Source: a virus (Duplodnaviria; Caudoviricetes). Taken from it: a DNA stretch of 64,000 bases. Under the pieces are notes generated by a model that saw only the letters and a list, made by a program, of their open reading frames with translations, was not told the DNA's origin and searched no databases. How positions within the stretch are numbered: position 1 is the first letter of the stretch; every line of letters starts with the position of its first letter. The DNA lies in the IMG/VR virus record IMGVR_UViG_3300027740_000003, positions 160,001 to 224,000 of that record. One strand, 5' to 3'. Both the position numbers and the translations under genes were made by a program. Below are positions 1 through 64,000 of this stretch, piece after piece.

Positions 1-307
1 CTCCATAAGAGAATACAGAACCGGCCATTCCTGGTTCCAGGATGCCCGCAGAGCCTGCTTCGTTCTCAGGACCACCCGCAGCTCCTGGATCAGTTCCTGC
101 TGTCTCAGAGCCACCTGAACCAATTATAATATCTCCTCCTGTTTCATTAGGAGCAGAGCCGGTAGCAATTCCACCGCCACCGGTAGTAATAGCAGATGTA
201 GAGCCAGCAATTCCATCTGGACTTGTACCGACATTTATACTATTTGGTGTAGAACAAGACAGTAGAATTGTTGCAATTATAGATGTTAGGAACTTATTTG
301 TTTTCAT
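1..307 (-). CDS. Putative lipoprotein with Gly/Ser/Thr-rich linker (partial, runs off window start)
   Basis: Manual translation from ATG at 307: MKTNKFLTSIIATILLSCSTPNSINVGTSPDGIAGSTSAITTGGGG...; basic N-terminus, hydrophobic stretch, lipobox-like LLSC; open to position 1. The track ORF 42..338(+) is its antisense shadow. Confidence 0.75.
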   Translation of the reverse strand, partial: MKTNKFLTSIIATILLSCSTPNSINVGTSPDGIAGSTSAITTGGGGIATGSAPNETGGDIIIGSGGSETAGTDPGAAGGPENEAGSAGILEPGMAGSVFSYG

Positions 308-375
308 TTTATCTTCTCATTTCTTTTATAGTTTGTAGGCTTGTTAACCATTAATATATGGATTTATTAGTTTAG

Positions 376-451
376 TAGACCCTCCCACAATTGCAGTGGG
401 GCAATCTCCCGGGTAAGAGCCGGGTGCTGTTCTCTGTCTAGCTTAGGGTCC
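376..451 (-). tRNA. tRNA-Lys(CUU)-like, non-canonical T-arm
   Basis: GGACCCT/AGGGTCT acceptor, GCT/AGC D-stem, CCCGG-CTCTTAC-CCGGG anticodon arm, 7-nt variable region, CCCAC-TGCAATT-GTGGG T-arm, A73, no encoded CCA. Confidence 0.65.
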
Positions 452-454
452 AAA

Positions 455-624
455 ATATTTTGTATAAAACGTGTAGCGCACACTTAAACATTCACACTGT
501 TTTAATGGAGTTAAACCATATATCCTTCCGCTGGAACGATATGTCTTCCGCTGGAACGATATGTTTCCGAACTTAACAGTGGATTATTTCCAGGCTCCTA
601 ACTGGGACTTTTTATACAAAATAT
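455..624 (-). ncRNA. Candidate structured RNA closed by a 15-bp perfect inverted repeat
   Basis: atattttgtataaaa (455-469) and ttttatacaaaatat (610-624) are exact reverse complements; several nested internal helices; ends 3 nt before the tRNA at 451. Confidence 0.4.
525..564. repeat. 20-bp tandem direct repeat, 2 copies
   Basis: cttccgctggaacgatatgt at 525-544 and 545-564, followed by partial ttccg. Confidence 0.95.
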
Positions 625-670
625 CCAATACAACATAGAGTTCTAGACCTCTTATTTGTTGTAATAGTTT

Positions 671-973
671 TTATTCTACAGATTTGTGTACATGATAATA
701 TGTTCTTTGCCAATCACTTTCGTTTTGATCATGATCATATTTGTCTCCCTTTTTACGATTCCTTTTTAAATGATTAATTTTCGCATATGGGGTTGAATTG
801 CTTGGCGTAAAACTCCATCCCGGGAGTTTGGAAATATTCATAATTGTTTTATGCACCATATTTTTTGATGCATTGAATTTCTTTGCTAATTCTTCCAAAG
901 TTATATAGGAATCATTTTGTAATGATGATATTAAAGACAGTTGTAGATCTTCTAATTGTTTTTGTTTGTTCAT
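671..973 (-). CDS. Small winged helix-turn-helix protein
   Basis: YITLEELAKKFNASKNMVHKTIMNI matches an HTH pattern; basic C-terminus; TTG start. Confidence 0.6.
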   Translation of the reverse strand: MNKQKQLEDLQLSLISSLQNDSYITLEELAKKFNASKNMVHKTIMNISKLPGWSFTPSNSTPYAKINHLKRNRKKGDKYDHDQNESDWQRTYYHVHKSVE

Positions 974-988
974 TATAGCTTCCTTTTG

Positions 989-1061
989 TCAGCATATTCT
1001 GATTTGAACAGAAACTATATGGTCCCAGGCCATAGGTACTACCAGGTTATACTATATGCTG
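989..1061 (-). tRNA. tRNA-Pro(UGG), C at position 33
   Basis: CAGCATA/TATGCTG acceptor (C1-G72, A73 typical of Pro), GTAT/GTAC D-stem, TATGG-CCTGGGA-CCATA anticodon arm, TTCTG-TTCAAAT-CAGAA T-arm; followed by CAA. Confidence 0.85.
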
Positions 1062-1064
1062 ATA

Positions 1065-1156
1065 AAGAATATGTTCCGATTCGAACGGAATTTAACCAAT
1101 ATAGGACTCGAACCTATTTAACCTCGTCAGGTTGGGAAACCCATCCCCATATTCTT
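1065..1156 (-). ncRNA. tRNA-like RNA with 9-bp acceptor-like stem and two T-arms
   Basis: AAGAATATG/CATATTCTT closes GGGA-TGGGTT-TCCC, AACCT-GACG-AGGTT, ATAGG-TTCGAGT-CCTAT and TTCCG-TTCGAAT-CGGAA; fills the gap between tRNA-Asp and tRNA-Pro. Confidence 0.6.
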
Positions 1157-1158
1157 AG

Positions 1159-1230
1159 CGCCTCCAAGGGAACTCGAATCCCTGTATCTGCTTCGACAGA
1201 GCAGTGTCCTTGCCGCTGAACGATGAAGGC
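1159..1230 (-). tRNA. tRNA-Asp(GUC)
   Basis: GCCTTCA/TGGAGGC acceptor, CTGCT-CTGTCGA-AGCAG anticodon arm, AGGGA-TTCGAGT-TCCCT T-arm, G73. Confidence 0.92.
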
Positions 1231-1237
1231 AATTACT

Positions 1238-1471
1238 TTATGCACACAATATAAACCTTATAGGTTCTTTAACAATTTCCCAACTAAATATACATTTTAA
1301 ACTTTTATAGTCGTATTCTGTTTTATATGGGACAACAACCGCACCAATAAGAGAACCATATTGGTTTACATATTTACATTTTAAATTATTCATGGCATTA
1401 GTGATTTTGTTAAATTTTCTTTCTCTAATTTCACCTGGTGTCAAAGAAACTGTTTCGATTATTCTTTCCAT
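1238..1471 (-). CDS. Hypothetical protein (77 aa)
   Basis: Likely start MERIIETV at 1471; the longer track ORF (to 1630) runs through the tRNA-His gene. Confidence 0.55.
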   Translation of the reverse strand: MERIIETVSLTPGEIRERKFNKITNAMNNLKCKYVNQYGSLIGAVVVPYKTEYDYKSLKCIFSWEIVKEPIRFILCA

Positions 1472-1483
1472 ATTATTCCTAAG

Positions 1484-1605
1484 AGGCCTGGGAGAGATTT
1501 GAACTCTCGACCCGGAACTTATCTTTGGATCTTCCAGACTTGAACTGGAAAGAGACGTGTATCTAGATCCCACAGGTTCCCGCTCTTCCTCTGAGCTACC
1601 AGGCC
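1484..1605 (-). tRNA. tRNA-His(GUG) with 50-nt anticodon-loop insertion (putative intron about 1569-1520)
   Basis: GGCCTGG/CCAGGCC acceptor with possible A-1:U73 pair, GCTC/GAGC D-stem, GGAAC...GTTCC anticodon stem enclosing CTGTGG[50 nt]A, GAGAG-TTCAAAT-CTCTC T-arm. Splice register, and so anticodon identity, is ambiguous. Confidence 0.75.
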
Positions 1606-1633
1606 TTGTATTAAAAAAAATATCACTCAATTA

Positions 1634-1824
1634 CTAAAGCTTGGGGTGCTCTGCCATTGAGCTAGTTATTCTGATTATTCATTTCTTCGAGCCGGCACAA
1701 AGACGGCAGTTAGCTACCTGCCTAGCATTGCTTTTGTCCTAAGACATAACGGCTGAGAGGAAATTGCCTTTGCAGGGCTGATTTCTTCAGAATAGCAAGG
1801 ATTCGAACCTCTTCTCCCCATTAG
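1634..1824 (-). ncRNA. Circularly permuted tRNA-like RNA (3' half precedes 5' half)
   Basis: TGGGG-AGAA-GAGG-TTCGAAT-CCTT-GCTATTCTG (1820-1788), then 114 nt, then CAGAATAAC-TA-GCTC-AATGGCA-GAGC-A-CCCCA (1673-1642); the acceptor-like and anticodon-like stems pair across the halves. Confidence 0.7.
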
Positions 1825-1898
1825 TGGCCTGAATCGGATTTGCGCCGATGACACCAAACTTTTCAGACTTGTGCTCTACGTAGCTGAGCTATCAGGCC
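1825..1898 (-). tRNA. tRNA-Phe(GAA), atypical T-loop
   Basis: GGCCTGA/TCAGGCC acceptor, CAAGT-CTGAAAA-GTTTG anticodon arm, ATCGG-CGCAAAT-CCGAT T-arm, A73. Confidence 0.85.
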
Positions 1899-1907
1899 AT
1901 ATATAAG

Positions 1908-1991
1908 TGGTGATGGTTGGATTTGCACCAACACAGGATAACCGGGAGTTTTACAGACTCTTGCCTTCGCTAAAAATAGGCGAGCACCACC
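1908..1991 (-). tRNA. tRNA-Tyr(GUA), long variable arm, atypical T-loop
   Basis: GGTGGTG/CATCACC acceptor, CTGTAAA anticodon loop, 12-nt variable region, GTTGG-TGCAAAT-CCAAC T-arm, A73. Confidence 0.85.
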
Positions 1992-2037
1992 AAAACAACT
2001 ATTTAATTTTCATAGAACAATAGAATTTCTTCTATTA

Positions 2038-2113
2038 TGGTGAACCCAATCGGATTTGAACCGACGTTCTTCCGGGTGAGAGCCGGATGATTTTTCCGCT
2101 AATCTATGGGTCC
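2038..2113 (-). tRNA. tRNA-Glu(CUC)
   Basis: GGACCCA/TGGGTTC acceptor, TCCGG-CTCTCAC-CCGGA anticodon arm, GTCGG-TTCAAAT-CCGAT T-arm, encoded CCA. Confidence 0.95.
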
Positions 2114-2148
2114 AAAACAAAAACCCGGCAACTTCTTCAAGTTCCGGG
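2114..2148 (-). terminator. Rho-independent terminator-like hairpin
   Basis: Minus strand: CCCGG-AACTT-GAAG-AAGTT-G-CCGGG followed by TTTTTGTTTT. Confidence 0.6.
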
Positions 2149-2353
2149 CCGTGCATCCTTTTTCTTTCTGAGGTTTATTTCCTTTCCTCCATTGCACAAC
2201 CCGAAACATTACTAGGCTTATTAATAAAGCTATCCGGCTCCATATTATTATATGGAGAATGTTCCTGGAATTGTGTGGTTAATTTTATCATGTCCAAACC
2301 TATATCTTGTTATGCCTAGCCGTTCTCGACTTTTTCTTCGATTTTCTTTTATT

Positions 2354-2605
2354 CTACTCTATTATGTTTTTGATTATATACTCGGCACAGGACAATTTGT
2401 CCAATTCATAGTTCTTATTAATTATGAATAATGAATGGTAAAATCCACAGGAACCGTCTCTAAAAATGTGAAAATAAGTTCTACATATTGAACATTTATA
2501 TTTCGAGCAATAAGTATCTGACAATTTACTATAATTGTTTTCTATAAAATGAAACTCATGATCTTTTTTATATTTAGTTGGTATTGAATACCAAGGAGCT
2601 TCCAT
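2354..2605 (-). CDS. IKDIIE-tail family, His/CxxC/Cys zinc-finger class
   Basis: Start MEAPW at 2605 (TAATG overlap); KDHEF...CSIC...LSCAEYIIKNIIE-stop. Confidence 0.8.
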   Translation of the reverse strand: MEAPWYSIPTKYKKDHEFHFIENNYSKLSDTYCSKYKCSICRTYFHIFRDGSCGFYHSLFIINKNYELDKLSCAEYIIKNIIE

Positions 2606-2727
2606 TATTCTATTATGCTTTTTAAACATTTAAAATTATATCCATTAACAGTAGGAATAAAATCATGATCTTTTTTAATATCAGGTGGTATTTTCGCAAT
2701 TAGCGCTGGCCATGTATTTTTTAACAT
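2605..2727 (-). CDS. IKDIIE-tail family, 40-aa internally deleted member (not in ORF track)
   Basis: MLKNTWPALIAKIPPDIKKDHDFIPTVNGYNFKCLKSIIE-stop; coupled upstream by TGATG and downstream by TAATG. Confidence 0.7.
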   Translation of the reverse strand: MLKNTWPALIAKIPPDIKKDHDFIPTVNGYNFKCLKSIIE

Positions 2728-2978
2728 CACTCTATTATGTTTTTTATTATTATTTCATCGCAAGAAAGTGTTTTACCATTTATTATTGAATAATAAATAT
2801 AATTATGCTGCGGATATATATGGCATATTAATCCACATTTTAAACATCTATATTTCGACAGAAACCCTTGTTTGTTTTGTCCTTTATATCCAAAATATAT
2901 ATCAACATTCTTTTCAAATACATAATTATGATCTTTAATTTGATCATCTGGAATTTTGTGAAACGCTTCCTCTTTCAT
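2727..2978 (-). CDS. IKDIIE-tail family, zinc-finger class
   Basis: KIPDDQIKDHNY...CLKC...LSCDEIIIKNIIE-stop. Confidence 0.8.
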   Translation of the reverse strand: MKEEAFHKIPDDQIKDHNYVFEKNVDIYFGYKGQNKQGFLSKYRCLKCGLICHIYPQHNYIYYSIINGKTLSCDEIIIKNIIE

Positions 2979-3262
2979 TCTATTATATCTTTTATTATTA
3001 TTTCACTACAAGTAAGCGTTTGTAATTCTTCTGATAAATATAGTCCATTTTTTTGACTAAAATCTAATCCATCAGAAAATTGATGATGAAATTTTCCAAA
3101 TATAATTTTGCATTCATCGGAATAAATTCTTAATATAATTTTACATTTAGAGCAAATATACCTCGAATAAAATAATTTATTTGTAGTTAGGTATACGTTC
3201 GAAACAAATGTATAATCATGATCTTTTTTAATTTCTTCCGGAATTTTAAATGCGGGGGTCAT
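2975..3262 (-). CDS. IKDIIE-tail family, zinc-finger class
   Basis: Likely start MTPAF at 3262; KIPEEIKKDHDY...CSKC...LTCSEIIIKDIIE-stop. Confidence 0.8.
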   Translation of the reverse strand: MTPAFKIPEEIKKDHDYTFVSNVYLTTNKLFYSRYICSKCKIILRIYSDECKIIFGKFHHQFSDGLDFSQKNGLYLSEELQTLTCSEIIIKDIIE

Positions 3263-3593
3263 ATATACCAAGCTTCCCCCAATATAACTCAGCCACACGA
3301 TATGTCAACCCCGGCGGTCCAAATTTGTTGTTCTCAATCGCTGCCATTCCATTGTTAACATAAATAACTACATCCGCAAATATTCTGTTATTTAATTCCG
3401 TAAAAGGTCGCATCACCATCACTCTTTCACTATGGTTCCTTACCCATGTAGGATATCCAGGATTACTTGCTACATATCCATCAAATGCATACCCGTCCAT
3501 TAGTTGGGTTATAAATAATTGTTTTCTCAACGTATCCCGAACCTGGTCAGGCACATTGTTGTTCATAAACACAATGGCACCAGGTAATGTCAT
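3246..3593 (-). CDS. Hypothetical protein
   Basis: 115-aa ORF, start coupled to the upstream stop (TAATG), normal composition. Confidence 0.7.
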   Translation of the reverse strand: MTLPGAIVFMNNNVPDQVRDTLRKQLFITQLMDGYAFDGYVASNPGYPTWVRNHSERVMVMRPFTELNNRIFADVVIYVNNGMAAIENNKFGPPGLTYRVAELYWGKLGIYDPRI

Positions 3594-4051
3594 TAAGAGC
3601 TCCCAATGTTTACATCGAATCCTTCAGAAAGATCATTTACATCCTCTACTTCTTCTTTCTTTGTTTTCTTTTCATATCGGCAAAGGTCATTAGTATCAGC
3701 ATTATAAGAATATCTTTTCCCATCCTTGATATAAGCAACATCGTCTTCGTCTGTTCCAATATTAACTTCGTCAGCTCCAGAGAAATCCATGTTCCTAAGA
3801 ATTTCATGGGCTTTCTTCATCTCTGCTCTGGTTAATGCTTCCCCTTCCTTATGCTCTTCAATAAAAGTTTGAAGTTTGTCTAATTGGCTCTGAGCATCTT
3901 TAAGCGATGTGGATAAAGAAGAATACTGTTTCTTGAGTTTATCAAGAAATTTCTCCACAGACTTTCTATTGTTTTTTCCCTTGAGCTTTTCAGTCTTTTC
4001 TGTTTTTGCAGCAAGCTTCTCTAAAAATCTTCTTCTAACCAATTTATTCAT
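3593..4051 (-). CDS. Hypothetical coiled-coil/acidic protein
   Basis: 152-aa charged ORF with helical heptad character. Confidence 0.7.
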   Translation of the reverse strand: MNKLVRRRFLEKLAAKTEKTEKLKGKNNRKSVEKFLDKLKKQYSSLSTSLKDAQSQLDKLQTFIEEHKEGEALTRAEMKKAHEILRNMDFSGADEVNIGTDEDDVAYIKDGKRYSYNADTNDLCRYEKKTKKEEVEDVNDLSEGFDVNIGSS

Positions 4052-4084
4052 CGATGCATCCTTTGGATAAGATATTCCAATATT

Positions 4085-4537
4085 ATGTCAGAATATAACC
4101 TGCCTGATTATGGCACAAACATACATGAATATATAAGAGATAAAATCCAAACTGCTATGCAAAAAATCATCGGCGAACCAATGAACAACCAGGCCTTGTC
4201 AGTATTAGAATATAATTGCAAAGAAATAATCAAAAGTTTACCTTTTACAGTTATTGATAGTGAGATAATAGTTAAACAAGACGAATTCGATACGACCAAA
4301 ATAAACTTTACATTTCCATTTATTTCAGAAATACTTGGATATATTTTATTTGATCCGAAAAATGACAATCATTATTGGGATTATTTGTCTGATACTAATG
4401 TTTATTTAAATTCAGGACATTATACTTCTTTCAAATGCAGAAAATGTGGATTAGAAATGATTATAAATAACGGATGGAAGCTTGCCAAACAGAATCTGAC
4501 TTGCGAAGAAATGGTAATAAAAGATATAATTGAATGA
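4085..4537 (+). CDS. IKDIIE-tail family, zinc-finger class with extra N-terminal domain
   Basis: DNHYW...CRKC...LTCEEMVIKDIIE-stop; ATGA overlap with the next gene. Confidence 0.8.
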   Translation: MSEYNLPDYGTNIHEYIRDKIQTAMQKIIGEPMNNQALSVLEYNCKEIIKSLPFTVIDSEIIVKQDEFDTTKINFTFPFISEILGYILFDPKNDNHYWDYLSDTNVYLNSGHYTSFKCRKCGLEMIINNGWKLAKQNLTCEEMVIKDIIE

Positions 4538-5157
4538 CCGCAACATCTTTAAGCAAACTACGAAGCCTTCCTTATCACGAAAGGATAAAATTTATCTTCC
4601 TTCAAAATAATTGGTTTGAAGAAACTTTGTATTTATTAAAAGATTATCCAAATTGGGACCACGATGAACTAGAAAAGAAATTGGCTATCGAAATAACATC
4701 ACATGAATGTGTTAATTTATTTAATGTTTGTGCTTTGTTAAAACACAGGGGTATAAATTTTGACAGAATGTTTTCTTACATTCTACAACACATTCCTATA
4801 TATCATCTTTCAGATTCTCTCTACGAACCCACCGTTATAATAGAGTGTATTGTTAAATCTGAGAAAATAAATTCTCTAAATGCATTTATTCGCTTTCTTT
4901 CTGAAAAAGAAAATGATGAAAGTTATTTTAATAATTTATTTTGTTATAATTCTATAGTAAATAACATCGATCATTTAATACATCAAAATAAAGAAAAATT
5001 TATTGATTTTAATACTATTATAGATGTGTGTTTGAAAAATTTAAATAAAGACCGCCGTGCCGCACACATTTTGTCCACATTATTAAAATTGCTGAAAAAC
5101 AAAGATTTAATTCAGAAAATAAAAGATAATTTGTTGATTTATGATATTATGACGTAA
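4534..5157 (+). CDS. Helical hypothetical protein with divergent tail
   Basis: Ends KIKDNLLIYDIMT-stop, alignable to the D(N/Q)LxIKDIIE tail. Confidence 0.7.
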   Translation: MTATSLSKLRSLPYHERIKFIFLQNNWFEETLYLLKDYPNWDHDELEKKLAIEITSHECVNLFNVCALLKHRGINFDRMFSYILQHIPIYHLSDSLYEPTVIIECIVKSEKINSLNAFIRFLSEKENDESYFNNLFCYNSIVNNIDHLIHQNKEKFIDFNTIIDVCLKNLNKDRRAAHILSTLLKLLKNKDLIQKIKDNLLIYDIMT

Positions 5158-5338
5158 TCTTTTCCAAAGAGGAGAGATAATATCTTAGTACATACGGTTT
5201 GCCACGTTCTGGAACAAAACATACATAGGAATCCAAGTCTCCATTCTCATCTTCCCATATTTTTACCACAATACCTGTTTCTAGATTGCCATTGCAATCA
5301 TAAAAAACCCAATCGCCAACCTTAATATCTTTTTCCAT
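5147..5338 (-). CDS. Small KOW/SH3-like protein
   Basis: MEKDIKVGDWVFY...TGIVVKI pattern; likely start at 5338. Confidence 0.6.
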   Translation of the reverse strand: MEKDIKVGDWVFYDCNGNLETGIVVKIWEDENGDLDSYVCFVPERGKPYVLRYYLSSLEKITS

Positions 5339-5726
5339 TATTTTCCCTGGTATACAAAATTGTTTCTGCAACGTGAAATCCTGCATTAAGCTCTTCTTTA
5401 TGTTTATTTAAATCCGATGCTGTTTCGGGTCCAATTACTTTAAATGCTATAACTTTATCTAAGACATCTTCTGGTAATTGGGCTAATACCTCTGCTACAC
5501 TAGGTTTAAAAAAACCATAATAAGCATATGTATGCAAAGTCGGTAGTGATGCGAATTCTTTTAACCCTTTTGCTTTACAATCTTTTTCAGCCCATGAAAA
5601 AGACTCATTTCTAAGATCACAGGATTTGTAATAAAACAATTCGCCATTTTCTTCTTTTGCCGGCCTGATTCTTTTGCTTAGCTCTTCAAGTTTTTCGTCA
5701 GATATCTTTGGGATCTTTATTTCCAT
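5322..5726 (-). CDS. Hypothetical protein
   Basis: 134-aa ORF in the minus-strand gene run. Confidence 0.7.
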   Translation of the reverse strand: MEIKIPKISDEKLEELSKRIRPAKEENGELFYYKSCDLRNESFSWAEKDCKAKGLKEFASLPTLHTYAYYGFFKPSVAEVLAQLPEDVLDKVIAFKVIGPETASDLNKHKEELNAGFHVAETILYTRENNGKRY

Positions 5727-6006
5727 TTTCGCTCCTATTATTAAACGGATTACACAAGTCAGCTATCTCGCCTAAAGCATAATATACATCAAATATATAA
5801 TCAGAAAGATCTAATAATTTACTGGCTAGCATTTTTCTTCCAGCCATTCTGTCTTTATTTGAATCAGACAATACTTTATCATGCAACTGAAACATGAATT
5901 CACACAGAGTCTCGTAATTCAGGTTCCCGAAGTTTTCTGCCCAAGCTTTCATATCTAATACATTTGAAGGAATTTTGGGACTTTTGGGGTGTTTTTCTGC
6001 CGACAT
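5698..6006 (-). CDS. Hypothetical protein
   Basis: 102-aa ORF overlapping its neighbours. Confidence 0.55.
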   Translation of the reverse strand: MSAEKHPKSPKIPSNVLDMKAWAENFGNLNYETLCEFMFQLHDKVLSDSNKDRMAGRKMLASKLLDLSDYIFDVYYALGEIADLCNPFNNRSENGNKDPKDI

Positions 6007-6370
6007 CTTTTACTCTCTGGTTAACAAATGCTACAATTGTTTTACACCTAGTCATTGAAAATTGTTTTATATCAAAATCTATTTTGTTTACTTTAATCTT
6101 CCTACACAAATCATCAAATATTTTCTTTCTTGTTTTTTCAGGAAGCAAATTATTTCTCCATAAACCTTCCATAGCCACTTCAGCTTTAACTCTTAATATA
6201 TGGCTTTTCTCATCCTCTTTAACAGGATTGCCTAAATTGTCAGCGTCTATCTTGCCTAGACAGCCATCAAATAACCATTTAGAACAAGAGTAGAATACTC
6301 CAATCCGGCCCTTCTGAAGAACCATATTAGAACTGCATTTAGGACAGGTTAGGTTTTTGTAGACTCTCAT
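5900..6370 (-). CDS. Topoisomerase-type C4 zinc-ribbon protein
   Basis: CPKCSSNMVLQKGRIGVFYSCSKW..GC matches the zf-C4 topoisomerase ribbon pattern. Confidence 0.65.
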   Translation of the reverse strand: MRVYKNLTCPKCSSNMVLQKGRIGVFYSCSKWLFDGCLGKIDADNLGNPVKEDEKSHILRVKAEVAMEGLWRNNLLPEKTRKKIFDDLCRKIKVNKIDFDIKQFSMTRCKTIVAFVNQRVKDVGRKTPQKSQNSFKCIRYESLGRKLREPELRDSV

Positions 6371-7599
6371 ACAACATCTTTCACAAAAAATTCATGCAAC
6401 TCGTGGTATACATATTTTATTAAACCTTTTTCTGGCCACAAAATTTCTAAATCACTTAATCTTTCTCCACCATTTCCACGTTCCTCTTTTATTGCTTTTT
6501 TCAATAAACCAACGTTTCCATTTTTATCACAAATTTTCATGTCCATAACCAATCTCTCCATTGGATAATTTAATAATGGAATAGAGGCATCCCTAACTGC
6601 CCAACCAAAACCAGGTTTTACTGCACCAGATATTTCCTTTGAACCAACGATTCCTCCAATGAATTCCATAGGATACTGTTTATCATAATAATTCCATATA
6701 AATGGAACTGTAGATATTCCTTTGGGGAATTCGTTAATTGTTAAACCTCCGCCGAAAGACTTAACATTATCAAAACATACATATTTATTTTGATAATATT
6801 CGTTATTTGTATCTATCAAATATGGGTAAAATTTAATAACATGACCATTGATAAATGGGCCTCCGCTCCCGCCACCTTCTGAATAAAAATTCATCCAAAA
6901 GTCTGTATCAACATTGCCTTTGGCACTGTCAACAATCTTCTCTAAAACCGGATCTAGTTTTATAGTCCACCAATCAAGATTATATTGTGCCAATTGTTTT
7001 GTTTTATCTCTAATTAGTTCCCAGTCTTCTACTGTTCCTTCCAGCGTGATAGAAGGAATTCCACAGAGGGTAGTACAAGAATAATTAAAATATTTGCTCA
7101 TTGCGTCCATAAAAACAATTTCACTACTTACTCTTTCTAATATTCCAGTTGTGCTGAAATTTCCCACTATTAAATCTTTTTGTGGACCAATTTCTTTGCC
7201 TATTTTTTCTGAGAATTCATCGAAACAACCTTCCCAATGATTATTGCCACCTTTTACAAAACTGTCTCTTCTTACATCTATTGTTTTCTTTCCATCGAAA
7301 TTAACAAATTTGCTTCGTAATTTTTCTGCATTTTCAGTAATATGAGCAGCCATCCCACGTTCTATTGTTAGCCAAATAGAATCAGGATCAAGAATTAAAT
7401 GACGATGCTCTGCAAATGAAAGCTGAACAACAGATACCAAACCTGATCCAGTTCCGGAAACAAATTCTCCTTCTGAGCATTGTTCTAAATCACCCCCAAC
7501 CAATTGTTTTATTTGTATGTTAGTTTTTGATTTTCGGGAAGGATCGGTGTTGGTAGAAAAATTCTTTTTAGTTAGTGCTACGTCAAATGTTGCTGTCAT
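6367..7599 (-). CDS. DUF4419-like protein
   Basis: H..L.L.PD.IW, FSTT, DAMSKYFNY...CGIPSITLEGTVEDW and GGSGG..INGH motifs recalled for this family. Confidence 0.75.
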   Translation of the reverse strand: MTATFDVALTKKNFSTNTDPSRKSKTNIQIKQLVGGDLEQCSEGEFVSGTGSGLVSVVQLSFAEHRHLILDPDSIWLTIERGMAAHITENAEKLRSKFVNFDGKKTIDVRRDSFVKGGNNHWEGCFDEFSEKIGKEIGPQKDLIVGNFSTTGILERVSSEIVFMDAMSKYFNYSCTTLCGIPSITLEGTVEDWELIRDKTKQLAQYNLDWWTIKLDPVLEKIVDSAKGNVDTDFWMNFYSEGGGSGGPFINGHVIKFYPYLIDTNNEYYQNKYVCFDNVKSFGGGLTINEFPKGISTVPFIWNYYDKQYPMEFIGGIVGSKEISGAVKPGFGWAVRDASIPLLNYPMERLVMDMKICDKNGNVGLLKKAIKEERGNGGERLSDLEILWPEKGLIKYVYHELHEFFVKDVV

Positions 7600-7643
7600 T
7601 GTATTATATCCCTAATAGTTAGTTAATTTTTTCTTGATTGGAA

Positions 7644-7832
7644 TCAACCATTTTTATACCCATCCTTCGCCCAACCACTTCCTTTTAAATGAAATGGTGG
7701 GGCTCCTGATATTAATCTTTTAGCAGATTCTTTTCCACATTTTGGGCATATTTTAATGACAGGATCTGTAATCTTTTGATCTTCTTTCCATTCGTGTTTG
7801 CAATATTCACAGATGTAATCGTATTCTATCAT
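7644..7832 (-). CDS. FmdB-family zinc-ribbon protein
   Basis: YDYICEYCKHEW...CPKCG...RLIS...F.LKGSGWAKDGY. Confidence 0.85.
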   Translation of the reverse strand: MIEYDYICEYCKHEWKEDQKITDPVIKICPKCGKESAKRLISGAPPFHLKGSGWAKDGYKNG

Positions 7833-8752
7833 TTGAAAAACTCCATAGCATCAGCATATTTGAATCCACATCTAGAAGCAAAGGTTTTATCAGACGTCAT
7901 GTCTCCAACCATAATGCATTCTTTAGGATTTAGTTTATATTTCTCTACAAACTCTATCCCTATTCCAGGCATAGGTTTCCTCTTCCATGATATAATCGGA
8001 GGAACTTTAGATGTATCAAATTGATACTCTATATCTAACCCAATCAATTTATTAGTATGTTCAAAACAAGCAGTGGCAGCTTCTATTGTTAAATCTCCTT
8101 TTGCTACACCGCTTTGATTAGATGCTCCTAATAATTTGTATCCTTTTTCCAGGTATGATTTTAAAACCTCTGTTCTTCTTGGCAATAATTTTATTTGATC
8201 TGTGCTTGTTGGGAACATACCGTTTCCATTAACAATTTCTCTTAATGTTCCGTCATAGTCCAATATTAATGCTTTATTAACATATTCTGATTCCCATTTC
8301 CTAGTAAAGTTATTCTTAATTATTTCTGAAAATCCCTCGTTTATATTTGGTTTTTCAAATTCTTTGTTGGCTTTGAATAATACTGCCGGTGGAAATGTGT
8401 TTGGATCTTTTTCCTTTTTTAACTCTTCGGGAGTTAATACTTTGCCAAATTTAGAACACATTCTCCTACATGCATTAACTTGACAATCTTCTATACTGGT
8501 AGTTTGCCAGATACATTTAATTTCAACATTATATTTCTCAGCCAGATCAATAAAAGGTTTTCTATCTGAAACTTTAGTAAACAAATTATCTATAATAACA
8601 TCTTTTGATGAAGATATTAGAACTTCTAGTTTAGGCAGAAGATCAACAACTTTTCCGCCTACAAGATCTCTGTTAAGTCTTTCGTAGGTTGGATATTGGT
8701 TAGTTATTGTTGTTTTTCCTGAAGCTGGCAAACCACAAACAAGTAAAATCAT
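7829..8752 (-). CDS. Bifunctional polynucleotide kinase (AAA_33) / HAD phosphatase, Pnkp-like
   Basis: N-terminal GLPASGKT P-loop; C-terminal DYDGT, RKP and MVGD..SD HAD motifs. Confidence 0.85.
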   Translation of the reverse strand: MILLVCGLPASGKTTITNQYPTYERLNRDLVGGKVVDLLPKLEVLISSSKDVIIDNLFTKVSDRKPFIDLAEKYNVEIKCIWQTTSIEDCQVNACRRMCSKFGKVLTPEELKKEKDPNTFPPAVLFKANKEFEKPNINEGFSEIIKNNFTRKWESEYVNKALILDYDGTLREIVNGNGMFPTSTDQIKLLPRRTEVLKSYLEKGYKLLGASNQSGVAKGDLTIEAATACFEHTNKLIGLDIEYQFDTSKVPPIISWKRKPMPGIGIEFVEKYKLNPKECIMVGDMTSDKTFASRCGFKYADAMEFFK

Positions 8753-9039
8753 AGTATTAAATCCTTAATCATTACTTCATCACAACTTAGTAGATCGGTT
8801 GGTAAAATTGACTTTTTATCAAATATTAGCGAAGTTCCTGTCATAAAACATTTTTTGCATTTCCAGGACGCTTTATCGTAGCTATATTTTCCTCCAAAAT
8901 ATCTTTCCCATTCATGATCTAATATTTTAAATGGTTTTAACATTTTATTCCCATAACAATCACCAAATGTATAAGCTATTATTTCAGGATAAACAGCGCT
9001 TCGATAAATATATCTTTTTATTTTAACAATATTAACCAA
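8749..9039 (-). CDS. IKDIIE-tail family, zinc-finger class
   Basis: LDHEW...CKKC...LSCDEVMIKDLIL-stop. Confidence 0.75.
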   Translation of the reverse strand: MVNIVKIKRYIYRSAVYPEIIAYTFGDCYGNKMLKPFKILDHEWERYFGGKYSYDKASWKCKKCFMTGTSLIFDKKSILPTDLLSCDEVMIKDLIL

Positions 9040-9103
9040 TTTATATCCGGTTCTTTTTAGACCAAAATTAGTAATATATGAAAACTTCTTCTTCCTAACT
9101 GTT

Positions 9104-9412
9104 TTACCAGGTTTGATTAAATGAATTTGATTGTTCCATTTTTTTTATATTTTCTGGCAATAAATTCCATTCATATTTTTCATTATCAGTTAATTCTGAT
9201 TCTTTTATATGTTCTTTAAAATTGGTTAAAATCCTGTCATAAATTCCATCAATTTTATATTCTATAATTCTTTGGGCAAATTTTACTTTACTTAGGATAT
9301 AAATTAAATCATTGTAAAACTGATCAATTGTAGAGAATTCATCATTATACACGGGCAAATATTCTGGATCCACATATTCGTACTTATCATCAAAATAAAA
9401 AGATGAACTCAT
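9104..9412 (-). CDS. Hypothetical acidic protein
   Basis: 102-aa ORF coupled by ATGA to the upstream tail gene. Confidence 0.65.
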   Translation of the reverse strand: MSSSFYFDDKYEYVDPEYLPVYNDEFSTIDQFYNDLIYILSKVKFAQRIIEYKIDGIYDRILTNFKEHIKESELTDNEKYEWNLLPENIKKMEQSNSFNQTW

Positions 9413-9750
9413 TGGATAATATCCTTAATCATTACTTCATCAGCGGTCAATAATAACAACTCCGTTGATCCTTTAGAATTACCCCTGTATTTTGTTTTTA
9501 AATTTTTCTTATCTACATTTATATACATTACCGGGCTGTTCTCTGACATTTTTTGAGCTTCTAAACCGGTTTTGTTGCATCTAAATGTTCTGGGCCATGT
9601 CAATTGTTTTTGAGATCCGTCTTCTTCAAACTCTATCATTGTAATATCGAACCAGTCAAATGTTTTTGCACACTCTATAGCTTTTTCATAATCTTTATTT
9701 CTAATTGTTGGTTCAAATTTTTGTGATTTTGTTATTTGGAAAAATGCCAT
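9409..9750 (-). CDS. IKDIIE-tail family, degenerate zinc-finger class
   Basis: TFRCNKTG...LTADEVMIKDIIQ-stop; SD-like AAGGA upstream. Confidence 0.75.
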   Translation of the reverse strand: MAFFQITKSQKFEPTIRNKDYEKAIECAKTFDWFDITMIEFEEDGSQKQLTWPRTFRCNKTGLEAQKMSENSPVMYINVDKKNLKTKYRGNSKGSTELLLLTADEVMIKDIIQ

Positions 9751-9866
9751 ATCTAATCCTTTTTAAAAAATTGACGCAAATGATACTTCGTATCATTTGA
9801 TTATATATTGCATTTGATCCTTAGGATCTACTATTTGTATAGATCATAGTAGAGGATCAATAAGGA

Positions 9867-10037
9867 CTACTTTGCAATAGTCGTGCCAACATTTGGACGG
9901 CGAATATAAATTTCTAGGCCTAAAATTTTAATAAATGAATAATTCCCCATAATTTTTGTAAATTGGTTTCTTCTGAAGCAGAATAACCAATCTGTTGTGG
10001 GAAGCCAATTAAACCAAACGTTTCCTAGTTTTCTCAT
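9867..10037 (-). CDS. Small hypothetical protein (56 aa, not in track)
   Basis: MRKLGNVWFNWLPTTDWLFCFRRNQF...; ATGA overlap with the Thg1 stop. Confidence 0.5.
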   Translation of the reverse strand: MRKLGNVWFNWLPTTDWLFCFRRNQFTKIMGNYSFIKILGLEIYIRRPNVGTTIAK

Positions 10038-10786
10038 TTTTCATCTTGCTCCAAAGCTTTTTCAATTATTAAACTGTCCTCCGAGAAAATTGGAGTTTCC
10101 GAGCTGGCATAGATTTTACTTCTTATAGATCCAGAATCAGATGTTTCTTTTGCCCTACATAAACATATTCCAAGTTTTTCCCAATCTGATAATTTGTCCC
10201 AATCTATTCCTTTGTTTTTTAACATTAATTTCATCTCTTTACATGTTTTGTTCATTAGCTGCTTATGAGAGAAATTTGCTTGTGCTAGACTTGATACGCT
10301 ATTTCTTATCGTGTCAAGTTGCCTCCAATAATAATAATTCACCACATCTTCTCTTGGAACTACGAAGGCCCGGCAATCAAAGAGAGCGGGGTTCTTGGGA
10401 ACGCTTTTCCCACTGGCGAGGATGAATTCTAAAACAGCTTTGTTGAAGGCTGCTGTAGCGATACTGGCAGAGACTGAAACGACCTTAGACAGCTTACTGC
10501 CAAACCAGGGCTGGGTATTGAATTTCCGGTATGGATTTATTAAAATAGAGATCTCGTCAGATTGAGTATAAGCAAACTCAGCTCCGGATATTTGTTTAAT
10601 GAGAGCCGATGAGGTTTCAATCATTCCGTGTCGGATCGCAGGATCCCATGGTTTATCAAACTTTTTGGTATACGAAGAAAAATGGCAACCATCAACACGA
10701 ATAATAATTGGAGACCGGGGAACTAAAAATATTTCACTAGACAATTCATATTGTTTCATCCTTTTTCCCAAATTATTAAATTTCAT
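10034..10786 (-). CDS. thg1: tRNA-His guanylyltransferase Thg1-like 3'-5' polymerase
   Basis: RMKQYE, IIIRVDG..F, YTQSDEISIL, FDCRAF and YYWRQ.D motifs. Confidence 0.92.
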   Translation of the reverse strand: MKFNNLGKRMKQYELSSEIFLVPRSPIIIRVDGCHFSSYTKKFDKPWDPAIRHGMIETSSALIKQISGAEFAYTQSDEISILINPYRKFNTQPWFGSKLSKVVSVSASIATAAFNKAVLEFILASGKSVPKNPALFDCRAFVVPREDVVNYYYWRQLDTIRNSVSSLAQANFSHKQLMNKTCKEMKLMLKNKGIDWDKLSDWEKLGICLCRAKETSDSGSIRSKIYASSETPIFSEDSLIIEKALEQDEK

Positions 10787-10790
10787 ATAT

Positions 10791-11588
10791 TTAATTTATT
10801 TTTTTGTGGAAGGCTCTGTTGCAGATATAGCATTTGTATGCCTGTCTTGTTGCAACTTTATTATTGTAAGTTTTACCATTTTTAAAAGTTTTATTTAAAC
10901 AAAATTTGCACGGAACATTTTCTTTATCATTTAATAATTGATAATTTTTTCTCCAAATATCTGATTTTCTATCCATAAAATCAAATACAGGATCTATTAA
11001 ATCAACAAATTTTTTAACATTTTTTTTATTAGTAATATACAATATCGGTTGAAACTTGTTTTTACGATCTGTATACCCTAAAGATGTTTTTATATCAAAT
11101 TTTGACAGTTCTTTTTGCAGAATTTTTATATCATTTTCTGAAAATGAATGCGTAGATAGTTTTATTGAATAACGTCCTTTTTTGATAACAATTGATCCGT
11201 CATCTGCAAACCAAGTTGCTATTATTTCTGCATTTAAACACAAATCTTCAGGAATTGTCTTTTTGCCATTTTTATACCATTTTTTATGTAATGATGTAAA
11301 AAATCTATTACATTTTGTTCTTAACCTGATGTTATAATAAATTTTATTAGTTCTTTTGTCGAAAATAGCCCCTTCTGATACGGACTTTTCTGTAAGAAAA
11401 TTTATTAATTTATTTTTGCTAAAAAGAAGGTAATTTTTATCTTTTATTGCTCGGGTTAATTTTAAACAAGCATTTTTGCCAAATTTGTGTAGTTCAAGAT
11501 GTCCGTCTCCTAAAATTAACCCCAAAACATGATTCATTATATTCATAATTAAATGAAAAATTATTACCAGACATGTAATTATTTTCAT
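10791..11588 (-). mobile_element. Double-motif LAGLIDADG homing endonuclease with C-terminal zinc ribbon
   Basis: VLGLILGDGHL and IIATWFADDGSI motifs; CKFC...CYIC tail. Confidence 0.88.
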
Positions 11589-11604
11589 TGTGATGAAAAA
11601 TAGT

Positions 11605-11688
11605 TATAATTGGCATACGTGGAGTAAGACAAAATTGATAAGTTCCTTCGTAAGATTTCATCCTATTGCCAAGATCACTGTTTTCCAT
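11605..11688 (-). pseudogene. Orphan 5' fragment of a second thg1 allele
   Basis: MENSDLGNRMKSYEGTYQFCLTPRMPII is 14/28 identical to the N-terminus of 10034..10786, then similarity ends. Confidence 0.8.
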
Positions 11689-11978
11689 TATTCTATTATA
11701 TCCTTTATCATTAGTTCATCTTTGGTTATCAACACAGAGTTTTCTTTTATTTTATCTAAAACTTCGGGAAATTTATTATTGGACACACTAGCTATTATTT
11801 TGCTTGAACTGGTTGTTATTTTTCGTTTTGTTCTCTTGTTTTTTGGATATAAAATTTTAATTATATCATTTTTAACAAAAATAAACCCCCATATACAATC
11901 TTTGTATTGCAAATTACCAATTGTAAATGACCGTTTGGCTAAATAAAATTCTTCTCTCTCAATTTTGACAATATTCAT
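11688..11978 (-). CDS. IKDIIE-tail family, Cys-less member
   Basis: Likely start MNIVK at 11978 (ATGA overlap); ends LITKDELMIKDIIE-stop. Confidence 0.75.
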   Translation of the reverse strand: MNIVKIEREEFYLAKRSFTIGNLQYKDCIWGFIFVKNDIIKILYPKNKRTKRKITTSSSKIIASVSNNKFPEVLDKIKENSVLITKDELMIKDIIE

Positions 11979-12730
11979 TCTATTATATCTTTTATCATTA
12001 AATTGTCTATTATTTCTTCGGCAAATTCTTTCCAATCTGGACATAATAATATTATGTTTATATTATATCCAGATTGTTCTATTGCAGTTTTTTGAACTTC
12101 TTTAGGAGGGTTCTTTATAAATTGAATAGAATATGCATCTTGTTTAACTGCTTCTAATTTTATTTCTTTAGAAGGATTTTTTATAAATTGAATAGAATAT
12201 GCATTTTGTTTAATCGCTACTAATTGTACTTCTTTAGAAGGATTCTTTATAAATTGAATAGAATATGCATTTTCTTTAACAGCTGCTAGTTTTATTTCTT
12301 TAGAAGGGTTATTTATATATTGAATAGAATTTCCATTTTGTTTAACTGCTTCTAATTGTACTTCTTTAGAAGGGTTCTTTATAAACCTAATACGAAATCC
12401 GTCTTGTTTAACAGTCTCTAATTTTGTATTTTTTGTGGGTTTATTTATAAATTGAATATAACTTCCGTCTCTTTTAACCACTACCAGTTGTACTTTTTCT
12501 GTAGGATTTTCTATATACTTAATTGAAATTGGGTCTAGTTTAACAGCTTTTAATTGTATTTCTTCTGAAGGATTTTTTATATACCTAATTGAATATGAAT
12601 CTTGGTTAATAGTTTCTAACTGTACTTCCCTAGAAGGATTTTTTATATATTTAATGTAATCACTGTCAAAATCAATAAGTTTTCCTAAATGAGATGATAA
12701 TAAATCCTCAACTTTTTTAGCATGCGACAT
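11975..12730 (-). CDS. 22-aa repeat (DUF4116-like) solenoid protein with IKDIIE tail
   Basis: About 9 NPSxExQLxAVKQxxxSIxxIK units; ends IIDNLMIKDIIE-stop. Confidence 0.85.
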   Translation of the reverse strand: MSHAKKVEDLLSSHLGKLIDFDSDYIKYIKNPSREVQLETINQDSYSIRYIKNPSEEIQLKAVKLDPISIKYIENPTEKVQLVVVKRDGSYIQFINKPTKNTKLETVKQDGFRIRFIKNPSKEVQLEAVKQNGNSIQYINNPSKEIKLAAVKENAYSIQFIKNPSKEVQLVAIKQNAYSIQFIKNPSKEIKLEAVKQDAYSIQFIKNPPKEVQKTAIEQSGYNINIILLCPDWKEFAEEIIDNLMIKDIIE

Positions 12731-14767
12731 TTATACATCCTCCACAGATTCATCATATCCAAGCAATTTGTCTTTAGACTTGGCGCCAAATTTATCTACA
12801 ATTATCTTTTGCCATTTTGTCTGTTCAATAATCGCCGAAGCTTCACCTTTTGTTATATTTGTTATATCTAAATCAAATTTTATTTTCCCAGCAAACATTA
12901 GATTCTCAATAAACTTCTTTTGAGAATCACTTGCTAATGTCTTCTTCCATTTAGCGTCTCCCCTAACCAAAGGCAATACTCCAGCTTTCCTAGCCGATTC
13001 TACAATATAACTTTTAGCATCTTGCTTTGTTAACCTGTCATCTTTCAATACAACAAGATCATTCTTAACCTTGGTCATTTCTACAATACGACCTTTGTCG
13101 GTAGTAGTTGGAAAACACAAATAGAATATCCTGTCCACTTTCTTTTTATCTTTTTGTTCAGATATCTCTTGGAACTCATGTTTTACTTTAAGATCAGATA
13201 TTGATACAAATTCCTTCCTTCCAGACATCCATCCGTCAGAATTAAATTCTACTTTTACTTCTAATCCCAGTCCAATATCAACAATTTTCCCTTCGCCAAA
13301 CGTATCATGCATAACATTAATAGGATATTGTTTTACAGCACTTATTGTTGGTTTAATTGTTAGCGGTTTCCACGTTGATTTGTCAATTATTTTATCCAAC
13401 AACTGTTCTTCGGTCCACGTAATAAGCCTTTGATCATTTGCAACAACCCATGAGGTTATCTGCATAAAATCGTCATCTGTAGTCCATCGGTCTTGGTCTT
13501 GATGAATCATAAATACGGGGAAATTGATAAGCTTTTCTGCAATATGGTCATTGGTTGGGTTTTTGCCAGTACCAGATCCTTGCAGCTCTTTCCAAGTTGG
13601 AAGATTTGCTGTTAAGATATTATTGGCTCGTTTCTTTTCTCCATACATATCACCATGTTGAGCCATATCCTCAAATGTGATACGAGATTGTTTTACTTTA
13701 AGCTTATCGTATACATCAACTATAATAGCATCAGTTTTGCCTGGATATTTTCGCAATGGCCGTCCAGCCATTTGAAGATAAAGCCCAAGGCTTCTTGTTG
13801 GTCTAGCAATAGTTGCAAAGCTTAAATGTGGAACATTCCAACCTTCCGTGCAAACCAAATTATTAACGAAGCAATCTATTTCACCGCCTCTAACTTTTTC
13901 CATAAAATATCTTCTTTGTTCTTTTGGCGTATCTCCATAAACCTCAGCCGCTCTAATGTCATTTTTTAATAATTCATACATATCATGAGAATGAGCAACA
14001 TCAACACCAAATAATATCCCCTGTCTTTTTTGGTCTTTAACTAGCTCTATAATGCGCTTTGCAATTAATTTATTTCTTTCTTCGGTATTTACTGTTTGAG
14101 ACAGTTCTTTTGTGGCAAAATCTCCCATTTGTGTTTTAACATTGGCTAAAGATACATTAGATTTTAATATTTCTGGAACTGCTGCAATTAGATATCCATG
14201 TGATATAGCTGTTCCTATATCCATTTCTAATAAAACTTCTCCTAGAGGCAGTTCATCACCAGAAAACCTCCAAGGGGTAGCTGTAAGTCCAAGAATTTTT
14301 GTTCTGGGAAACCAATCTTTTAAATTTTGATATGTTTTATTTTTCTCAGAAAAATGATGATATTCATCTATAATTATTAGATCTGGTTTGAATCCTTTTA
14401 AATGAGATCTTCTTCCGGCTAATGTCTGAACAGACCCAACAATAATATCGCTATTATTATCGGCTTTAAATTCTGCCATTTCTTTTGATAATTTTTGTGT
14501 CCATGATACTGTTTCTGACAAACAATCATTAGCCTGATCAATAAGCTCCTCCCTATGGGCAACCCAAAGAATTTTTAAACCACTAATTTTATCAATGCAC
14601 AATGATGCGGATTTGGTTTTTCCAGTGCCACAAGGAAGAATGATTGTGGCCAATTTCCCATCAGTATTAATCCATTTCTCAAAATTTTCAACAATCCTTT
14701 CTTGATATCTTCTTTTCTCAAATTGAATCATTAATTCACCATTTGAACCTTGGTATACCAGGAACAA
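12731..14767 (-). CDS. SF2 (ResIII/DEAD-like) helicase
   Basis: LPCGTGKT, DEYHH, GLTATP, TEGWNVP and QMAGRPLR motifs. Confidence 0.9.
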   Translation of the reverse strand: MFLVYQGSNGELMIQFEKRRYQERIVENFEKWINTDGKLATIILPCGTGKTKSASLCIDKISGLKILWVAHREELIDQANDCLSETVSWTQKLSKEMAEFKADNNSDIIVGSVQTLAGRRSHLKGFKPDLIIIDEYHHFSEKNKTYQNLKDWFPRTKILGLTATPWRFSGDELPLGEVLLEMDIGTAISHGYLIAAVPEILKSNVSLANVKTQMGDFATKELSQTVNTEERNKLIAKRIIELVKDQKRQGILFGVDVAHSHDMYELLKNDIRAAEVYGDTPKEQRRYFMEKVRGGEIDCFVNNLVCTEGWNVPHLSFATIARPTRSLGLYLQMAGRPLRKYPGKTDAIIVDVYDKLKVKQSRITFEDMAQHGDMYGEKKRANNILTANLPTWKELQGSGTGKNPTNDHIAEKLINFPVFMIHQDQDRWTTDDDFMQITSWVVANDQRLITWTEEQLLDKIIDKSTWKPLTIKPTISAVKQYPINVMHDTFGEGKIVDIGLGLEVKVEFNSDGWMSGRKEFVSISDLKVKHEFQEISEQKDKKKVDRIFYLCFPTTTDKGRIVEMTKVKNDLVVLKDDRLTKQDAKSYIVESARKAGVLPLVRGDAKWKKTLASDSQKKFIENLMFAGKIKFDLDITNITKGEASAIIEQTKWQKIIVDKFGAKSKDKLLGYDESVEDV

Positions 14768-15293
14768 CCTTTATATTAGTTGCTTTAATATGCTGGTGAT
14801 ATTTAGCAACAATTTTTTTCTGATCCATTGTTAAAGCATACCAAAATGGATGCTTGGCAGGATCTTCTGGATTGGTCAATATGCCTTTATATTTTTCCTG
14901 ATGTGTAGTAAGATTATATGCCCACTCTTGTTCTCTTTGTTCATCAAGCATATTTACATTAGATAGTTTATGTTCATGTCCGCTGATTTCTGAATATATT
15001 TCATTCACTCGCCCATTAAACATATTTCCAAATGGCAAAATATCAGCATAAAGTTGAAACCTTAACCAAGGTCTAGTTATTTCCAGATCAATTAAATTTT
15101 GACTGCCAACAACAAGCAGGTTTTTATCCTCTATTTCAATTATATCATCTTCATCATCTTCAAAATAATAAACTTCAGCGGTTAATCCGGTTTTATCACA
15201 TAATAGTTTCAAACCATCGCATGTGGCCGCGAATCCATTTGTTCCAAATGCTTTATTCTGTTCTATAAGCCATTCAACAAGTTTATTCATCAT
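14736..15293 (-). CDS. Hypothetical protein
   Basis: 185-aa ORF, ATGA-coupled. Confidence 0.7.
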   Translation of the reverse strand: MMNKLVEWLIEQNKAFGTNGFAATCDGLKLLCDKTGLTAEVYYFEDDEDDIIEIEDKNLLVVGSQNLIDLEITRPWLRFQLYADILPFGNMFNGRVNEIYSEISGHEHKLSNVNMLDEQREQEWAYNLTTHQEKYKGILTNPEDPAKHPFWYALTMDQKKIVAKYHQHIKATNIKVVPGIPRFKW

Positions 15294-16140
15294 TCTATTA
15301 TGTCCCTTATTATTACATTATTATATATTGTTTCTAACGTTTTTGTATCTAACCTGGATAGATTTATAGTCCCAATAACATTTAAATTATATTTACTTGC
15401 AACAACGGCTTGTTGTTGTACTTCTTTTGAAGGGTTTTTTATAAATTTAATAGAAGACGGGTTTTGTTTTACAGCTGCTAGTTGAATTTCTTTTGAAGGG
15501 CTCTTTATACTTACAATAGATAGACCGAATTGTTTAACAGCTGCTAATTGGACTTCTTTAGATGGATTTTTTATATATTGAAGTGCATATCCATTTTGTT
15601 TAACAGCTAGTAATTTCATTTTTTCTGAAGGATTACGTATGTCTTCAATACAAAGTGAACATTGTTTAATAGCTGCTAGTTTTATTTTTTCGGAAGGTTT
15701 TTTTATATATTGAATAGAAAAACCGTTTTGTTTAACAGCCTCCAATTGAAGTTCTTTAGAAGGATTATGTATAAATTGAATAGAATGCCCGTTTTCTTCA
15801 ATCGCTGCTAATTTAACTTCTTTTGAGGGATTTTTTATATATTTAATAGAACATCCGTTTTGTTTAACAGCTACTAGTTTTATTTTTTCGGAAGGATTTT
15901 TATATAACATATAGATCCTCCGTTTTGTTTAACTGCTTCTAATTTTAATTCTTCTGAGGGGTTCTTTATAAACTTAATAGAATATCCGTTTTGTTTAACA
16001 GCTGCTAATTGCATTTCTTCAGTAGGATTATTAATATTTCGAATATTATGTAAATCTTGTTTAACAAGATTTAATCTTTTAGAATATAAAAAATTATCTA
16101 ATTTAGAGATAATGTCCGATTTAACAAGTTCATTTGTCAT
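15290..16140 (-). pseudogene. Frameshifted 22-aa repeat protein with IRDIIE tail (track ORFs 15880..16140 plus 15290..15910)
   Basis: The repeat register continues across a 5-T run at 15897-15901 where sister repeats have 6 T; adding one base fuses the two ORFs. Confidence 0.75.
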
Positions 16141-16658
16141 TCTATTATGTCTTTTATTATTACGTTATTATATATTGTTTCTAGATTTTCTTTGCTCAAT
16201 TTTGACAAATCGACAAATACAATAACTTTTGGATCAAATTTACTAGCAATAATAGCTTCCATAACAATTTCTTCGGTTGCCCATCCTTTTTCATAATACA
16301 TATCCAAATTAAATGGATGAAGTTTAATTGCCTCCAATTTCATTTCTTCACTAGGACCAACCGGATCTTTAATCCAATATATTGCATTATAGGCCCTTTT
16401 AATTGCTTCTAATTGAAGCCATTTTGGAGGATTCATTACACTATGAATAGAACAAGGCTCTTGTTTAACTGCTTCTAACATAACCTCGTTTGAAGGATTT
16501 TGTATCCACTGTAGGGAATTGCCCCAAACTTTAACAGCTTCCAATTTCATTTCCTCAGATGGATTTTTTATTTTTGAGAAATAAAGGCCAGGATTATTTT
16601 TAATTAGCTCCAATTTTGCATTGTACAACATTTCGTCTATTTTATCTGCAATGTCCAT
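16137..16658 (-). CDS. 22-aa repeat (DUF4116-like) protein with IKDIIE tail
   Basis: NPSEEMKLEAVK repeats; ends ETIYNNVIIKDIIE-stop. Confidence 0.85.
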   Translation of the reverse strand: MDIADKIDEMLYNAKLELIKNNPGLYFSKIKNPSEEMKLEAVKVWGNSLQWIQNPSNEVMLEAVKQEPCSIHSVMNPPKWLQLEAIKRAYNAIYWIKDPVGPSEEMKLEAIKLHPFNLDMYYEKGWATEEIVMEAIIASKFDPKVIVFVDLSKLSKENLETIYNNVIIKDIIE

Positions 16659-17683
16659 TATGCCACCAAAACCTTGAATTGTTTAACAATTGTTTCTTCA
16701 ACAGAGTTAAATAAATCATCAGACAGTCTGGTTAATTCTCTTCTCTTCTCCAGATCTCTTTTTAGTAGTTTTGGAAATGCAGCTGCTCCCCATCTGGCCC
16801 CAACCAATGCCGCATACATTGCCCCTATAGTATCTGTGTCCCCTCCCTGTTGTATTAGTTCACATAAATTAGGAAAAGCTTGCCGGCGATTCTTTGTGTT
16901 CAAAAACACAGCGGTCGCCGTTATCCATGATTCCGTTGCTTTGCCATTGGTTCCAATTTGCTCTGCAATAATTTCTATTGTTGGCAACTTAACCGCTATT
17001 TTCAATTTATCAGCAAACCTAGTTTCCCCAAATAAACTTTCTTCAATTCTAGCAAGCTCTTCAATTAATATTTTTTTATTACGAATGCCGTTTATGGACA
17101 TTGCTATCAAAACAGATTGAAGCACTCCGGCCGTAATACCTATTTCATGATGTGTAATCTTTCCAACAGATACAATAGAGTTAATTGTGTTATAAAAAGT
17201 TTTATGATCCTTCATAGAACTTAAATAACACCCCAAGGGAGCTGCCTTCATTGCAACACCATTTCCGTAGCCCAAACTAGTGTCAGCGGCCCGGGTCCAA
17301 GGAACACCCTCGCTAAGCCGCTTTACAGCCTCTCTGGTGGACTTTCCCCATCCCCTAAGCTCCTCCTCCTGGTACACCTTCAAACTGAATCTAGCAATGT
17401 CCTGAGGGCATATATAACCAAGGTTTGTTATGGACAGCAATATTGGCTTCATTAGTTGTGTATCATCTGTCCATTGTCCTGAGCCACGAACATTCTGATG
17501 AATACTTTGTGGACGATTAACCTTGCCAGGATCAACATATTGATATATTACAGGATATTGTTTAATAATATCTTTTTTAGACATACATTCAAAAGGGGCT
17601 CCAAGAGCATCACCAATTGCTGTTCCTAAAATAGCGCCACGATATCGAGATTTTACTGTGATTGGATTTCTAGTAGAGGTCAT
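16658..17683 (-). CDS. ADP-ribosylglycohydrolase (DraG/ARH family)
   Basis: GAILGTAIGDALGAPFE, WTDDTQL, GNGVAMK and GGDTDTIGAM motifs. Confidence 0.92.
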   Translation of the reverse strand: MTSTRNPITVKSRYRGAILGTAIGDALGAPFECMSKKDIIKQYPVIYQYVDPGKVNRPQSIHQNVRGSGQWTDDTQLMKPILLSITNLGYICPQDIARFSLKVYQEEELRGWGKSTREAVKRLSEGVPWTRAADTSLGYGNGVAMKAAPLGCYLSSMKDHKTFYNTINSIVSVGKITHHEIGITAGVLQSVLIAMSINGIRNKKILIEELARIEESLFGETRFADKLKIAVKLPTIEIIAEQIGTNGKATESWITATAVFLNTKNRRQAFPNLCELIQQGGDTDTIGAMYAALVGARWGAAAFPKLLKRDLEKRRELTRLSDDLFNSVEETIVKQFKVLVA

Positions 17684-17689
17684 GGGGGT

Positions 17690-17718
17690 AGCATAAGGCT
17701 TCCATCGGTCTTTGTCAA
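17690..17718 (-). promoter_or_regulatory. Sigma70-type promoter, probably giving a leaderless mRNA
   Basis: TTGACA (17718-17713), 17-nt spacer, TATGCT (17695-17690), 6 nt, ATG (17683); no SD. Confidence 0.75.
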
Positions 17719-17725
17719 CGACGAA

Positions 17726-17753
17726 GGCCTCGACATCTTACGATGTCAAGGCC
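17726..17753. promoter_or_regulatory. Inverted repeat (operator or hairpin) upstream of the promoter
   Basis: GGCCT-C-GACATC-TTAC-GATGTC-A-AGGCC; no U-tract. Confidence 0.5.
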
Positions 17754-17903
17754 CTCTGAATAATAGTTCCAATTTTAATTTAAGTAATGACTAACCGTTT
17801 TTTCTCATTGACTTCCTGTATTTTGGAGATCTGAGGTTGCTAAATAACGGCTTACTTTCAAAGCTCGTTTGTTTGGAAATAATAACGGCTTATTCACCCA
17901 ATC

Positions 17904-17984
17904 GGCTCCGGGACCTGGAATTGAACCAAATATTACCTACACCTGTTTATGGCCGCAGATAGTCTTACGTTTAAACAACCCGGT
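17904..17984 (-). pseudogene. Degenerate tRNA-like sequence
   Basis: TTTGG-TTCAATT-CCAGG T-arm, CCGGG/CCCGG partial acceptor, GTTT/AGAC D-stem, but a 10-nt anticodon loop. Confidence 0.35.
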
Positions 17985-18039
17985 ATATTTCACTTAATCT
18001 TTCAAAGAAATTATATTCTCGACAACAAACCTTAATTAT

Positions 18040-18441
18040 TTAAAATGGCCAATTATTAGCTAGAGCAGTAATTAATACTCCAGCCAGTGCTAGAATCCCA
18101 GAAACCATAGCGGTTTTTGTTTGCCAGATTCCTTGGCTAGCTTCTTTTTTTATTGTTTTGTTTTCTTGTATATAAGATTGTGTTGCTTTTTGTTCATTTT
18201 CTAAAGCGCTAACTCTATCTAATAGACTTGCTTTTCCATTTCCGTCTCTAATTATTTTTATTAAATGATCTACGCTTTTTTTCATTTCATCATGAGAAAG
18301 ACATTGCAGAGCTAATGTTTTATCGATTACAGAAAGCTGTTTTTGAAATTCAGATATGGCATCTTTTGACGATTCCAAACCGTCTATTATATTTTTTATT
18401 ACTAGTCTGTTTATATCTGGAGGATCTGAATTAGCTACCAT
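18040..18441 (-). CDS. Coiled-coil protein with C-terminal transmembrane helix
   Basis: Heptad region then hydrophobic TAMVSGILALAGVLITAL. Confidence 0.7.
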   Translation of the reverse strand: MVANSDPPDINRLVIKNIIDGLESSKDAISEFQKQLSVIDKTLALQCLSHDEMKKSVDHLIKIIRDGNGKASLLDRVSALENEQKATQSYIQENKTIKKEASQGIWQTKTAMVSGILALAGVLITALANNWPF

Positions 18442-18983
18442 AAATCTCCCGTGTCTGTTAATTCTCTTAATTCTTTTATAACATCATCTAATTTAGATAA
18501 CGATTGGGAAACCTCTTGTTTTTCAATTGACTGTAATATAATTATTTGTTGTTCAAGTCTTTTTGCCTTTGCTTCTGATGCTGCACTTCTAGATAATATT
18601 TTTAATTCTAATGTTTCATTTAATCTTTCCAACTCTTCGTCTCTTGACCTTTGATAAAGTAAAATTCCGCCAACAAATGTTAAAATAACTATAGAAAAAA
18701 ACCTAAACAATCCTTCATAATCTAACTCTGCTTGAATTATTCCAATATCTACAAATGATTTAACAAATCTGGTTTGGTATAGCCAACCAATTATAGTTAA
18801 AGATACAGAAATAACAACAGACCCGGCCATGTTAAATTTTCTTTTTGCAAACCAAAAAGTGATTAGCATTAAAAAAATATAACATAAAGAAATGGCGCCA
18901 AGGCTAAAAGTAATATCTGCTATAAATATTAAACTAGATACAATTAACCAAAGCAGCAAGAGACGAAGATCGAAAAGATGCAT
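18435..18983 (-). CDS. Multi-pass membrane protein with C-terminal coiled coil
   Basis: About four hydrophobic segments followed by a charged helix. Confidence 0.7.
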   Translation of the reverse strand: MHLFDLRLLLLWLIVSSLIFIADITFSLGAISLCYIFLMLITFWFAKRKFNMAGSVVISVSLTIIGWLYQTRFVKSFVDIGIIQAELDYEGLFRFFSIVILTFVGGILLYQRSRDEELERLNETLELKILSRSAASEAKAKRLEQQIIILQSIEKQEVSQSLSKLDDVIKELRELTDTGDLW

Positions 18984-19006
18984 ACAGTTATGCTAAACTA
19001 TTGATA

Positions 19007-19228
19007 TTACTTACGCAAAGCTCTTCTTTTTGCTTTATTCTTATTTCTTTGTTTTCTTTTTTGTTCAGCAATATTGTTTAATTCCGCTGAAGCAACAGTC
19101 TCTAAGTCAAAATGTCTTGGGATTGTATTAATCGGCTTTTCTTGTTCAGAAAAAGCTTTTTCCACAGCTTTTAGTGCTCTTTCAAACTTAGCGGTTCTTT
19201 TTTGAATTTTTCGTACCAAAGTGCCCAT
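19007..19228 (-). CDS. Small basic protein
   Basis: 73 aa, K/R-rich. Confidence 0.6.
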   Translation of the reverse strand: MGTLVRKIQKRTAKFERALKAVEKAFSEQEKPINTIPRHFDLETVASAELNNIAEQKRKQRNKNKAKRRALRK

Positions 19229-19745
19229 TTCTAAAAACTCCTTTTCTTATCCATCCAAAATCATGAACAATTTCCTCAATCTCGACAACTGACCCATCAT
19301 TTTGTCCAATTATCTTTCTAGGACATTTCTCAAATGCTTTTAACATCCTAACACAGGTTTCTAAAGGAACATTGTGTACATTTGATTTAAAACTATCCTC
19401 GGCAGTCATTCCTGTTATTGAATGACAAATTACTTTATATCCAGCTTCTTGCCCTAATAAAGCATATACTTTAAGGTCTTTTAATTTAATATTCGTATTA
19501 TCTATTATGATTAATTCTTTTTCTACTTCAATTGCTTTAATACAATTATATTTACAAGATCCGTGAGCTTTGCTTAACAAAGCAATATCGAATTTATAAT
19601 TCTCTGGAATTTGTTCTTTACCAAAGTACCAATAATGATCTGCACTACATACTGTAGCTTCTTGACCATATTGTTTTTCTAACTCTTTTATTATTGTGGT
19701 TTTTCCTGCTCCTGGAAGACCACGTAGTATTATTAGTGTTTTCAT
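19188..19745 (-). CDS. AAA_33/NEDD4-BP2-like P-loop kinase
   Basis: LIILRGLPGAGKTT, CSADHY, IIDNTN and NVHNVP motifs. Confidence 0.85.
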   Translation of the reverse strand: MKTLIILRGLPGAGKTTIIKELEKQYGQEATVCSADHYWYFGKEQIPENYKFDIALLSKAHGSCKYNCIKAIEVEKELIIIDNTNIKLKDLKVYALLGQEAGYKVICHSITGMTAEDSFKSNVHNVPLETCVRMLKAFEKCPRKIIGQNDGSVVEIEEIVHDFGWIRKGVFRNGHFGTKNSKKNR

Positions 19746-20194
19746 TCGATTATGTCTTTAATCATCAATTGATCTTTTATATATGGCCAAATGTCTTTAG
19801 GATATTGCGTTTCTAAATAACACGTTGATGTTCCGGAAATTCTTCTTAAGAATTTTGCAGATATGAGCGTCTTTCTATATTCTAGAGGAAGATTTTTGTT
19901 TTGTATTAATATTGAATCTGATACTATATATTCTGATACTATATATGTGGACATCGCGGCATTTACTAATAAATTTTCAGTTGCTTGTTTAGATTTTACT
20001 TTTCTAAGCAACCTGAGGGCTGTTGATTTATTCATTTTTTTTAAACATAGTTTTTCTAATTGAGATTCGGACAAATCATTTCTATGAGAAAGCCATTGAA
20101 TGGCTATTGTATCACCAAGATCAATTACTACATCAAAAGCTTTAGATATATCTTCTAGTGTGAAATTTGTTGATTGTTGTTTCTTTTTAATCAT
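19742..20194 (-). CDS. Helical hypothetical protein with IKDIIE tail
   Basis: Ends YIKDQLMIKDIIE-stop. Confidence 0.75.
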   Translation of the reverse strand: MIKKKQQSTNFTLEDISKAFDVVIDLGDTIAIQWLSHRNDLSESQLEKLCLKKMNKSTALRLLRKVKSKQATENLLVNAAMSTYIVSEYIVSDSILIQNKNLPLEYRKTLISAKFLRRISGTSTCYLETQYPKDIWPYIKDQLMIKDIIE

Positions 20195-20391
20195 TCGATT
20201 ATATCCTTAATCATCATTTCATCACATGATAATATTTCAACATAGAGATTGTAAAATAATGTCGGTTTTTTCATATGAATAAATAAGTCGCCAAAAGCTT
20301 CGAATCCACATTTTTTGCATTTAAATCTATAGGTAGAAATTTTCTCAAAATCATGGGAGTTTAATTTTTCACCAAGATTATTTATACTCAT
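20191..20391 (-). CDS. IKDIIE-tail family, zinc-finger class
   Basis: Likely start MSINN at 20391; NSHDF...CKKC...LSCDEMMIKDIIE-stop. Confidence 0.8.
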   Translation of the reverse strand: MSINNLGEKLNSHDFEKISTYRFKCKKCGFEAFGDLFIHMKKPTLFYNLYVEILSCDEMMIKDIIE

Positions 20392-20624
20392 TCTATTATA
20401 TTCTTTATAATAAATTCGTCGCAAGAAAGAATATTATAAATGTCTCTTAAATAAGATAATCCGTAGCTGTCTAATCTATTAAACTTCATTCGAATTTTAT
20501 ATCCACATTTTTTACACTTATAAACAACGCCATTATATCCAAAATTATCTAAAGGAAAAAACTCATGTGTTTTAAGTTTTTCATCGGCAATTTTAAACAG
20601 ATCTGGAAAGCTATTTATGTCCAT
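20388..20624 (-). CDS. IKDIIE-tail family, zinc-finger class
   Basis: KTHEF...CKKC...LSCDEFIIKNIIE-stop. Confidence 0.8.
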   Translation of the reverse strand: MDINSFPDLFKIADEKLKTHEFFPLDNFGYNGVVYKCKKCGYKIRMKFNRLDSYGLSYLRDIYNILSCDEFIIKNIIE

Positions 20625-21304
20625 AATGTCATGCGAATATCAATTAGTTCTTTCAACTTTTCATTAATTGTTTCATCAATCTTTTGTTGAAGATCCCACG
20701 TTTGATCCAATTTGTCTTTATCATAATCTCCAAAACCCCTTCCGCCAACAGCTTCATGGCAAAGCTTGTCATGCTCTTTATACATCTTGGGAAGCTCATA
20801 TTTCCACCATCTATAAAGTTCTAATTCCTTCTCCATACTTTTTATCTGATCAGAAGGAACATCTTCCAGCGTTTTTAATTCAGCAATATGTTTCTCTGCT
20901 GCTTTACATCCGCCCCGCTCTTTTTCTACAAATTCAACCAACAGATTAAAATTAGCAAAAATCATCTTATTAACAACATCACACCATCCCCAACGATAAT
21001 CATAATATCCACCTTTAGGTTGACGCAAATCAAGCAGATGATATTTGTTATATGTATTGCACCTAATGTAGTAAAATACATTATCAATTTTATCGGCTAA
21101 CCGATAAAGTCTGCTAGGAACCTCTTCCATCAAATAATGCCTAATTGGATATTTGTTTTTCATCATCTTGTGCCAAGATTCCCAAGTCATTTCTCCATCC
21201 TTCTTGTGTTTAAACATTTCCATAGGAAGAGCATAAGGAACTTGCCATTTAAACACCTTATGAACTAACTTTTCCAAATCTAGAATTTTTTCTTTAAGTT
21301 CCAT
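20615..21304 (-). CDS. Hypothetical protein
   Basis: 229-aa ORF. Confidence 0.75.
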   Translation of the reverse strand: MELKEKILDLEKLVHKVFKWQVPYALPMEMFKHKKDGEMTWESWHKMMKNKYPIRHYLMEEVPSRLYRLADKIDNVFYYIRCNTYNKYHLLDLRQPKGGYYDYRWGWCDVVNKMIFANFNLLVEFVEKERGGCKAAEKHIAELKTLEDVPSDQIKSMEKELELYRWWKYELPKMYKEHDKLCHEAVGGRGFGDYDKDKLDQTWDLQQKIDETINEKLKELIDIRMTLWT

Positions 21305-21328
21305 TGTGTCGGATCCATCCTAACCATT

Positions 21329-21907
21329 CTAGCTACCGTTGTCAATGAGCTTTATACGAAAATCTTCGTCAAAGTTTATTTTTCCTTGTTCCCATAATTC
21401 TGTTATTATTTCTTTAACTATACTTCGATCAAATCCCTCTTTAGAAAGAAGATCTTGAATTTCTTGCGAACTATAAGAACCAGAAGTAATTGTTCTTATT
21501 ACCGCATCTGTTGTTTTGAAAAATTCCATGGCTGTTTTCCCCCAACGTATTGTTGTAGAATATGTAATTGGTGTATTTTCATATGATACATCGATTAGTT
21601 GACAATAATTTTTAGGAACAGGGTTGGGAACTTCCCCATGAATATCCAAAGCGCCACCACTGTTCACATAATCTTCTTTTTGTTTTCTTAACTTTTCTTT
21701 TTGATCATTAATCTCTTTTTCACGCTTTTGATTATTTTCATATATAATTTTTTCTCTTTCTTCTGGCATTAAAAAAGAATAATTTGAGTATTCTTTTCTA
21801 GTAACACCAACCTCATCATAATCAACAATATCTATACATCTATTGTGTTCTTTACAAAGAAGTTTATATTTCTGCAAAAACTCTATGTCCTTTTCTTCTT
21901 CAGTCAT
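21329..21907 (-). CDS. Hypothetical protein
   Basis: 192-aa ORF; possible C-terminal wHTH. Confidence 0.7.
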   Translation of the reverse strand: MTEEEKDIEFLQKYKLLCKEHNRCIDIVDYDEVGVTRKEYSNYSFLMPEEREKIIYENNQKREKEINDQKEKLRKQKEDYVNSGGALDIHGEVPNPVPKNYCQLIDVSYENTPITYSTTIRWGKTAMEFFKTTDAVIRTITSGSYSSQEIQDLLSKEGFDRSIVKEIITELWEQGKINFDEDFRIKLIDNGS

Positions 21908-22506
21908 TCTTCACCAACTTTATGAGCAAATCTTTTTATGTGAGAAACGGCAGGAATTCCTTCCTTCTTCAATTTGTCCCATAACATATAGTTGTTCTGT
22001 GTATCAATAACGGCATTATGAGATCCTTCTTTAGGCTTACCACCAACAAGAATTAATGAACTCTCTAAATCTAATTTTTGTTTGCCAAGACCGTTTTTCT
22101 TAACAAAATCTTTTACATAAGTATGAGTATCAAGCCACAGGTTTGCAGGAAAAATATATCCTAAACTTTCCCAAAGCGAATGGAGAAAACGTTTATCAAA
22201 AGCAATTATTTTATGTCCAACAATACATCTTTCCTCTGGAGTCTTTCCGTCGGCTTCAAAGAAAGCATTGCAAAAATCTACAACGTCTTTTTTAGGATCC
22301 CCTTTATCAAGGTCCTCCATTGTCCTATCAGTATAAGTCAGAGCATCAATAGATGTTCTTTCTGGATGTTCTATACGAATATATTTATTTAACTGAACTC
22401 TATCTGAACAACGGATTATAGAGATTTGTGTAATCTCATGCCAATATCCAGCAGACTTAGATCCGTTCGTTTCTGTATCCAACATATAGTATTGTATATC
22501 TGCCAT
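21904..22506 (-). CDS. DEDDh 3'-5' exonuclease (DnaQ-like)
   Basis: LDTETNG, VGH..IAFD and HNAVIDT motifs. Confidence 0.88.
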   Translation of the reverse strand: MADIQYYMLDTETNGSKSAGYWHEITQISIIRCSDRVQLNKYIRIEHPERTSIDALTYTDRTMEDLDKGDPKKDVVDFCNAFFEADGKTPEERCIVGHKIIAFDKRFLHSLWESLGYIFPANLWLDTHTYVKDFVKKNGLGKQKLDLESSLILVGGKPKEGSHNAVIDTQNNYMLWDKLKKEGIPAVSHIKRFAHKVGEE

Positions 22507-22540
22507 ACAAAACGAACAAGTTAATATCCGTCAGCTCGAC

Positions 22541-22792
22541 TCAAAATTTGCGAATATGTTTTATTACGTTCGTGCCGTACTCATAAACCTTTGCAGACAG
22601 CCTTTTCATCTTTGCTAGTTGTAGCTTCGGAGGAGCTGCCGGAACAGCTTTTACACTCTCCAGTGCCGCCTTGTCATATTCTCCCTCATCTACCATTATT
22701 CGATATTTAACTATGGCTGGAATAAGACACTCTACCTCAACTGTATAAAATTTCTTGTCTATTGACTTTTCCTGTTTTTCTTTTTTTTGCAT
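22541..22792 (-). CDS. Hypothetical protein
   Basis: Likely start MQKKE at 22792, which avoids overlap with the divergent M23 gene. Confidence 0.6.
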   Translation of the reverse strand: MQKKEKQEKSIDKKFYTVEVECLIPAIVKYRIMVDEGEYDKAALESVKAVPAAPPKLQLAKMKRLSAKVYEYGTNVIKHIRKF

Positions 22793-22809
22793 AATCTGAT
22801 ATATAACTG

Positions 22810-23391
22810 ATGGCAATTGAGAATGTAAAAAATGAATTAGAAGAATTAGCCAGGTCCCTAGGGATAACATTGCCAGGCCAGCGGGCCGAATCTAATACAC
22901 AGACTTATAGAATGCCAACTGAAGGACAAATAATCAGCCAACATCATCCTATATCCCAAGGAGGATTTGCCACGCCAACCCATCCACAAGGGCATTTCGG
23001 ATTAGATATATTAGGACAGGTTGGCACACCAATATATGCTATTGGCCCCGGGGTTGTCTCACAAATATACAACGAAAGCAATAATCCCAAAGGCGGGAAT
23101 GCTGTAAAAATATACCACGAAGACGGAGCTGTAGTTTCATACTATGCTCATTTAGATAAAGTTGATGTGTCTGCGGGAGACGAGGTAAATCAGAACACAC
23201 AAATTGGAACAATGGGTACTAGCGGAATGATTTATAATGGGAAAAAACGACACACAGCTCCACATTTGCATTATCAAGTAAAAATTAACGGGACCGATGT
23301 TAATCCATCAATGATTGCCAGCAAACCAATCGGATCCTTTTCTAGAGTTGCCAGGCTAGCCGAAGAATTTAGAAAAAAGCTAGGATTTTAA
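22810..23391 (+). CDS. M23 family metallopeptidase (peptidoglycan hydrolase)
   Basis: H.G.DI, GGNAV.I.H, YYAHL, G..GTSG and PHLHYQ motifs. Confidence 0.92.
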   Translation: MAIENVKNELEELARSLGITLPGQRAESNTQTYRMPTEGQIISQHHPISQGGFATPTHPQGHFGLDILGQVGTPIYAIGPGVVSQIYNESNNPKGGNAVKIYHEDGAVVSYYAHLDKVDVSAGDEVNQNTQIGTMGTSGMIYNGKKRHTAPHLHYQVKINGTDVNPSMIASKPIGSFSRVARLAEEFRKKLGF

Positions 23392-24387
23392 TTCATCAAT
23401 TTTTGGCACAAATTTTTCCGCTTCTTCCTTAAAGAAAGAAGGTGGTTTTACCGATGACAAATCAAGATCAAAATCCGGCTTATCTATTGGATCAGAAACT
23501 TTTGCAAAGAATTCATTTTCTTCTCTTTTGGTCATTCCCAAATTATCGCAAGGATGAGATTTTATTACAAAATCTTCGCTAAGAAGATTTCTTAAAGCTA
23601 GTAAATCTTGGTAAGAAAAACTCTTTGCACAATAGTTATAATCTAACCATGCTTCAAAAGAAATTGGCACAACCCGTTTTACCATAGCCGCTATTATATT
23701 TGCATATTCCCTAGTTTCAAATTGAGCATGTTCGTCGCATCTTAATTTTAGAAAATGAAATAAGTTATGCAAATCCATCTTCCAATACCATTCGGTATAT
23801 GTAGACAACGGAAGATCTATCCTGGCAATTTCTCTGGCAGTTTCGTTCTTCAGGTCTTTAACATAAAGATTACCACAATATTCTCTTAAACTAATATGAT
23901 CCTCGATCCAGTTGCCGTAAAGATTTTCGTCAACAATACCAGAACGTCCTTGTTTGTTATCTGTCGATTGATATTGAAAATCTTTGTGTTTAGGAGTATA
24001 GAATTGTAATGGCATAATTGAATATCTGCCGCTGAGCTCGTTCAAATTAGCAACTCTGTGCCGTACTATTTGTCTAGCAACAAATATAGGCAGCTTCATA
24101 TGGAATTTTAATTCTACCATCTCTAGCGGCGAAGTGTGTTTGTGATTAATCAAATATCTAATTAGACCTTTGTTATTAGATATAGATTTGGTTCCAGCTC
24201 CATATGAACATCTTGCTGCTTGTGCTATACAAGCATCATTACCCATATAATCAATCAAGGAACAGAATCCATTATCTAAAACTGGGAAATATAATCCTAG
24301 TAATTCTTCTGCTCCCCGATTTGATCTAAAATTTTTCGCCTCAATATTTGCTTCCGACAATCCCATTATTTCGCCCTCTGGTACCAA
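23380..24387 (-). CDS. thyX: Flavin-dependent thymidylate synthase
   Basis: RHRVANLNELSGRY (RHRx7SxR), HTSPLE, and NLFHFLKLR...HAQFE.R motifs. Confidence 0.95.
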   Translation of the reverse strand: MVPEGEIMGLSEANIEAKNFRSNRGAEELLGLYFPVLDNGFCSLIDYMGNDACIAQAARCSYGAGTKSISNNKGLIRYLINHKHTSPLEMVELKFHMKLPIFVARQIVRHRVANLNELSGRYSIMPLQFYTPKHKDFQYQSTDNKQGRSGIVDENLYGNWIEDHISLREYCGNLYVKDLKNETAREIARIDLPLSTYTEWYWKMDLHNLFHFLKLRCDEHAQFETREYANIIAAMVKRVVPISFEAWLDYNYCAKSFSYQDLLALRNLLSEDFVIKSHPCDNLGMTKREENEFFAKVSDPIDKPDFDLDLSSVKPPSFFKEEAEKFVPKIDELKS

Positions 24388-24953
24388 TTAATAACAACAG
24401 CATGAAAATCTCCAATGTTCTTAATAGTTTCGTGTTCGACGTCTATTGTATAAAAATCTTTAATATTAACATTTTTTACATAATCAATTAAATAAAGATC
24501 TGTTGGAATGCTATAAATATATCTGTTCCCAACAACAAATAATAATTTATATGTATTTGTTTCTTTGGTTTCGACAATATCAACCAACGTTGCTGGATGT
24601 TCTGTGTTATTGATTATATTTGTTCCCCTATATCCAGCAACATAGGTTTTCCCAGAAATTATTTTTGTTGGCAATGACATGTCTTGTAAAGCTCCACTGA
24701 TATTATATAGAGTGGCTTCTGGCCCAAAAATCAAAGCAAGATCCTTAACGACTTTACTTAAGGAAACCTCTTCCTCTTTTAATGAATCAACAAGTGCTTC
24801 CAATGCCTGTTCTTTTGTTGCCCACCCTACAATGTTAGGTCTTCTATCTTCTAGTATCATTCCGTATTTGTATCCTTGATCAAGCATGTTATTCTCCATT
24901 TGTTCTTCTATTGCTGTTAGTAAATCCATTGGACAAGCATATGCCACAGTCAT
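24366..24953 (-). CDS. Hypothetical protein
   Basis: 195-aa ORF. Confidence 0.7.
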   Translation of the reverse strand: MTVAYACPMDLLTAIEEQMENNMLDQGYKYGMILEDRRPNIVGWATKEQALEALVDSLKEEEVSLSKVVKDLALIFGPEATLYNISGALQDMSLPTKIISGKTYVAGYRGTNIINNTEHPATLVDIVETKETNTYKLLFVVGNRYIYSIPTDLYLIDYVKNVNIKDFYTIDVEHETIKNIGDFHAVVINWYQRAK

Positions 24954-24954
24954 A

Positions 24955-25359
24955 TTAGGTTCCTTTATACTTCTTTCTCATTTTTACACCAAAAACACTA
25001 ACTGTATCGGTTTCTTCTTTTTCGGTGCCCCAACAATCTGATTTATATATTTTTAAATTGATTCCCTGATCAAATCCTTTCATAAATTTCCAAATCCAAT
25101 AAGTGTCTTCTCCAAGAATTTCACAGCAATCTTTTAACCATCCTGAATAAGGAAATGAATTCGAAATATCTTTAATAGATTCTGCTGTTTTTATTTCAGG
25201 TTTGGCAAATCCTTTTCTAAGCATAACAGAGCCAATTGCACTAACTCCAATTAGTTTACCATTAACATAATCATATGCACAACTGGTTGCTATTATTCTA
25301 TATCCGTTTTCTTTTGCCCAAGAAAGAGATTCGTCAATGATAGTCTCTGCCTTCGACAT
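24955..25359 (-). CDS. Hypothetical protein
   Basis: 134-aa ORF. Confidence 0.7.
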   Translation of the reverse strand: MSKAETIIDESLSWAKENGYRIIATSCAYDYVNGKLIGVSAIGSVMLRKGFAKPEIKTAESIKDISNSFPYSGWLKDCCEILGEDTYWIWKFMKGFDQGINLKIYKSDCWGTEKEETDTVSVFGVKMRKKYKGT

Positions 25360-26239
25360 TATCTAGCCTTTCAGATAAAGAAAAAACTATATCTTCTAAT
25401 TTTTGAATTCTACTATTAAGTTCTTCAATTGAATTTTCTATAATAATTTCACTAACAGTAATTTTCTTTTGTAATTTTCCGACTTTCTTCAGTTTCTTTA
25501 ACCTATTTTCTACATCTAGTAGAGATTTCTGATTAAATATTTCCGCTTTTGTATAATATATATCAAATAAATTATTTAGAATTGCTTGGAATCTATGGTG
25601 CCCATCAATAAGTTTAAGTTTTTTATTGTTATCTTTAATAACAATTAGGTTGTTTAATTTTTTATCCACCATCAGCTCAGAGATTTTGTTTATATCTGGA
25701 TTGTGATTAGTAATAACTAATTTGTTTATTAAATCTTTTAAAGTTATAGAATATATTTTTACATCACAAATATTTTCATGATCTTTTAATAATTGTCCAT
25801 GTTCTAAAGTAGATGCTAGTTTTAATATTTCAGTATTTCTTTTTCCAACCAACTGTTTGGCAAAATTAATAAACTCATTTGCTTTTGAACAGTTTAATTT
25901 TATGCTATCAATCTCTTCTCCATAATATCCTTCGATAATATTTATGTCAAAACTATCACTGCTAATAGTATTTTTAATATATTTTTCAACAGCATATAAA
26001 ATATTTTCAGCCGTTTTTGAAGTAGAATCAATTTCGATAAAAAGCGATACGTCTTTTGCTATTTCTCTGTAATCTATATTTTCCACTCTAGCATTTAGAA
26101 TTTTTTTACATCGACAACAACCATCGCTGTTAATACATTCTGAAGTGCAACCGGTTGTATCATATTCACAATCACCATAATAATATTTACAATTATCAAA
26201 AAGATGAATTTTTGGAACGTTATTTTTTAACTTTTTCAT
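25334..26239 (-). CDS. ParB/sulfiredoxin-like domain protein with Cys-rich N-terminus
   Basis: LKLIDGHHRFQA motif; CxxxxxxCxxCxxxxGCCxC N-terminal cluster. Confidence 0.65.
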   Translation of the reverse strand: MKKLKNNVPKIHLFDNCKYYYGDCEYDTTGCTSECINSDGCCRCKKILNARVENIDYREIAKDVSLFIEIDSTSKTAENILYAVEKYIKNTISSDSFDINIIEGYYGEEIDSIKLNCSKANEFINFAKQLVGKRNTEILKLASTLEHGQLLKDHENICDVKIYSITLKDLINKLVITNHNPDINKISELMVDKKLNNLIVIKDNNKKLKLIDGHHRFQAILNNLFDIYYTKAEIFNQKSLLDVENRLKKLKKVGKLQKKITVSEIIIENSIEELNSRIQKLEDIVFSLSERLDNVEGRDYH

Positions 26240-27270
26240 AGTATTATATCATGTGGTTTAGATTCGACAATACCAGCATTACTTATCTCAACAAATTCTG
26301 GATTGCGCTTTAGATCTTCTAGATTACTTACTCCTTGATAAGAACATCCGGATCTAATTCCGTCCATCAACCTTGCAATAACTATTTTAACATCTCCTCG
26401 ATAAGGAACATAACCAGAAACACCTTCTATATTGGCAGATTTATGTGTAGACGATCCTGCATACTGTTTGTATATTTGTCCATTTATTATAATCTTATCT
26501 CCGGGGGCTTGGTCTGTTCCAGCCAAAAGATTTCCTAACATAACTGCATCTGCAATAGATAATGCTTTAACACAGTCTCCTGCGTTTTTTATACCACCAT
26601 CTGCTATAATTTTAACATGTGAAAAATAATTTTGTTCCAAAGCCTCTCTACAATCATCCAAAGAAGTAAGTGATCCGCAACCATTACCCGTTTCTATTCT
26701 GGTAGAACAGCACGACCCCCCTCCGACGCCAACTTTTATTACATCCGCCCCGGCAATAGCTAAAAATAAAGCACCTTCACCTGTTGCAACATTACCGGCA
26801 ATAATTAAAACGTCAGGCATATGTTTCCTAACAAAATTAATCATGTCCGATGTATTTTTATGATGCCCATGAGCAACATCAATACAAACAATTTTTACCC
26901 ATTCTTTTAGTGGCAAATATTTTTCAACAAGATATTGTTTTTCTTGATCGGTTGTTCCAACTGACACACCAACGTAATTTACATATTGATCATGTTTTAT
27001 ACTGGCAGATAACCATTTAATAGCTGCAAGATAATCTTGATCCCTGTTATTATTAAACCTATGTAAAATAGCTAATCCGCCAAGTTCTGCCATTGACCGA
27101 GCAAGCTCAGGTCCCGTCACAAACTTCATGTTGGCAGATACAATAGGAATATCTAAAACAATTCCCCGTCCCAGATCTGCCTTTGTTGATACCTCTGATC
27201 TGTGCTGAATTTCTGAATATTTCGGCACAAGTAATAAGTCGTCATACGAATAGCTTTTTCTAATATTCAT
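26236..27270 (-). CDS. IMP dehydrogenase / GMP reductase family (no CBS domain)
   Basis: YDDLLLVP, IVSANM, IDVAHGH, AGNVAT, GVGGGSCCSTR and ADGGI motifs; likely start 27270; IMPDH versus GMPR not resolvable by eye. Confidence 0.92.
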   Translation of the reverse strand: MNIRKSYSYDDLLLVPKYSEIQHRSEVSTKADLGRGIVLDIPIVSANMKFVTGPELARSMAELGGLAILHRFNNNRDQDYLAAIKWLSASIKHDQYVNYVGVSVGTTDQEKQYLVEKYLPLKEWVKIVCIDVAHGHHKNTSDMINFVRKHMPDVLIIAGNVATGEGALFLAIAGADVIKVGVGGGSCCSTRIETGNGCGSLTSLDDCREALEQNYFSHVKIIADGGIKNAGDCVKALSIADAVMLGNLLAGTDQAPGDKIIINGQIYKQYAGSSTHKSANIEGVSGYVPYRGDVKIVIARLMDGIRSGCSYQGVSNLEDLKRNPEFVEISNAGIVESKPHDIIL

Positions 27271-27330
27271 TCCCAACTCCAACAAGTTGTTGTTGGTACA
27301 GTGTGCGTGTCTCGACAGAAACACCAGATT

Positions 27331-27663
27331 CTAATAATAAACCTCGCCATCACAATTGTGTTTTGGTGCTTCAATATCATCTCTAGGAATTATAGTCTTC
27401 AAAACCAAAGATACAGCTTTTTCTAAAGTAGGAACGTTCACTACTTTCTTATCTTTATAATAAATAGAATTACTGCCATTGTCTTTTTCGAAGAAAACTT
27501 CATACCCAAAATCATTTTGCTCAATAATAAAGCCGTCTTTTATAAAATTAATTGAAGAGTATTTGTCTCTATATCCGCCACCATATATTAATTCACTCAA
27601 ATCACAATACCTACAAATTAATTTGGCATCCTGTAATGTTTTTACCGCCTCTTGTGGTGTCAT
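27331..27663 (-). CDS. Hypothetical protein
   Basis: 110-aa ORF, ATGA-coupled. Confidence 0.65.
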   Translation of the reverse strand: MTPQEAVKTLQDAKLICRYCDLSELIYGGGYRDKYSSINFIKDGFIIEQNDFGYEVFFEKDNGSNSIYYKDKKVVNVPTLEKAVSLVLKTIIPRDDIEAPKHNCDGEVYY

Positions 27664-28508
27664 TCTATGATATCCTTTATTATTAAATTATCTACTATTT
27701 CATCTGCAAATTCATTTCTATCAGAACATAAACATATTATGTCCATATCATATTTTGATTGTTCTATTGCAATTTTTTGTAATTCTTTAGAAGGATTCTT
27801 TATATAAGATATAGAATATGCATCTTGTTTAACTGCTGCTAATTGTACTTCTTCGGAAGGATTTTTTATATAAGATATAGAAACCCCTATATTTTTAACT
27901 GCTGCTAATTTAACTTCTTTTGAGGGATTCTTTATAAATTGAATAGAAAGCCCGTTTTCTTTAACGGCTGCTAATTTCATTTCTTTAGAAGGATTCTTTA
28001 TATATTGAATAGAGTTTCCGTTTTGTTTAACGGCTGCTAATTTCATTTCTTTAGAAGAATTCTTTATATATCGAATAGAAGTTCCAATTTGTTTAACCGC
28101 TGCTAACTGCATTTCTTTAGAAGAATTCTTTATATATCGAATAGAAGTTCCAATTTGTTTAACCGCTGCTAATTGTGCTTCTTCGGAAGGATTCTTTATA
28201 TATTGAATAGAAGTTCCAATTTGTTTAACCGCTGCTAATTGTGCTTCTTCGGAAGGATTTTTTATATAACAAATAGAATAGCTATTTTGTTTAACAGCTG
28301 CTAATTGCATTTCTTTAGTGGGGTTTTTTATATAACAAATAGAGGTTCCGTCTTGTTTAATAGCTACTAACTGCATTTCTTTAGTGGGTTTTTTTATATA
28401 TTTAAGATTGCTTCCAGCTAGTTTAACTGCCTTTAAAGCAAATTCCTCATCGTCATAATCAAATTTAAGATGTTTAATGCATAATTTATTTAATTTATCT
28501 ATTGACAT
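27660..28508 (-). CDS. 22-aa repeat (DUF4116-like) solenoid protein with IKDIIE tail
   Basis: About 10 repeat units; likely start MSIDK at 28508; ends IVDNLIIKDIIE-stop. Confidence 0.88.
   Translation of the reverse strand: MSIDKLNKLCIKHLKFDYDDEEFALKAVKLAGSNLKYIKKPTKEMQLVAIKQDGTSICYIKNPTKEMQLAAVKQNSYSICYIKNPSEEAQLAAVKQIGTSIQYIKNPSEEAQLAAVKQIGTSIRYIKNSSKEMQLAAVKQIGTSIRYIKNSSKEMKLAAVKQNGNSIQYIKNPSKEMKLAAVKENGLSIQFIKNPSKEVKLAAVKNIGVSISYIKNPSEEVQLAAVKQDAYSISYIKNPSKELQKIAIEQSKYDMDIICLCSDRNEFADEIVDNLIIKDIIE
28044..28259. repeat. Near-perfect 66-bp tandem repeat units
   Basis: 63 bp identical at 28044-28106 and 28110-28172; 55 bp identical at 28139-28193 and 28205-28259. Confidence 0.9.
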
Positions 28509-28518
28509 TTTTTTTCTT

Positions 28519-28863
28519 TTAATAGCAGTAGTTAGCCCGACACCGCTTGCCAAGATTAATTTCTTTTGTATTAGTTATACAAACAGTTTTTGCATTGCTA
28601 CATTCTAAAACTTTATTCGGATAACAAGCAAGTTCACAATTGGTTTGTTTATAAGACAAAGCCAATACCAAGAACACAAAAATAACTACAATCATAATAC
28701 CAATTATTCCAAACATATTTTCTTTTGATTGTCTGGCGTCTATTTCGTCAATGAGCCGATCGATTTCAGTATTAGAATTTTCTAATTTTAAAATTGATGC
28801 ACCAAAATTTACTATTACCTTTTCTAATTCTACAACTGTTTTCTCTAATTTTTCATCGGACAT
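28519..28863 (-). CDS. Single-pass membrane protein
   Basis: Coiled coil, hydrophobic MFGIIGIMIVVIFVFLVLAL, then a small Cys-rich domain. Confidence 0.7.
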   Translation of the reverse strand: MSDEKLEKTVVELEKVIVNFGASILKLENSNTEIDRLIDEIDARQSKENMFGIIGIMIVVIFVFLVLALSYKQTNCELACYPNKVLECSNAKTVCITNTKEINLGKRCRANYCY

Positions 28864-28906
28864 ATTATTTTTTCAACCAAAGCAATAGAGTTTTGTAAAA
28901 TTTTTG

Positions 28907-29344
28907 TCAGTTGGTTGGATATTTTGAATCTCTTTTTAGTCTCTTTTGGTTTATTTCTAAACTTTTTCTTAAATTCCCATCATAATGTCTTTGACATGAA
29001 GAGGCCCAATCACAAAACATCTCAATAATATCAATCAAATTCATATCATCAATTCCTTCAGCAAAATGCTCCGGATGATGTGAGTTTTTCGCATAATGAT
29101 GTATTAAAGCAGGTTTTAAACCATCCAAAGATTTTTGATATTCATCAGAACCATATGTTAAATCCTTCAACTTTTTCGTGTATTCAGAAAATAATGGAGA
29201 TTCAACTTCGCCTAATTTAGACAAATCATGTTGTTCTCCTCGGTTTAGTAATTCTATAATTATTGAATTTAGTAGATTCCTTACCAACAGTATATGTGCT
29301 CTAGTTTCTGATTCTGATGAATATTTATCTTCCTTTGTCGTCAT
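28907..29344 (-). CDS. HD-like (DUF5662-like) protein
   Basis: H...V, HDLSK, HHY..N.HHPEH and DIIEMFCDW motifs. Confidence 0.7.
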   Translation of the reverse strand: MTTKEDKYSSESETRAHILLVRNLLNSIIIELLNRGEQHDLSKLGEVESPLFSEYTKKLKDLTYGSDEYQKSLDGLKPALIHHYAKNSHHPEHFAEGIDDMNLIDIIEMFCDWASSCQRHYDGNLRKSLEINQKRLKRDSKYPTN

Positions 29345-29347
29345 ATA

Positions 29348-30142
29348 TTATCTTCTTGTACATGTAAACTCAAGCAGGTACTTCATTATATGTTGGTCTG
29401 TTTTATATAAAATCATTTCATCGTTGATCACTCCAGAATTTTTACCTCCGAGGGCCCACACAGAATGATTTGGTTGAACATTATTCCATGAATACATATG
29501 AGATCCATTAGCTAATTTCTGATTGCCTAATATACAATCATTAATAAACAAATACGCAACATTATCATTTCCTTTCGCCCAAATACTTGAATTTATTGAA
29601 GAATACCCGCAGGCCTTGCTCGACAGTCCGTGATAGATCCCGTTCCCGTACATTGACCCACATAAAACTACACCAGAAGGTCTTATCAACAAACCTTTCT
29701 TCAATATACCAGTAAGGTTCTCAGTCCTAGTTCCATGGAACAAAGGAATTACATTAGCTTTCTGATACAACTCAGGGTTCCCGTCAGGCCTAGTTTTTAC
29801 TAGCTTTTCCATCTTGTCTGGAAATACTTGCTTTCCACAAACTTGAGCAATAGTCTCCGCTGTATTTTTAAATCTAGCAACCTCTCCTTTTCTTTCAATT
29901 GACCAAGCGTTTAGTAAAGAAATCTTTCCTAGGTAATGATGATTTGAAGCACGTGTCTCCTGAATCATCTTATCTAACCATTTGAACCTATCATCTGTAT
30001 GATCTATAAATGAAAATTCTGTTTCCAAACTTCTATACTGGTCATCAACACCATTACCAGTTAATTCTATATTAAGATCTTTGGCATCTAATAATGTATC
30101 TAAATCATACTCTTTCTGAATAATTTTATCTTGACTATCTAA
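29348..30142 (-). CDS. PARP-like ADP-ribosyltransferase catalytic domain, apparently 5'-truncated
   Basis: LFHGT, YGNGIY, GYS and NDEMILY (H-Y-E triad); frame stays open upstream of the track TTG at 30028 with regulatory-domain-like residues but has no ATG. Confidence 0.8.
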   Translation of the reverse strand, partial: LDSQDKIIQKEYDLDTLLDAKDLNIELTGNGVDDQYRSLETEFSFIDHTDDRFKWLDKMIQETRASNHHYLGKISLLNAWSIERKGEVARFKNTAETIAQVCGKQVFPDKMEKLVKTRPDGNPELYQKANVIPLFHGTRTENLTGILKKGLLIRPSGVVLCGSMYGNGIYHGLSSKACGYSSINSSIWAKGNDNVAYLFINDCILGNQKLANGSHMYSWNNVQPNHSVWALGGKNSGVINDEMILYKTDQHIMKYLLEFTCTRR

Positions 30143-30162
30143 TTGGTGTTGCAGAAAGATAT

Positions 30163-31293
30163 ATGGAAAGGGCGTCTGTAATTATTGCAGATGAAATGTC
30201 TTGGTCTAGAGAATCGAATGCTCGAAAAAGAATAGAAAACGCAATAAAATCAAAAAACTATTTATCCGCGGCAAAAATTGCATTTCATGAGTTTAATATA
30301 GACCAAAATTGGGATACAGGATATGGAGGAAAAAAATGGGCCGAATTCTGTAAATATCTTGTTGCTCTTGGAACGGCTATAGAATTATTTAAAAAATCAA
30401 AAACAGAAGAAGAAAAATTAAAATCATCAAATGACATTTCTATTTATATGAATGTTCTTAATGGGCTTACCCATAATACAGGTTCTTTTTCGGAAAAGAT
30501 GATTTACAACGAATCTAATACTAATGTTTTTAATAATTCTTTTGGTAATTCTTTTGGTAATGAATATGAAAATAAAATGAGGGAATTTCTTAAAATTATG
30601 AACGCAAAACAACTAACTCATAAAGAGGACGTTTTACCATTCATAAAACAATACATGTATAACAATCCCGACTCTTTTTTATATCGAGAGCATTTTTCTA
30701 AATTGTTAGCACGGGATAAGCCAGATCTAAATAGGGCAGAAATTGAATTACAAGAAATTAGTAAAAGAAAAAAACTAATAAATTATGTTATTAATTTTAT
30801 TGATTTTAATATCGAAAGAATACAAAATGATTTAACTGAACATAACGTTGTAAATTACAACAATTATATAACGACTATATTAAGTTTGGTAAATAATGTT
30901 ATTTGGAAAAATATAAAAAACAAATTGCTAAATATTGCTAACGAATACAATTTGATTTCAGAAAGTCATAATGTCGAAAATGATATTGAAAATTTATATA
31001 AATATTTTAAAGAAAATGAATTTGGTCTATTTCCAGGAAACTATATAATTATTCTTGATTGGAAATCGAAATATGAAATGAGTTATAATAATGGAAAAAT
31101 TATCATAAAAGCAATAGACAATTATTATCAAACATTATCTAATGATTTTCTTAATTATGAACAAATAGATTTGAATCGCAGTATAATTGATCTTCCGTTG
31201 TTAGAAAAATTAGAAAACGCACTAAATGCATTAAAAAAAATGCGTTCCATAATTAATCAGGAATATAATCTTGGTCTGCCAGAACTAAATTAA
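30163..31293 (+). CDS. Hypothetical protein (possibly 5'-truncated)
   Basis: 376-aa ORF with W..GYGGKKW and HNTG motifs. Confidence 0.7.
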   Translation: MERASVIIADEMSWSRESNARKRIENAIKSKNYLSAAKIAFHEFNIDQNWDTGYGGKKWAEFCKYLVALGTAIELFKKSKTEEEKLKSSNDISIYMNVLNGLTHNTGSFSEKMIYNESNTNVFNNSFGNSFGNEYENKMREFLKIMNAKQLTHKEDVLPFIKQYMYNNPDSFLYREHFSKLLARDKPDLNRAEIELQEISKRKKLINYVINFIDFNIERIQNDLTEHNVVNYNNYITTILSLVNNVIWKNIKNKLLNIANEYNLISESHNVENDIENLYKYFKENEFGLFPGNYIIILDWKSKYEMSYNNGKIIIKAIDNYYQTLSNDFLNYEQIDLNRSIIDLPLLEKLENALNALKKMRSIINQEYNLGLPELN

Positions 31294-31741
31294 TAGAAAA
31301 TTCAATTTGTGATTGTGTTTCTGGACCAAACACAATACTTTTAACTATATCTAGTGATTCTTTTGGATCTTTATGCAACATAATCATTAAAGATAATATG
31401 GCCATTCCAGTTCTGCCATGCCCGCCGAAACAATGAATATATATGTTTTCCCCACTATTCAATAAATTAATAATTTTCAAAACATCTTTAATAAAATCTT
31501 TTTTATTTTCTGGAACGGAATAATCTGCAATTGGTGAATGAAAAACTGAGAAATGTTTTTTCTCTATTTGTGCTATGGTGTTATCTTCCAACAATGTCCA
31601 AATAACAGATACATTATTTTTTTTCAAATAATCGAATGTTTTATTCATTTTGTCTATTGTTTCATAAGACGACCCAAACCAAATTTTACCTTTGGTTCCT
31701 ATATCAACAAATCCACTAATTGATGTTTCTTTGATGTCCAC
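31253..31741 (-). CDS. Cys-based protein tyrosine/dual-specificity phosphatase
   Basis: IHCFGGHGRTG (HCx5R) and PIAD acid loop. Confidence 0.9.
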   Translation of the reverse strand: MDIKETSISGFVDIGTKGKIWFGSSYETIDKMNKTFDYLKKNNVSVIWTLLEDNTIAQIEKKHFSVFHSPIADYSVPENKKDFIKDVLKIINLLNSGENIYIHCFGGHGRTGMAILSLMIMLHKDPKESLDIVKSIVFGPETQSQIEFSINLVLADQDYIPD

Positions 31742-31799
31742 GACTGGAACCTAATCACCATTGTTTGACTTGTCAAGCTGCATATTATTGTATATCTGC

Positions 31800-32705
31800 A
31801 TGAGTAGAATTGCCAGATTAAAGGTAATCAAAAGCATATTTAAAAATGCAGGATACATTACTACACTAGTAGATCAGATTATTTCTCAAAAACAATCTGG
31901 AGAAACGACAGAAACCAAACCTGCTTTAGAATATAAACAAGTTCCAATTAGTCTTGGCCCAGCCGCTACTGTAATGATGCCGTCTAATGTTGTCAACCCC
32001 GATGGAGCAGTAGACATCATAGTGAATTTCAAAGGTGGAAACTCCCCAGCCGTCGCCGCTACAACAGGTAGAAAAGCCGTTGTCGTATCTATCTATGAAC
32101 CAGAAGGTGGAAAATATAAATTCGGTAATTATTCACAATATGATCATAACTTTATAAATAAAGCAGTAGATACAATCATATCTTCTTTGCAAAAATCTAA
32201 TCCAGGCAAAATAATTAAAAGAGGAAAATTAACCATAACCGGCTGGTCGGCCGGAGGCAGTGCATTAAAGCAAGTATTGGCGAATGAGGATAAGGTGAAA
32301 GGAGGAGTAGATGAAGTCTTCTTCTCTGATGCCCTCCATTCGGGCCTAGGAGAGGGTTTAGACCCTGGCCTAGCACCAGTGCTAGCCTATGCTCAAAAAG
32401 CCGCCACAGACCCTTCTAAACGAATTGTATTGCTATCTACTGGAGTTGTGCCAGGTAATTCAAAAGGACAGCAATATGCATCCACTTATGATACAGGAAA
32501 AAGAATAGCGGATCAAGTTGGAGCAAAAGAAGTACAAGATAACAATATATATGCTGGAGGGCACCCTGCGGCCATTAGCCAAACAGGTGGCTTCAAATGG
32601 ATTCAATTATTCCCCCCAGGAACAAAAGACGTAAACCAAATGAAGCAGCAACATGGAATTGCTCATAATTGGGGTTTCAATAATCTTTCTGAGCTTTTAG
32701 GATAA
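31800..32705 (+). CDS. Alpha/beta-hydrolase-fold protein
   Basis: GWSAGG nucleophile elbow, FSDALH, C-terminal QHG; likely start 31800. Confidence 0.7.
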   Translation: MSRIARLKVIKSIFKNAGYITTLVDQIISQKQSGETTETKPALEYKQVPISLGPAATVMMPSNVVNPDGAVDIIVNFKGGNSPAVAATTGRKAVVVSIYEPEGGKYKFGNYSQYDHNFINKAVDTIISSLQKSNPGKIIKRGKLTITGWSAGGSALKQVLANEDKVKGGVDEVFFSDALHSGLGEGLDPGLAPVLAYAQKAATDPSKRIVLLSTGVVPGNSKGQQYASTYDTGKRIADQVGAKEVQDNNIYAGGHPAAISQTGGFKWIQLFPPGTKDVNQMKQQHGIAHNWGFNNLSELLG

Positions 32706-32864
32706 CATCTGGTTTTCTTCTTTTATGAAGTAAACCTCAACAGACCCGTCTTTAAGAAACTTGGCTGTTAGAATTCCTTTTGAATCTTTTGGCAAATTGC
32801 TTCCAGCATGTTCGGCTATAACCACAAGAACTTCTTTTTTATTATAACTTTTTATTAGATTCAT
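32697..32864 (-). CDS. Small hypothetical protein (55 aa, not in track)
   Basis: MNLIKSYNKKEVLVVIAEHAGSNLPKD...; fills the gap in the minus-strand run. Confidence 0.5.
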   Translation of the reverse strand: MNLIKSYNKKEVLVVIAEHAGSNLPKDSKGILTAKFLKDGSVEVYFIKEENQMLS

Positions 32865-33489
32865 AATAATCTTCGCCCCCTATAAAATATCTACTATAGA
32901 TGGCCTTTTTAATATTTGTTAAATCAGGTTTAGTTCCAAAAAATTTAGACAAATCAAATTTAATTGATTTGAGTCCACATTTTGTACCAGTTAATATATT
33001 TTCTTCCCTATCATCAACATAGATACAATCAGAATATCGTGGATTTTGAAGATAAAAACTTTGATAATAAAGCAAGCTAGGCTTTGCAGTACCTACTTCA
33101 CATGATATATGTTGAACATCTGCTAGCTCAAATATATGCTTGAATTTAGTTCTGGCATAATCTATTTCACCAATTCCCATATTAGAAATAAAAGCAATGT
33201 TAAAATTTTTATTCTTTAAATCAATTAAGAATTCTGTCATATATTTATTTTCTTTAATAACATCATTCCAGGAACGAGAAAGCATTTCTGCTTCTTCTGG
33301 AGAAAAGGCGTCTTCCAAATAATCACGCATTGTTGCAGATCCACAGAACTCTTGTCTTTCAATTAGACGAAGATAATGTTCAACATCTTCAACATTAGCA
33401 TCAAGCTCTGAAATTATTTGCCAGAACTCTTTGAAATCCAAATCAAAAATAACATTTCCTAGGTCAAAAGCTATGTATTTTGATGACAT
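32842..33489 (-). CDS. HAD-superfamily phosphatase (YihX-like)
   Basis: FDLGNVIF, ISN, KP and YVDD motifs. Confidence 0.85.
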   Translation of the reverse strand: MSSKYIAFDLGNVIFDLDFKEFWQIISELDANVEDVEHYLRLIERQEFCGSATMRDYLEDAFSPEEAEMLSRSWNDVIKENKYMTEFLIDLKNKNFNIAFISNMGIGEIDYARTKFKHIFELADVQHISCEVGTAKPSLLYYQSFYLQNPRYSDCIYVDDREENILTGTKCGLKSIKFDLSKFFGTKPDLTNIKKAIYSRYFIGGEDYYESNKKL

Positions 33490-34427
33490 ATTACCTCATG
33501 CAGGAACGGTGTGTTTTGTTTGCTTAGAAAATCTCTGCTGCATTCTCTCGACAAAGCTTTTTCAATTGTTTCTAATGCATAATAGTCCATCAATTCTACT
33601 TGTGCCAAGTCTTTTCCAATAGAATATTCTTCCAACAACACCGAATTCAACAACGCCTCCACATCATCTAAAGAAGGAAAAGAACATATATTTTTTCCAT
33701 TATAAATAGCATCTGATATTGAACCTGTATCTCCTTCGGATAATACCTTATTGCATCCATACAGTTCTTTAGCATAATCTTTATTAACAACCTCTACGTT
33801 GTCTATATATTTAATAATATTGGATAATGTTGGTTTTCTAACAGGATCGTTTAAAATTGCAATGTTTTTATCATGATTGCTTTGTTGTTGTTTGATATAG
33901 TATGGAGAAATCCAGTTGTATCCATATTTTATATGTGGACGAAAATTAACATCACCAAAAGGAGAATAAATAAACACTTTATCTGCCTCAGGAAATGAAT
34001 ATAAATGTTTATATAAATAAAACAGTTTAGAACGATAGTTTAATTTAAAATCTTTTTCTATTCCAAGAAATAATAATATAGGAGAGCAGTACCATAATTT
34101 TATATTTAATTTCTTAGCAATATTAGATAAAGTTATTTCGTCATCAATAATTATTAAATCTGGTTCAAATCTTTCTATGTCAGAAATCAAAGACAACAAT
34201 ATTTTATAATTAACACCTAATGTATTTGGTCCTAATATTTCTCTAGACTTATTATATTTGACATTATAATGTAGGGCATCTAAGGTCCAATCTATAACAG
34301 GCAGGTCATAACTAGATTTAATATAAGCCGCTACTTTTATTTCATGTTCTTTTGGCAAAGCATTCAAGAATCTAGATAGTTGAATGCCTGCCCCAACTCT
34401 ATTTCCGGCAACATATATTATTCGCAT
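33471..34427 (-). CDS. GT-B fold glycosyltransferase-like protein
   Basis: N-terminal RIIYV.G..G.G, FEPDLII.D and G..GSISDAIY.GK motifs. Confidence 0.55.
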   Translation of the reverse strand: MRIIYVAGNRVGAGIQLSRFLNALPKEHEIKVAAYIKSSYDLPVIDWTLDALHYNVKYNKSREILGPNTLGVNYKILLSLISDIERFEPDLIIIDDEITLSNIAKKLNIKLWYCSPILLFLGIEKDFKLNYRSKLFYLYKHLYSFPEADKVFIYSPFGDVNFRPHIKYGYNWISPYYIKQQQSNHDKNIAILNDPVRKPTLSNIIKYIDNVEVVNKDYAKELYGCNKVLSEGDTGSISDAIYNGKNICSFPSLDDVEALLNSVLLEEYSIGKDLAQVELMDYYALETIEKALSRECSRDFLSKQNTPFLHEVICHQNT

Positions 34428-35056
34428 TTAGCTAATTTTTCTCTAACAATAGGTGAACATGTTTCTATGAATTTTATTAAAAGATCCGCTGCCATCCTTG
34501 TATCTGCATCTGCTTTATGTGCTTTTTCTTTTTTTATACCAAAATCTTTTATTAACGATCCTAGGTTGTACTTTTCTCTTTTTCTTCCAATACATATATC
34601 GAAAAACAAAGCTAATTGAATAGTATCAACGATTAGTTTTTTATAATTTGTTAAAAACGGGAACGTATCTAAAGAATTGCAATCTTTCCATAGTGCGGTC
34701 ATATGTTCAAAATCGAATATTGGATTCTGTCCAGCAAAAACCCGATCATGGGCAGACATTTTGTCTTCTGCAATCCAGTCCTCAATTTCAATTACAGCAT
34801 CGGCGGGTTTTTTATAATTATCTCTACCATATTTGGTTTGCCATAGGATATCTTCTTTTTTGTGTCCATTTACAGCTAAAGCATCATCTTGGATAAATTC
34901 TGGTTTGGTGGCTCTTATAAGCCAAGTCCTTTGATCAGATTCAAAACCAGATTCTGTTGATGTCAGCCTCAATAGAGATAATTCTATTATCTCATTAACA
35001 CCAGGTTGTAATCCTGTTGTTTCTGTATCTTGAACGTAAATTATGTAATTCTGCAT
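34418..35056 (-). CDS. DEDDh 3'-5' exonuclease (second paralogue)
   Basis: QDTETTGL, AGQN..FD and AHKADADT motifs. Confidence 0.88.
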   Translation of the reverse strand: MQNYIIYVQDTETTGLQPGVNEIIELSLLRLTSTESGFESDQRTWLIRATKPEFIQDDALAVNGHKKEDILWQTKYGRDNYKKPADAVIEIEDWIAEDKMSAHDRVFAGQNPIFDFEHMTALWKDCNSLDTFPFLTNYKKLIVDTIQLALFFDICIGRKREKYNLGSLIKDFGIKKEKAHKADADTRMAADLLIKFIETCSPIVREKLAKCE

Positions 35057-35057
35057 A

Positions 35058-35249
35058 TCAATCGGATATCTCTTCCTGAGATCTCTCGACTGATTTCGGA
35101 GGCTCTGAAGAAAGTAGTCTCAGGTAAGCAGATATTAAATCTCCCAGAGCTCTTGGAATAGGTACTGATACCACTTTTCCGTACTCATTAGAAAATACCA
35201 ATAAAGAAGTTTTTTTATTACATGTTTCAATAGAGTTTAGCGTAATCAT
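35058..35249 (-). CDS. Hypothetical protein
   Basis: 63-aa ORF, ATGA-coupled. Confidence 0.55.
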   Translation of the reverse strand: MITLNSIETCNKKTSLLVFSNEYGKVVSVPIPRALGDLISAYLRLLSSEPPKSVERSQEEISD

Positions 35250-35575
35250 TTTAATCCTAATTTAAATTTGTTAACAGATCTCCATCCTTGTTTATACCCA
35301 TCAATTAAAAATTGAAATCCGGATAATGTTCTCAGGTATTCTTTCTCTTTATTAGTAAGCCTATTTGATGGAATCAATACGGAAATCTTACCATCCTCTA
35401 ATATTTTCCAAATCTCTCCGTCTTTTTTAGTCTGCCTTTTTACTTGAACTAATGGTTGAACTATATAATCTTCATCTTTAAATAGTTCATTGTCGTTCCT
35501 TAAAGGCATTAGTGGATTATTTTCATCCATTGAATACTCTTCTTCCTCTGTTGGCGTATTTTTATAATCTTTCAT
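35246..35575 (-). CDS. Hypothetical protein
   Basis: 109-aa ORF. Confidence 0.65.
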   Translation of the reverse strand: MKDYKNTPTEEEEYSMDENNPLMPLRNDNELFKDEDYIVQPLVQVKRQTKKDGEIWKILEDGKISVLIPSNRLTNKEKEYLRTLSGFQFLIDGYKQGWRSVNKFKLGLK

Positions 35576-35578
35576 GTT

Positions 35579-36796
35579 TCACCTTAAACAACTATCTATT
35601 GCAATTACTCCCGTTATTGCTGCGTTATTAATGCCAAATAGCCCGGCGCTTTCTCCTGCCACAAACATACCATCAACTTCTGTTTCTAAATTAGAATTAA
35701 TTACAATAGGTGCTGTTTGTGGTTTTATTGTTGGCGCATGAAAATATCCTCTATTTATTAAATTGGGAAGTATATTATTTACTTCTTCAACCGAATCAAT
35801 TAAAAAATTATATTCTGGAATCTGAGACAATATGCTTTCTTTTTTAACTATTGATTTTATTTTTTCCCTGCCAATCCTATCATTAAATAAAAGAAACGCA
35901 AGTTTGGCTAATCTTTCCATTTCTTTTATTCCATTTTCTGGGAAACATTGCTTGCTAATTATATCAAAAACAACTTTATTTTTCCCCATTTTTTTCCATC
36001 TTTCCTCATTAGATCTGAATGCTGATAAAACAACATCAGCGTGATCCTCTGGAATAACAGCTCCGTCCCAACAAAACGGACCAATCTCTAAATTGTCTTT
36101 TATCATAGAACAATGAGTGTGATTAAGCTCTTTCATATATTGTGCAGAACATTCGGCCTTTATTCCCAGATAAGCATAATTGTCTTCTGTTATTAAATCA
36201 AATGATTTATATATGTCATGTGCCCACCGCCAACCACTTCTACCTACCGCAATAATAATCTTTTCGCATTTAAAATCACCAAGCTGTGTTGTTAATTCGA
36301 ATACTCCATCTTTTTTAAGAATCTGTAATACTTCATTGTCAAAAGAAAATGTTATGTTTTCCGAATCTAATGTAATTTCTGAAATTATTTTTGATAATTT
36401 ATGAATGTATTCCGGTTTCCATTGAATATAATCATTTGTCTGTAATTCGAAACCTAAATCATTTGATTTTTTTTGAATTAAAGAATTGGGCAATTTATCT
36501 TTTATTACTTTAATTGGCCCGGCTTCTGATAATACACTTTTTACCCATTTGTCTACGGGTTTTACTTTTCTTCCATCAATTATTTCTAATATTTTTGATA
36601 TATCTGTGTGTATTTTCCCATCACTAAAAGGAAGACAACCAAGCCAAGCCTCTAACTGGCGGCGTCTTTTTAGCATTGGCCGCCCTAATTCTAATACTAA
36701 TACGCTTTCTTTTTTATAGTTTTCAGCAGCCCTAAGAGATGCAAAAACTCCTGCAACACCAGCTCCAATTATTCCAACATCATATATCTTGCTCAT
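35579..36796 (-). CDS. FAD-dependent oxidoreductase
   Basis: YDVGIIGAGVAG, SDGK, IAVGRSG and FVAGESAG motifs; likely start 36796. Confidence 0.85.
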   Translation of the reverse strand: MSKIYDVGIIGAGVAGVFASLRAAENYKKESVLVLELGRPMLKRRRQLEAWLGCLPFSDGKIHTDISKILEIIDGRKVKPVDKWVKSVLSEAGPIKVIKDKLPNSLIQKKSNDLGFELQTNDYIQWKPEYIHKLSKIISEITLDSENITFSFDNEVLQILKKDGVFELTTQLGDFKCEKIIIAVGRSGWRWAHDIYKSFDLITEDNYAYLGIKAECSAQYMKELNHTHCSMIKDNLEIGPFCWDGAVIPEDHADVVLSAFRSNEERWKKMGKNKVVFDIISKQCFPENGIKEMERLAKLAFLLFNDRIGREKIKSIVKKESILSQIPEYNFLIDSVEEVNNILPNLINRGYFHAPTIKPQTAPIVINSNLETEVDGMFVAGESAGLFGINNAAITGVIAIDSCLR

Positions 36797-36836
36797 GCTG
36801 GCATATATAACCAGCAAATGCTTTCGTAAACATTTT

Positions 36837-38051
36837 TTAAGCAGTCAAATGCCATTTTGTTTTCATTGTATTTTTTATTGATTGTTCATGGGCTAATGTT
36901 ATGTTTTTATTTGCAAATATTGCAAATTCTCTTAGTCTCATTGTTGGATAATATGGGGAAGGATACCCTAAATATAAATTAGTAAATGTTAAATTATCAG
37001 CACAATTAGTAGTGGCTAAATATGTGCTACCTATAGATCCTCTATGTGCCGCTTCGTCATATATGTGAGAAAATGTAGCATTCCAATTATTTGCAATAGA
37101 GGTAATAGAATGCTCATAATTTGGTGGGGGATTTTCCCGGTCAAATCTAGCTGATGTAGAGGCAATAACTACTAATTGCATAGCTGTACTTGTACTAGAC
37201 AACGCATACAAAACCTTTGTATTATTTGACACATCAGTTGCTGCCCCAATTACTCCACATTTAGCACCATTATTAAACACACTAACATAATTAGACGCCT
37301 GCATATATTGTGTGCCAAGAAATACTAAACATGGACCAAATCCATCCACCCAATAAATTGGCTGATTTGCAGCTGTAGCTTGTTCCCACCTATGTCCATT
37401 TCTTAAATCTGCCCAATATAATACACGTTTTTGTTCTGTAGTAATATTTTTAATAAGTATCCTGCCATCAACTCCAGTCCCGTCCCAGATCAAATTAGTA
37501 CCGGTTGAGTCATACATATATATTCCTGGCGTATTATATCCTGCTGTCATTATTTTTGATCTCAAAATAACTCTATACCAGCCATCTCCTAAATCAGACA
37601 AATAACCATCACCAACTGGATAGGATGTTTCTAAATTAGTTTGTTGTAAAAATGAACTAGCCCCTGTTGTTAGATTTAACTTTAATTGTACTCCTTGATA
37701 TAACTCAATTTGAATTGTATCTATTGCTGAGCCAGTGTCTTTTTTAAAATCAGCTTGAAATAAATATGGACCATTTACTCTTGATGGTTGTGATGTTAAT
37801 TTTAAATAAACAACATGATAATTATTTGCCGACGTATTAGCCATCACATAACCGTCTCCAGATGCCCCAATTGTGATATTAGATTGGGTCCAAGATGTCA
37901 AAACAATTTGTTCAGCTTGTGCTCCATAAGTAATCCCTCCATAACCATCTGTATAAATTATAGGATCAAAATTAAGAATTAAATCTCTACCAACATCGGA
38001 ATATAAATTAATTCCAGATGAAATATTTACATTTTGAAGAATATTTGTCAT
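36837..38051 (-). CDS. Putative virion fibre/carbohydrate-binding protein
   Basis: Beta-rich, CBM-like and lectin-like segments (GDGWYRV, WEQATAANQP). Confidence 0.6.
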   Translation of the reverse strand: MTNILQNVNISSGINLYSDVGRDLILNFDPIIYTDGYGGITYGAQAEQIVLTSWTQSNITIGASGDGYVMANTSANNYHVVYLKLTSQPSRVNGPYLFQADFKKDTGSAIDTIQIELYQGVQLKLNLTTGASSFLQQTNLETSYPVGDGYLSDLGDGWYRVILRSKIMTAGYNTPGIYMYDSTGTNLIWDGTGVDGRILIKNITTEQKRVLYWADLRNGHRWEQATAANQPIYWVDGFGPCLVFLGTQYMQASNYVSVFNNGAKCGVIGAATDVSNNTKVLYALSSTSTAMQLVVIASTSARFDRENPPPNYEHSITSIANNWNATFSHIYDEAAHRGSIGSTYLATTNCADNLTFTNLYLGYPSPYYPTMRLREFAIFANKNITLAHEQSIKNTMKTKWHLTA

Positions 38052-38800
38052 TTGGTTCCTGTTATTTCACTTATCATTCTATCAAAATCTTCTGAATAAA
38101 GTTGTTTTTGAATTAGTTTCATCTCCGTTGGTCTGTCTTCTTCTGGAGTTCCTTTAATTGATTCATAAAGCCGACCACTATAGATGTCTTTAAAAGAATC
38201 ATCACTAAATGGATAAGCATGATTAGCTTTTTTATATCTACAATATATGAAAGAATGCGATGGACCAATCCATTGTTTGTATTGTCGAGTTAAATCCCAC
38301 CACAATTCATCTTCTCCAAATTTGGCCACAACAGGAAAATTGGGAGAAATATCTATTCTTCCAGCTAATGTGGGCCCATGACAAAACTGTCCGTTGCACC
38401 AACATTCTGATACACCTTCTACAAACCATAATTTATCATCACAATTTTTAATCCAACACGAGTTTCTTCCTACTATCTGTGCCCCTTTTTCTATTGTGTC
38501 CTCTATTGTATTAAGATATCTCGACAAATAACGATCATCACAATCAAATTTTGTAAACCAATCATTTTTATTACTATTCTGTCTTGCCCAGTCTAATCCA
38601 ACATTCATTGGTTGACTTACGCCATCATTTGATTCTAAAATAATCTCATCTTCTTTTTTACACCATTTTGCTCCACAGTTTTGCACTACAATAAGTTTTT
38701 TATTTTTATATAGTTGCTGGTTAAAATTATTCCATGCATTTTGTTCAAATGCTTGTTTTGAAAATGGAACAATGCAATAAATGGTCGTATTAACCTCCAT
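38048..38800 (-). CDS. GT-A (family 2-like) glycosyltransferase
   Basis: YCIVPFS, N.GLDWA, FTKFDCDD.Y...YL and GED motifs. Confidence 0.75.
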   Translation of the reverse strand: MEVNTTIYCIVPFSKQAFEQNAWNNFNQQLYKNKKLIVVQNCGAKWCKKEDEIILESNDGVSQPMNVGLDWARQNSNKNDWFTKFDCDDRYLSRYLNTIEDTIEKGAQIVGRNSCWIKNCDDKLWFVEGVSECWCNGQFCHGPTLAGRIDISPNFPVVAKFGEDELWWDLTRQYKQWIGPSHSFIYCRYKKANHAYPFSDDSFKDIYSGRLYESIKGTPEEDRPTEMKLIQKQLYSEDFDRMISEITGTK

Positions 38801-41621
38801 ATGTGCCTGTCATTAATAATCTGCAACGTATCATAAATCTATAATTTCGTGATGCAGGATCTAATATTAACCTAATTGTAGCAGCATCAGCAGCAGAGGT
38901 TGCCAATGTCCAATGAGTAACTAAACTATTTATTTCTACATCAAGATAATTGGTTCCAAATGTGTGCAATGTATTGTTGCTATCTTTAACGAATGTGGCG
39001 TAATAACGTTGGTACACGCAACCGGATCCCGCATAACCAAGAGGATTGGTAGCAAGTATATCATATATTGCAACATATGTTCTATAACCATCATGTGGAG
39101 CGTCTAAGTTAGAAATGTCTATGTCAAATTCTTGAGCGGTTCCATCTGTCACTTCAGCGGACCACATATATTCTCTTGTATTAATTGGAACGGTTAGAGA
39201 GCCAGGAACAGACATTACAAATGGTGTCAGGTTTTCCTTTGCATAAGCGTTAGAACAAATTATTGATGAGTGTCCTCCAAAATCAGTGCCTGATCCATCG
39301 TCTTGGTTCAAAACAAAAGCCCCTGTAGTGCTGGTAATGTTGTCAGCACCTATAGTTATATTACCATCACCCGCAGTTATATCAATATTACCATTAACAG
39401 GTCCTGAACCAGTGGATATTGATAAGCTGCCTCCATAATCAGATCCGGAACCACATTGTAGTGTAATGGAGCCGCCAATTCTGTGGGGAGCCTCAGAATC
39501 ATTTCCAGTAATTGTAATTATCCCTGGAGAACCCCAAGTAGCTCCACCTCCAGAAATAACCACTTGTCCACCAGTATGTCCAGCAGATCCGTCTCCAGCG
39601 GTAATGGAAATGTCTCCACCATAACCGTCTAAACCTTCTCCTGCGGCAAAAACAAGATCACCACCATCGTTGGCAATTCCAGTCCCACCAGTAATACTTA
39701 CGCTGGCACCAACTGCTACGCTTGAAGTTCCTCCAGTAATTGAAATAGGACCTCCGGTATCAGCCCCACCTCCTGAAATAGATAATGTTCCTCCAGTACC
39801 ATTAGTGGTAGAGGAGCCGGACCTAATAGCTATATTGCCACCAGTAAATCCGTCTCCAGAAGCTGCCCCACCATAAATATATGTGTGCCCAGCATTACCA
39901 ATCGAGCTATTCCCTCCTCTTATTGTAGCGTCGCCAGAAGCAATTAACGCCGTTTGGTTTCCACCATATATATTAATTTCATTTACGCCAAACAACACTT
40001 TGCTCCAAGTATCTATGTACATAGAAACAGTTGAATCAACATGCTGAATTTCTATTCTTCCATCTGTAGAGCTGCCATCTCCAGGTCTTAGAATTACATT
40101 TCCTCCAATGGCTCCATTTCCGCCGGCAACATAGGCAGATCCGCCAGTGCCTAGTGTAGTAGACCCCCCAGTAATTGATGCTGTCCCTCCCAGATAACCA
40201 TCTCCTTCTGCACTTCCTCCCAGAATAGTAATAGTACCTCCATTTCCCAGAACTGTGGAAGATCCTCCCTGGACAACTACTCCACCAGGAGATCCTGGAG
40301 ACGCAGAGTCTGATTCTCCAGTTAAATGTAATGTGCTGTTGCCAACTAAAGAATTGCCTTGGAAATAAGCAATAGTAGTGCCATCTCTATATTGGAAATT
40401 AATTTTACCATCAGTGCTGGATTCCGCCACACCGCCCATCCTCAGGGTAATATCTCCTCCAACCTGACCGGGACCGCCAGTAATATATACAGGACCACCA
40501 GTCCCGCCACCATTAACTCCATCACCACCAATAATATTTATTTCTCCCCCGGTGAAACCATTATGTGCAACACCAGCGGTTATATTTACATTACCGGCAT
40601 TAACCCCTCCTCCAAACTGTAGGGTAGACGCAGCGGTCAGATTGATACTACCAGGTTTAGTATTACTTTCTGGAAGAGTAATATTTAAATTTTCCCCGGC
40701 AGTTGCCGTAATGGAATATCCATCACTTAAAATAACCAAATTATTATGTATATTTACGGCAGTACCAGATGTGCTTAATAGCGTATCTCCGGCATTACCA
40801 ATATTTACACCGTATCCATCTTGTGGATCTATAGTGATATTTTGATTAATTGAGGAGAATATAGAATTTCCAGTAAGATTAACCGTGTATCCGTCAGATG
40901 TATTAGATGTACCCAGGGTAGCCCCCCACCCTACATTTGCATCAGGTAATGTGGTCCAACCACAAGCTCCTGAACCGTTAGTATTTAATACTTGACCGTC
41001 TAAACCTTGTGTGTCAGGTAAAATAAATGAAATGTTACTAGATACATTAGATCCCTTAAATGTTGTATAATTAGTATCTGCTGCATTATATAATCTAATA
41101 TCTTTTTGTTTATAAATGCCAGCAAACAGATCATCAAATACATAGTGTTGGACAGCTGGTGCTCCTGGATTAAATACTATTCTTTCACCATATAGATAAG
41201 TAATGTATCCATCATTTCCATACCTTACAGTATCATTTGAATTAGCTTGAATTAAAATTAAATTAGCCGTATTTTCTACATTTCTAAAATAAATACTCCC
41301 AGCAGAGGGAAGTCTAATATATCCAGATGTAGATGGGTTAGATCCCACTTCTAATCTACCACTAGCAGATAGATTTAAAATACCTGCATCGGATAATGTA
41401 GCTACAGAGTCTTGAATTAATTTACCTGTAGCTAAATTATATCTAGCCACGGCATTGTCTGTTGCAGATGTTGGCCCAACAACATAACCGTTTATCATTA
41501 TAACAACGGCTGTCCCGGCCTGTATTGTCTCTGGAGCATAGGTTCCAGAAAAATCAACAGCACTACTTATCCAAGTAATATAATAACCAGGAACAGATTT
41601 TGCTCTCATTACATACGACAT
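38790..41621 (-). CDS. Gly/Ser/Thr-rich tail-fibre-like protein
   Basis: GPTSATDNAVARY fibre motif; many GG.I.I.GG beta-repeat units; SD AAGGTG. Confidence 0.75.
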   Translation of the reverse strand: MSYVMRAKSVPGYYITWISSAVDFSGTYAPETIQAGTAVVIMINGYVVGPTSATDNAVARYNLATGKLIQDSVATLSDAGILNLSASGRLEVGSNPSTSGYIRLPSAGSIYFRNVENTANLILIQANSNDTVRYGNDGYITYLYGERIVFNPGAPAVQHYVFDDLFAGIYKQKDIRLYNAADTNYTTFKGSNVSSNISFILPDTQGLDGQVLNTNGSGACGWTTLPDANVGWGATLGTSNTSDGYTVNLTGNSIFSSINQNITIDPQDGYGVNIGNAGDTLLSTSGTAVNIHNNLVILSDGYSITATAGENLNITLPESNTKPGSINLTAASTLQFGGGVNAGNVNITAGVAHNGFTGGEINIIGGDGVNGGGTGGPVYITGGPGQVGGDITLRMGGVAESSTDGKINFQYRDGTTIAYFQGNSLVGNSTLHLTGESDSASPGSPGGVVVQGGSSTVLGNGGTITILGGSAEGDGYLGGTASITGGSTTLGTGGSAYVAGGNGAIGGNVILRPGDGSSTDGRIEIQHVDSTVSMYIDTWSKVLFGVNEINIYGGNQTALIASGDATIRGGNSSIGNAGHTYIYGGAASGDGFTGGNIAIRSGSSTTNGTGGTLSISGGGADTGGPISITGGTSSVAVGASVSITGGTGIANDGGDLVFAAGEGLDGYGGDISITAGDGSAGHTGGQVVISGGGATWGSPGIITITGNDSEAPHRIGGSITLQCGSGSDYGGSLSISTGSGPVNGNIDITAGDGNITIGADNITSTTGAFVLNQDDGSGTDFGGHSSIICSNAYAKENLTPFVMSVPGSLTVPINTREYMWSAEVTDGTAQEFDIDISNLDAPHDGYRTYVAIYDILATNPLGYAGSGCVYQRYYATFVKDSNNTLHTFGTNYLDVEINSLVTHWTLATSAADAATIRLILDPASRNYRFMIRCRLLMTGTYGG

Positions 41622-41640
41622 AGTTCACCTTGCTATAATG

Positions 41641-42333
41641 TCAAATTATTATATTGCCAATAGACCTCATATATTCTTCCATAATCTGATCGTCTGTTAG
41701 CTGGGAATTTATTAGTTTAAAAGACAACATTGTTGTACCAATTGTTAATGGGGTAGCTGCATTTTCTCTTGCACCAATAATAAATGGACCAGTTGTTCCT
41801 CCAGTAGGAGCCGTTAATGTTGTTGAGGTATTTTTTAATATACCATTTATATAAAATTTCAATACTGTGCCAGCAATATTCCTTGTTATAGCAATATAAC
41901 ACAAGCTTGATTTTGGTGGCCTTGCAGAAGAACTATATGTAATATTAACTCCCGTGATATGTTCTGCAAAATAAGAAATTCCCACACCAGAAGATATAAA
42001 AAAACTAAATGCTACATTGCCTGTCTCAAGTTCGTCATTATTTCCATTATCACAAATATATTGACTAGCAGTTGTTGTTGTTGTAAAATTAATCAAAGTT
42101 TCTACTGTTATTTCTCCAAGTGAACACAATGCATCTTCGTGAGTTTTAGTTAGATAAGTTGCCCCATCAAAATAAAAACCAGCAAGATTATTAATCTTGG
42201 CATACATTTCTGTTCCAGATACAGTTAAATTATATCCGTTGCCAGATGAATCATTTAGAGTATTATTAAAATTATATAAAGCAACTGGAGAATATTTGTT
42301 ATCTAAATATGTTATATTTCTGAAAAGGGTCAT
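41641..42333 (-). CDS. LamG/concanavalin-A-like lectin protein (paralogue 3)
   Basis: SPVALYNFN..L.DSSGNG, KFYING and L.D.QI.EEY motifs. Confidence 0.82.
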   Translation of the reverse strand: MTLFRNITYLDNKYSPVALYNFNNTLNDSSGNGYNLTVSGTEMYAKINNLAGFYFDGATYLTKTHEDALCSLGEITVETLINFTTTTTASQYICDNGNNDELETGNVAFSFFISSGVGISYFAEHITGVNITYSSSARPPKSSLCYIAITRNIAGTVLKFYINGILKNTSTTLTAPTGGTTGPFIIGARENAATPLTIGTTMLSFKLINSQLTDDQIMEEYMRSIGNIII

Positions 42334-43058
42334 ATAACTCCATATACTGATCCTAATGTTTTATTATATTCGCTGGCAACCTGACTATCAGTTAATTGAG
42401 AATTTATCACTTTAACAGAAAAAAGTATTGTCCCATTTAATAATTGATTACCTCCATTAACATCAGCTCCAACTATTAAATTGCCCAATGTTGTGCTATC
42501 TGCCTCTATTAATATACTTGATGTATCAAATAATTTACCATTCACATAAAATTTTAATATTGTTCCTGCCGAATTTCTGGATAAAGCCGCATGACAAATT
42601 TGACCAACAGGAAAACATGCAGTAGATGTATATGATATATTTACTCCAGCACCATGTTCAACGAAATAATGAAGTCTATTTCCAGAAGAAGCTCCAGTCG
42701 GATTTGCACTAATTAAACTCCACGCTTGGTTTCCTGTTGCTAATTCAGAGTTATTTCCAAATATAACAATAACATTTCCTGTAGGTAGAGCAGTTCCAGT
42801 GGTCCCTGGCAATATAATAATAGTTTCTATTGTTATGGCTCCAAAATTAATAAATGCACTTTCTAGAGTTTTTGTTAAATATTCCGTTCCACTAAAATAA
42901 AATCCAGTAAGACCATTAATGGTTATATATTTTTCAGTACCATCACCCAATGTCAAGTTGTATCCATTTCCAGACGAATCATTTATAGTATTATTAAAAT
43001 TATATAATACCATTGGTGAAAAAGCTGTATCTAAATAATTAAATTTTCTAAGCTTCAT
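42330..43058 (-). CDS. LamG/concanavalin-A-like lectin protein (paralogue 2)
   Basis: Same motifs as its neighbours. Confidence 0.82.
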   Translation of the reverse strand: MKLRKFNYLDTAFSPMVLYNFNNTINDSSGNGYNLTLGDGTEKYITINGLTGFYFSGTEYLTKTLESAFINFGAITIETIIILPGTTGTALPTGNVIVIFGNNSELATGNQAWSLISANPTGASSGNRLHYFVEHGAGVNISYTSTACFPVGQICHAALSRNSAGTILKFYVNGKLFDTSSILIEADSTTLGNLIVGADVNGGNQLLNGTILFSVKVINSQLTDSQVASEYNKTLGSVYGVI

Positions 43059-43777
43059 ACTTCTCCAAAAGAATTTCCAATTGTTTTATAATATTCTAAT
43101 TTTATTTGGTTATCATCTAGTTCCTTATTTAAAATTTTCAAAGATGGCAAAAATCCTCCATTAGGAGTAGAAGTAGTAGCGGCTTTATTAGTTCCAATTC
43201 TAAGAAAACTATTGGTTCCACCAGTAGGAGCATTTAATGTTCCTGAAGTAGCTTTTAGTTCTCCATTTATGTAAAATTTCACAACTGTTCCGGCCGAATT
43301 TCTAGTCATAGCAAGATATGTTAACTGATATGTAGCAAGAGATATATTTGATGTATAAACAACATCTGTTCCGCTGGCTCCCGTATCTGCAAAATAACCT
43401 ATATTACCAGTAGATATCATTCTAATAGAGAAAGAATTGTTGCCGGCAGGAGCGCTAGTGTTAGATCCCATTTGAACTATCCAAAATTCAGAAGATATTA
43501 TTGGAATCATTATTAACATTTCAACAGTTAATGCCCCCAATATTGTTAAAACAGGATCGTTTGATGGTCTGGACCAATATTGTACTCCACCTTTTAGTTT
43601 TAGACCAGTTATGCCATTTTGTTTAGTAAATAATGTGGCTCCGGTTGTTAATGCTAAATCTAAACCATTACCAGATGAGTCAGTTAGAACATCATTAAAA
43701 TTATATAAAGCTACTGGAGAATGTGTTAGATCAAAATAATTTATATTTTTTTTTATGAAGGTCATACAACCCTCCAC
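43055..43777 (-). CDS. LamG/concanavalin-A-like lectin protein (paralogue 1)
   Basis: Same motifs as its neighbours. Confidence 0.82.
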   Translation of the reverse strand: MEGCMTFIKKNINYFDLTHSPVALYNFNDVLTDSSGNGLDLALTTGATLFTKQNGITGLKLKGGVQYWSRPSNDPVLTILGALTVEMLIMIPIISSEFWIVQMGSNTSAPAGNNSFSIRMISTGNIGYFADTGASGTDVVYTSNISLATYQLTYLAMTRNSAGTVVKFYINGELKATSGTLNAPTGGTNSFLRIGTNKAATTSTPNGGFLPSLKILNKELDDNQIKLEYYKTIGNSFGEV

Positions 43778-46700
43778 CTAAAAGAAAATGGATCGTATAA
43801 AATCGTCACCGAATCATTTTCGTTAAGATACAACCCCCCTATTTGTGAAATTATTCTATTATTATCACTACTTGATACATCTTGATGTGAAAGAACAATA
43901 GATTTTGTACCTATATTAATAACTTCTTTTCTTATAATTGCAGCGGCTGCATCAAATCCAGATATAATATATCCATCATCTAAAGCATTTAATCTAAGAG
44001 CAGTAGCTGTGCTAAATCCAGTAGGATTATAATCATTAACATTTGTCGAAAGATCTGTAGGGGTTATAAATGTATCAGCCGTTTCAACAGCAGAAATGTT
44101 AACACGAACATTTATCCTTGACATTGTACAAATAGCATAGTTTATAATGTCGCTTTCGCTTAATCTTATTTGTGCCTCATAAATATTTGAGCCTGATGAT
44201 ATAGTTATAGACTCAGACATGAATGTTGGCATGTATCCATCTACAGTTAATGTACTTCCTATTTGTAAACCTGTAGTTATATTCATCAATCTGACTTCGG
44301 CCTGCAAATAACCGTCAAAAACCCCACTTGTACTGTACAACACTGCTTCAAAATATCCATCCGCAGATGAATAATTTACAGAATTTATTTCAGTTGATCC
44401 AATTGTTTTCCAACCGTCTAGATTATTAAAACCACCACCAATAGAAAATGATATGTATGTTGTTGTGTTGTCAAGAACATTAGCAATATATCCATCAACA
44501 TAATTTCTTGTTGCTGCATCTTGGGTAGCTATTGGATCTGCAAGATTAGTTATATTCAAGCTGCCTGCGCTGTTGCCAGCCACTAATACTTGTGATAATG
44601 TTTGTGTGCCAGACGTTCCTGTTGGCGCTCTTGATTCCCAAATTCTTTCAACAGCATCCCATGTTAAGACATAACCGTCTGTTATCCCACCAATATATGT
44701 CAAGTCTCCACTATTTGTTATTGCAACATATCCATCATTTACAGGATGCGTTAACAAGTCTAAGCTGGCAATATATCCGTCAACATAATTTCTTGTTGCA
44801 GCATCCTGTTGACTAATCGGATTTGATAAATTTGTTATTATAAAACTACCAGCACTGTTTCCTACTGTTAATACTTGTGATAATGTTGGTGTTAATGATG
44901 TTCCTGTTGGGGCCCGTGATTCCCAGATTCCTTCAGCAGCGTCCCAAGTTAAAACATAACCATCTGTTGCTCCACCAATATATATTAAATCTCCATTATC
45001 AGATATAGCAACATAGCCATCATTAACGGGATGAGTTAATAAATCTAAACCAGCAATATATCCATCAACATAATTTCTTGTTGCAGCATCCTGTTGACTA
45101 ATCGGATTTGATAAATTAGTTATTCTTAAACTGCCGGCGCTATTTCCTTCGGTTAGAATTTCAAATAAATTTGAAATAGTTGCTGAACCAGTTCCATTTA
45201 AAACAATATTGTTTCCTGAAGAATCTGTTAAAACAGCATATCCATCTGATTGTCTTATCCAGAATGTAGAATGGCCAGAAGCTGGATTCCCTCCAGGAAC
45301 AGATGATTGCAAATCTAAAACTAATCCAGTAGGATCTATCAGTCCACTTACTGTTAGTTTCCCATCTATGCTAACGTCTCCGTCAAATTCACTATCTCCA
45401 GAAACAAATAATATTGTATATCCGTCATCAGTAAGATTTCCGGGGAAATTTTTAATTATATGGACATACCCATCAAGACCAGGGCCTCCAGCGCCTGGTT
45501 GTAAAAATATACAACCAGATCTAGATATATTACTTACACTTCCTTTTAAGAAAATATTTCCAGCAGATATACTGGTTCCACTTCCAGATTGTAAAACAAT
45601 ATCTCCACCAACACTATTCGCTCCATTTTTAGAACCTGAAGTGATAGTAATATTTCCGGCAGAAGCATTTGATGCACCGGCGTTCCCAGCAGACACAGAT
45701 ATGTTTCCAGATACGGAAGACCCGCCAGAAGCAGTTATAGTAATGTTTCCAGCATTTGCAACTGGATTAGTTTTGATTAATATATCTCCACTATAAGAAC
45801 CAACGCCACCGGTTCCGGTTTCAATTGATATGTCTCCACCAGTAGACGTATTTGATCCGTAAGTTTTTAAAGTAAGAGATCCTGAATTTCCGGCATTTGA
45901 TTGGCCAGCATATACAAGTATACTTCCAGTATTTGACCCTGCCGGACTAGTATAAATATTTATATCCCCCGAGTATCCCGCATTTGCAGGATCTGGAGGG
46001 CCAGTATAAATTGCAATAGTTCCAGTATTTGAGCTACAAGAAGTACCGCTACCTGTAAATATAGATATTTGGCCTGTTGGAGCACTGTTAGTAGCAGTAG
46101 AACCTGTAGATATATAAACAGAACCGCTTGATGTAGCTGTAGAACTAGCCGCTCCAGTAGTTATAGAAACCCCACCACCATCTCCAGAGCTTGTATCTCC
46201 GGTAGCTACTGTTATTACTCCCTGTGCTGGCGATGTAATTAAACTAGAATTAGTAATAACAATATTATAACCGTCTGTAGTATTACCAAGATTTAAAATT
46301 TCAGCTAAAGTTCCTCCACCAGTACCAGTTCCAACAATATGAGTTCTCCAACGGCCTGTTGTTTGGTCATAAATTATAAGAACCAAACCGTTAGGTTCTA
46401 ATATTAAATCAGAACCATCAGATGTAAGAATACGATCCGGAGCACTACTTCCCAGATTTTCATTCATTAATGTTATAGCATAAGAGCCAATATTAACAAC
46501 AATTTTCAACAACATGTCATCGTTTTGCAAAACAGCTAAAAAGCCAGTAATTGTTGCTATTCCCGGACTGTCCAAACGAAGGATTTGTAAACTTGACCAA
46601 TTTGGTGGAGACACATCATTGTTTGCTCCAGCAAACAAAGAATGATTGATAACTTGTTGATAAGCTCCCACTCTAAGAGAAAGGTTGCCTCCGCCAAGAT

Positions 46701-47388
46701 CCAAAATGCCAGCTGTAAGACCATATCCAATCGAAAGTTTACTAGAAAGATATCCGTCAGTTGTATCAATTGCCGACACTTTTACAAATGAATCAGATCC
46801 ACTAACCGTAATTGTTGCAAGATATCCATCACTAACTACTGATTGAACACTATCCCCAACAAAATTTAATGTAGTTATGTCTGTGGAAATAACAGAGCCC
46901 TCATCCATAACTGTAATATATCCATCTCCACCACTAACAGAAATTGTAGCAACATGTCCACCACTAGACACTGCTTGCACATTATCTCCAACAAATTTTA
47001 GTGTTGTTATGTCTGTTGCTACCGTTGTGTTTTCGTCAATAACTGTAGTGTATCCGCCGGAAACAGTTGCGCTTCCAGTACCAGAATCTACTGCCGACAA
47101 AGCACCGGCAAAATGAAGTGTGGTCACTTGATATATTATGGCCGATGTATTATCATCAACAACAGTAATATATCCGTCCCCTCCGCCGCCGTCCCCAAGC
47201 TCCATAGCATCAAGACGCTGCCTTACTGTAAGATAATCGCGGCTGGGATCTATCCCTAGTTCCGTTTCTATGGCAATAATAGCGTCTCGTAATTGATTTA
47301 CTACTTCGGCCTGAACTGGAGTAATTAAATCAATTGCTCTAGGCAGCTCAGTATTCGAATCTATACCGTATGGATATCGTGTGGTCAA
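43762..47388 (-). CDS. Large tail-fibre-like structural protein
   Basis: 1208 aa; P...QDAATRNYVD neck motifs x3; Gly/Ser beta repeats; TTG start. Confidence 0.8.
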   Translation of the reverse strand: MTTRYPYGIDSNTELPRAIDLITPVQAEVVNQLRDAIIAIETELGIDPSRDYLTVRQRLDAMELGDGGGGDGYITVVDDNTSAIIYQVTTLHFAGALSAVDSGTGSATVSGGYTTVIDENTTVATDITTLKFVGDNVQAVSSGGHVATISVSGGDGYITVMDEGSVISTDITTLNFVGDSVQSVVSDGYLATITVSGSDSFVKVSAIDTTDGYLSSKLSIGYGLTAGILDLGGGNLSLRVGAYQQVINHSLFAGANNDVSPPNWSSLQILRLDSPGIATITGFLAVLQNDDMLLKIVVNIGSYAITLMNENLGSSAPDRILTSDGSDLILEPNGLVLIIYDQTTGRWRTHIVGTGTGGGTLAEILNLGNTTDGYNIVITNSSLITSPAQGVITVATGDTSSGDGGGVSITTGAASSTATSSGSVYISTGSTATNSAPTGQISIFTGSGTSCSSNTGTIAIYTGPPDPANAGYSGDINIYTSPAGSNTGSILVYAGQSNAGNSGSLTLKTYGSNTSTGGDISIETGTGGVGSYSGDILIKTNPVANAGNITITASGGSSVSGNISVSAGNAGASNASAGNITITSGSKNGANSVGGDIVLQSGSGTSISAGNIFLKGSVSNISRSGCIFLQPGAGGPGLDGYVHIIKNFPGNLTDDGYTILFVSGDSEFDGDVSIDGKLTVSGLIDPTGLVLDLQSSVPGGNPASGHSTFWIRQSDGYAVLTDSSGNNIVLNGTGSATISNLFEILTEGNSAGSLRITNLSNPISQQDAATRNYVDGYIAGLDLLTHPVNDGYVAISDNGDLIYIGGATDGYVLTWDAAEGIWESRAPTGTSLTPTLSQVLTVGNSAGSFIITNLSNPISQQDAATRNYVDGYIASLDLLTHPVNDGYVAITNSGDLTYIGGITDGYVLTWDAVERIWESRAPTGTSGTQTLSQVLVAGNSAGSLNITNLADPIATQDAATRNYVDGYIANVLDNTTTYISFSIGGGFNNLDGWKTIGSTEINSVNYSSADGYFEAVLYSTSGVFDGYLQAEVRLMNITTGLQIGSTLTVDGYMPTFMSESITISSGSNIYEAQIRLSESDIINYAICTMSRINVRVNISAVETADTFITPTDLSTNVNDYNPTGFSTATALRLNALDDGYIISGFDAAAAIIRKEVINIGTKSIVLSHQDVSSSDNNRIISQIGGLYLNENDSVTILYDPFSFRWRVV
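44480..45150. repeat. 285-bp (95-aa) intragenic tandem repeat, about 2.4 copies
   Basis: acataatttcttgttgc at 44498, 44783 and 45068. Confidence 0.9.
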
Positions 47389-47438
47389 GATAAACCCCTA
47401 TAAAAATAATCAATCACTAAAATACCAAAATATGCAAT

Positions 47439-47471
47439 AAAAAAGCCCGGCCATTTCTGGCCGGGCTTTTT
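47439..47471. terminator. Bidirectional Rho-independent terminator
   Basis: AAAAAA-GCCCGGCCA-TTTC-TGGCCGGGC-TTTTT. Confidence 0.92.
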
Positions 47472-47489
47472 ATAACAGTATATAATCTA

Positions 47490-47780
47490 TTAACTATCTC
47501 TAAAGACTGTACGAAGTTTCGTCACAGTCAACTCCCTTAATGTAAGTCGATAACTTGTTTGACCGTTCTCTCTACGACAATGTACTCTAAATGCACCATA
47601 CTCTGGCTTGCGAAGGTCTCGAATACGTGAATCTGCTGAACTAACCCTAATGTTTCGCGTCCTAACCCATCCCTCTCCATCATCAGCATCTACCAATAGT
47701 TGGAACAGTACCTTTTGTACATTATTTGTAAATCTACGTGTATTTACTCTGCTTACATATCTCTTTAACGATTCTCTCAT
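47490..47780 (-). CDS. Small winged-helix DNA-binding protein
   Basis: SADSRIRDLRK..YG.F.V.CRR pattern; SD AGGAGA. Confidence 0.7.
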   Translation of the reverse strand: MRESLKRYVSRVNTRRFTNNVQKVLFQLLVDADDGEGWVRTRNIRVSSADSRIRDLRKPEYGAFRVHCRRENGQTSYRLTLRELTVTKLRTVFRDS

Positions 47781-47835
47781 GGTCTTTCTCCTTTGTGGAT
47801 ATCTTGTTATCCACTTATTATTAGCCGTTCTCGAA

Positions 47836-48039
47836 CTATTGTTTCTGCTTTATTATTTTTGGCAACTCTATCCCTAAGTCATTTACAAGTTGCGCAAACT
47901 GATTTATTGTTATCTCACAAGCATTTATTTCAAATTTTAAACCATCATTTCTATTTTTAGCCCCAAGAATTACTGCTACGTTTCCAGGAGAACCAATCTT
48001 TATTTCTATAAAACTTCTATCTTCAAAATCTATTTTCAT
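47836..48039 (-). CDS. Hypothetical protein
   Basis: 67-aa ORF, ATGA-coupled. Confidence 0.6.
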   Translation of the reverse strand: MKIDFEDRSFIEIKIGSPGNVAVILGAKNRNDGLKFEINACEITINQFAQLVNDLGIELPKIIKQKQ

Positions 48040-48800
48040 AAATTTTCTCCAGTAATTTCTGTTATAATATGGACAACATCATCCATTAATGTTATTGAAT
48101 TTTCAAAATGACATCCAATATCTGGGGTTAATACTCCCCAACCATCAGAAGCAGTTTTTGTGGTTGGATATCCAATAACAATCATAGGCTCAATAGCTAT
48201 AGATAATCCGTTTGTTATTCTTACACCTTCATTTATAGAAGATTTATTTGCTATAAACGGATTTTCGTGCAAATTTGGTCCTATGCCGTGTCCACCATAT
48301 TCTGTAATTAAACCGAATGAAGATTTGGAAACAATTTTATTTATAGCATTTCCTATAGATCCTATTCTGTTTCCTATTTTTACAGCCTCCTGGCCTGCAC
48401 GTAAAGCTTTTTTACATACATCAAGCATTTCTACATGCTGTTTATTTTTCGGCTCTCCACATATCCAAGTTCTAGCCGCATCAGCAATTGAACCTTTATA
48501 AGTGGCACCTACATCTATTGATACTACGTCCCCCGACTGTAGTATATAATCAGAAACAATTCCGTGAACTAAAACTTTATTTATAGAAACGCATATTGCG
48601 CTTGGAAAACCATCATAGTTCAAAAACGTTGGTATACAATTATATTCTTTAAAAGAAGAAAAAGCTATATTTTCTAATTCTTTTAAAGAGAGATTAGGAA
48701 CAATTGCTTCGCCACAACTTTTAAGAATATTAGATACACATTGGCCAGCGTGTTTTTGGTTTGCCAGCCAATCATTATTTTTTAATACAACAAAGTCCAT
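48036..48800 (-). CDS. map: Methionine aminopeptidase type I
   Basis: SIDVG, DAART, GHGIG..LHE.P, IEPM and HFENSI metal-site motifs. Confidence 0.93.
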   Translation of the reverse strand: MDFVVLKNNDWLANQKHAGQCVSNILKSCGEAIVPNLSLKELENIAFSSFKEYNCIPTFLNYDGFPSAICVSINKVLVHGIVSDYILQSGDVVSIDVGATYKGSIADAARTWICGEPKNKQHVEMLDVCKKALRAGQEAVKIGNRIGSIGNAINKIVSKSSFGLITEYGGHGIGPNLHENPFIANKSSINEGVRITNGLSIAIEPMIVIGYPTTKTASDGWGVLTPDIGCHFENSITLMDDVVHIITEITGENL

Positions 48801-49295
48801 TTAGGAACTCTTTTTTCTACCCTTCTTTTTCTGATTCTGAGTTTTCTCTGCTTTAGAGATAAGAGCAGCTACGGCAGCCATATCATCGTCAGCATCAAAA
48901 CTTGAAGATAAAGCCTCTACGGTAGGAACGTCTTCTGTAGTGGCAGCTGCCTCTTCTTCCTCATCTTCTTCTAAAGCTAATTGTGCCGGTGTTTTTTCTG
49001 GTTTTGTAGCAACTGGAACTCCTCCAATAAGTTTAGCCTTTTCTTCTTTTACTCTCTTGGAGATATCTACATAATCATCATTATTTAAGTTTACAGATGA
49101 TGCGGTTTGTCCAGGTATTTGTCCAGAAATTAGGACTCTAACAAAAAGCTGGTCTAAAGAGCCGGCTCTAGCAGATACTTGATGTAAAGTTTTTTGATCA
49201 ATTACACCTCTGCCCATATTAAGAATACTATTTATATGATCTCTAACAGCAGCTAAGTTTGCCAAATAATTAAGTAATTCTTTATCCATTTTCAA
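48801..49295 (-). CDS. Hypothetical acidic protein
   Basis: 164-aa ORF. Confidence 0.7.
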   Translation of the reverse strand: MKMDKELLNYLANLAAVRDHINSILNMGRGVIDQKTLHQVSARAGSLDQLFVRVLISGQIPGQTASSVNLNNDDYVDISKRVKEEKAKLIGGVPVATKPEKTPAQLALEEDEEEEAAATTEDVPTVEALSSSFDADDDMAAVAALISKAEKTQNQKKKGRKKSS

Positions 49296-49527
49296 CTACC
49301 TCATCTTTTATAGGATCGGCTCTAACAATAGTGCCGTCTTCTTTAATAACATCTGTTCCAAGCAACAGTCTGTACTTGTTATAAATGCTTATAACAACAT
49401 TAGTTGCTTCCAAATCTGCTACCCTGGCAATAGCAACAAACTTTTCAGCTTCCATCTTTGTTGCCGCTGCCCGAGCCCTGGTAGCACTTACTGCATTTAA
49501 TTCTTCTTGTGTAATTTTGTCAGTCAT
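49282..49527 (-). CDS. Hypothetical protein
   Basis: Likely start MTDKI at 49527 with SD AGAGG. Confidence 0.6.
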   Translation of the reverse strand: MTDKITQEELNAVSATRARAAATKMEAEKFVAIARVADLEATNVVISIYNKYRLLLGTDVIKEDGTIVRADPIKDEVVENG

Positions 49528-50017
49528 TTTTAACCTCTTCATCAAAGACAGAGCCGAAAAGAACCTCGACATCCATGTAATACTTTTCTTTTTTATTAAT
49601 TTTAGATCGGTCAATACATAATTTATAGTGTGGCTTGTTCCATTTTCCAATCAACTCATTTTCTACATATATCCCAGCCTCACCGTCTTTGTTATCTGAA
49701 ATGAATATTTTATTCGTTTCCAGCGTTTTTCTCATTTTAGCCCGCTGAATAGCAGAAAGTGATTCAGGGTCTCCATCGTCCGGTATACAATCCTCAAAAT
49801 CTACACCCATTTGAGACAATACGCTATATATCCACTGATACATTAATATACGAGCACGATCTTTAGCGTCTTGTCTAGATGCTAAGAAAGACATTGATAT
49901 CATTGTAAAATCAGCCACACCCTTTGCTCCATCCACAAGTACAAGACACGCATCCGTCAAAATATATAAGCTCTTGTTTTCCACAAGTTGGGCACTTGCC
50001 TCCAGCCTTTTCCCCAT
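49520..50017 (-). CDS. Hypothetical protein
   Basis: Real start probably near 49904, after the RNR stop. Confidence 0.6.
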   Translation of the reverse strand: MGKRLEASAQLVENKSLYILTDACLVLVDGAKGVADFTMISMSFLASRQDAKDRARILMYQWIYSVLSQMGVDFEDCIPDDGDPESLSAIQRAKMRKTLETNKIFISDNKDGEAGIYVENELIGKWNKPHYKLCIDRSKINKKEKYYMDVEVLFGSVFDEEVKND

Positions 50018-52460
50018 TCACAATGTATTTTTTAAGCACCCTGGACGTTGCAGAGGCAATATCAACCACGTCTTCAGCAGCTTTACTTAACTGATCTACA
50101 AGGAATTTAATAGGAATACCATGTCTCAGTGATGTTGACACCATTCTGAATAATATCTGTTCTTCACCTGTAAATAATGATCCGAAATTTTCTATTACAC
50201 CATTGGTTCCCAATTCAAGTTTATAATGACCATTCTTAACTTTGATCATCTTGCCTTTTTGAGGAATCTTTATAGAAATAGTATCTGGAATAACCCCTCC
50301 AAACATTTCATACGGGGAGCCTTCTTGAAGACCTACTGCCATCAAGTATTTCTTTCCCCTTACCTTTACCTGATACAAATCTGCGTCTAATTCCTTTTTT
50401 CTCTTTGGAGCACTAGTGCTTGTTTTATTTTCAACGATAAGGTTTAATTCTTTTAATTCGTCTTCAGAGAAATTATTAGTATAAATCTCTACTCCGGCGG
50501 ATTTAAGATTAAACGCTAATGTTTTAAAAGGAATATCAGAAACTATTCCGTACATTTTTTTATCTGGGAAAGCGGCAATGCTTTTAACTCCTTTTTTATT
50601 AGCTTCCAAAATTAGATCATATGTATCATGCCACGAGGCGTCTTCTGGCAAAGCATACGTGACGGATATCGACGAATCAACATTTTTCATCAATTTAGAC
50701 ATTAGATCAAGCTTATCTAACGCTTCGATTTGTGTGGCTTTTTTGAATTTAACACCAACCTCTTCTGCGGCCACATCGATAAAAGCGGCAACAGGCAAAC
50801 CTGTTGCTCCGTCCCATGTGTCTTTTACACAATCAGAATCTATAGGAATATCATAGCCTTTCTCTTTGAAGAAAGACCTGACGGCGCCAGGAATACAGAA
50901 GTAGTATTCGTATTTACCAGAAACTCTGGTTCGTTTCCAAAAATACATTCCAAAAGCAGGCTCAACGCCATATGACATAATAAAATCTCTGAACATCAAA
51001 GACAAAGAACCCGTTGGTGCTGTACTTGAACATGTACAATTTCTCATTGCCTCAAATACAAGCCCTTGTTCCATCATATTTTTTATGAAAGGAGATTGCT
51101 CATATTTTTCTCTAACAAATAATCCAAATGATCCCTTTTCTTTTCCTAATAAAATTGATGATTCATACAAAAAATAATTATATGTTTTGTTAAAATCAAA
51201 CATAGCATTATTAGCTTGTTCTGAACCATATTCTAAATTCTGTTTAAACAACCATGCGGCAACATTGGTAATGCCCGCCCCTGTTCTTCTTAACTTCTCT
51301 ATTGCAATTTTTTGATGAGGAGTAGCATAAGTATTACCAACAATTTCCATTGTATTTACATTATCAAGAAATCTGTTAATAGAATAGGATATTGTATTTA
51401 ATTCTTTTGTATATGTCTCATTGTCTGTAGAAAACTTTCCCACATTAATACTAGCCAATACACAAAGGCTTTCTCTAGACAGATATTGTTCAGAACAAGC
51501 GTTGGTTCCAATAATAGGCGCCCCCACGTAATCACTGTTCGACCAATATCTAGCAAGATCAATTTGTTGAATTCCTGGCTCGCCATTTGATGTTGCGTTC
51601 TTTGCAATAAGTTCCAATAAATATCTTGCCTTAACCGTTTTTACAATATTTTCTTCTGGCCGTGTCTTTTTAGCTATTTTATAATAGCCTATTTTATCTT
51701 TCTGACAATCCATATCAACAGAATGTACATCTACATAAACTTTTCCTCCAGCTTTAACGCCAGGAATTGTAAAAGAAAGTTTCCAATCGCCATCTTCTTC
51801 TACTGCTTCATAGAAAGCGTTATTTGTTTGGACAGATATATTAGCGTTCTGTATTTTTGTATAATCACTCTTTACTTTAATAAATTCTTCAATATCCGGA
51901 TGATCAACAGATAATGAAAATAACATAGCTGGTATTCTACCTTTTTGCCCAATATAATTTCCAAGCGAATCCATCAACTTCATCCAATGAACAACTCCTT
52001 GGCTTTCATTAGATGAATTTTTTACTTGTAATCCGCGGGGTCTTAGTTTAGAAAAATCTATTCCTAGCCCTTGTCTATAAGCAGCGGTTTTAGCTACTGT
52101 GTAAGCTGTGTTCTTTATTATGGATTCTAGATTGTCCCAATCAGTATCTTCTTGACATCCTAATGACAAACAAGTACAATTAGCCATTGACACATTTCTG
52201 CCACAATCAGCACCTTGCATTATTGATCCGGCAGGGTGCCACCAATCATTATAAACTTCGTCAAACCATCTTTCCGACCAATATTTTTTTAGTTCTTCTG
52301 TTTCTTCACAGGAAGCTATATAATCACAAACTCTTTTTAAAGCTCTGGAATAATTTTCTCCATCCTGTGAATATTTTTTATTGAAAATATCTATACTAAA
52401 CTGGTTGTTGTTAAAATATTCTTCTACACTGACGTCTTTAACATCTTCAAACTTTATCAT
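49911..52460 (-). CDS. nrdJ: Class II (adenosylcobalamin-dependent) ribonucleotide reductase
   Basis: PAGSI, ANC, TNACSEQ, APTGSLS and SSISVT motifs; C-terminal zinc ribbon; no beta subunit nearby. Confidence 0.88.
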   Translation of the reverse strand: MIKFEDVKDVSVEEYFNNNQFSIDIFNKKYSQDGENYSRALKRVCDYIASCEETEELKKYWSERWFDEVYNDWWHPAGSIMQGADCGRNVSMANCTCLSLGCQEDTDWDNLESIIKNTAYTVAKTAAYRQGLGIDFSKLRPRGLQVKNSSNESQGVVHWMKLMDSLGNYIGQKGRIPAMLFSLSVDHPDIEEFIKVKSDYTKIQNANISVQTNNAFYEAVEEDGDWKLSFTIPGVKAGGKVYVDVHSVDMDCQKDKIGYYKIAKKTRPEENIVKTVKARYLLELIAKNATSNGEPGIQQIDLARYWSNSDYVGAPIIGTNACSEQYLSRESLCVLASINVGKFSTDNETYTKELNTISYSINRFLDNVNTMEIVGNTYATPHQKIAIEKLRRTGAGITNVAAWLFKQNLEYGSEQANNAMFDFNKTYNYFLYESSILLGKEKGSFGLFVREKYEQSPFIKNMMEQGLVFEAMRNCTCSSTAPTGSLSLMFRDFIMSYGVEPAFGMYFWKRTRVSGKYEYYFCIPGAVRSFFKEKGYDIPIDSDCVKDTWDGATGLPVAAFIDVAAEEVGVKFKKATQIEALDKLDLMSKLMKNVDSSISVTYALPEDASWHDTYDLILEANKKGVKSIAAFPDKKMYGIVSDIPFKTLAFNLKSAGVEIYTNNFSEDELKELNLIVENKTSTSAPKRKKELDADLYQVKVRGKKYLMAVGLQEGSPYEMFGGVIPDTISIKIPQKGKMIKVKNGHYKLELGTNGVIENFGSLFTGEEQILFRMVSTSLRHGIPIKFLVDQLSKAAEDVVDIASATSRVLKKYIVNGEKAGGKCPTCGKQELIYFDGCVSCTCGWSKGCG

Positions 52461-52508
52461 ACAAAACCCTTACTAGATGGCAAAGAAGATTACAGATTAT
52501 TAGTTGGT

Positions 52509-53123
52509 TCAACCAAAGTATCTTTGAAGCTTATTTTTTAGTGATTTTTCAGCTTCTACAAGAAGCTTTAGACAAGCAGGTCTTGATATATTTAATTCTT
52601 TGCTTATCTCGCTTATGGCAGTATTGTGATTGCTAAAACCATAATGCATCATTATAACCTGTCTGTGCTTTTCAGAAAGTTCTCCCATCGCCTGTTTTAT
52701 GACTTCCTTGTCCTGTTCTGACTCGACATGTTCAGAGGGGCTACTTAAATCAATCATCAGTGGCAATGAATTTGCTTTATACGGAGGAAGCTCTTTGGCC
52801 TTTTTTATTGGTATTCTTATTGTAGAATGTGCATTGGCCGCTCTAGAAATTCTAGTCTCAATATATTTTGTTGCCCACCAAACGAAACATCCCTTGTCAG
52901 GATTATATGTTTCGAAGGCTAGCATTAAAGCTTCAAATCCGTCCTGCTGCAAATCTATGTAATTAGAAAACTTCCTGTACTTACCAATTTTGCTGTTTAC
53001 CAAAAAACTTAACTTCTTTATACAATATTTTTGATATTCTAAATATTCTTTTTTATTTTCGCCATCTCTTAAATCTAAATATTTTTTTGCTATACTATTA
53101 ATCTCTTCTAAAGTTAAACTCAT
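52509..53123 (-). CDS. Sigma-70-family RNA polymerase sigma factor
   Basis: DLQQDGFEALM.AFE.YNP.KG.F..WA region 2; L.E..R.VI..HYG region 4. Confidence 0.88.
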   Translation of the reverse strand: MSLTLEEINSIAKKYLDLRDGENKKEYLEYQKYCIKKLSFLVNSKIGKYRKFSNYIDLQQDGFEALMLAFETYNPDKGCFVWWATKYIETRISRAANAHSTIRIPIKKAKELPPYKANSLPLMIDLSSPSEHVESEQDKEVIKQAMGELSEKHRQVIMMHYGFSNHNTAISEISKELNISRPACLKLLVEAEKSLKNKLQRYFG

Positions 53124-53135
53124 ATTGCTCCATAA

Positions 53136-53450
53136 TTATACTATTTGTTTTAGTTCTTCACCAATTTTATTACAGTTATCCTGGGTCGTATTATAACTAT
53201 CTTCCCCAGTGATATTTGCCCTGAAATTTTCATCAGTAGCAATTTGTTTACGAATCTTCTTTCTCTCTTCTTTAATGTAATTTTTAAGATCTCTGCCTGT
53301 TAGAGATACTCTAATAGCAGGAACCCCAAGTATTACTCTCCTTGCTTTGCCCCCGCATTCCGGGCAAATTGTCGGAGGATCTTGCTTAATAGAATAGGTA
53401 TCCTGCCAAGCGTATTTACATTCATAACACTCATGATCATATTCGGGCAT
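53136..53450 (-). CDS. FmdB-family zinc-ribbon protein (second paralogue)
   Basis: MPEYDHECYEC...CPECGG..RRVI; start 53450. Confidence 0.8.
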   Translation of the reverse strand: MPEYDHECYECKYAWQDTYSIKQDPPTICPECGGKARRVILGVPAIRVSLTGRDLKNYIKEERKKIRKQIATDENFRANITGEDSYNTTQDNCNKIGEELKQIV

Positions 53451-53626
53451 TATTTTTCCTTCAGATGTTTTCCAATAAGATGTAATGGAACATCTCTCAT
53501 CCAATTATCCTTAATCTTCTTTTTAAATTGCTCGTCAACTACTTCGAATACAATAAATAATTCATCAGTAGTTTCATTTAGTTCTATTCTAACAGCTTTA
53601 GCCACGGTTTTTTCTAAATCCTTCAC
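53450..53626 (-). CDS. Small hypothetical protein (58 aa, GTG start, not in track)
   Basis: VKDLEKTVAKAVRIELNETTDELFIVFEVVDEQFKKKIKDNW...; TAATG-coupled to the next gene. Confidence 0.55.
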   Translation of the reverse strand: MKDLEKTVAKAVRIELNETTDELFIVFEVVDEQFKKKIKDNWMRDVPLHLIGKHLKEK

Positions 53627-53627
53627 T

Positions 53628-55070
53628 CTAATCGCCCCCTAAAATATCTGATATCTCACCTGAGAGATCTTCATTTGAGGCCCACGAAGTTGCAGCATCG
53701 ACATCATACGGCTTATCTATTATTGAACACTTGTTTAAATTCTTATAAATACTATGACTCTTGTTGGACTGACCATATCTGTTCTTGATTATATGATAGA
53801 TAAAATCATCATGTGTATCCTCATCCTCTCTTGTTTCAATTTGCATAATTAAAGTGGCATGAGTTGCAATTAAAGCTGACCGACCTATCCTATGTAAACC
53901 TATCGATTTTAAACTGGACTTCCTAAAAGTTGGATCGATTCGGTTAAGCTGTACCGCTGTCACTACAGGAATCGCATGTACTCTAGCAAATTCATGTATC
54001 TTGCCCGCCAGCTGGCCTATTGCCAACCAATCATCATTATCATTATCTATATCTTCCATTAATCCCAAATAATCAATAAATACAACATCTGGAATATATT
54101 CTGATTTAATCTCCTCAAACATAATTTCAAGATTCTCAACAGAAAAACCACGAGGAACATCTATAATATCAAACTGATAAGGATATTTCTTCATGAATTT
54201 ACATGCTTGGCTCAAACCTTTCGCTTCGGATTGTCCCAGCTTAGCATCACGAATTCCATATTCTTGAACATCGGCCATCCTAGCCAATGTCCTTCGGAAG
54301 CAATCATCATATGGCATCTCTAATGAAAAATATGATACATTACATCCAGGCCCAAAATTATCAACCATATCAATGCGATTCTGCTGCATATACATCTGAA
54401 TCGCCATATTATTCATCCAAATACTTTTTCCCGCACCTGATTCTCCAGCAATTATAACCAAATCTGCCGGCCTTAATCCGTTTTTAAGATAATCTAACAT
54501 GGAATACCCAGTAAGTATGCCTCTTCCAACATCTGGGTTTTTAACTTTTTCTTTGTAGTTCTTTACAAAAGTATTTACATAATCTTTAACAGGTTTCCTA
54601 TCATAGGTCTTTTGTTTGTTTGCTGTTTTTATTGCGCCTATTTCTCTCTCAATATCTCTAACAGTGCTGGTTATATCAACCAGATTTCCGTCCATTCTAG
54701 TTTTAATTTTATTTAAACACCTTTCACTATAAGCCTGTTTTAATTTTGCTAAATCATATGCATATTCGGACTCTTCATATGAGGCGTTTTTAATCTCATC
54801 ATAAAAAGCATTTATATAAGTGCACAAATCTTTATTATCAGAACGGCTCTCTATTAAAACCCTTCTAGATGGTTTGTTTTTAAATGTTTTTATATAATCA
54901 AGAAAAGTTTTAGCAATAATTCTTCCTTCTGATGTAAGGAAGATCTTTTCATCAACCGAGAATGCAAAATCAAGAGCGATGCTTTTATACTTGGTTATAG
55001 CATTTAATATAGACAGTTCTAAATCATGCATTTCCATTCTTTTTCTCCTCAATCCTGTAATCGGAGCCAA
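53628..55070 (-). CDS. dnaB: Replicative DnaB-like helicase
   Basis: GESGAGKS, FSLEM, FIDYLGLM, QLNR and KNRYG motifs. Confidence 0.92.
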   Translation of the reverse strand: MAPITGLRRKRMEMHDLELSILNAITKYKSIALDFAFSVDEKIFLTSEGRIIAKTFLDYIKTFKNKPSRRVLIESRSDNKDLCTYINAFYDEIKNASYEESEYAYDLAKLKQAYSERCLNKIKTRMDGNLVDITSTVRDIEREIGAIKTANKQKTYDRKPVKDYVNTFVKNYKEKVKNPDVGRGILTGYSMLDYLKNGLRPADLVIIAGESGAGKSIWMNNMAIQMYMQQNRIDMVDNFGPGCNVSYFSLEMPYDDCFRRTLARMADVQEYGIRDAKLGQSEAKGLSQACKFMKKYPYQFDIIDVPRGFSVENLEIMFEEIKSEYIPDVVFIDYLGLMEDIDNDNDDWLAIGQLAGKIHEFARVHAIPVVTAVQLNRIDPTFRKSSLKSIGLHRIGRSALIATHATLIMQIETREDEDTHDDFIYHIIKNRYGQSNKSHSIYKNLNKCSIIDKPYDVDAATSWASNEDLSGEISDILGGD

Positions 55071-55707
55071 ACAACGGAATTACATCTACGTAGTTTTTCA
55101 AGCTATTTACGCTTTCTTGGATTGCCCCATTGAACGATTCAAAAGGCTTAGACGAATTAGAACATAATATCAAAGGCAATTTGTTCTGGCTTCTATTCCT
55201 AAGAATATCCTCCAAAGTTCTTCCGTAGAAATCAGAAGCATTCTCGGTAGCTATATATCTAGGATCAAACTCATCTACTACAAGGAAATCTACAGTCAAT
55301 ATCTCTTTCCTTGCCTCGTGAGCTTCTTTGCTTTTTATTGCTGACATTATGTCGTTCAAATTAACATATAGACCAGAATAACCTTTTTCTAATGCTCTCT
55401 TCAAGATGTTGGTGACTAAAAACGTCTTACCTCTACCATAAGCTCCTACGAAACAAACAGATTTTCCGCTTTTATAAGCATAAACAACATCTTTGAACAT
55501 TTTATATTGTTCTATAACAGACTCATCCCCAGTAAAATGTTTGTCCATTTCTAAAGACCAATATTTTACAGGGATGTTTGCTTCGAAATATCTGTGATAT
55601 ACTTTTTTAAAGATATTTCTTTTTGTTGGGTCTTCTATTTTTTCAATATCTTCTAGAGCAATATCTAATTTATTTCTTGGAACTGTTCTTAAAGCTTGGC
55701 AAGGCAT
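55024..55707 (-). CDS. DnaC/IstB-like helicase loader ATPase
   Basis: GAYGRGKT, FLVVDE and RSQNKLP.I..SN motifs. Confidence 0.85.
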   Translation of the reverse strand: MPCQALRTVPRNKLDIALEDIEKIEDPTKRNIFKKVYHRYFEANIPVKYWSLEMDKHFTGDESVIEQYKMFKDVVYAYKSGKSVCFVGAYGRGKTFLVTNILKRALEKGYSGLYVNLNDIMSAIKSKEAHEARKEILTVDFLVVDEFDPRYIATENASDFYGRTLEDILRNRSQNKLPLILCSNSSKPFESFNGAIQESVNSLKNYVDVIPLFGSDYRIEEKKNGNA

Positions 55708-56233
55708 AATTGTCCTTTAGTTTAATCAGGTCTTTTCTGTTCATATGTTCTTGAACTGCCTGACGTGTTGATTGGCTCAATTTCTGATATTGTTCGGCTT
55801 GTTGTCTAGCCCTCTCGACAGGATCTAGAGATAACTTCATATCATCACTAGGAGCTTCATCAACAAAAGCTTTTCCTTGTTTAACAATTCTTCTCGTTAT
55901 TGATACGGGCTGAGCTACCTTTTCTATTTCTCCATCATCATTTACGCTTTGTTTGATTATATTATATCCAACAACGTTTCCTTTTTGAGCTTCAACTAAT
56001 CTGTATTGCCCTTTGTCTTCTTTATTTTCTATTAAATATCCATTAGGTTCACTTTTAAGAACATAAAAAACAGATATATCATTCATGTTAATTGTAAAGG
56101 TTTTAGTTTCATCTTTTACAACAGCCCAAAGCATTTCCCACTGAGGAACTCCCCATTCGACAACCTCACCTTCTATTTCTGTTTTGTCTTTCGTAATAAT
56201 ATTAACTACTTCTCCTGCTTTTGGAATAATCAT
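55670..56233 (-). CDS. Hypothetical protein
   Basis: 187-aa ORF in the replication operon. Confidence 0.7.
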   Translation of the reverse strand: MIIPKAGEVVNIITKDKTEIEGEVVEWGVPQWEMLWAVVKDETKTFTINMNDISVFYVLKSEPNGYLIENKEDKGQYRLVEAQKGNVVGYNIIKQSVNDDGEIEKVAQPVSITRRIVKQGKAFVDEAPSDDMKLSLDPVERARQQAEQYQKLSQSTRQAVQEHMNRKDLIKLKDNYALPSFKNSSKK

Positions 56234-56823
56234 TGCATTTCCTTTATTGCTTTTAAATCTAATCCTAGCAATTCTAAATTACCTAATAATATATATCTTG
56301 GATTTTGAGTGTCTTCAGGTTTTCTTTCTACATCTAATTGAATAAATGCCAAATCACCATATGTATTTACTTCTATTCCAAGATCTTTTGCTATATCTTT
56401 ATAAGATTCTGGCAACGGAGTAGATCTTGTTATTGTTTTTTTCTTCATTCTATTATGCAGGAACTCATTAGCAAATCCCTCAGTTAGAAAGAACCCCACT
56501 TTCCTAAAATGAACTCTTTTAGGTATGATTTTGTTGTCATATACCCAATCAATATATTCCTTAATAGTCCTAGTGTTGGTTGTATTCAACGATGCTATTA
56601 TTCGTTTTACTATATAAATATCAGGAGACTTCCCCGGAGCCCCTTTAATAGCAACCGAAAACTTGTTTTTAAATAACGCTTCATATCTTTTACAAATATA
56701 AGCTAGAAGATGAACCTCTTTCCACTCCAAAGGTTTTAAAGTTTCTATCTCGTTGAATTTATTAAAGAATTTTCTCCAGGCGGCATTTAGTCCAGCATAT
56801 GGATCATTATCTAGGTCGGCCAT
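56230..56823 (-). CDS. Hypothetical protein
   Basis: 197-aa ORF in the replication operon. Confidence 0.7.
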   Translation of the reverse strand: MADLDNDPYAGLNAAWRKFFNKFNEIETLKPLEWKEVHLLAYICKRYEALFKNKFSVAIKGAPGKSPDIYIVKRIIASLNTTNTRTIKEYIDWVYDNKIIPKRVHFRKVGFFLTEGFANEFLHNRMKKKTITRSTPLPESYKDIAKDLGIEVNTYGDLAFIQLDVERKPEDTQNPRYILLGNLELLGLDLKAIKEMQ

Positions 56824-58295
56824 TTGACTATGAATCCTTCTTCGGTTTCGTATATCTTTTTTCTTGCCTGTGAGTGGCTCTTAAGATATGGAGCATTGTC
56901 CACAAAATCAGCTACTGCGGCAAACTTCTTGGAGCCCCAAGGCCGCAGCACTCGGCCGATTCGTTGCAATGCTCTAACACTGCTCTTGCCAGATGAAGCA
57001 ATAACTAGACCAGATAAACAAGGAATATCAACGCCTAAATCCATAATCTTACTAGCTATTATTGCTTTTATTTTTCCCGTTTCAATATCTTCTTTGGCTT
57101 GATTTCTAATTTTCATTTTATCTTTTCCACTTAATAATGTGCATGGAAAAGATTTGGATAATTTTTCATAAAGAATATCTCCGTGTTTTATTGAATTAAA
57201 TAAAACTAATGGTTTATATCCTTTCTCCAATATCTTATTGACTTCTTCTAATATGAGATTATTTCTAACATCATTTTCTACGATATAGTTTTTATAAATT
57301 GTTTGATATTGTTTATTTAGTTTAGTAGGATATTTGGGAACTTTAATAAATTTTATAATTGGTTTAACCAGATAACCTTGTTCAATAAGAATAGAAGCAG
57401 AAACATCTATAATTTTACGCCCTAGGAAAGCTTCGATAAGCAGATCTTTTCCATCATCTCTCCAAGGAGAAGCAGACATTCCATAAAGATGTTCCGGATT
57501 TATGTTTTTGGATATTTCTACCAGAGTATCTGCTGCCGAATAATGGCATTCATCTAAAATCTGTAGCTTTGCCTCTTTCAATAAACTCTTGATATCATTA
57601 TATTTTTCGGGGGGAAGTTTTTGTTCATCTTTGTCATTTTCGATAAGTATTTTAGATTCATCCAAACCGAGAGCCTGTCCAGCGGTCCAAACAGAAACTA
57701 TATTAATATACCCAATATCACATTGGCCATCTCCAACAATTCCTACACTAATATCTTGAAATATAGATTTAAATAAATAATAAAACTGATATAATAAATC
57801 TTTACCAACAACATATATAATTGTTTTCTTTCCTATATCAGCGGTAATTAAAGCTGCTAAAATTGATTTCCCAGCCCCAGTACCAAGTCTAATAATACCT
57901 AAATCATTATCTCTAACTGCTTGCAAAGAATTAATTTGATATGGACGGGGAACTTTTTCTAATTCTCGAAGCCTAGGAAGGATATCTATAGCCGTTCCTA
58001 GGCTCTTTGGAGGCCTTTGGTCAACTACCTCAAGCTCGGCTCCATTGTTGCTGTAGAAGTCAATTACACGCTTTACAAGGCCGTTCTGGAAACTTAGGTC
58101 TTTACATTCTAGAAGCTTCTCTTTCCCATCCCAGGCTACAAACTTTCCTTCAACAGGATCCATGTAGCCTTTATAGGCCCTAGTAAAATGAGCCCCTTGA
58201 ACATTAAAGGACAAATGTTTATCCAGAGCCCACAATAATCCAACATCACTTTCCTCAATCCTGGATCTTTGAGGTCCAATAATTAATTTAACCAT
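56811..58295 (-). CDS. SF2 DNA helicase (UvsW/Rad25-like)
   Basis: PRPYQ, GTGAGKS, DECH, SASP and QRIGRVLR motifs. Confidence 0.9.
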   Translation of the reverse strand: MVKLIIGPQRSRIEESDVGLLWALDKHLSFNVQGAHFTRAYKGYMDPVEGKFVAWDGKEKLLECKDLSFQNGLVKRVIDFYSNNGAELEVVDQRPPKSLGTAIDILPRLRELEKVPRPYQINSLQAVRDNDLGIIRLGTGAGKSILAALITADIGKKTIIYVVGKDLLYQFYYLFKSIFQDISVGIVGDGQCDIGYINIVSVWTAGQALGLDESKILIENDKDEQKLPPEKYNDIKSLLKEAKLQILDECHYSAADTLVEISKNINPEHLYGMSASPWRDDGKDLLIEAFLGRKIIDVSASILIEQGYLVKPIIKFIKVPKYPTKLNKQYQTIYKNYIVENDVRNNLILEEVNKILEKGYKPLVLFNSIKHGDILYEKLSKSFPCTLLSGKDKMKIRNQAKEDIETGKIKAIIASKIMDLGVDIPCLSGLVIASSGKSSVRALQRIGRVLRPWGSKKFAAVADFVDNAPYLKSHSQARKKIYETEEGFIVKWPT

Positions 58296-58298
58296 AAT

Positions 58299-59666
58299 TT
58301 ACTTGCGGAAGTCTAATTTGCCACCCTGTCCAAAATTCTGAGAAAATTTGCTTTGGTTCTTCTTAATCTTCTCCCTAACTTCATCAGCTTTAGAAACAAC
58401 TTTGTCTTTACCAGTGTCCAGTGTTAGATTCATACTTCTAGCCTGTACTCTTTCTTTGGTCTTTACCTGATCAGATTCTACATCCTTTCTAAGCTGTACC
58501 ACTCGGCCATCGGGAAGACCCAACCCAGAGAACATTGAATAAATCTTAACAATATCCTCATCAATCTCATCATCTACATATGTGCCATAAAAAACAGCCT
58601 CGTGTCCGGGACAATTCTCTTTGATTAATTCTCTAGCATATTCTACAGCGCCTCTTGGAATCTGCTCCCATGCTTTTGAATTAGCAACTATTATTAAACC
58701 AGCGTATTTAGTCTGGGCCAGATTGAAACCAGAAGCTAATAGGCCATTCTCATGGTTCTCAATAACTGCCTGAGCAATTAGAGTATTATCATTTGCATAA
58801 TTGGTAATTGTCATTTCTCCATATACACAAAGCCCTTCCCCATCGGTAAGAATCTTTGCCCACTCCATAGAGTCTAATGGTTTATCTAAAGATGACATTA
58901 CAGAATATGAGTTAAACGCATCAATGGTTTTTACTATAGCTTGGTTGCCTACAGTAAAAAATGACATAACTCCCACATCTGTATAAATCGCCTCTAATTT
59001 CGCATTGTCTACAACAATCAAATTAGAGATAGCTTTGTCTTGCACTAGTTTGGCCAGGCTTGATAATGTCTGCAATGCGTTATTTTTTGTTTTAACATCT
59101 TCCGTGCTCATTGGAAGCACAGACACAACCACAATAGGCTTTCCTGTTGATCCCAAGATATCTATAAAAACATCATGAGAGCCTGCTCCGGAACCACCAC
59201 CAAGAGAGAAACATAATAGGAATACGTCTGTATCAGATAGTTTGTCTGAGATAAGGTTAACAATACCATCCCTATGAGCTTCTGCTGCCTGATGGCCTAT
59301 ATCAAGGTCTTTTGCAGCGCCACCAATTCCGTATTCTAATAGATACTTGTTAGCTTCTGGCAACTGAATTTGTTCTAGGTCTTGTGGGGCGGTATTAAAA
59401 GCAATTGCCGAATATCCTAATTGGGCCCATTGTGAGGCTATTTTTGCTCCGGCATGTCCTGAACCAACTATTCCTAGATTTAAACTTCGCTTTCTTTTTT
59501 CTACAATTCTTGCAGGCATATTATCTTTCTCCTCCTCCTGCTTATTATGCTTAGATAATGCTAGTTTTGCCTTTAATTCTGCCAATTTATTATCAACAAC
59601 TTCTGCTGAAATATCATCTTCTATTTGTTCTTTTTCTGTTTCTACTGTATTGTTTATTACCGACAT
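58299..59666 (-). CDS. Tubulin/FtsZ-family GTPase (PhuZ/TubZ-like)
   Basis: G.G.AG..IA, FNT, GGAAKD, SLGGGSGAGS signature, VVDN and LD..E motifs; SD GGAG. Confidence 0.88.
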   Translation of the reverse strand: MSVINNTVETEKEQIEDDISAEVVDNKLAELKAKLALSKHNKQEEEKDNMPARIVEKRKRSLNLGIVGSGHAGAKIASQWAQLGYSAIAFNTAPQDLEQIQLPEANKYLLEYGIGGAAKDLDIGHQAAEAHRDGIVNLISDKLSDTDVFLLCFSLGGGSGAGSHDVFIDILGSTGKPIVVVSVLPMSTEDVKTKNNALQTLSSLAKLVQDKAISNLIVVDNAKLEAIYTDVGVMSFFTVGNQAIVKTIDAFNSYSVMSSLDKPLDSMEWAKILTDGEGLCVYGEMTITNYANDNTLIAQAVIENHENGLLASGFNLAQTKYAGLIIVANSKAWEQIPRGAVEYARELIKENCPGHEAVFYGTYVDDEIDEDIVKIYSMFSGLGLPDGRVVQLRKDVESDQVKTKERVQARSMNLTLDTGKDKVVSKADEVREKIKKNQSKFSQNFGQGGKLDFRK

Positions 59667-59684
59667 AGTTCTCCAAAAATAGTT

Positions 59685-59945
59685 CTATTTTATTGCATCA
59701 ATTATTACATCCAGAGCTTTAAAAAACCTTTCATCTTCTTCATATATAATATCTTTCTGCATAATTTCGTTAAGAGAATAAGGGCTTTCTAGTCCTTTAG
59801 CGTATCCGCCTAAAACTTCAATAATTTCACCATCTTCCATTTCTAATACTAGAATATTATAATTTTGTCTATAAGCTTTACATTTGCTTCCGGCAGGATA
59901 ATTATAATGTTTCTTTTTTGTTATGTATTCTCCAAGAAATATCAT
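59685..59945 (-). CDS. Hypothetical protein
   Basis: 86-aa ORF, ATGA-coupled. Confidence 0.6.
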   Translation of the reverse strand: MIFLGEYITKKKHYNYPAGSKCKAYRQNYNILVLEMEDGEIIEVLGGYAKGLESPYSLNEIMQKDIIYEEDERFFKALDVIIDAIK

Positions 59946-60352
59946 TGAATTATATCCTTGATTATTGCTTCGTCTTTGGTTAACAAATTTACTTTTGATA
60001 TTAATTTGCTAGGATCTTTTGGTATCCAGAACTGGTTTTCTAAAACACACAGGCCATAAATAACATTCTCAGGAACTAGTTCAGAAAAAACTAATTCTGA
60101 ACCAAAAACATACCAATTTGTAGAGCCTAAATTATTTCTTATCTTTTCCAAGTGTTTGAGATTTTTTCCTACAAACATCCTCCACCTACTATTAAATAAT
60201 ATTACTTTCATTATAATATTCCATTGCTCAATTGCAAATTTTAAATCGATTATAGTTTTAAACAAAGAATCTTCCGAATTAATATAACGATCTTCTATAA
60301 TGTTATCTATATGTGGTTTCAAACTATCAACAAATTCTTTTGTTATTTTCAT
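59942..60352 (-). CDS. IKDIIE-tail family, Cys-less member
   Basis: Ends NLLTKDEAIIKDIIQ-stop. Confidence 0.75.
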   Translation of the reverse strand: MKITKEFVDSLKPHIDNIIEDRYINSEDSLFKTIIDLKFAIEQWNIIMKVILFNSRWRMFVGKNLKHLEKIRNNLGSTNWYVFGSELVFSELVPENVIYGLCVLENQFWIPKDPSKLISKVNLLTKDEAIIKDIIQ

Positions 60353-60942
60353 TTTCCAAGATTTCCGCCATGTTCTTCTAAATGATCTAGAATAACTTTA
60401 AGCCATAATTCTTTTGGACCAACTCCATTTAATACATCTATTAACAATATACTATATGCATTTCTCCTTTTCCATTCTTTCAATAACTCATCTGATATTG
60501 TTGATACCGTAGATAATAAATCTTTTGCACAATCATCCAATAATACAAATATCTTTTCTTTAGGAAAGTCATCGTCAATAATATTCCCATCTGGTTTAGA
60601 AACATCTTTGACAACCTCTTCATATTTATCTTCTTTGCCTTCATTAACAAATTTACAAAAATTCTTTTTACCCTCTTCTGATTTTAATGCAGTAGTAAAT
60701 AAAGCAATTTTACGATTGTTTGGGGCATAGTCTTTAACTGACTTTTGAAAATCTTGCAAAGTAATAGCTAGTCTAACCCCATCAGAAGCAAGAAACCCTA
60801 ATGTTGGAGGGTCTTCTTCTATATCATCTTTATAGATAACCGTACAAGGATACGCTTTAACGGCATCCACAAACTCTAACACATCAGAATATAGTTTGTC
60901 TTTCATTTGTCCTTTAAAAACCATTGGTTGTTTTGGTACCAA
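60349..60942 (-). CDS. Hypothetical protein
   Basis: 197-aa ORF. Confidence 0.65.
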   Translation of the reverse strand: MVPKQPMVFKGQMKDKLYSDVLEFVDAVKAYPCTVIYKDDIEEDPPTLGFLASDGVRLAITLQDFQKSVKDYAPNNRKIALFTTALKSEEGKKNFCKFVNEGKEDKYEEVVKDVSKPDGNIIDDDFPKEKIFVLLDDCAKDLLSTVSTISDELLKEWKRRNAYSILLIDVLNGVGPKELWLKVILDHLEEHGGNLGK

Positions 60943-61682
60943 TTGATTGTATGAATCAAACCCGATTTGAATTTAAATAGTGGGTCCCAGCCAAGTTCTT
61001 TTATATTCTTGTCGTTCAGATTCAGTTTTGGCCACCTATATACTGGTTCTTTGCTCTGTATAAGTTCATGTCCTCGACCAAAGACATTGCATATTTCTTG
61101 AAACATCTCCAGGTCTGTAATTTCATTATTCGTCGTTATGTCATAAACATCATTATCTTTTCCAGCCTTGAGAATTTTTATAAATGCCGCACACACATCC
61201 TGAACATGCAACCAGTCTCTAATTCGCATTCCTTCAATTGGGATTGGTTTATTATTTAACACACCATCTATGATTTGAGGAACAAGATTATGCTTCTGTT
61301 GTTTTGGTCCAAAATATTCTGGAACACGGATTAGCACAGAGTTTTCTGGAACAAACAATCCTTCATATTGTTGAACAATTAACAGTCGTGTCTTATGTTT
61401 TAAAGACACTTTGTGTATTTCTGGCAGGCCCGTTTTCAACAGATGAATAACAACATCTGGTTTTTCAATTTGGAAAACAACATCTAACAGATGTTCATCG
61501 GACACATTGCCAACATGGAAACTGTGTCCTTTGTTGGAATAAATGGTATTGGCAACATTCGGGTAGGTACAATAGTCTATGCTAGCAACCTTATAATCAG
61601 AATAATTTTTAAGAATATATCTGATTAAGTTGGATCCAAAGCACCCACCTGAACCGGTTATTAATAATTTAGTCTGTGCCAT
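60903..61682 (-). CDS. Degenerate dTDP-glucose 4,6-dehydratase (RmlB-like)
   Basis: LITGSGGCFGSN, RDWLHVQDVC and LGW.P..F..GL..TI.WY motifs; catalytic segment missing. Confidence 0.75.
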   Translation of the reverse strand: MAQTKLLITGSGGCFGSNLIRYILKNYSDYKVASIDYCTYPNVANTIYSNKGHSFHVGNVSDEHLLDVVFQIEKPDVVIHLLKTGLPEIHKVSLKHKTRLLIVQQYEGLFVPENSVLIRVPEYFGPKQQKHNLVPQIIDGVLNNKPIPIEGMRIRDWLHVQDVCAAFIKILKAGKDNDVYDITTNNEITDLEMFQEICNVFGRGHELIQSKEPVYRWPKLNLNDKNIKELGWDPLFKFKSGLIHTINWYQNNQWFLKDK

Positions 61683-63537
61683 ATGTTATATTGTCTTCTT
61701 CTGTCTTTGAAGGCTCGACAGAAGATGTTTTTTCATTTAAATGATCTTCCAAAGCTTTCAACATTACATTCCCGAGGTCTGTCTCTTGAAGATTTGACAA
61801 TGCGTTTTTTAACCGATCAATATTGTCAATATCTCTAATCTTTGCTTGATCTAGAGACGGAATAGGCACAAGTCTATTCATTTCTTTATTTGCTATAATT
61901 GCTTTTCCAATATATTTTTCTGGACAGACTTGCCAATTATCAGAGGCTGCATATATTTCATTTTCTGGAACCCTAGAATCAAAAATTAAATTGGCTCCCC
62001 AAATCGTCAAACGACCAGTATCTTGACATTTACTTATCTGAAATGGGCCTTTGATATTTGTGCTATCTTCTAATAATAATTTTTGTTTATTGTTTGGGTT
62101 CAATAAAAACCAAATAGAAACAGAATCATTACGGTCAACAAGCATTTTAGCTTCAACCATAGTTCTTAATAAACTTTCTTTATTACTGACTTCTACAATT
62201 TGTGTTATTTTTTCATTAAGAATTTGTGTTGCCACATCTTTTGTAGAATCAACATCAGAACATAATGTATTATTTAGTTTGTTTTCTAATTCTGTTGAAG
62301 ATTCATTTGTTAAATTTAAAACATTAATAGACTTTAATATATTAAATATTTTAACCAAATCATTATTGTCTAATTTGATTTCATATTTTTCTAAACCTTT
62401 TTTAAACAGCCTTTTAATTTCATCTTCTTGACAATATTTATGGAACCTGTCTCGTTTTTCTTCTTCGCTGAATATATTAGATTTTTTTACTACCACGACA
62501 TTACTAAGTTTGGACAAATTATCTTTATGTTCTTCTAAATCACAAAGCTCAGGTTTTGATTTTTTTGAAGAAGATAAGGGTTCGTGAAGACCTATGCCGT
62601 CTACAGCTATTCCTAATTCTTTATCTAATTCTTTTTTAAATTGACTATCATATTTTTTAGCTTCTTGACTGACAATTTCTTCAAAAGGTATCTGGTCAAG
62701 TTTTTCCATTGCAGAAACTAAAGCTTTTCGTGCAAATAAAAGTTTTCTATCTAATACAAATTGCTTAGTTGTAAGATCTCCAATAAGTTTTTCTAAACTC
62801 TCCACTGTAGATAATGGAGAAACGGGAGCTTGTAATTCCCAAAAATCTTTTATAATATTCCTCTTATCATCATCTGACACTCTTTCCTCTGGTCTAGAAT
62901 TCATTTGGTTTAGCTCCATATTTTTATGATAAACTTTAGTATTATTTCCGTCTTTTATTATGCCTCCAATAACCGGCTTATTTCTTTTTACATTAAGAAA
63001 CTGCGCTAGTTTATCTTCACCAATAAGATGAGCAATTTCATCAATGCCCTGTGGAGCTTCTGGAACCCTTTTTACTTTTTGACCTTTGAAGGCTTGTCTC
63101 CAAGCTCTTTCATTTTCAGTCTTATGTCTTGCGTTTAGTACATCTACAATGAGCTGTCTTTGTTTTAGATCGGTAAAACTATTAAAATCCTCAAATTGTT
63201 CTTTTAACCAAGATACAACATCTTCAACTTCATCTATTGGAACATCTTCTAGATTTTTTAACTTTGTTGTGTAATCACTTGATCCTTCAGAAACTTTAAC
63301 ATCTTTGCTGTGCTCCAAATAATATTTTACCAGAAGTTTTCTGGTTTTTTCTGATAAAATATCGTAGTTAGTAAATTGTTTCCTTAATGCACAGATTGCC
63401 TCGTCTATTTCATCTTTATAGGACTCATTTACAAATCTCTCTGGTTCCCTAAACTCATTACCGGCCGGTTGGTCAAAATTAAAAGACAGCTGTTCGTTCA
63501 TATATATTCTCCTCTTTCTTATTGTAATATATCTCAA
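61669..63537 (-). CDS. Hypothetical protein
   Basis: 622-aa charged ORF; no recognised motif. Confidence 0.75.
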   Translation of the reverse strand: MRYITIRKRRIYMNEQLSFNFDQPAGNEFREPERFVNESYKDEIDEAICALRKQFTNYDILSEKTRKLLVKYYLEHSKDVKVSEGSSDYTTKLKNLEDVPIDEVEDVVSWLKEQFEDFNSFTDLKQRQLIVDVLNARHKTENERAWRQAFKGQKVKRVPEAPQGIDEIAHLIGEDKLAQFLNVKRNKPVIGGIIKDGNNTKVYHKNMELNQMNSRPEERVSDDDKRNIIKDFWELQAPVSPLSTVESLEKLIGDLTTKQFVLDRKLLFARKALVSAMEKLDQIPFEEIVSQEAKKYDSQFKKELDKELGIAVDGIGLHEPLSSSKKSKPELCDLEEHKDNLSKLSNVVVVKKSNIFSEEEKRDRFHKYCQEDEIKRLFKKGLEKYEIKLDNNDLVKIFNILKSINVLNLTNESSTELENKLNNTLCSDVDSTKDVATQILNEKITQIVEVSNKESLLRTMVEAKMLVDRNDSVSIWFLLNPNNKQKLLLEDSTNIKGPFQISKCQDTGRLTIWGANLIFDSRVPENEIYAASDNWQVCPEKYIGKAIIANKEMNRLVPIPSLDQAKIRDIDNIDRLKNALSNLQETDLGNVMLKALEDHLNEKTSSVEPSKTEEDNITYGTD

Positions 63538-64000
63538 ATGGCCAGAATTTGTTCTTTTATTTCTGGTATGCCTAACTTTTCACACAAATCTTTATTTGTT
63601 TCCAAACTTCTGTCGCATTTAGAAGCCTCATATGCAATTATATTTAAATTAAGATCAAACCTCTCATTAAAATATTGCATCATTTCATACTTATTTACAG
63701 CTGTAGGGGAAAATACATGATATAAACCTTGTTTCCACCAATCATTTTCTATAATCTTTTCGCATACTTTGGCAAACTGTGCAGTGGTTATTCCGTTCCA
63801 CAGATGTGTTGTAAACCCGCGAACCTCTTTTCCTTTTTGGGATTTGGCCCACTCTACCAAGCTGGCGTTTTTATGAATCTCCTCTCCGATAATAGAGGTC
63901 CTAATAACCAAAGCATTTGTTGGTTCTCCTAGGGATTTGCTTTTTCCATAATCATCTAAAGCATCATGAGTATCTGTTTCAATATATTTGCCTTTGTTCC
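63534..64000 (-). CDS. dTDP-4-dehydrorhamnose reductase RmlD-like (partial)
   Basis: Frame open to the window end: ...DYGKSKSLGE..(YxxxK), IRTSIIG, WNGITT and GLYHV motifs. Confidence 0.85.
   Translation of the reverse strand, partial: NKGKYIETDTHDALDDYGKSKSLGEPTNALVIRTSIIGEEIHKNASLVEWAKSQKGKEVRGFTTHLWNGITTAQFAKVCEKIIENDWWKQGLYHVFSPTAVNKYEMMQYFNERFDLNLNIIAYEASKCDRSLETNKDLCEKLGIPEIKEQILAI

Follow-up and report, generated by a model that had tools for sequence, protein, structure and literature searches.

Poxvirus ankyrin proteins join a variable, repeat-based recognition body to a constant C-terminal PRANC/F-box-like element, a folded Skp1-binding domain of ∼40–50 residues, and form a family that is greatly expanded inside one viral genome; cellular F-box, SOCS-box, and BC-box proteins follow related logic. 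Short peptides at the extreme C-terminus also couple unrelated proteins to one machine, as with the XB tail of SspB (..LRVVK-COOH), which docks on the ClpX N-domain, encapsulin cargo-loading peptides, HslU/HbYX tails, and ssrA. We know of no bacterial C-terminal tethering or sorting tag that is present on ∼15% of a proteome. Here we describe a 13-residue tail of that abundance in an uncultured jumbo myophage genome (435,004 bp, soil metagenome; labelled G000), which was noticed in a 64,000-nucleotide stretch of this genome (the window) and which may act as a portable docking helix.

Results

To count the tail across G000, a position matrix was built from the last 13 residues and genes scoring >10 bits were taken as tailed. 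The tail, with the consensus L-S/T-x-D-E-h-h-I-K-D-I-I-E-stop, is carried by 110 of ∼727 genes genome-wide (15%, about 1 in 7), and the scores are bimodal, with no gene at 5–10 bits. The matrix scan of G000 found no internal copy >12 bits, every copy adjoining a stop codon, and a strict regular expression gave 85 C-terminal matches and a single internal match. From amino-acid composition, 0.009 of the 727 genes should match at the C-terminus by chance; over 200 shuffles the mean was 0.01 and the highest count 1. A chance origin is excluded, and the excess of C-terminal copies that the sequence-only reading had supposed is confirmed against both nulls. The tail matches no Pfam family and no such tag is described in the literature searched, in agreement with the first reading, which did not recognize it as a described motif. 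Tagged proteins are small (median 96 aa), the largest being a 439-aa DUF4116 repeat protein. No enzyme domain was found in the few tagged proteins scanned, and enzymes and structural proteins lack the tail as far as checked genome-wide, extending the earlier remark that no recognizable enzyme in the window carries it.

All 17 window ORF ends listed at the outset exist, and 15 of them bear the full tail (25–44 bits each by the position matrix); the two ending at 2605 and 5157 score below zero and are degenerate relatives. No further tail was found in the window. Fourteen full tails lie at 2.3–28.6 kb and the other, ending at 59942, lies among replication genes. Five of the 15 proteins are HCCC zinc ribbons of one family. 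The gene at 2354..2605 (− strand; ..KLSCAEYIIKNIIE, 29.6 bits; tail codons and TAG stop at 2354–2395) has a start taken as the ATG overlapping an upstream TAA, and its stop, without an overlapping downstream start, is followed by tRNA genes. The 83-aa protein at 2727..2978 (−; ..TLSCDEIIIKNIIE, 34.7 bits; tail at 2727–2768) has H17, C45, C48, and C73 invariant among 58 homologues. The gene at 2975..3298 (−; ..TLTCSEIIIKDIIE, 35.1 bits; tail at 2975–3016) probably has its true start at the ATG at 3262, and its stop overlaps the next gene's start (GAATGA). The last two encode 66 aa from an overlapping ATG (20191..20391, −; ..ILSCDEMMIKDIIE), with the top score in the window (44.1 bits), and 78 aa (20388..20624, −; ..ILSCDEFIIKNIIE, 33.6 bits).

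Four further proteins are of the DUF4116 class: a 251-aa repeat protein at 11975..12730 (−; Pfam PF13475, 7e-20; ..EFAEEIIDNLMIKDIIE, 33.1 bits), a 206-aa repeat protein at 15290..15910 (−; ..ETIYNNVIIRDIIE, 26.1 bits), a 173-aa DUF4116-like protein at 16137..16658 (−; ..ETIYNNVIIKDIIE, 28.9 bits), whose gene comes after one for an ADP-ribosylglycohydrolase in an operon preceded by a TTGACA-N18-TAnnnT site, and a repeat protein of up to 297 aa at 27660..28553 (−; ..EFADEIVDNLIIKDIIE, 31.2 bits). The other full tails end a 150-aa protein with a C-terminal zinc ribbon (4085..4537, among the few tagged genes on the + strand; ..NLTCEEMVIKDIIE, 37.5 bits; tail at 4496–4537); a 96-aa protein with a variant tail (8749..9039, −; ..LLSCDEVMIKDLIL, 25.4 bits); a 113-aa BLAST singleton that lacks Cys at −11 (9409..9750, −; ..LLTADEVMIKDIIQ, 35.4 bits); a 96-aa protein (11688..11978, −; ..LITKDELMIKDIIE, 38.0 bits), whose gene begins at an ATG overlapping the preceding tagged gene's stop and for which a word-indexed search found no relatives; a 150-aa helical protein with no Pfam family (19742..20194, −; ..PYIKDQLMIKDIIE, 33.6 bits); and a 136-aa protein (59942..60352, −; ..LLTKDEAIIKDIIQ, 35.1 bits). 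The last occupies a variable slot upstream of a tubulin-like gene, where one relative (G002) has three other, non-homologous tagged genes and another (G001) has none. As for the degenerate ends, the 207-aa protein at 4534..5157 (+) ends in ..IKDNLLIYDIMT (−4.7 bits), identical at 8/12 positions to a DUF4116-class tail of the IIDNLMIKDIIE class, while the 41-aa ORF at 2605..2730 (−; ..FKCLKSIIE, −23.6 bits) is probably what is left of a zinc-family gene after truncation.

Genome-wide, the proteins with strict tails number 93 and sort into 55 clusters that BLAST does not connect, with at least two folds involved. The proposal of unrelated bodies needs qualifying, since the 15 in the window include the two families above. 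AF2 models of two tagged proteins differ in fold: the zinc ribbon at 2727..2978 has a beta-rich body (pLDDT 86–92) and a helix at residues 73–82, and the protein at 11975..12730 is an all-alpha solenoid (pLDDT 96–98) with a terminal helix at 233–250. In both the tail is the terminal helix, and confidence is lower there (pLDDT 64–73 in the ribbon and 67 over the last 10 residues of the solenoid), from which we infer that the helix is exposed. In the zinc family the fourth zinc ligand, C-11, invariant across the 58 homologues, marks the very point where the helix begins, and in DUF4116 proteins the tail continues an 18-residue terminal helix. The tail sequence appears to obey helix-capping rules of the Aurora and Rose type, with a hydrophobic staple (L-13 with h-8), a capping box S/T-x-x-E (S/T-12 with E-9), an i/i+4 charge ladder (E-9, K-5, E-1), and a single hydrophobic face (h-7, I-6, I-3, I-2).

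At the codon level, positions 1 and 2 of the last seven tail codons carry ∼2 bits and position 3 only 0.5–1 bit, and Leu-13 is encoded by CTT, TTA, TTG, CTA, and CTC. Selection therefore acts on the tail peptide, and the synonymous variation first read from the window is real. In one G000/L150 pair, only 21 C-terminal residues are similar: the body differs and the tail is kept, with 6 synonymous versus 1 nonsynonymous differences over 16 terminal codon positions including the stop. The stop overlaps the next start in 67 of 93 strict tails, compared with 130 of 642 untagged genes; the 26 remaining tails encode the same peptide, and the genes that follow them have their own SD inside the spacer. 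These tails, together with the variable third positions, speak against conservation of nucleotides in place of peptide. An AAG-GA within the tail also gives an SD-like AAGGA 9–12 nt before the next ATG. AAG is used in 62% of overlapped and 33% of free tails (Fisher p = 0.03), and overall in 54% of tails versus 10% of bodies; GAC at −10 reaches 53% versus 17%, and ATA is enriched in tails, non-overlapped ones included. Synonymous usage inside the tail is therefore not neutral, and some nucleotide-level constraint exists alongside that on the peptide. Tail DNA doubles as the region where translation of the following gene initiates, a point that the sequence-only reading missed. Because most tagged genes are closely trailed by another gene, a cis role in translation is not cleanly separable. 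DNA matches of 30–50 nt at 79–97% identity also link tails across G000.

The tag is a trait of a phage clade. A 459-kb relative has ∼95 copies, and the tail also occurs on other metagenomic contigs and in a 37-kb phage. Among the best 150 matches to the zinc-ribbon family are 72 external cluster representatives, 68 of which have a full-length tail. Nearly all tails in most relatives belong to this one family; there the tail is the native C-terminus of a very large zinc-ribbon family, which was also missed at first, so what looks like portability could in part reflect one superfamily with a conserved end. The peptide consensus is genome-specific: G000 tails have K-5 in 89%, D-4 in 92%, and M-7 in 47%, whereas G001 tails have K/R at −5 (39/33%), E/D at −4 (39/32%), and E, K, T, or V as the last residue; external zinc-family members have E, N, D, or S at −4. 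Synonymous sites are nonetheless well mixed, and this combination on unrelated bodies argues for co-adaptation to a common partner over recent copying. Two proteins of a complete 36.9-kb phage (G003) end in LMIKDIIE. Its fibre genes are 64–67% identical to those of G000, and the two otherwise have in common only lysis genes, a RuvC-like gene, and a lipoprotein peptidase. Tagged genes are accessory. They sit in variable slots, and the core genes on either side of a slot are direct neighbours in relatives without tails; these bordering core genes themselves lack tails.

Discussion

We give about an even chance to the tail being a portable docking helix for one common, candidate partner. It would be a self-contained, amphipathic alpha-helix of 12–13 residues that forms the very C-terminus of small accessory proteins, and the same exposed helix would couple many different bodies (the hyper-expanded variable zinc ribbon, DUF4116 solenoids, and dozens of orphans) to that partner, as the constant part shared by a library of variable binders. 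The partner could bring bound targets to an effector, turn over tagged proteins, or sort them. Recognition in trans fits the uniformity of K-5, D-4, and E-1 across unrelated G000 bodies and their difference in a related genome, as well as the fall in AF2 confidence over the tail in two folds. Of the shared docking or sorting signal originally proposed, portability, strictly C-terminal placement, and selection as peptide hold; a partner was not found, and the only pair tried in complex prediction (a DUF2201 peptidase–VWA protein with a tagged neighbour) scored 0.00, which speaks neither for nor against this pair. G003 carries tails yet has few genes in common with G000, which suggests that the partner lies beyond the core gene set of huge phages; a host gene or a lineage-specific one is a likelier source for it than the phage core. 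The second job of the tail DNA, supplying AAGGA and a stop/start overlap to the next gene, probably eases shuffling of "body plus tail" cassettes.

Two rival accounts also concern the peptide. The helix might pack on its own body or pair with other tails in dimers or small bundles, stabilizing or multimerizing very small proteins with no third-party partner, which we think unlikely. Many small phage proteins are oligomers, the capping box and charge ladder stabilize the helix, and the tail is structurally continuous with the body at the invariant zinc ligand and in the DUF4116 terminal helix. Packing on different bodies, however, should not require the same surface residues, and K-5, D-4, and E-1 recur with the same hydrophobic residues on ribbon, solenoid, and orphans; the pLDDT drop in both models, the shortness of a 12-residue helix for autonomous bundling, and the apparent harm of promiscuous hetero-pairing among ∼110 proteins weigh on the same side. 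Distinctly improbable, in our estimate, is a degron or timer, a special case of docking with the tagged protein as substrate, by which an AAA+ or ClpP-type protease, perhaps the clade's ClpP-like protein with a host unfoldase, would clear a burst of tagged accessory proteins at a set time. ssrA-type and other degrons sit at the C-terminus, as the tail strictly does; a sigma70-like site precedes at least one tagged operon; and the ClpP-like gene is kept in the clade (G000 410663–411280, G001 160353–161009, and four relatives), but tail-less relatives retain it too. The last residue is acidic and the tail does not resemble tags of the LAA type; the tmRNA tag of the phage itself (ANDNADLTAAAA) is unrelated to the tail, and no unfoldase partner was found.

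The other two accounts place the function in the nucleic acid or in translation. A cis element, acting as RNA (SD, spacer, and overlapping stop/start) or as nascent peptide at termination, would couple translation of the next gene and leave the mature peptide as a by-product. The excess of overlapping stops, the AAGGA spacing, the AAG bias, and a conserved length that fits the upper ribosomal exit tunnel favour this reading, but we find it very doubtful: conservation is 3-periodic as for coding, reaches 40 nt upstream of the start, and ceases past the stop, where TGA and TAA both occur; non-overlapped tails keep the peptide while downstream genes have their own SD; the variable last residue in G001 is unlike known arrest peptides; and the amphipathic, capped pattern is that of a folded helix. 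Exceedingly improbable is a DNA cassette boundary, in which the ∼40-nt tail is a recombination linker for "gene plus tail" cassettes exchanged within and between co-infecting phages, like PeSL or integron attC, and the peptide is neutral. The tail DNA matches across G000, the slots holding tagged genes, and the recurrence of the tail in a small, unrelated phage presumed to infect the same host agree with it. A DNA site, though, would keep all positions or a structure, whereas variability falls on third codon positions and six-fold Leu codons are scattered; an excess of rare synonymous codons lowers DNA identity between copies, and core genes beside the slots end without tails.

Among known systems, the docking-helix reading resembles the poxvirus proteins by logic only. 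The DUF4116 solenoid with its tail parallels ankyrin with PRANC, and the comparison drawn at the outset holds only as a functional analogy; 13 residues without sequence or Pfam similarity are nonetheless not a PRANC/F-box domain, and we know of no ubiquitin system in bacteria. The pattern h-[KR]-x-h-h-charged-COOH is, as we take it, loosely reminiscent of LRVVK, but SspB, encapsulin, HslU/HbYX, and ssrA tags have other sequences and are mostly extended, whereas the phage tail is a predicted capped helix. Zinc-family tails ([LI]-[ST]-C-x-[DE] plus hydrophobic/acidic residues) fit by eye the LxCxE ligand of the retinoblastoma pocket found in DNA tumour viruses; we regard this as a coincidence, as the Cys serves that family as its invariant fourth ligand for zinc and C-11 occurs in only 15% of G000 tails, and we know of no bacterial pocket proteins. 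The profile of the zinc-ribbon family, whose phage members fall below Pfam thresholds themselves, matches 5–30 modules per protein in bacterial lipoproteins with tandem DUF7128/RYYR-CCHC-type zinc modules, and these lipoproteins hit PF23447 and PF23674. Each module ends ..ELSxxEhhI, resembling the first half of the tail, but lacks I-K-D-I-I-E and leads directly into the next (..ATGH); those lipoproteins are long and secreted, whereas the phage proteins are 70-aa and cytoplasmic. As with T4-type PeSL (promoter-early stem-loop) and integron attC, small, fast-changing accessory genes are parted by a short sequence that recurs between them and has a further role in expressing the gene that follows, but PeSL and attC do not encode protein and are kept as DNA or RNA elements, whereas the phage tail is coding and conserved as peptide.

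A portable C-terminal tag on a huge-phage proteome

All 17 ORF ends that the sequence-only reading had listed as sharing an ..IK[D/N]IIE-stop terminus are present in the window, and the full tail is carried by 15 of them, which score 25–44 bits against a matrix of the last 13 residues; the ORFs ending at 2605 and 5157 are degenerate. Across the 435,004-bp record that contains the window (G000), 93 ORFs end in the strict pattern, and the matrix places about 15% of genes (110 of ~727) above 10 bits with none at 5–10 bits. Composition predicts 0.009 such C-termini and the maximum in 200 shuffles was 1, confirming that the termini exceed a chance expectation, while a matrix scan of G000 for internal copies detected no internal site above 12 bits. 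Tagged proteins are small (median 96 aa, maximum 439 aa), and their genes are concentrated at 100–190 kb and 340–435 kb, with nearly none in the structural/replication block at 200–340 kb. The tail is a genuine and far from random feature, a portable C-terminal tag that is selected as a peptide and that about 15% of this huge phage's genes carry.

Numbered back from the stop, from Leu at −13 to Glu at −1, the G000 consensus reads L(65%)-[TS]-x-D(66%)-E(56%)-h-[MI]-I(97%)-K(89%)-D(92%)-I(95%)-I(100%)-E(80%)-stop. Compared with helix-capping rules, this sequence would supply a hydrophobic staple between L−13 and h−8, an S/T-x-x-E capping box, acidic residues at the helix N-terminus and an i/i+4 E-K-E ladder, and h−7, I−6, I−3 and I−2 would form a hydrophobic face. 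Such a design is predicted to give an amphipathic helix that is short and autonomous. Across unrelated bodies, the consensus is characteristic of the genome: K-D in G000, K/R-E/D in G001 (a 458,729-bp tagged relative, in which the last tail residue is variable) and E, N, D or S at −4 in the wider family. The synonymous sites of the tails are mixed despite this genome-specific consensus.

Two ORFs at G000:C1:22256-22465 and 22844-22969 have identical 20-residue C-termini (..PKSFNLQSLKDELIIKDIIL), and each lies 74 nt upstream of a 63-aa ORF. The pair suggests that a tagged cassette was recently duplicated at this locus.

One tail on unrelated bodies

Once trimmed of their last 14 residues, the strict-tail proteins (93) form 55 clusters that BLAST does not connect. 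Simple patterns divide the 110 tagged proteins into 16 members of a zinc-ribbon family (HCCC), 13 with CxxC..CxxC, 12 with DUF4116-like repeats and 69 others, 7 of which have no Cys at all. In AlphaFold2 models, the product of window positions 2730-2978 is a beta-rich zinc ribbon that ends in a helix (pLDDT 86–92 for the body and 64–73 for the tail), and that of 11978-12730 is an all-alpha solenoid, with a body pLDDT of 96–98, a terminal helix at residues 233–250 and a pLDDT of 67 over the last 10 residues. These models place the same tail on at least two different folds, as the least confidently positioned element of both. A fold search with the zinc-ribbon model against the PDB and AFDB clusters returned nothing significant, nor did the ESM Atlas or a PDB sequence search with the tail profile.

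The HCCC family has invariant ligands in 58 sequences (H17, C45, C48 and C73), with the invariant His and CxxC followed by a Cys at tail position −11 and then hhI[KR]xIIE at the stop. Its window members are the ORFs ending at 2354, 2727, 2975, 20191 and 20388 and the C-terminus of 4085-4537. This zinc-ribbon family with an IK.IIE end is undescribed, and is related to DUF7128/RYYR-CCHC modules.

The solenoid encoded at 11978-12730 matches DUF4116 (PF13475) with 70.7 bits against a gathering cut-off of 24.9, and G000 contains 27 repeat matches, including the window genes 11975, 15290 and 27660. DUF4116 membership covers only the bodies of four window proteins and leaves out the tail; four tagged window proteins gave no Pfam family other than DUF4116. 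The tail is not a general DUF4116 feature, as such proteins from Salicola phage SCTP-2 and Agrobacterium phage Atu_ph07 have other C-termini. DUF4116 was likewise rejected as a universal receptor for the tail, since G001 has ~95 tails and 0 DUF4116 matches. A protein motif has here spread across folds within a virus, which is relevant to the assembly and exchange of accessory genes in phages.

Genomic setting of the tagged genes

The window covers G000:C1:160001-224000. The G000 record, from IMG/VR, is rated complete and its reads originate from a soil metagenome; it is AT-rich (GC 30–38% in the window) and mostly transcribed from the minus strand. The genome encodes helicases, a DnaB-like helicase, ribonucleotide reductase, tail proteins and a weak PhuZ-like tubulin, together with 21 tRNAs and a tmRNA. 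No cultured relative was detected by megablast with 20 kb and tblastn with the tubulin-like protein (50,697 phage records, 0 matches), and DnaB matches the same records at 24% identity or less. A search of sequencing runs returned soil and groundwater DNA only, with no RNA run.

Four minus-strand tRNA genes (Pro-UGG, Asp-GUC, Phe-GAA and Glu-CUC; window 988-2113) lie directly downstream of the tagged gene ending at 2354. Elsewhere in G000, the tmRNA (tag ANDNADLTAAAA) and an amber suppressor tRNA (anticodon CUA) lie at C1:97812-98149 and 148687-148760, and G001 encodes an ochre suppressor tRNA with anticodon UUA at 451588-451662. TAG terminates 3 of 85 tagged genes versus 86 of 727 genes overall in G000. 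Stage-specific recoding of stop codons is possible.

An ADP-ribosylglycohydrolase-like gene (window 16658-17683; PHROG 5e-35) is the first of an operon that continues with three tagged genes and a 678-aa helicase. Upstream of this operon is a TTGACA-N18-TAnnnT site with a GC-rich spacer, and 10 similar sites occur elsewhere in G000. A k-mer search for promoter classes in G000 yielded only a sigma70-like TTGACA-N15-19-TAnnnT class, with one instance before a tagged operon, a single case that does not suffice to time tagged-gene expression.

The tubulin/PhuZ-like protein (window 58299-59666; PHROG E = 1e-6) shares 44% identity with its copy in G002, a fragment of another relative, which in turn is 45% identical to that of G001. 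The slot upstream of this gene is an insertion site for accessory genes, and a link between tail and tubulin was rejected because the tagged genes found in this slot in G000 and G002 are not homologous, and in G001 its genes are untagged.

Selection on the peptide and a nucleotide overlay

A docking role in trans has as rivals a structural or oligomerisation element, a cis-acting translational element and a DNA cassette boundary, and the nucleotide sequence of the tails bears on the last two. Over the last seven codons information is 3-periodic, with ~2 bits at codon positions 1 and 2 and 0.5–1 bit at position 3. Synonymous codons are mixed, as the sequence-only reading had noted (five codons at Leu−13; ATA/ATT/ATC for Ile; AAA/AAG for Lys; GAT/GAC for Asp), and this mixture together with the 3-periodic conservation indicates that selection acts on the peptide. 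No nucleotides are conserved after the tail stop, and the stops themselves are divided among TGA (50), TAA (32) and TAG (3).

The DNA nevertheless has a second use. The stop overlaps the next start (GA-ATG-A or TAATG) in 67 of 93 tails, and in overlapped tails AAG-GA creates AAGGA 9–12 nt upstream of the next start. AAG usage is 62% in overlapped tails versus 33% in free tails (p = 0.03), and overall 54% in tails versus 10% in the bodies of the same genes. The same DNA thus provides a clean case of dual coding, as peptide tag and translation-initiation region. The coupling role is secondary, since the peptide is identical in the 26 tails that are followed by a gene with a spacer and SD of its own. 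Of the codon biases, which the tail at window 20191-20232 exemplifies, the SD overlay accounts for that of AAG only. GAC at −10 is used in 53% of tails versus 17% in bodies, CTT is over-used at Leu−13 and ATA at all three Ile positions, and the excess of rare synonymous codons (GAC at −10, ATA at Ile) also occurs in free tails. We speculate that selection lowering DNA identity among ~110 repeats might produce this excess.

Relatives and spread of the tail

Relatives were found with a degenerate DNA pattern and follow-up searches. The complete genome of G001 (458,729 bp, GC 39.5%) has ~95 ORFs ending in [ST]-C-x-[DE]-h-I-I-[KR]-[ED]-I-I-[EK], of which 74 are zinc-ribbon paralogues, mostly in tandem arrays; the fragment G002 has nine tails. 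A complete 36.9-kb small phage with terminal repeats, G003, has two LMIKDIIE tails on DUF4116-like bodies. Two fibre-like genes of the window (36837-38051 and 38790-41621) are 64–67% identical in aligned segments to G003 22659-26782 (loci L013/L014), so that G003 presumably infects the same host as G000, and this suggests recent exchange of receptor-binding modules between the huge and the small phage. Beyond the fibre genes, the two genomes share only lysis-type genes, a RuvC-like gene and a lipoprotein peptidase.

Searching 1.84 billion proteins with the zinc-ribbon profile gave 1,006 cluster representatives. Among the best 150 of these matches were 72 external proteins of 62–135 aa, 68 with a full-length tail ([LI][ST]C.[DE]hhI[KR]xII and one last residue, which is E in 74%) and four with a tail one residue short; C−11 is present in 96%. 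The best 150 also included 40 long bacterial lipoproteins with 5–30 tandem DUF7128/RYYR-CCHC-type zinc modules and without the IKDIIE end. Three metagenomic bacterial examples, P0042, P0044 and P0046, are tandem-module lipoproteins that match DUF7128 and RYYR-CCHC and follow the pattern ..ATGH..C.ENG..YYxCxxCG..F.D..G..ELSxxEhhI... Among cellular proteins, these tandem zinc-module lipoproteins are the ones most closely related to the phage zinc ribbons.

The tail is common to a clade of uncultured phages, in which it is patchy. Around homologues of a core gene it is present in loci L146, L150 (six LMIKDIIE tails in 12 kb), L151, L153 (41 of 61 genes tagged) and L154, and absent from the syntenic regions of L147, L148, L149 and L152. 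Tagged genes occupy variable slots between core genes, and their bodies are seldom orthologous between close relatives while the tail is unchanged. Only the query came back from a word-indexed protein search that used the 40 C-terminal residues of one tagged protein. No sign of host mimicry emerged: a degenerate DNA pattern for M-I-K-D-I-I-E-stop gave five matches in 185,579 species genomes, none ending an ORF of at least 40 aa; a shorter DNA pattern in IMG/VR gave mostly out-of-frame chance matches and a few true tails.

A putative docking helix and its candidate partners

Five features fit a docking helix read in trans, and it is from them that we infer a mechanism: the tail is always terminal, its surface positions are conserved along with the hydrophobic ones on different folds, its consensus is specific to the genome, the models place it with low confidence, and only small accessory proteins carry it. 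The tail would be a short linear docking helix read by a single partner, and might recruit an effector to bound targets, mark tagged proteins for turnover or sort them. The hyper-expanded zinc ribbon, whose loops vary while its end is constant, resembles a library of binders that share a constant region. It is conceivable, although we consider it rather unlikely, that the phage clade has a hitherto unknown tagging system in which more than 100 fast-evolving small binders per genome converge on one helix-bound effector or hub, or share a common import or sorting signal, with the DNA doubling as a coupling signal for cassette shuffling.

The presence of the tail in G003 argues for a partner outside the huge-phage core and makes a host protein the simplest candidate. 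The genes shared by G003 and G000 were considered as partners and set aside: the HExxH lipoprotein peptidase, a GH73-like lysin, a 232-aa protein among the lysis genes and the RuvC-like resolvase include no plausible cytoplasmic hub. The core block at G000:C1:410663-411719 and in L146–L152 comprises a DksA/TraR-type zinc-finger protein, a ClpP-like protease, DUF192 and an FtsK-like ATPase, to which some relatives (L147, L149, L152 and L154) add EF-Ts, a Thg1-like enzyme and ribosomal protein S21; the ClpP-like gene is kept across the clade, in tail-less members too.

A MoxR-type AAA+ ATPase and a DUF2201_N metallopeptidase with a VWA domain form a core pair of the clade, located at G000:C1:417643-418836 and 420921-422234 (L145:3646-4836 and 6924-8234); G001 has two pairs (146780-148084, 152285-153622 and 130696-133547). 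The VWA protein retains a DxSxS MIDAS motif and an invariant HExxH. In G000, where the pair is embedded in tag arrays, eight tagged genes lie between its members; these adjoin in L147, L149 and L152, and one untagged 89-aa gene separates them in L148. We rejected the pair as partner because it is also core in tail-less relatives and the slot looks like an insertion hot spot. Complex prediction for the DUF2201 protein with a neighbouring tagged protein gave a score of 0.00, which speaks neither for nor against binding.

If one helix couples ~15% of the proteome to a single partner, that partner would be a central infection node for the whole phage clade, and the tagged proteins, most of them orphans that could not otherwise be annotated, would form a ready catalogue of its clients or adaptors. 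One peptide would then be an experimental handle on more than 100 proteins and on hundreds of related metagenome clusters.

Comparison with known systems

Literature searches for motif strings, DUF4116 and DUF2201 with MoxR returned nothing relevant, and the searchable library held no paper with the motif. The absence of a match in the searched literature or Pfam agrees with the initial impression that this is not a described motif, and as far as we found the tail is undescribed. The beta-clamp motif has the consensus QL[SD]LF, and encapsulin cargo-loading peptides have a Gly/Ser-rich LxxGSL core; the tail consensus has neither Gln-Leu-x-Leu-Phe nor LxxGSL. Some tails resemble the LxCxE ligand of pocket proteins, but Cys occurs at −11 in only 15% of G000 tails and, where present, is a zinc ligand, which explains the resemblance. 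Nascent peptides that arrest ribosomes or modulate termination would be expected to have a defined C-terminal residue and stop context, with stalling at the stop; the tails have varied stops, no conservation beyond them and, in G001, a variable last residue. The ssrA tag is added co-translationally from tmRNA while the tail is encoded in each gene, and the G000 tmRNA tag ANDNADLTAAAA is unlike it.

The likeness to poxvirus ankyrin proteins with C-terminal F-box adaptors, which the sequence-only reading had proposed, fails at the level of the domain: PRANC/F-box is a C-terminal domain of ~40–50 residues with a profile match, whereas the tail has 13 residues and no Pfam match. A bacterial host would not be expected to have Skp1/cullin ligase machinery. 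In function, the closest analogies to the tail are the poxvirus ankyrin/PRANC adaptors, encapsulin cargo peptides, ssrA tags and the SspB XB tail, none of which resembles it in sequence. On the rather unlikely reading of a tagging system with one hub, the tagged proteins would be the counterpart of F-box/PRANC adaptor libraries in bacterial viruses, as phage-encoded "PROTAC-like" adaptors.

Follow-up and report, generated by a model that had tools for sequence, protein, structure and literature searches.

When genes of prokaryotes or phages are deleted or rearranged, remnants of them, 3'-terminal relics of pseudogenes, can stay behind in intergenic spacers. The element described here lies in a window of 64,000 nucleotides (bases 160,001–224,000 of one virus record of 435,004 bp, 35% GC) and shares several properties with such remnants: it is short, shows significant similarity to the end of a functional gene family, lacks a start codon, ends in a stop codon and is located between two intact genes. 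It differs from typical gene remnants in that its parent could be any of about 115 members that have nothing but a terminal tag in common. A second point of comparison is provided by the combination of intragenic SD sequences and ATGA overlaps in packed operons, because the orphan fragment keeps an AGGGA 9 nt before an ATG, just as intact tags do. Unlike in coupling, no ribosome would terminate at the orphan TGA, and the fragment would instead represent a stand-alone ribosome site of coding origin. As documented for T4-type phages (PMC2839356, PMC4122927), modular shuffling can be mediated by PeSL (promoter-early stem-loop) cassettes. Like these, the tag is a short conserved repeat that recurs in a large phage where small variable genes adjoin their neighbours, and it could provide homology for recombination, but PeSLs are non-coding stem-loops with promoter and terminator, whereas the tag repeat is coding and synonymously variable. 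The features that make up a PeSL were also not recovered at the junction: a promoter scan returned one 9/12 match, which is chance frequency, a terminator was not found, and neither a fold signal (z = 0.30) nor an Rfam family pointed to an RNA element.

The fragment occupies positions 7596–7622 of the minus strand, which reads from 7622 to 7596 CTA ACT ATT AGG GAT ATA ATA CAA TGA and translates into LTIRDIIQ-stop, exactly as the earlier note had recorded. Its eight codons and the TGA correspond to tag positions −8 to −1 and lie outside any ORF with a start codon. A TAA (7623–7625, minus strand) stands directly upstream in the same frame at tag position −9, which is mostly Glu in real tags, and the resulting stop-to-stop frame of eight codons contains neither ATG nor GTG nor TTG. 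On its downstream side, the TGA overlaps the ATG (7597–7599) of a minus-strand gene for a 410-aa protein (6367–7599; Pfam DUF4419, E = 1.5e-69), and the fragment coincides with the initiation region of this gene. On its upstream side, an 18-nt spacer (7626–7643), which reads FQSRKN in the tail frame and is equivalent to tag positions −15 to −10, leads to the end of an FmdB-type Zn-ribbon gene of 62 aa (7644–7832, minus strand; Pfam Zn_ribbon_8, E = 1.9e-10) with its stop codon TGA at 7646–7644. The Zn-ribbon gene is in turn coupled by ATGA to a polynucleotide-kinase/phosphatase-like (PNK) gene at 7829–8752. Read through the junction, the frame of the fragment is ...GWAKDGYKNG-stop-FQSRKN-stop-LTIRDIIQ-stop. 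Neither local repeats nor ends of mobile elements were found around the orphan site, and GC content there is unremarkable.

Throughout the whole 435-kb phage genome, 98 ORFs end in the strict pattern h-h-[KRN]-[DN]-h-h-[EQLD]. An eight-residue PSSM assigned at least 12 bits to 117 of 27,144 stop contexts and placed just two more between 8 and 12 bits, such that the distribution is bimodal; the tag total in this phage amounts to about 112–117 ORFs. Information content extends the motif to 13 residues, L-[TS]-x-D-E-h-h-I-K-D-I-I-E. The proteins that carry it are 31 to 439 aa long, DUF4116-repeat proteins among them, and a literature search with the tag string retrieved nothing relevant. About 60% of the tagged genes are joined to the next gene via an ATGA stop/start overlap; among 112 tags, 72 stop with TGA (within [AG]TGA) and 40 with TAA or TAG. 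Synonymous codons within the tag vary (GAT/GAC; ATA/ATT/ATC). Judged from this pattern, the tag is a peptide-level motif, because synonymous codons are variable, stops are mixed and the bearers are diverse. The same codons also carry a DNA-level overlay that is biased toward SD sequences. The tag Lys codon is AAG in 50% of cases compared to 26% genome-wide (p = 1e-7), with AAA present in 46% of tags, and the tag Arg codon is AGG in seven out of nine cases; this bias results in AAGGA or AGGGA 9 nt ahead of the next start. AAG is not reserved for overlapping starts, as it is equally common in tags with TGA overlap (33 of 64 Lys codons) and in tags ending with TAA or TAG (19 of 39).

The similarity of the fragment to this tag is significant. 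With the PSSM it scored 13.1 bits (17.8 bits with a wider seed set), for which the null yielded P = 1.6e-6 per context, equivalent to 0.044 expected occurrences among all 27,144 stop contexts; in addition, none of 10 second-order Markov shuffles of the genome reached the score of the fragment. A DNA PWM spanning 27 nt gave 26.5 bits, and no match of at least 14 bits occurred in shuffled genomes. The terminal residues agree with the tag pattern h-h-I-[KR]-[DN]-I-I-[EQ] directly before the stop; Arg at −5 and Gln at −1 are minor variants, while Thr at −7 is atypical for a position that is occupied by M, I, V or L in 100 of the 112 tags. When ranked among these 112 real tags, the fragment is 9th from the bottom as protein (8th percentile) and 25th from the bottom as DNA (22nd percentile). 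This difference fits a relaxed constraint on the peptide with the nucleotide context being retained. The upstream half of the tag, L-[TS]-x-D-E at −13 to −9, is absent, as the stretch reads S-R-K-N-stop; FQSRKN compared with tag positions −15 to −10 has a summed PSSM score of −2.1 bits (P = 0.085 versus random residues), and blastn-short confines the tag similarity to the last 21–22 nt. KN-stop-LTIRDIIQ has some resemblance to ...KNELMIKDIIE, and homology beyond the TAA was considered; it was rejected since the upstream positions are not significant.

The fragment shares its frame with the Zn-ribbon gene, from which it is separated by the two stops at 7646–7644 and 7625–7623, and it might thus be taken for that gene's own tag, cut off by nonsense mutations. 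We rejected this explanation because all close homologues of the Zn-ribbon protein share its end point. The five nearest ones in the protein collection (54–75% identity) and the one in LR745208 terminate with ...GWAKDGY plus 0–3 residues at a total length of 59–70 aa, and the nearest relatives in IMG/VR end one or two residues past KDG; more distant relatives carry unrelated hydrophilic extensions. As these homologues all end there, the TGA at 7646–7644 is the native stop of the Zn-ribbon gene and the frame it shares with the fragment is a one-in-three coincidence. With a Zn-ribbon tail ruled out, the fragment must stem either from a different tagged gene that is now missing or from the copying of a junction.

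The explanation that we favour, with a probability of roughly 0.62, is that the fragment is the remnant of a lost tagged gene and persists as the initiation region of the DUF4419 gene, an outcome of ordinary gene decay. A relic of a deleted tail-bearing gene had been one of the options put forward in the earlier note, and it is supported by the significant match, by the preservation of the last eight of 13 tag codons, by the lack of a start codon and by the native character of the Zn-ribbon stop. As is characteristic for gene remnants, the similarity is to part of a functional gene, and the element is truncated and untranslatable. A small tag-bearing gene would once have resided directly upstream of the DUF4419 gene, to which it would have been joined by an ATGA overlap. 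Its body may have been lost by deletion or replacement as the PNK/Zn-ribbon block came to lie beside the DUF4419 gene, and the last eight codons and the stop would have remained, probably no longer translated (the TAA opens the frame and a start codon is absent). The remnant would now be the initiation region of the DUF4419 gene, consisting of AGGGA, an AT-rich spacer of 9 nt and the ATG, and a deletion cutting further in would remove the ribosome-binding site of the downstream gene. We propose that the fragment persists little changed because it has taken on this part. We infer that a complete tagged gene was formerly present at the site, and that the fragment is being kept by selection on initiation and not just because it is recent.

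The start codon at 7599 can be identified with confidence. Its protein begins with the motif M-[ST]-x-T-F-[EDQ], which recurs in 25 aligned DUF4419 homologues and at five placed DUF4419 loci, and this conservation identifies ATG 7599 as the true start of a gene that is present as a single copy (one tblastn match in the genome). With the Zn-ribbon ORF ending 44 nt upstream and no translation in the frame of the fragment, the DUF4419 gene needs its own ribosome site. A purine-rich core at a distance of 5–10 nt, as expected for an SD in front of a genuine start if a canonical 16S 3' end is assumed, is provided by AGGGA (7613–7609), which originates from the Arg-Asp codons AGG GAT of the fragment and is separated from the ATG by the 9-nt AT-rich spacer. 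All anti-SD energies given here assume the canonical 16S 3' end, which may not be that of the host. On this assumption, the predicted pairing energy for the orphan AGGGA is −5.6 kcal/mol, compared to a median of −4.1 kcal/mol for non-tag gene starts, 64% of which are surpassed by the fragment, and a mean of −2.0 kcal/mol for random 17-mers. Intact tags with AAG and AGG reach −5.4 and −5.5 kcal/mol, respectively, and those with AAA −0.9 kcal/mol. By these predictions, the fragment carries an SD of normal-to-good strength, and the distance of this SD from the conserved start codon is normal as well.

The match to the tag extends over the spacer (ATATAATACA), whereas an SD needs only about five bases. 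The spacer region contains TATAAT, which we considered as a promoter and rejected: only 3 nt separate this −10-like hexamer from the ATG, such that a transcript would begin in or after the start codon, and the promoter scan is at chance level. The notion in the earlier note that the DNA motif is kept as an initiation element can thus be upheld locally, where AGGGA, the 9-nt spacer, the ATG and a good predicted pairing coincide. It does not hold as a general role at the DNA level, against which speak the synonymous variation, the TAA or TAG stops of 40 of the 112 tags, the AAA codon without SD in 46% of tags and the strong conservation of L-[TS]-x-D-E, for which there is no ribosome-site role. 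Likewise, the overlap of the TGA with ATG 7599, which had been read as coupling to the next gene, is real, but it is not in itself evidence of coupling, because the A following the ATG is part of the second codon, at which DUF4419 homologues have a conserved Thr/Ser.

The main rival, which we consider unlikely though deserving of serious attention, is that the fragment is a neutral scar of recent origin, i.e., the remnant of a lost gene that is too young to have decayed, and that any A/G-rich upstream sequence would serve the DUF4419 gene equally well. Several observations agree with this: the similarity spans the whole 21–27 nt including spacer bases that an SD can spare, AAA tags with almost no SD still precede overlapped starts, and the set of tagged genes is evidently changing. 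Elsewhere in the genome, three or four tags are broken or orphaned in a similar way. At genome position 151128, a small tagged gene has its tag one frame off across a T6 run, indicating a frameshift; at 122563, IKNKDILE-stop follows a TAA and overlaps by ATGA with a 276-aa gene; at 21941 and 22529, within a duplicated unit, IKIRNIIQ-stop overlaps by ATGA with a 217-aa gene; and a weak case occurs at 406170. A possible analogue, LILPRDIIE-stop, is located 48 nt after a real tag in a tag-bearing relative of 458,729 bp. From these broken and orphan tags it is clear that genes bearing the tag undergo decay in this lineage. A scar without function is harder to reconcile with the position of the fragment, since with the upstream ORF ending 44 nt away, termination-reinitiation at the ATGA would not occur and the gene's own SD would be expected to matter. 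The fragment also has the SD-forming AGG variant, as do other orphans: all four ATGA-linked orphans have G at the third position of the Lys/Arg codon and predicted pairing energies of −4.3 to −6.0 kcal/mol, albeit with P about 0.15 for all of them having this G, in a sample too small for statistics. Furthermore, the upstream half of the tag is unrecognizable and the downstream half intact, but a deletion end point at −9 gives the same picture. In a single genome, selective preservation is inseparable from a recent scar that has not yet decayed, and the extension of the match beyond what an SD needs favours recency at least in part.

Comparison with relatives bears on how the junction arose. 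Searches of IMG/VR, metagenome contigs and INPHARED phage records with the DUF4419, PNK and Zn-ribbon proteins as queries revealed no relative in which the Zn-ribbon/DUF4419 junction is kept and no intact ancestral gene at this position, and only relatives at 49–62% identity with different neighbours were retrieved. The nearest DUF4419 homologues (55–62% identical; closest anywhere 58–62%) are encoded in other contexts, the nine placed DUF4419 loci have other upstream genes, and IKDIIE tags are absent from the tested records with the closest DUF4419 homologues. Two relatives contain both the Zn-ribbon and the DUF4419 gene, which are located 9 and 17 kb apart and have other neighbours, and the PNK-like and Zn-ribbon genes likewise have other neighbours in the relatives examined. 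The tag-bearing relative mentioned above, which spells the tag I-[KR]-[ED]-I-I-[EK], does not contain DUF4419. Within this set of genomes, the Zn-ribbon and DUF4419 genes lie side by side in this lineage only, and this fits a rearrangement or deletion at the site in the present phage, for which we infer the ancestral state.

The variable neighbourhoods of both flanking genes in every relative examined would also be expected if tag-coding DNA together with the stop/start overlap formed a portable boundary, across which genes are gained, lost and swapped by recombination among the roughly 115 copies, with the orphan being an off-register footprint of such an event. About 115 direct repeats of 21–46 nt are indeed present at gene boundaries, nearly all of them on the same strand, and PeSL-mediated shuffling sets a documented precedent in T4-type phages. 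Over 24 bases, the downstream junction is identical at 21 to a tag junction at window positions 4523–4546, but this match is partly due to the family-conserved M-T-x-T N-terminus. Due to their synonymous variation, pairs of tags typically share only short identical runs, and a clean tag-to-tag recombination would leave no orphan. We therefore regard a cassette origin as improbable, and a function of tag-coding DNA as a recombination boundary akin to PeSL, drawn by analogy, as possible but unsupported.

It is very improbable that the fragment contributes to a translated product which would compete for the reader of the tag, be it through read-through of TGA and TAA from the Zn-ribbon gene, through a frameshifted MVDSNQEKIN fused to the tail, or as a mini-peptide with a non-AUG start. 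The shared frame with the Zn-ribbon ORF and an A-run in the spacer (GAAAAAATT) are compatible with such products. However, read-through would have to pass two different stops, and 72 tags use one of these, TGA, as their ordinary stop; slippage by −1 on the A-run would leave the ribosome ahead of the TAA, and no slippery site able to carry a ribosome past the TAA was found. The 8-codon frame is preceded by neither a start codon nor an SD, and a stimulatory RNA structure is lacking (z = 0.30, no Rfam match), such that the hallmarks of programmed frameshifting or read-through are not seen at the junction. As had been noted earlier, the ATG at 7651 does open a mini-ORF of 10 codons, MVDSNQEKIN-stop (7619–7651, minus strand), in an alternative frame that runs from the final Zn-ribbon codons into the spacer; insertion of a single base would fuse this frame to the tail. 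The frameshifted mini-peptide that the earlier note had derived from it is rejected, since the ATG falls within the K-N-G codons that close the Zn-ribbon gene, in another frame, and is an out-of-frame accident in the conserved ...AKDGYKNG end. The nearest SD-like AAGGA is 11 nt upstream of this ATG, which is too distant, the frame overlaps conserved Zn-ribbon codons, and this reading would require an assumed indel; the mini-ORF is not a gene.

Finally, it is very unlikely that an ordinary ribosome-binding region with a G-rich core, an AT-rich spacer and ATG-A translates into a tag-like string by chance, as the earlier note had itself cautioned for AT-rich start codons: AGGGA and the AT-rich spacer are generic and the A after the ATG stems from the conserved second codon, but a null that takes ribosome-binding sites into account, modelled position by position on what actually precedes 384 gene starts not following a tag, predicts such a match with a frequency of 1.5e-5 per start and about 0.006–0.01 per genome, an expectation about 100-fold below one, and genome-wide scores are bimodal with almost nothing at 8–12 bits and shuffles without matches.

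For annotation, these results mean that pipelines should call no mini-ORF at the fragment. Selection in intact copies appears to keep the peptide rather than the DNA word, and the orphan scores lower as a peptide than as DNA. On its own, the orphan matters little: a deleted gene would have left behind just the stretch required for translating the gene that follows. It is of modest value in that it would mark the tagged genes of this phage as genes that are lost as well as gained.

The junction between a real tag, the C-terminal motif that recurs among the ORFs of this phage, and its next gene (MTATSLSK...) at positions 4523-4546 of the window (plus strand) is identical at 21 of 24 bases to the junction at 7590-7613 (minus strand), where the orphan tag fragment LTIRDIIQ-stop meets the start of the DUF4419 gene (MTATFDVA...). 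This match is probably coincidental, aided by the M-T-x-T start that is conserved in the DUF4419 family. The C-terminal end of the DUF4419 protein, ...EFFVKDVV-stop (6367-6390, minus strand), faintly resembles the tag, yet is one residue short, and because Lys-407 of the protein is conserved throughout the family, this end is probably unrelated to the tag. It leads via an ATGA overlap to the next gene, whose 156-aa product contains a zinc ribbon of the Top1 type. Among the structural genes, at 53277-53450 (minus strand), there is another FmdB-type Zn-ribbon sequence, which has diverged to 36% identity with the one at 7644-7832.

Orphan-like tags also occur outside the window, on the minus strand of the complete phage record (G000). 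At G000:C1:122563-122607, the TAA of a 151-aa ORF precedes CIQLSSIKNKDILE-stop in the same frame, and the TGA of this tag forms an overlap with the start codon (ATG) of a 276-aa gene; AAGGA is retained here, with a predicted pairing energy of -6.0 kcal/mol if a canonical 16S 3' end is assumed. The ending ...CSIKIRNIIQ-stop is present in both copies of a duplication whose unit measures about 588 bp (L001:1501-1530 and L002:1501-1530, corresponding to G000:C1:21941 and 22529), where its frame runs across the 3' end of a 63-aa ORF and, in one copy, reaches a 217-aa gene via ATGA.

A small tagged gene at G000:C1:151100-151300 (minus strand), 8.9 kb ahead of the window start, is broken in two where the reading frame shifts at a T6 run: the body, MIEDGKYYCLNDEC..., meets a stop in one frame, and the +1 frame carries on as ...FFIQLTEDEAMIRDIIL-stop. 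Either the assembly is wrong at this homopolymer, or the gene has recently become a pseudogene, or the run is a slippage site. The tag is not restricted to tiny ORFans, since three larger bearers in the window (11975-12730, 15290-15910 and 27660-28553, all minus strand) belong to the DUF4116-repeat proteins, with Pfam E values from 7e-20 to 4e-25.

In the tag-bearing relative G005 (458,729 bp), a second, degenerate tag-like string, LILPRDIIE-stop (ATGA), comes 48 nt after a real tag, ...IIREIIK-stop (ATGA), on the minus strand (L028:836-890, i.e., G005:C1:40836-40890); both ATGs are mutually in frame, so that either could be where the downstream gene starts. Across the whole G005 record (loci L026-L048), the tag is spelled I-[KR]-[ED]-I-I-[EK] and differs from that of G000, the endings by ORF count being EIIE (30), DIIE (22) and EIIK (11). 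That all G005 bearers have this one spelling in common, distinct from that of G000, suggests that the tag and its putative reader change together between lineages.

Follow-up and report, generated by a model that had tools for sequence, protein, structure and literature searches.

How does a LAGLIDADG endonuclease gene come to lie between the severed start of a thg1 gene and a complete copy of that gene in the genome of a bacteriophage? This question is raised by the window analysed here, a stretch of 64,000 nucleotides corresponding to bases 160001-224000 of a 435,004-bp IMG/VR virus record (a soil phage, rated complete). The initial annotation had described, on the minus strand, a 28-codon thg1 start fragment, a LAGLIDADG gene and, 4 nt later, a complete thg1 with a different N-terminus, and had proposed that the endonuclease gene arrived together with a replacement 5' end for the gene it had split.

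Results

Organization of the thg1 locus

The window has a GC content of about 32%. tRNA genes are located at 988-2113 and a gene resembling polynucleotide kinase/phosphatase at 7829..8752; the neighbourhood of thg1 is therefore one of tRNA and RNA-repair functions. Every element of the annotated locus was found again at its position, in the minus-strand order of thg1 stub (11688..11605), 58-nt spacer, endonuclease gene (11546..10791), 4 nt and complete thg1 (10786..10034) (Table 1). Two complete, independent thg1 genes, the arrangement that the initial annotation had set against its own reading, were not found, as the 435-kb genome contains a single copy of thg1; the LAGLIDADG endonuclease gene is likewise present once.

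The ORF that begins with the stub (11688..11494, 64 aa) is Thg1-like over its first 28 codons only and then continues out of frame. Against our own Thg1 N-terminal profile, the stub scores 51.4 bits (E 1.3e-13), and its last residues, P26-I27-I28, stand directly before the position of the I/L-R-x-D-G active-site motif, in agreement with the claim that the fragment stops just before the catalytic motif. Since the stop codon of the 118-aa ORF upstream and the ATG of the stub overlap as TAATG, the native thg1 start was translationally coupled to that ORF. The stub and the start of the working gene share 14/28 residues, the same count as previously annotated, and 50/84 nt. The spacer between the stub and the endonuclease gene shows no similarity to thg1 and no match to an RNA family, and a promoter and terminator scan yielded nothing above shuffle expectation.

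Table 1. Features of the interrupted thg1 locus, with positions counted from the first letter of the window
Feature	Position	Strand	Basis
118-aa ORF, upstream	11688..12044	-	Stop overlaps stub ATG (TAATG); sequence
Native thg1 5' stub, codons 1-28	11605..11688	-	Thg1 N-terminal profile; P0002 match
Spacer, 58 nt, AT-rich (19% GC)	11547..11604	-	Sequence; left end of inserted DNA
LAGLIDADG endonuclease gene, 251 aa from M15	10791..11546	-	Pfam, homologues, AF2 model
First LAGLIDADG motif, LGLILGDGH	11499..11525	-	G27-D28-G29 invariant in homologues
Second LAGLIDADG motif, ATWFADDGS	11193..11219	-	D129-D130-G131 invariant in homologues
C-terminal CxxC...CxxC zinc ribbon (C227, C230, C253, C256)	10821..10910	-	Conserved Cys columns
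Gap, 4 nt (ATAT), endonuclease stop to thg1 start	10787..10790	-	Sequence
Replacement thg1 5' end, codons 1 to ~31-39, recoded site LVPRSPIIIRVDG	10670..10786	-	P0002 discordance, GC
thg1 body, native lineage, codons 40-250	10034..10669	-	84% identical to P0002; GC 39.2%

The endonuclease gene and its product

The LAGLIDADG_2 ORF is open from 11588 to 10791 on the minus strand and matches Pfam PF03161 with 96.5 bits (E 2.2e-27) against a cut-off of 25. Fourteen homologues and the gene caller indicate that the true start of the protein is likely M15, at 11546. The stop codon TAA (10793..10791) is followed by ATAT and then by the thg1 ATG at 10786.

Thirty-four homologues of the endonuclease were found. 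The catalytic aspartates of both motifs are retained (D28 in LGLILGDG and D130 in TWFADDG) and are invariant in 15 homologues, and the cysteine columns of the C-terminal ribbon are invariant or nearly so among the homologues. Two of these (P0126 and P0151) carry PF03811, the IS1 InsA zinc-ribbon family, and the InsA-like ribbon of the window protein is probably an extra DNA-binding module. An AF2 model of the endonuclease (pLDDT 92.7) displays a tandem alpha-beta-beta-alpha-beta-beta-alpha fold, for which the top PDB matches in Foldseek were I-WcaI (6x1j, E 6e-13) and I-SceI (1r7m, E 2.5e-11), with an rmsd of 2.2-2.4 Å and a target TM of 0.72-0.75. This likeness emerged from the fold search; phmmer comparison of the endonuclease with PDB sequences gave no match. 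Given the kept catalytic motifs, the ribbon cysteines and the I-SceI-like fold, the protein is therefore predicted to be an enzyme of the monomeric I-SceI type that has gained a further DNA-binding module. The endonuclease gene is apparently intact.

A tblastn search of the endonuclease against GenBank phages produced distant matches only, in unrelated contexts (e.g. the phiNIT1 DNA polymerase), and a blastn search against the same phages produced matches to DUF4116 repeats only. Scans of IMG/VR with thg1 or the endonuclease as single-protein queries revealed no close relatives. The closest relative of the endonuclease (L082, 45%) does not adjoin thg1.

The working thg1 gene is a chimera

The complete thg1 gene encodes a protein of 250 aa that matches the Pfam Thg1 family (PF04446, E 6.6e-32, 110.6 bits) over profile positions 2-130 of 130. 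The catalytic residues D32, G33, D77 and E78 fall in invariant columns, and the RxDG and SDE motifs are intact. Its nearest homologues, 80% identical, form the P0002 cluster, whose members (P0002 and P0172-P0174) were found on four separate ENA/JGI contigs and are uninterrupted Thg1 proteins of 250 aa with an N-terminus of the stub type.

An alignment with endonuclease-free relatives, which the initial annotation had called for, was carried out at the protein level. The stub is identical to the P0002 N-terminus at 22/28 positions (79%), and P0002 is its best match among 119 homologues, with a score of 117 vs 92 for the next one. Over its first 29 residues, the working gene is identical to P0002 at 15/29 positions, whereas residues 32-250 are identical at 183/219 (84%; Fisher p ~5e-4). 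The 79% identity of the stub matches the lineage distance of the body, and stub and body therefore belong together; it follows from the contrast of 22/28 with 15/29 that the stub is the native start and that codons 1 to ~31-39 of the working gene are foreign. These identities support the proposal that the endonuclease gene came with a replacement 5' end. The maximum-likelihood breakpoint, placed from the protein comparison with P0002 alone, is at thg1 codon 31, and the last clustered differences from P0002 occur at codons 37-38. Residues 22, 25, 29 and 31, around the break, are not the same in the window allele as in the P0002 type.

The GC content of the locus changes in steps, from 25.4% in the endonuclease gene to 28-30% in the new 5' end, 34.5% in the stub and 39.2% in the thg1 body. 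The GC content of the new thg1 start thus resembles the low value of the endonuclease gene.

When the 39-aa new start was searched against 1.84 billion representatives for a possible donor, the best match reached only 64% identity. One of the matches, P0162, has the same unusual LVPRSP-IIRVDG site. Short matches in this search were considered as stubs and rejected, being truncated at other positions. A scan of IMG/VR with P0002 retrieved only relatives of ≤55% identity.

The breakpoint recurs in other phages

A second stub ends at the same codon. On the minus strand of locus L156, a 28-codon thg1 stub is followed by a 283-aa membrane-protein ORF, an antisense endonuclease gene and a complete thg1. 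The L156 stub ends in CCA GTT GTG (P26-V27-V28), in the same alignment column as the CCA ATT ATA of the window. The endonucleases of the two loci are 29% identical and their thg1 genes 40%, and both the cargo and the orientation of the endonuclease gene differ; the two insertions are therefore independent events. If breakpoints were uniformly distributed over 250 codons, the chance of such a one-codon coincidence would be about 1/250 by our estimate. The recurrence lends further support to the reading first proposed for the window. In the DNA of L156, stub and new start agree at 93% of positions, ~20 nt of leader included, and the claim of a foreign origin is restricted to the window.

Two further loci carry lesions nearby. 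In L003, which comes from a complete 90.7-kb high-GC phage without any thg1, a stub reading ...LTPNSP-DGRA-stop is followed 2 nt on by a related endonuclease gene; this stub breaks off no more than a few codons from the site, and its alignment suggests a deletion of codons 27-31. In L114, the endonuclease-linked thg1 contains a +1 T frameshift at codon 31/32. The lesions of the window, L156, L003 and L114 are thus clustered at codons 27-32 in endonuclease-linked loci.

Linkage of related endonucleases to thg1

For comparison, loci with a relative of the endonuclease were collected, 79 from IMG/VR and 80 from JGI metagenomes, and scanned with Thg1 and endonuclease profiles built for this analysis. 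A complete thg1 lies directly beside a related endonuclease gene in at least 17 metagenomic loci. The thg1 gene starts on the same strand, 0-40 nt after the endonuclease ORF, in L090, L106, L108-L112, L114, L123, L129, L130 and L134, and the two genes are arranged head-to-head in L083, L104, L150 and L156. In the endonuclease tree, the thg1-linked members fall into two clades. One clade is almost wholly thg1-linked; the other is the zinc-ribbon clade of the window, which also has members at other genes.

The stub is kept in 3 of about 19 endonuclease-linked thg1 loci. Since most of these loci are without a stub, it is probably not an obligatory part of the element, and it may be dispensable or quickly lost. 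Neither a stub nor this endonuclease was present in any of the 80 thg1 loci of IMG/VR that most resemble the window gene. Weak N-terminal profile matches in L092 and L136 were inspected as possible stubs and rejected, the latter being a mitochondrial cox1 region.

In endonuclease-linked thg1 genes, the N-terminal 39 residues under-score the family profile relative to the rest of the protein, with z values of -1.6 to -3.7 in most. The divergence is significant by the Mann-Whitney test (p = 0.0017, or 0.017 counting one gene per lineage, the lineages being few), the profiles having been trained on relatives of the window gene. Such divergence would be expected of recoded, resistant sites, for which it is only supportive.

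Alternative explanations

The non-coding DNA around the endonuclease gene amounts to 58 nt and 4 nt only, an Rfam search over 9000-13000 gave no match at E ≤ 1, and stub and endonuclease gene are in different reading frames. These observations confirm the earlier statement that there is no room for a group I intron. They also leave next to no probability to the reading that the endonuclease gene resides inside a group I intron or an intein, the stub being the true first exon or extein, even though LAGLIDADG genes are usually borne by introns or inteins and a distant relative of this endonuclease in Bacillus phage phiNIT1 splits the DNA polymerase gene. Pfam detected LAGLIDADG families alone in the endonuclease gene, with the intein domain absent. 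The downstream thg1 has its own ATG and a full N-terminus, and splicing would therefore duplicate residues 1-28. As judged from its sequence, the cassette is no intron and no intein, and the endonuclease gene is free-standing.

The chimeric nature of thg1 could have arisen in other ways. The endonuclease gene may have come with a complete and already chimeric thg1 from a P0002-like lineage, displacing the whole gene, with deletion of native codons 29-250 and without any crossover within thg1 in the present genome. The comparison with P0002 establishes chimerism but not the time of its origin, and endonuclease-thg1 units with almost no spacer are common; however, we regard this course as unlikely, because it needs a donor whose thg1 body matches P0002 as closely as the stub does (79% vs 84%) together with a precise deletion, and because the end of the stub at a recurrent codon is more simply explained by a break there. 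The 5' end of thg1 could instead have been duplicated locally, in tandem, on either side of the inserted endonuclease gene, with one copy diverging afterwards and no foreign DNA involved; this fits the data badly, since the copy that stayed conserved is the dead one. The dead stub is near P0002 (22/28) and the functional copy is divergent (15/29), the reverse of what decay predicts; the two copies in the window, moreover, share only 50 of 84 nt, and the new copy has the GC content of the endonuclease gene. Despite the two nearly identical copies and shared leader of L156, this origin is very unlikely for the window. An assembly chimera of endonuclease-free and endonuclease-bearing haplotypes is conceivable in a metagenome-assembled virus record, but extremely unlikely here: the same architecture and breakpoint codon appear in the independent assembly of an unrelated phage (L156), a similar one appears in L003, and there is no shared repeat at the junction to mislead an assembler.

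Discussion

A model for replacement of the thg1 5' end

We consider it likely that the LAGLIDADG gene travels with a phage thg1 5' end, the host gene being cut at about codon 28/29 and the repair copying both the endonuclease gene and a recoded start. We infer the cleavage target from the codon 28/29 breakpoints in thg1. The endonuclease would cut an endonuclease-less thg1 near codon 28/29, right before the codons of the RxDG active site, and the break would then be repaired from an endonuclease-bearing genome. The downstream (right) break end would pair with the donor thg1, with a crossover resolving about 3-11 codons from the cut, and repair synthesis would copy the endonuclease gene along with thg1 codons 1-28(+) in the recoded form of the donor. 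The upstream (left) break end, at codon 28, would be joined either illegitimately or by means of an older stub serving as homology arm. The donor-side junction is variable: it lies 58 nt before the endonuclease gene in the window, on the far side of an additional gene in L156, and where the endonuclease gene starts in L003. The recipient-side junction, by contrast, is fixed; this pattern would be explained if the left end is joined without upstream homology.

These steps would yield the arrangement seen in the window, in which the native codons 1-28 are left as a dead stub and are followed by the spacer, by the endonuclease gene and by an intact thg1 of chimeric make-up that is presumably resistant to cleavage. 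After such an insertion, thg1 would have lost its coupling to the upstream ORF. It would instead follow the endonuclease gene at a distance of 4 nt, and it is thus probably co-expressed with it.

It is possible, although we are rather doubtful, that the stub serves as upstream homology arm in an "insert-and-rescue" cassette that is self-contained, works without splicing and consists of stub, endonuclease gene and resistant thg1 start. If so, the cassette could home into any thg1 regardless of the neighbouring genes, which would explain how two LAGLIDADG clades could spread through unrelated phages while always inserting at the same point, codon 28/29. It would then represent a phage counterpart of the yeast WHO elements, acting on gene starts.

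Comparison with known systems

In fungal mitochondria, mobile ORFs (mORFs) create gene hybrids, as described for atp6 of Allomyces macrogynus and for atp6, atp9, cox2 and nad3 of Glomus (PMC3630166). As in the thg1 locus, a conserved gene has received a LAGLIDADG (or GIY-YIG) gene along with a second, foreign copy of one gene end (PMC3630166). The native end likewise persists as an unexpressed fragment beyond the endonuclease gene, closer to endonuclease-free relatives than the inserted copy, and no splicing is involved. In contrast, it is the 3' end that mORFs exchange, often sharing the reading frame of the host gene, whereas the thg1 insert replaces the 5' end including the start codon, so that expression of the gene depends on the insert. 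The host is also a bacteriophage instead of a mitochondrion, and the target is thg1.

The WHO elements of Torulaspora and Lachancea yeasts, which target FBA1 (Coughlan et al. 2020, PMC7282813), provide a second parallel. They encode a LAGLIDADG-type nuclease with a zinc-finger domain and cut a conserved housekeeping gene (PMC7282813). Through homing, one gene end gives way to a resistant one and the old end is displaced as a fragment, producing a chimera with discordant ends. WHO elements differ in being intein-derived, in replacing the 3' end and in building up clusters, and the FBA1 fragment is an essential homology arm in the model proposed for them. The thg1 case involves an I-SceI-like enzyme with an InsA-type zinc ribbon, the 5' end of the gene and a single stub, and most related loci are stub-free. 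Cleavage has been shown for WHO6, whereas the thg1-linked endonuclease is known from its sequence and model only.

On the proposed reading, a homing endonuclease that brings along a replacement start can settle within the coding sequence of a useful phage gene and needs no intron or intein to do so. Gene-end replacement, known for 3' ends in fungal mitochondria and yeast nuclei, would thereby be extended to bacteriophage 5' ends, and the mosaic 5' ends of phage thg1 genes would be explained. The codons just before the RxDG active site are the candidate target. A literature search, which covered part of the journals, retrieved no link between Thg1 and homing endonucleases and no report of a phage cassette replacing a 5' end. 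The association of I-SceI-like LAGLIDADG enzymes, several of them with a zinc ribbon, with phage thg1 is widespread and, within the reach of that search, previously unreported. The thg1-linked endonucleases are candidates for new rare-cutting specificities, and annotators should expect short "orphan" gene starts beside endonuclease genes.

Intronless homing has been described in T4-like phages and cyanophages for SegB, SegF, SegG, MobE and F-CphI (PMC2988022, PMC2330249, PMC2790892). In those systems, as here, a phage endonuclease gene lies between genes and adjoins its presumed target gene. Their enzymes are of the GIY-YIG, HNH or EndoVII-like type, whereas the thg1-linked enzyme belongs to the LAGLIDADG family. 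The phage enzymes of intronless homing integrate via homology on either side and are not known to leave a severed gene start behind. Their spread by double-strand-break repair, with co-conversion of flanking markers and presence/absence polymorphism, is a further likeness. Such polymorphism is seen among the loci compared here, as the P0002 cluster is uninterrupted at the site and L166 is empty where L167 is filled. L167 contains a frameshift-riddled endonuclease gene within a 1.25-kb insert, and its 78%-identical sibling L166 has the empty site, a difference that we read as the usual cycle of invasion and decay.

Apparent damage to thg1 at loci carrying the endonuclease

Among the IMG/VR and JGI metagenome loci encoding relatives of the window endonuclease (L-numbers), L003 belongs to a complete 90.7-kb high-GC phage that lacks thg1, the gene having apparently been destroyed by endonuclease invasion. 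This phage retains a 24-28-codon thg1 start, possibly missing codons 27-31, located 2 nt before the endonuclease gene. The encoded endonuclease (345 aa) carries an additional N-terminal helix-turn-helix-like region, and genes for tRNA-Trp, tRNA-Tyr and tRNA-Ser lie ~650 nt downstream. At L114, the endonuclease-linked thg1 is split into two frames right at its RLDG motif by one additional base, a +1 T at codon 31/32 (CTT T GAC). This base may be a scar that error-prone repair left where the enzyme is presumed to cut, or it may reflect a sequencing error in a homopolymer.

Some endonuclease-linked Thg1 proteins differ at or near the active-site motif. In L123, L129, L130 and L134 the motif glycine is substituted, the sequence reading RLDM-RAGH versus the family-invariant RxDG-xxF, and in L090 and L109-L111 the conserved MP, two codons upstream, is replaced by TY or VY. 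These substitutions may represent protein-level resistance changes.

The comparison of L167 with L166, sibling phages 78% identical, reveals a decaying endonuclease copy versus an empty site. The 1.25-kb insert of L167, absent from L166, contains a LAGLIDADG gene that is now split into six frame pieces. This gene is oriented divergently to thg1 and lies some 60 nt upstream of the thg1 start.

Cargo and genomic neighbourhood

At L156, the insert encodes not only the endonuclease but also a predicted membrane protein of 283 aa, located between the stub (the stranded thg1 start) and the endonuclease gene; this cargo may have been co-mobilised. Members of the same endonuclease clade adjoin what look like other translation or RNA-repair genes. 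As judged by eye, the neighbouring ORF resembles a release factor in L099 and L105, a ligase (with a KxDG motif) in L103 and a P-loop kinase in L004. Possibly, the family specialises in phage tRNA and translation accessory genes.

In the window, a gene for a Pnkp-like fusion protein is situated 1.3 kb downstream of thg1, and its occurrence together with a tRNA cluster suggests an RNA-repair module. Several otherwise unrelated small ORFs of the window share the C-terminal tail (D/E)(E/N)(V/L)MIKD(I/L)I(E/Q/L), each overlapping the start of the next gene.

Coordinates of features in the window and at related loci
Sequence	Position	Strand	Feature
Window	988-2113		tRNA cluster
Window	7829..8752	minus	AAA_33 kinase + HAD/PNK3P phosphatase fusion, 307 aa
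Window	8749..9039	minus	Tail-bearing ORF
Window	9409..9750	minus	Tail-bearing ORF
Window	11688..12044	minus	Tail-bearing ORF
Window	11975..12730	minus	Tail-bearing ORF
L003	2690-3816		Locus of the retained thg1 start and the endonuclease
L114	1102-1260		Frame-split thg1
L123, L129, L130, L134	about 3750-4600		Substituted thg1
L156	3943-4794	minus	Membrane-protein gene
L166	3473-3506		Empty site
L167	2690-3938		Insert
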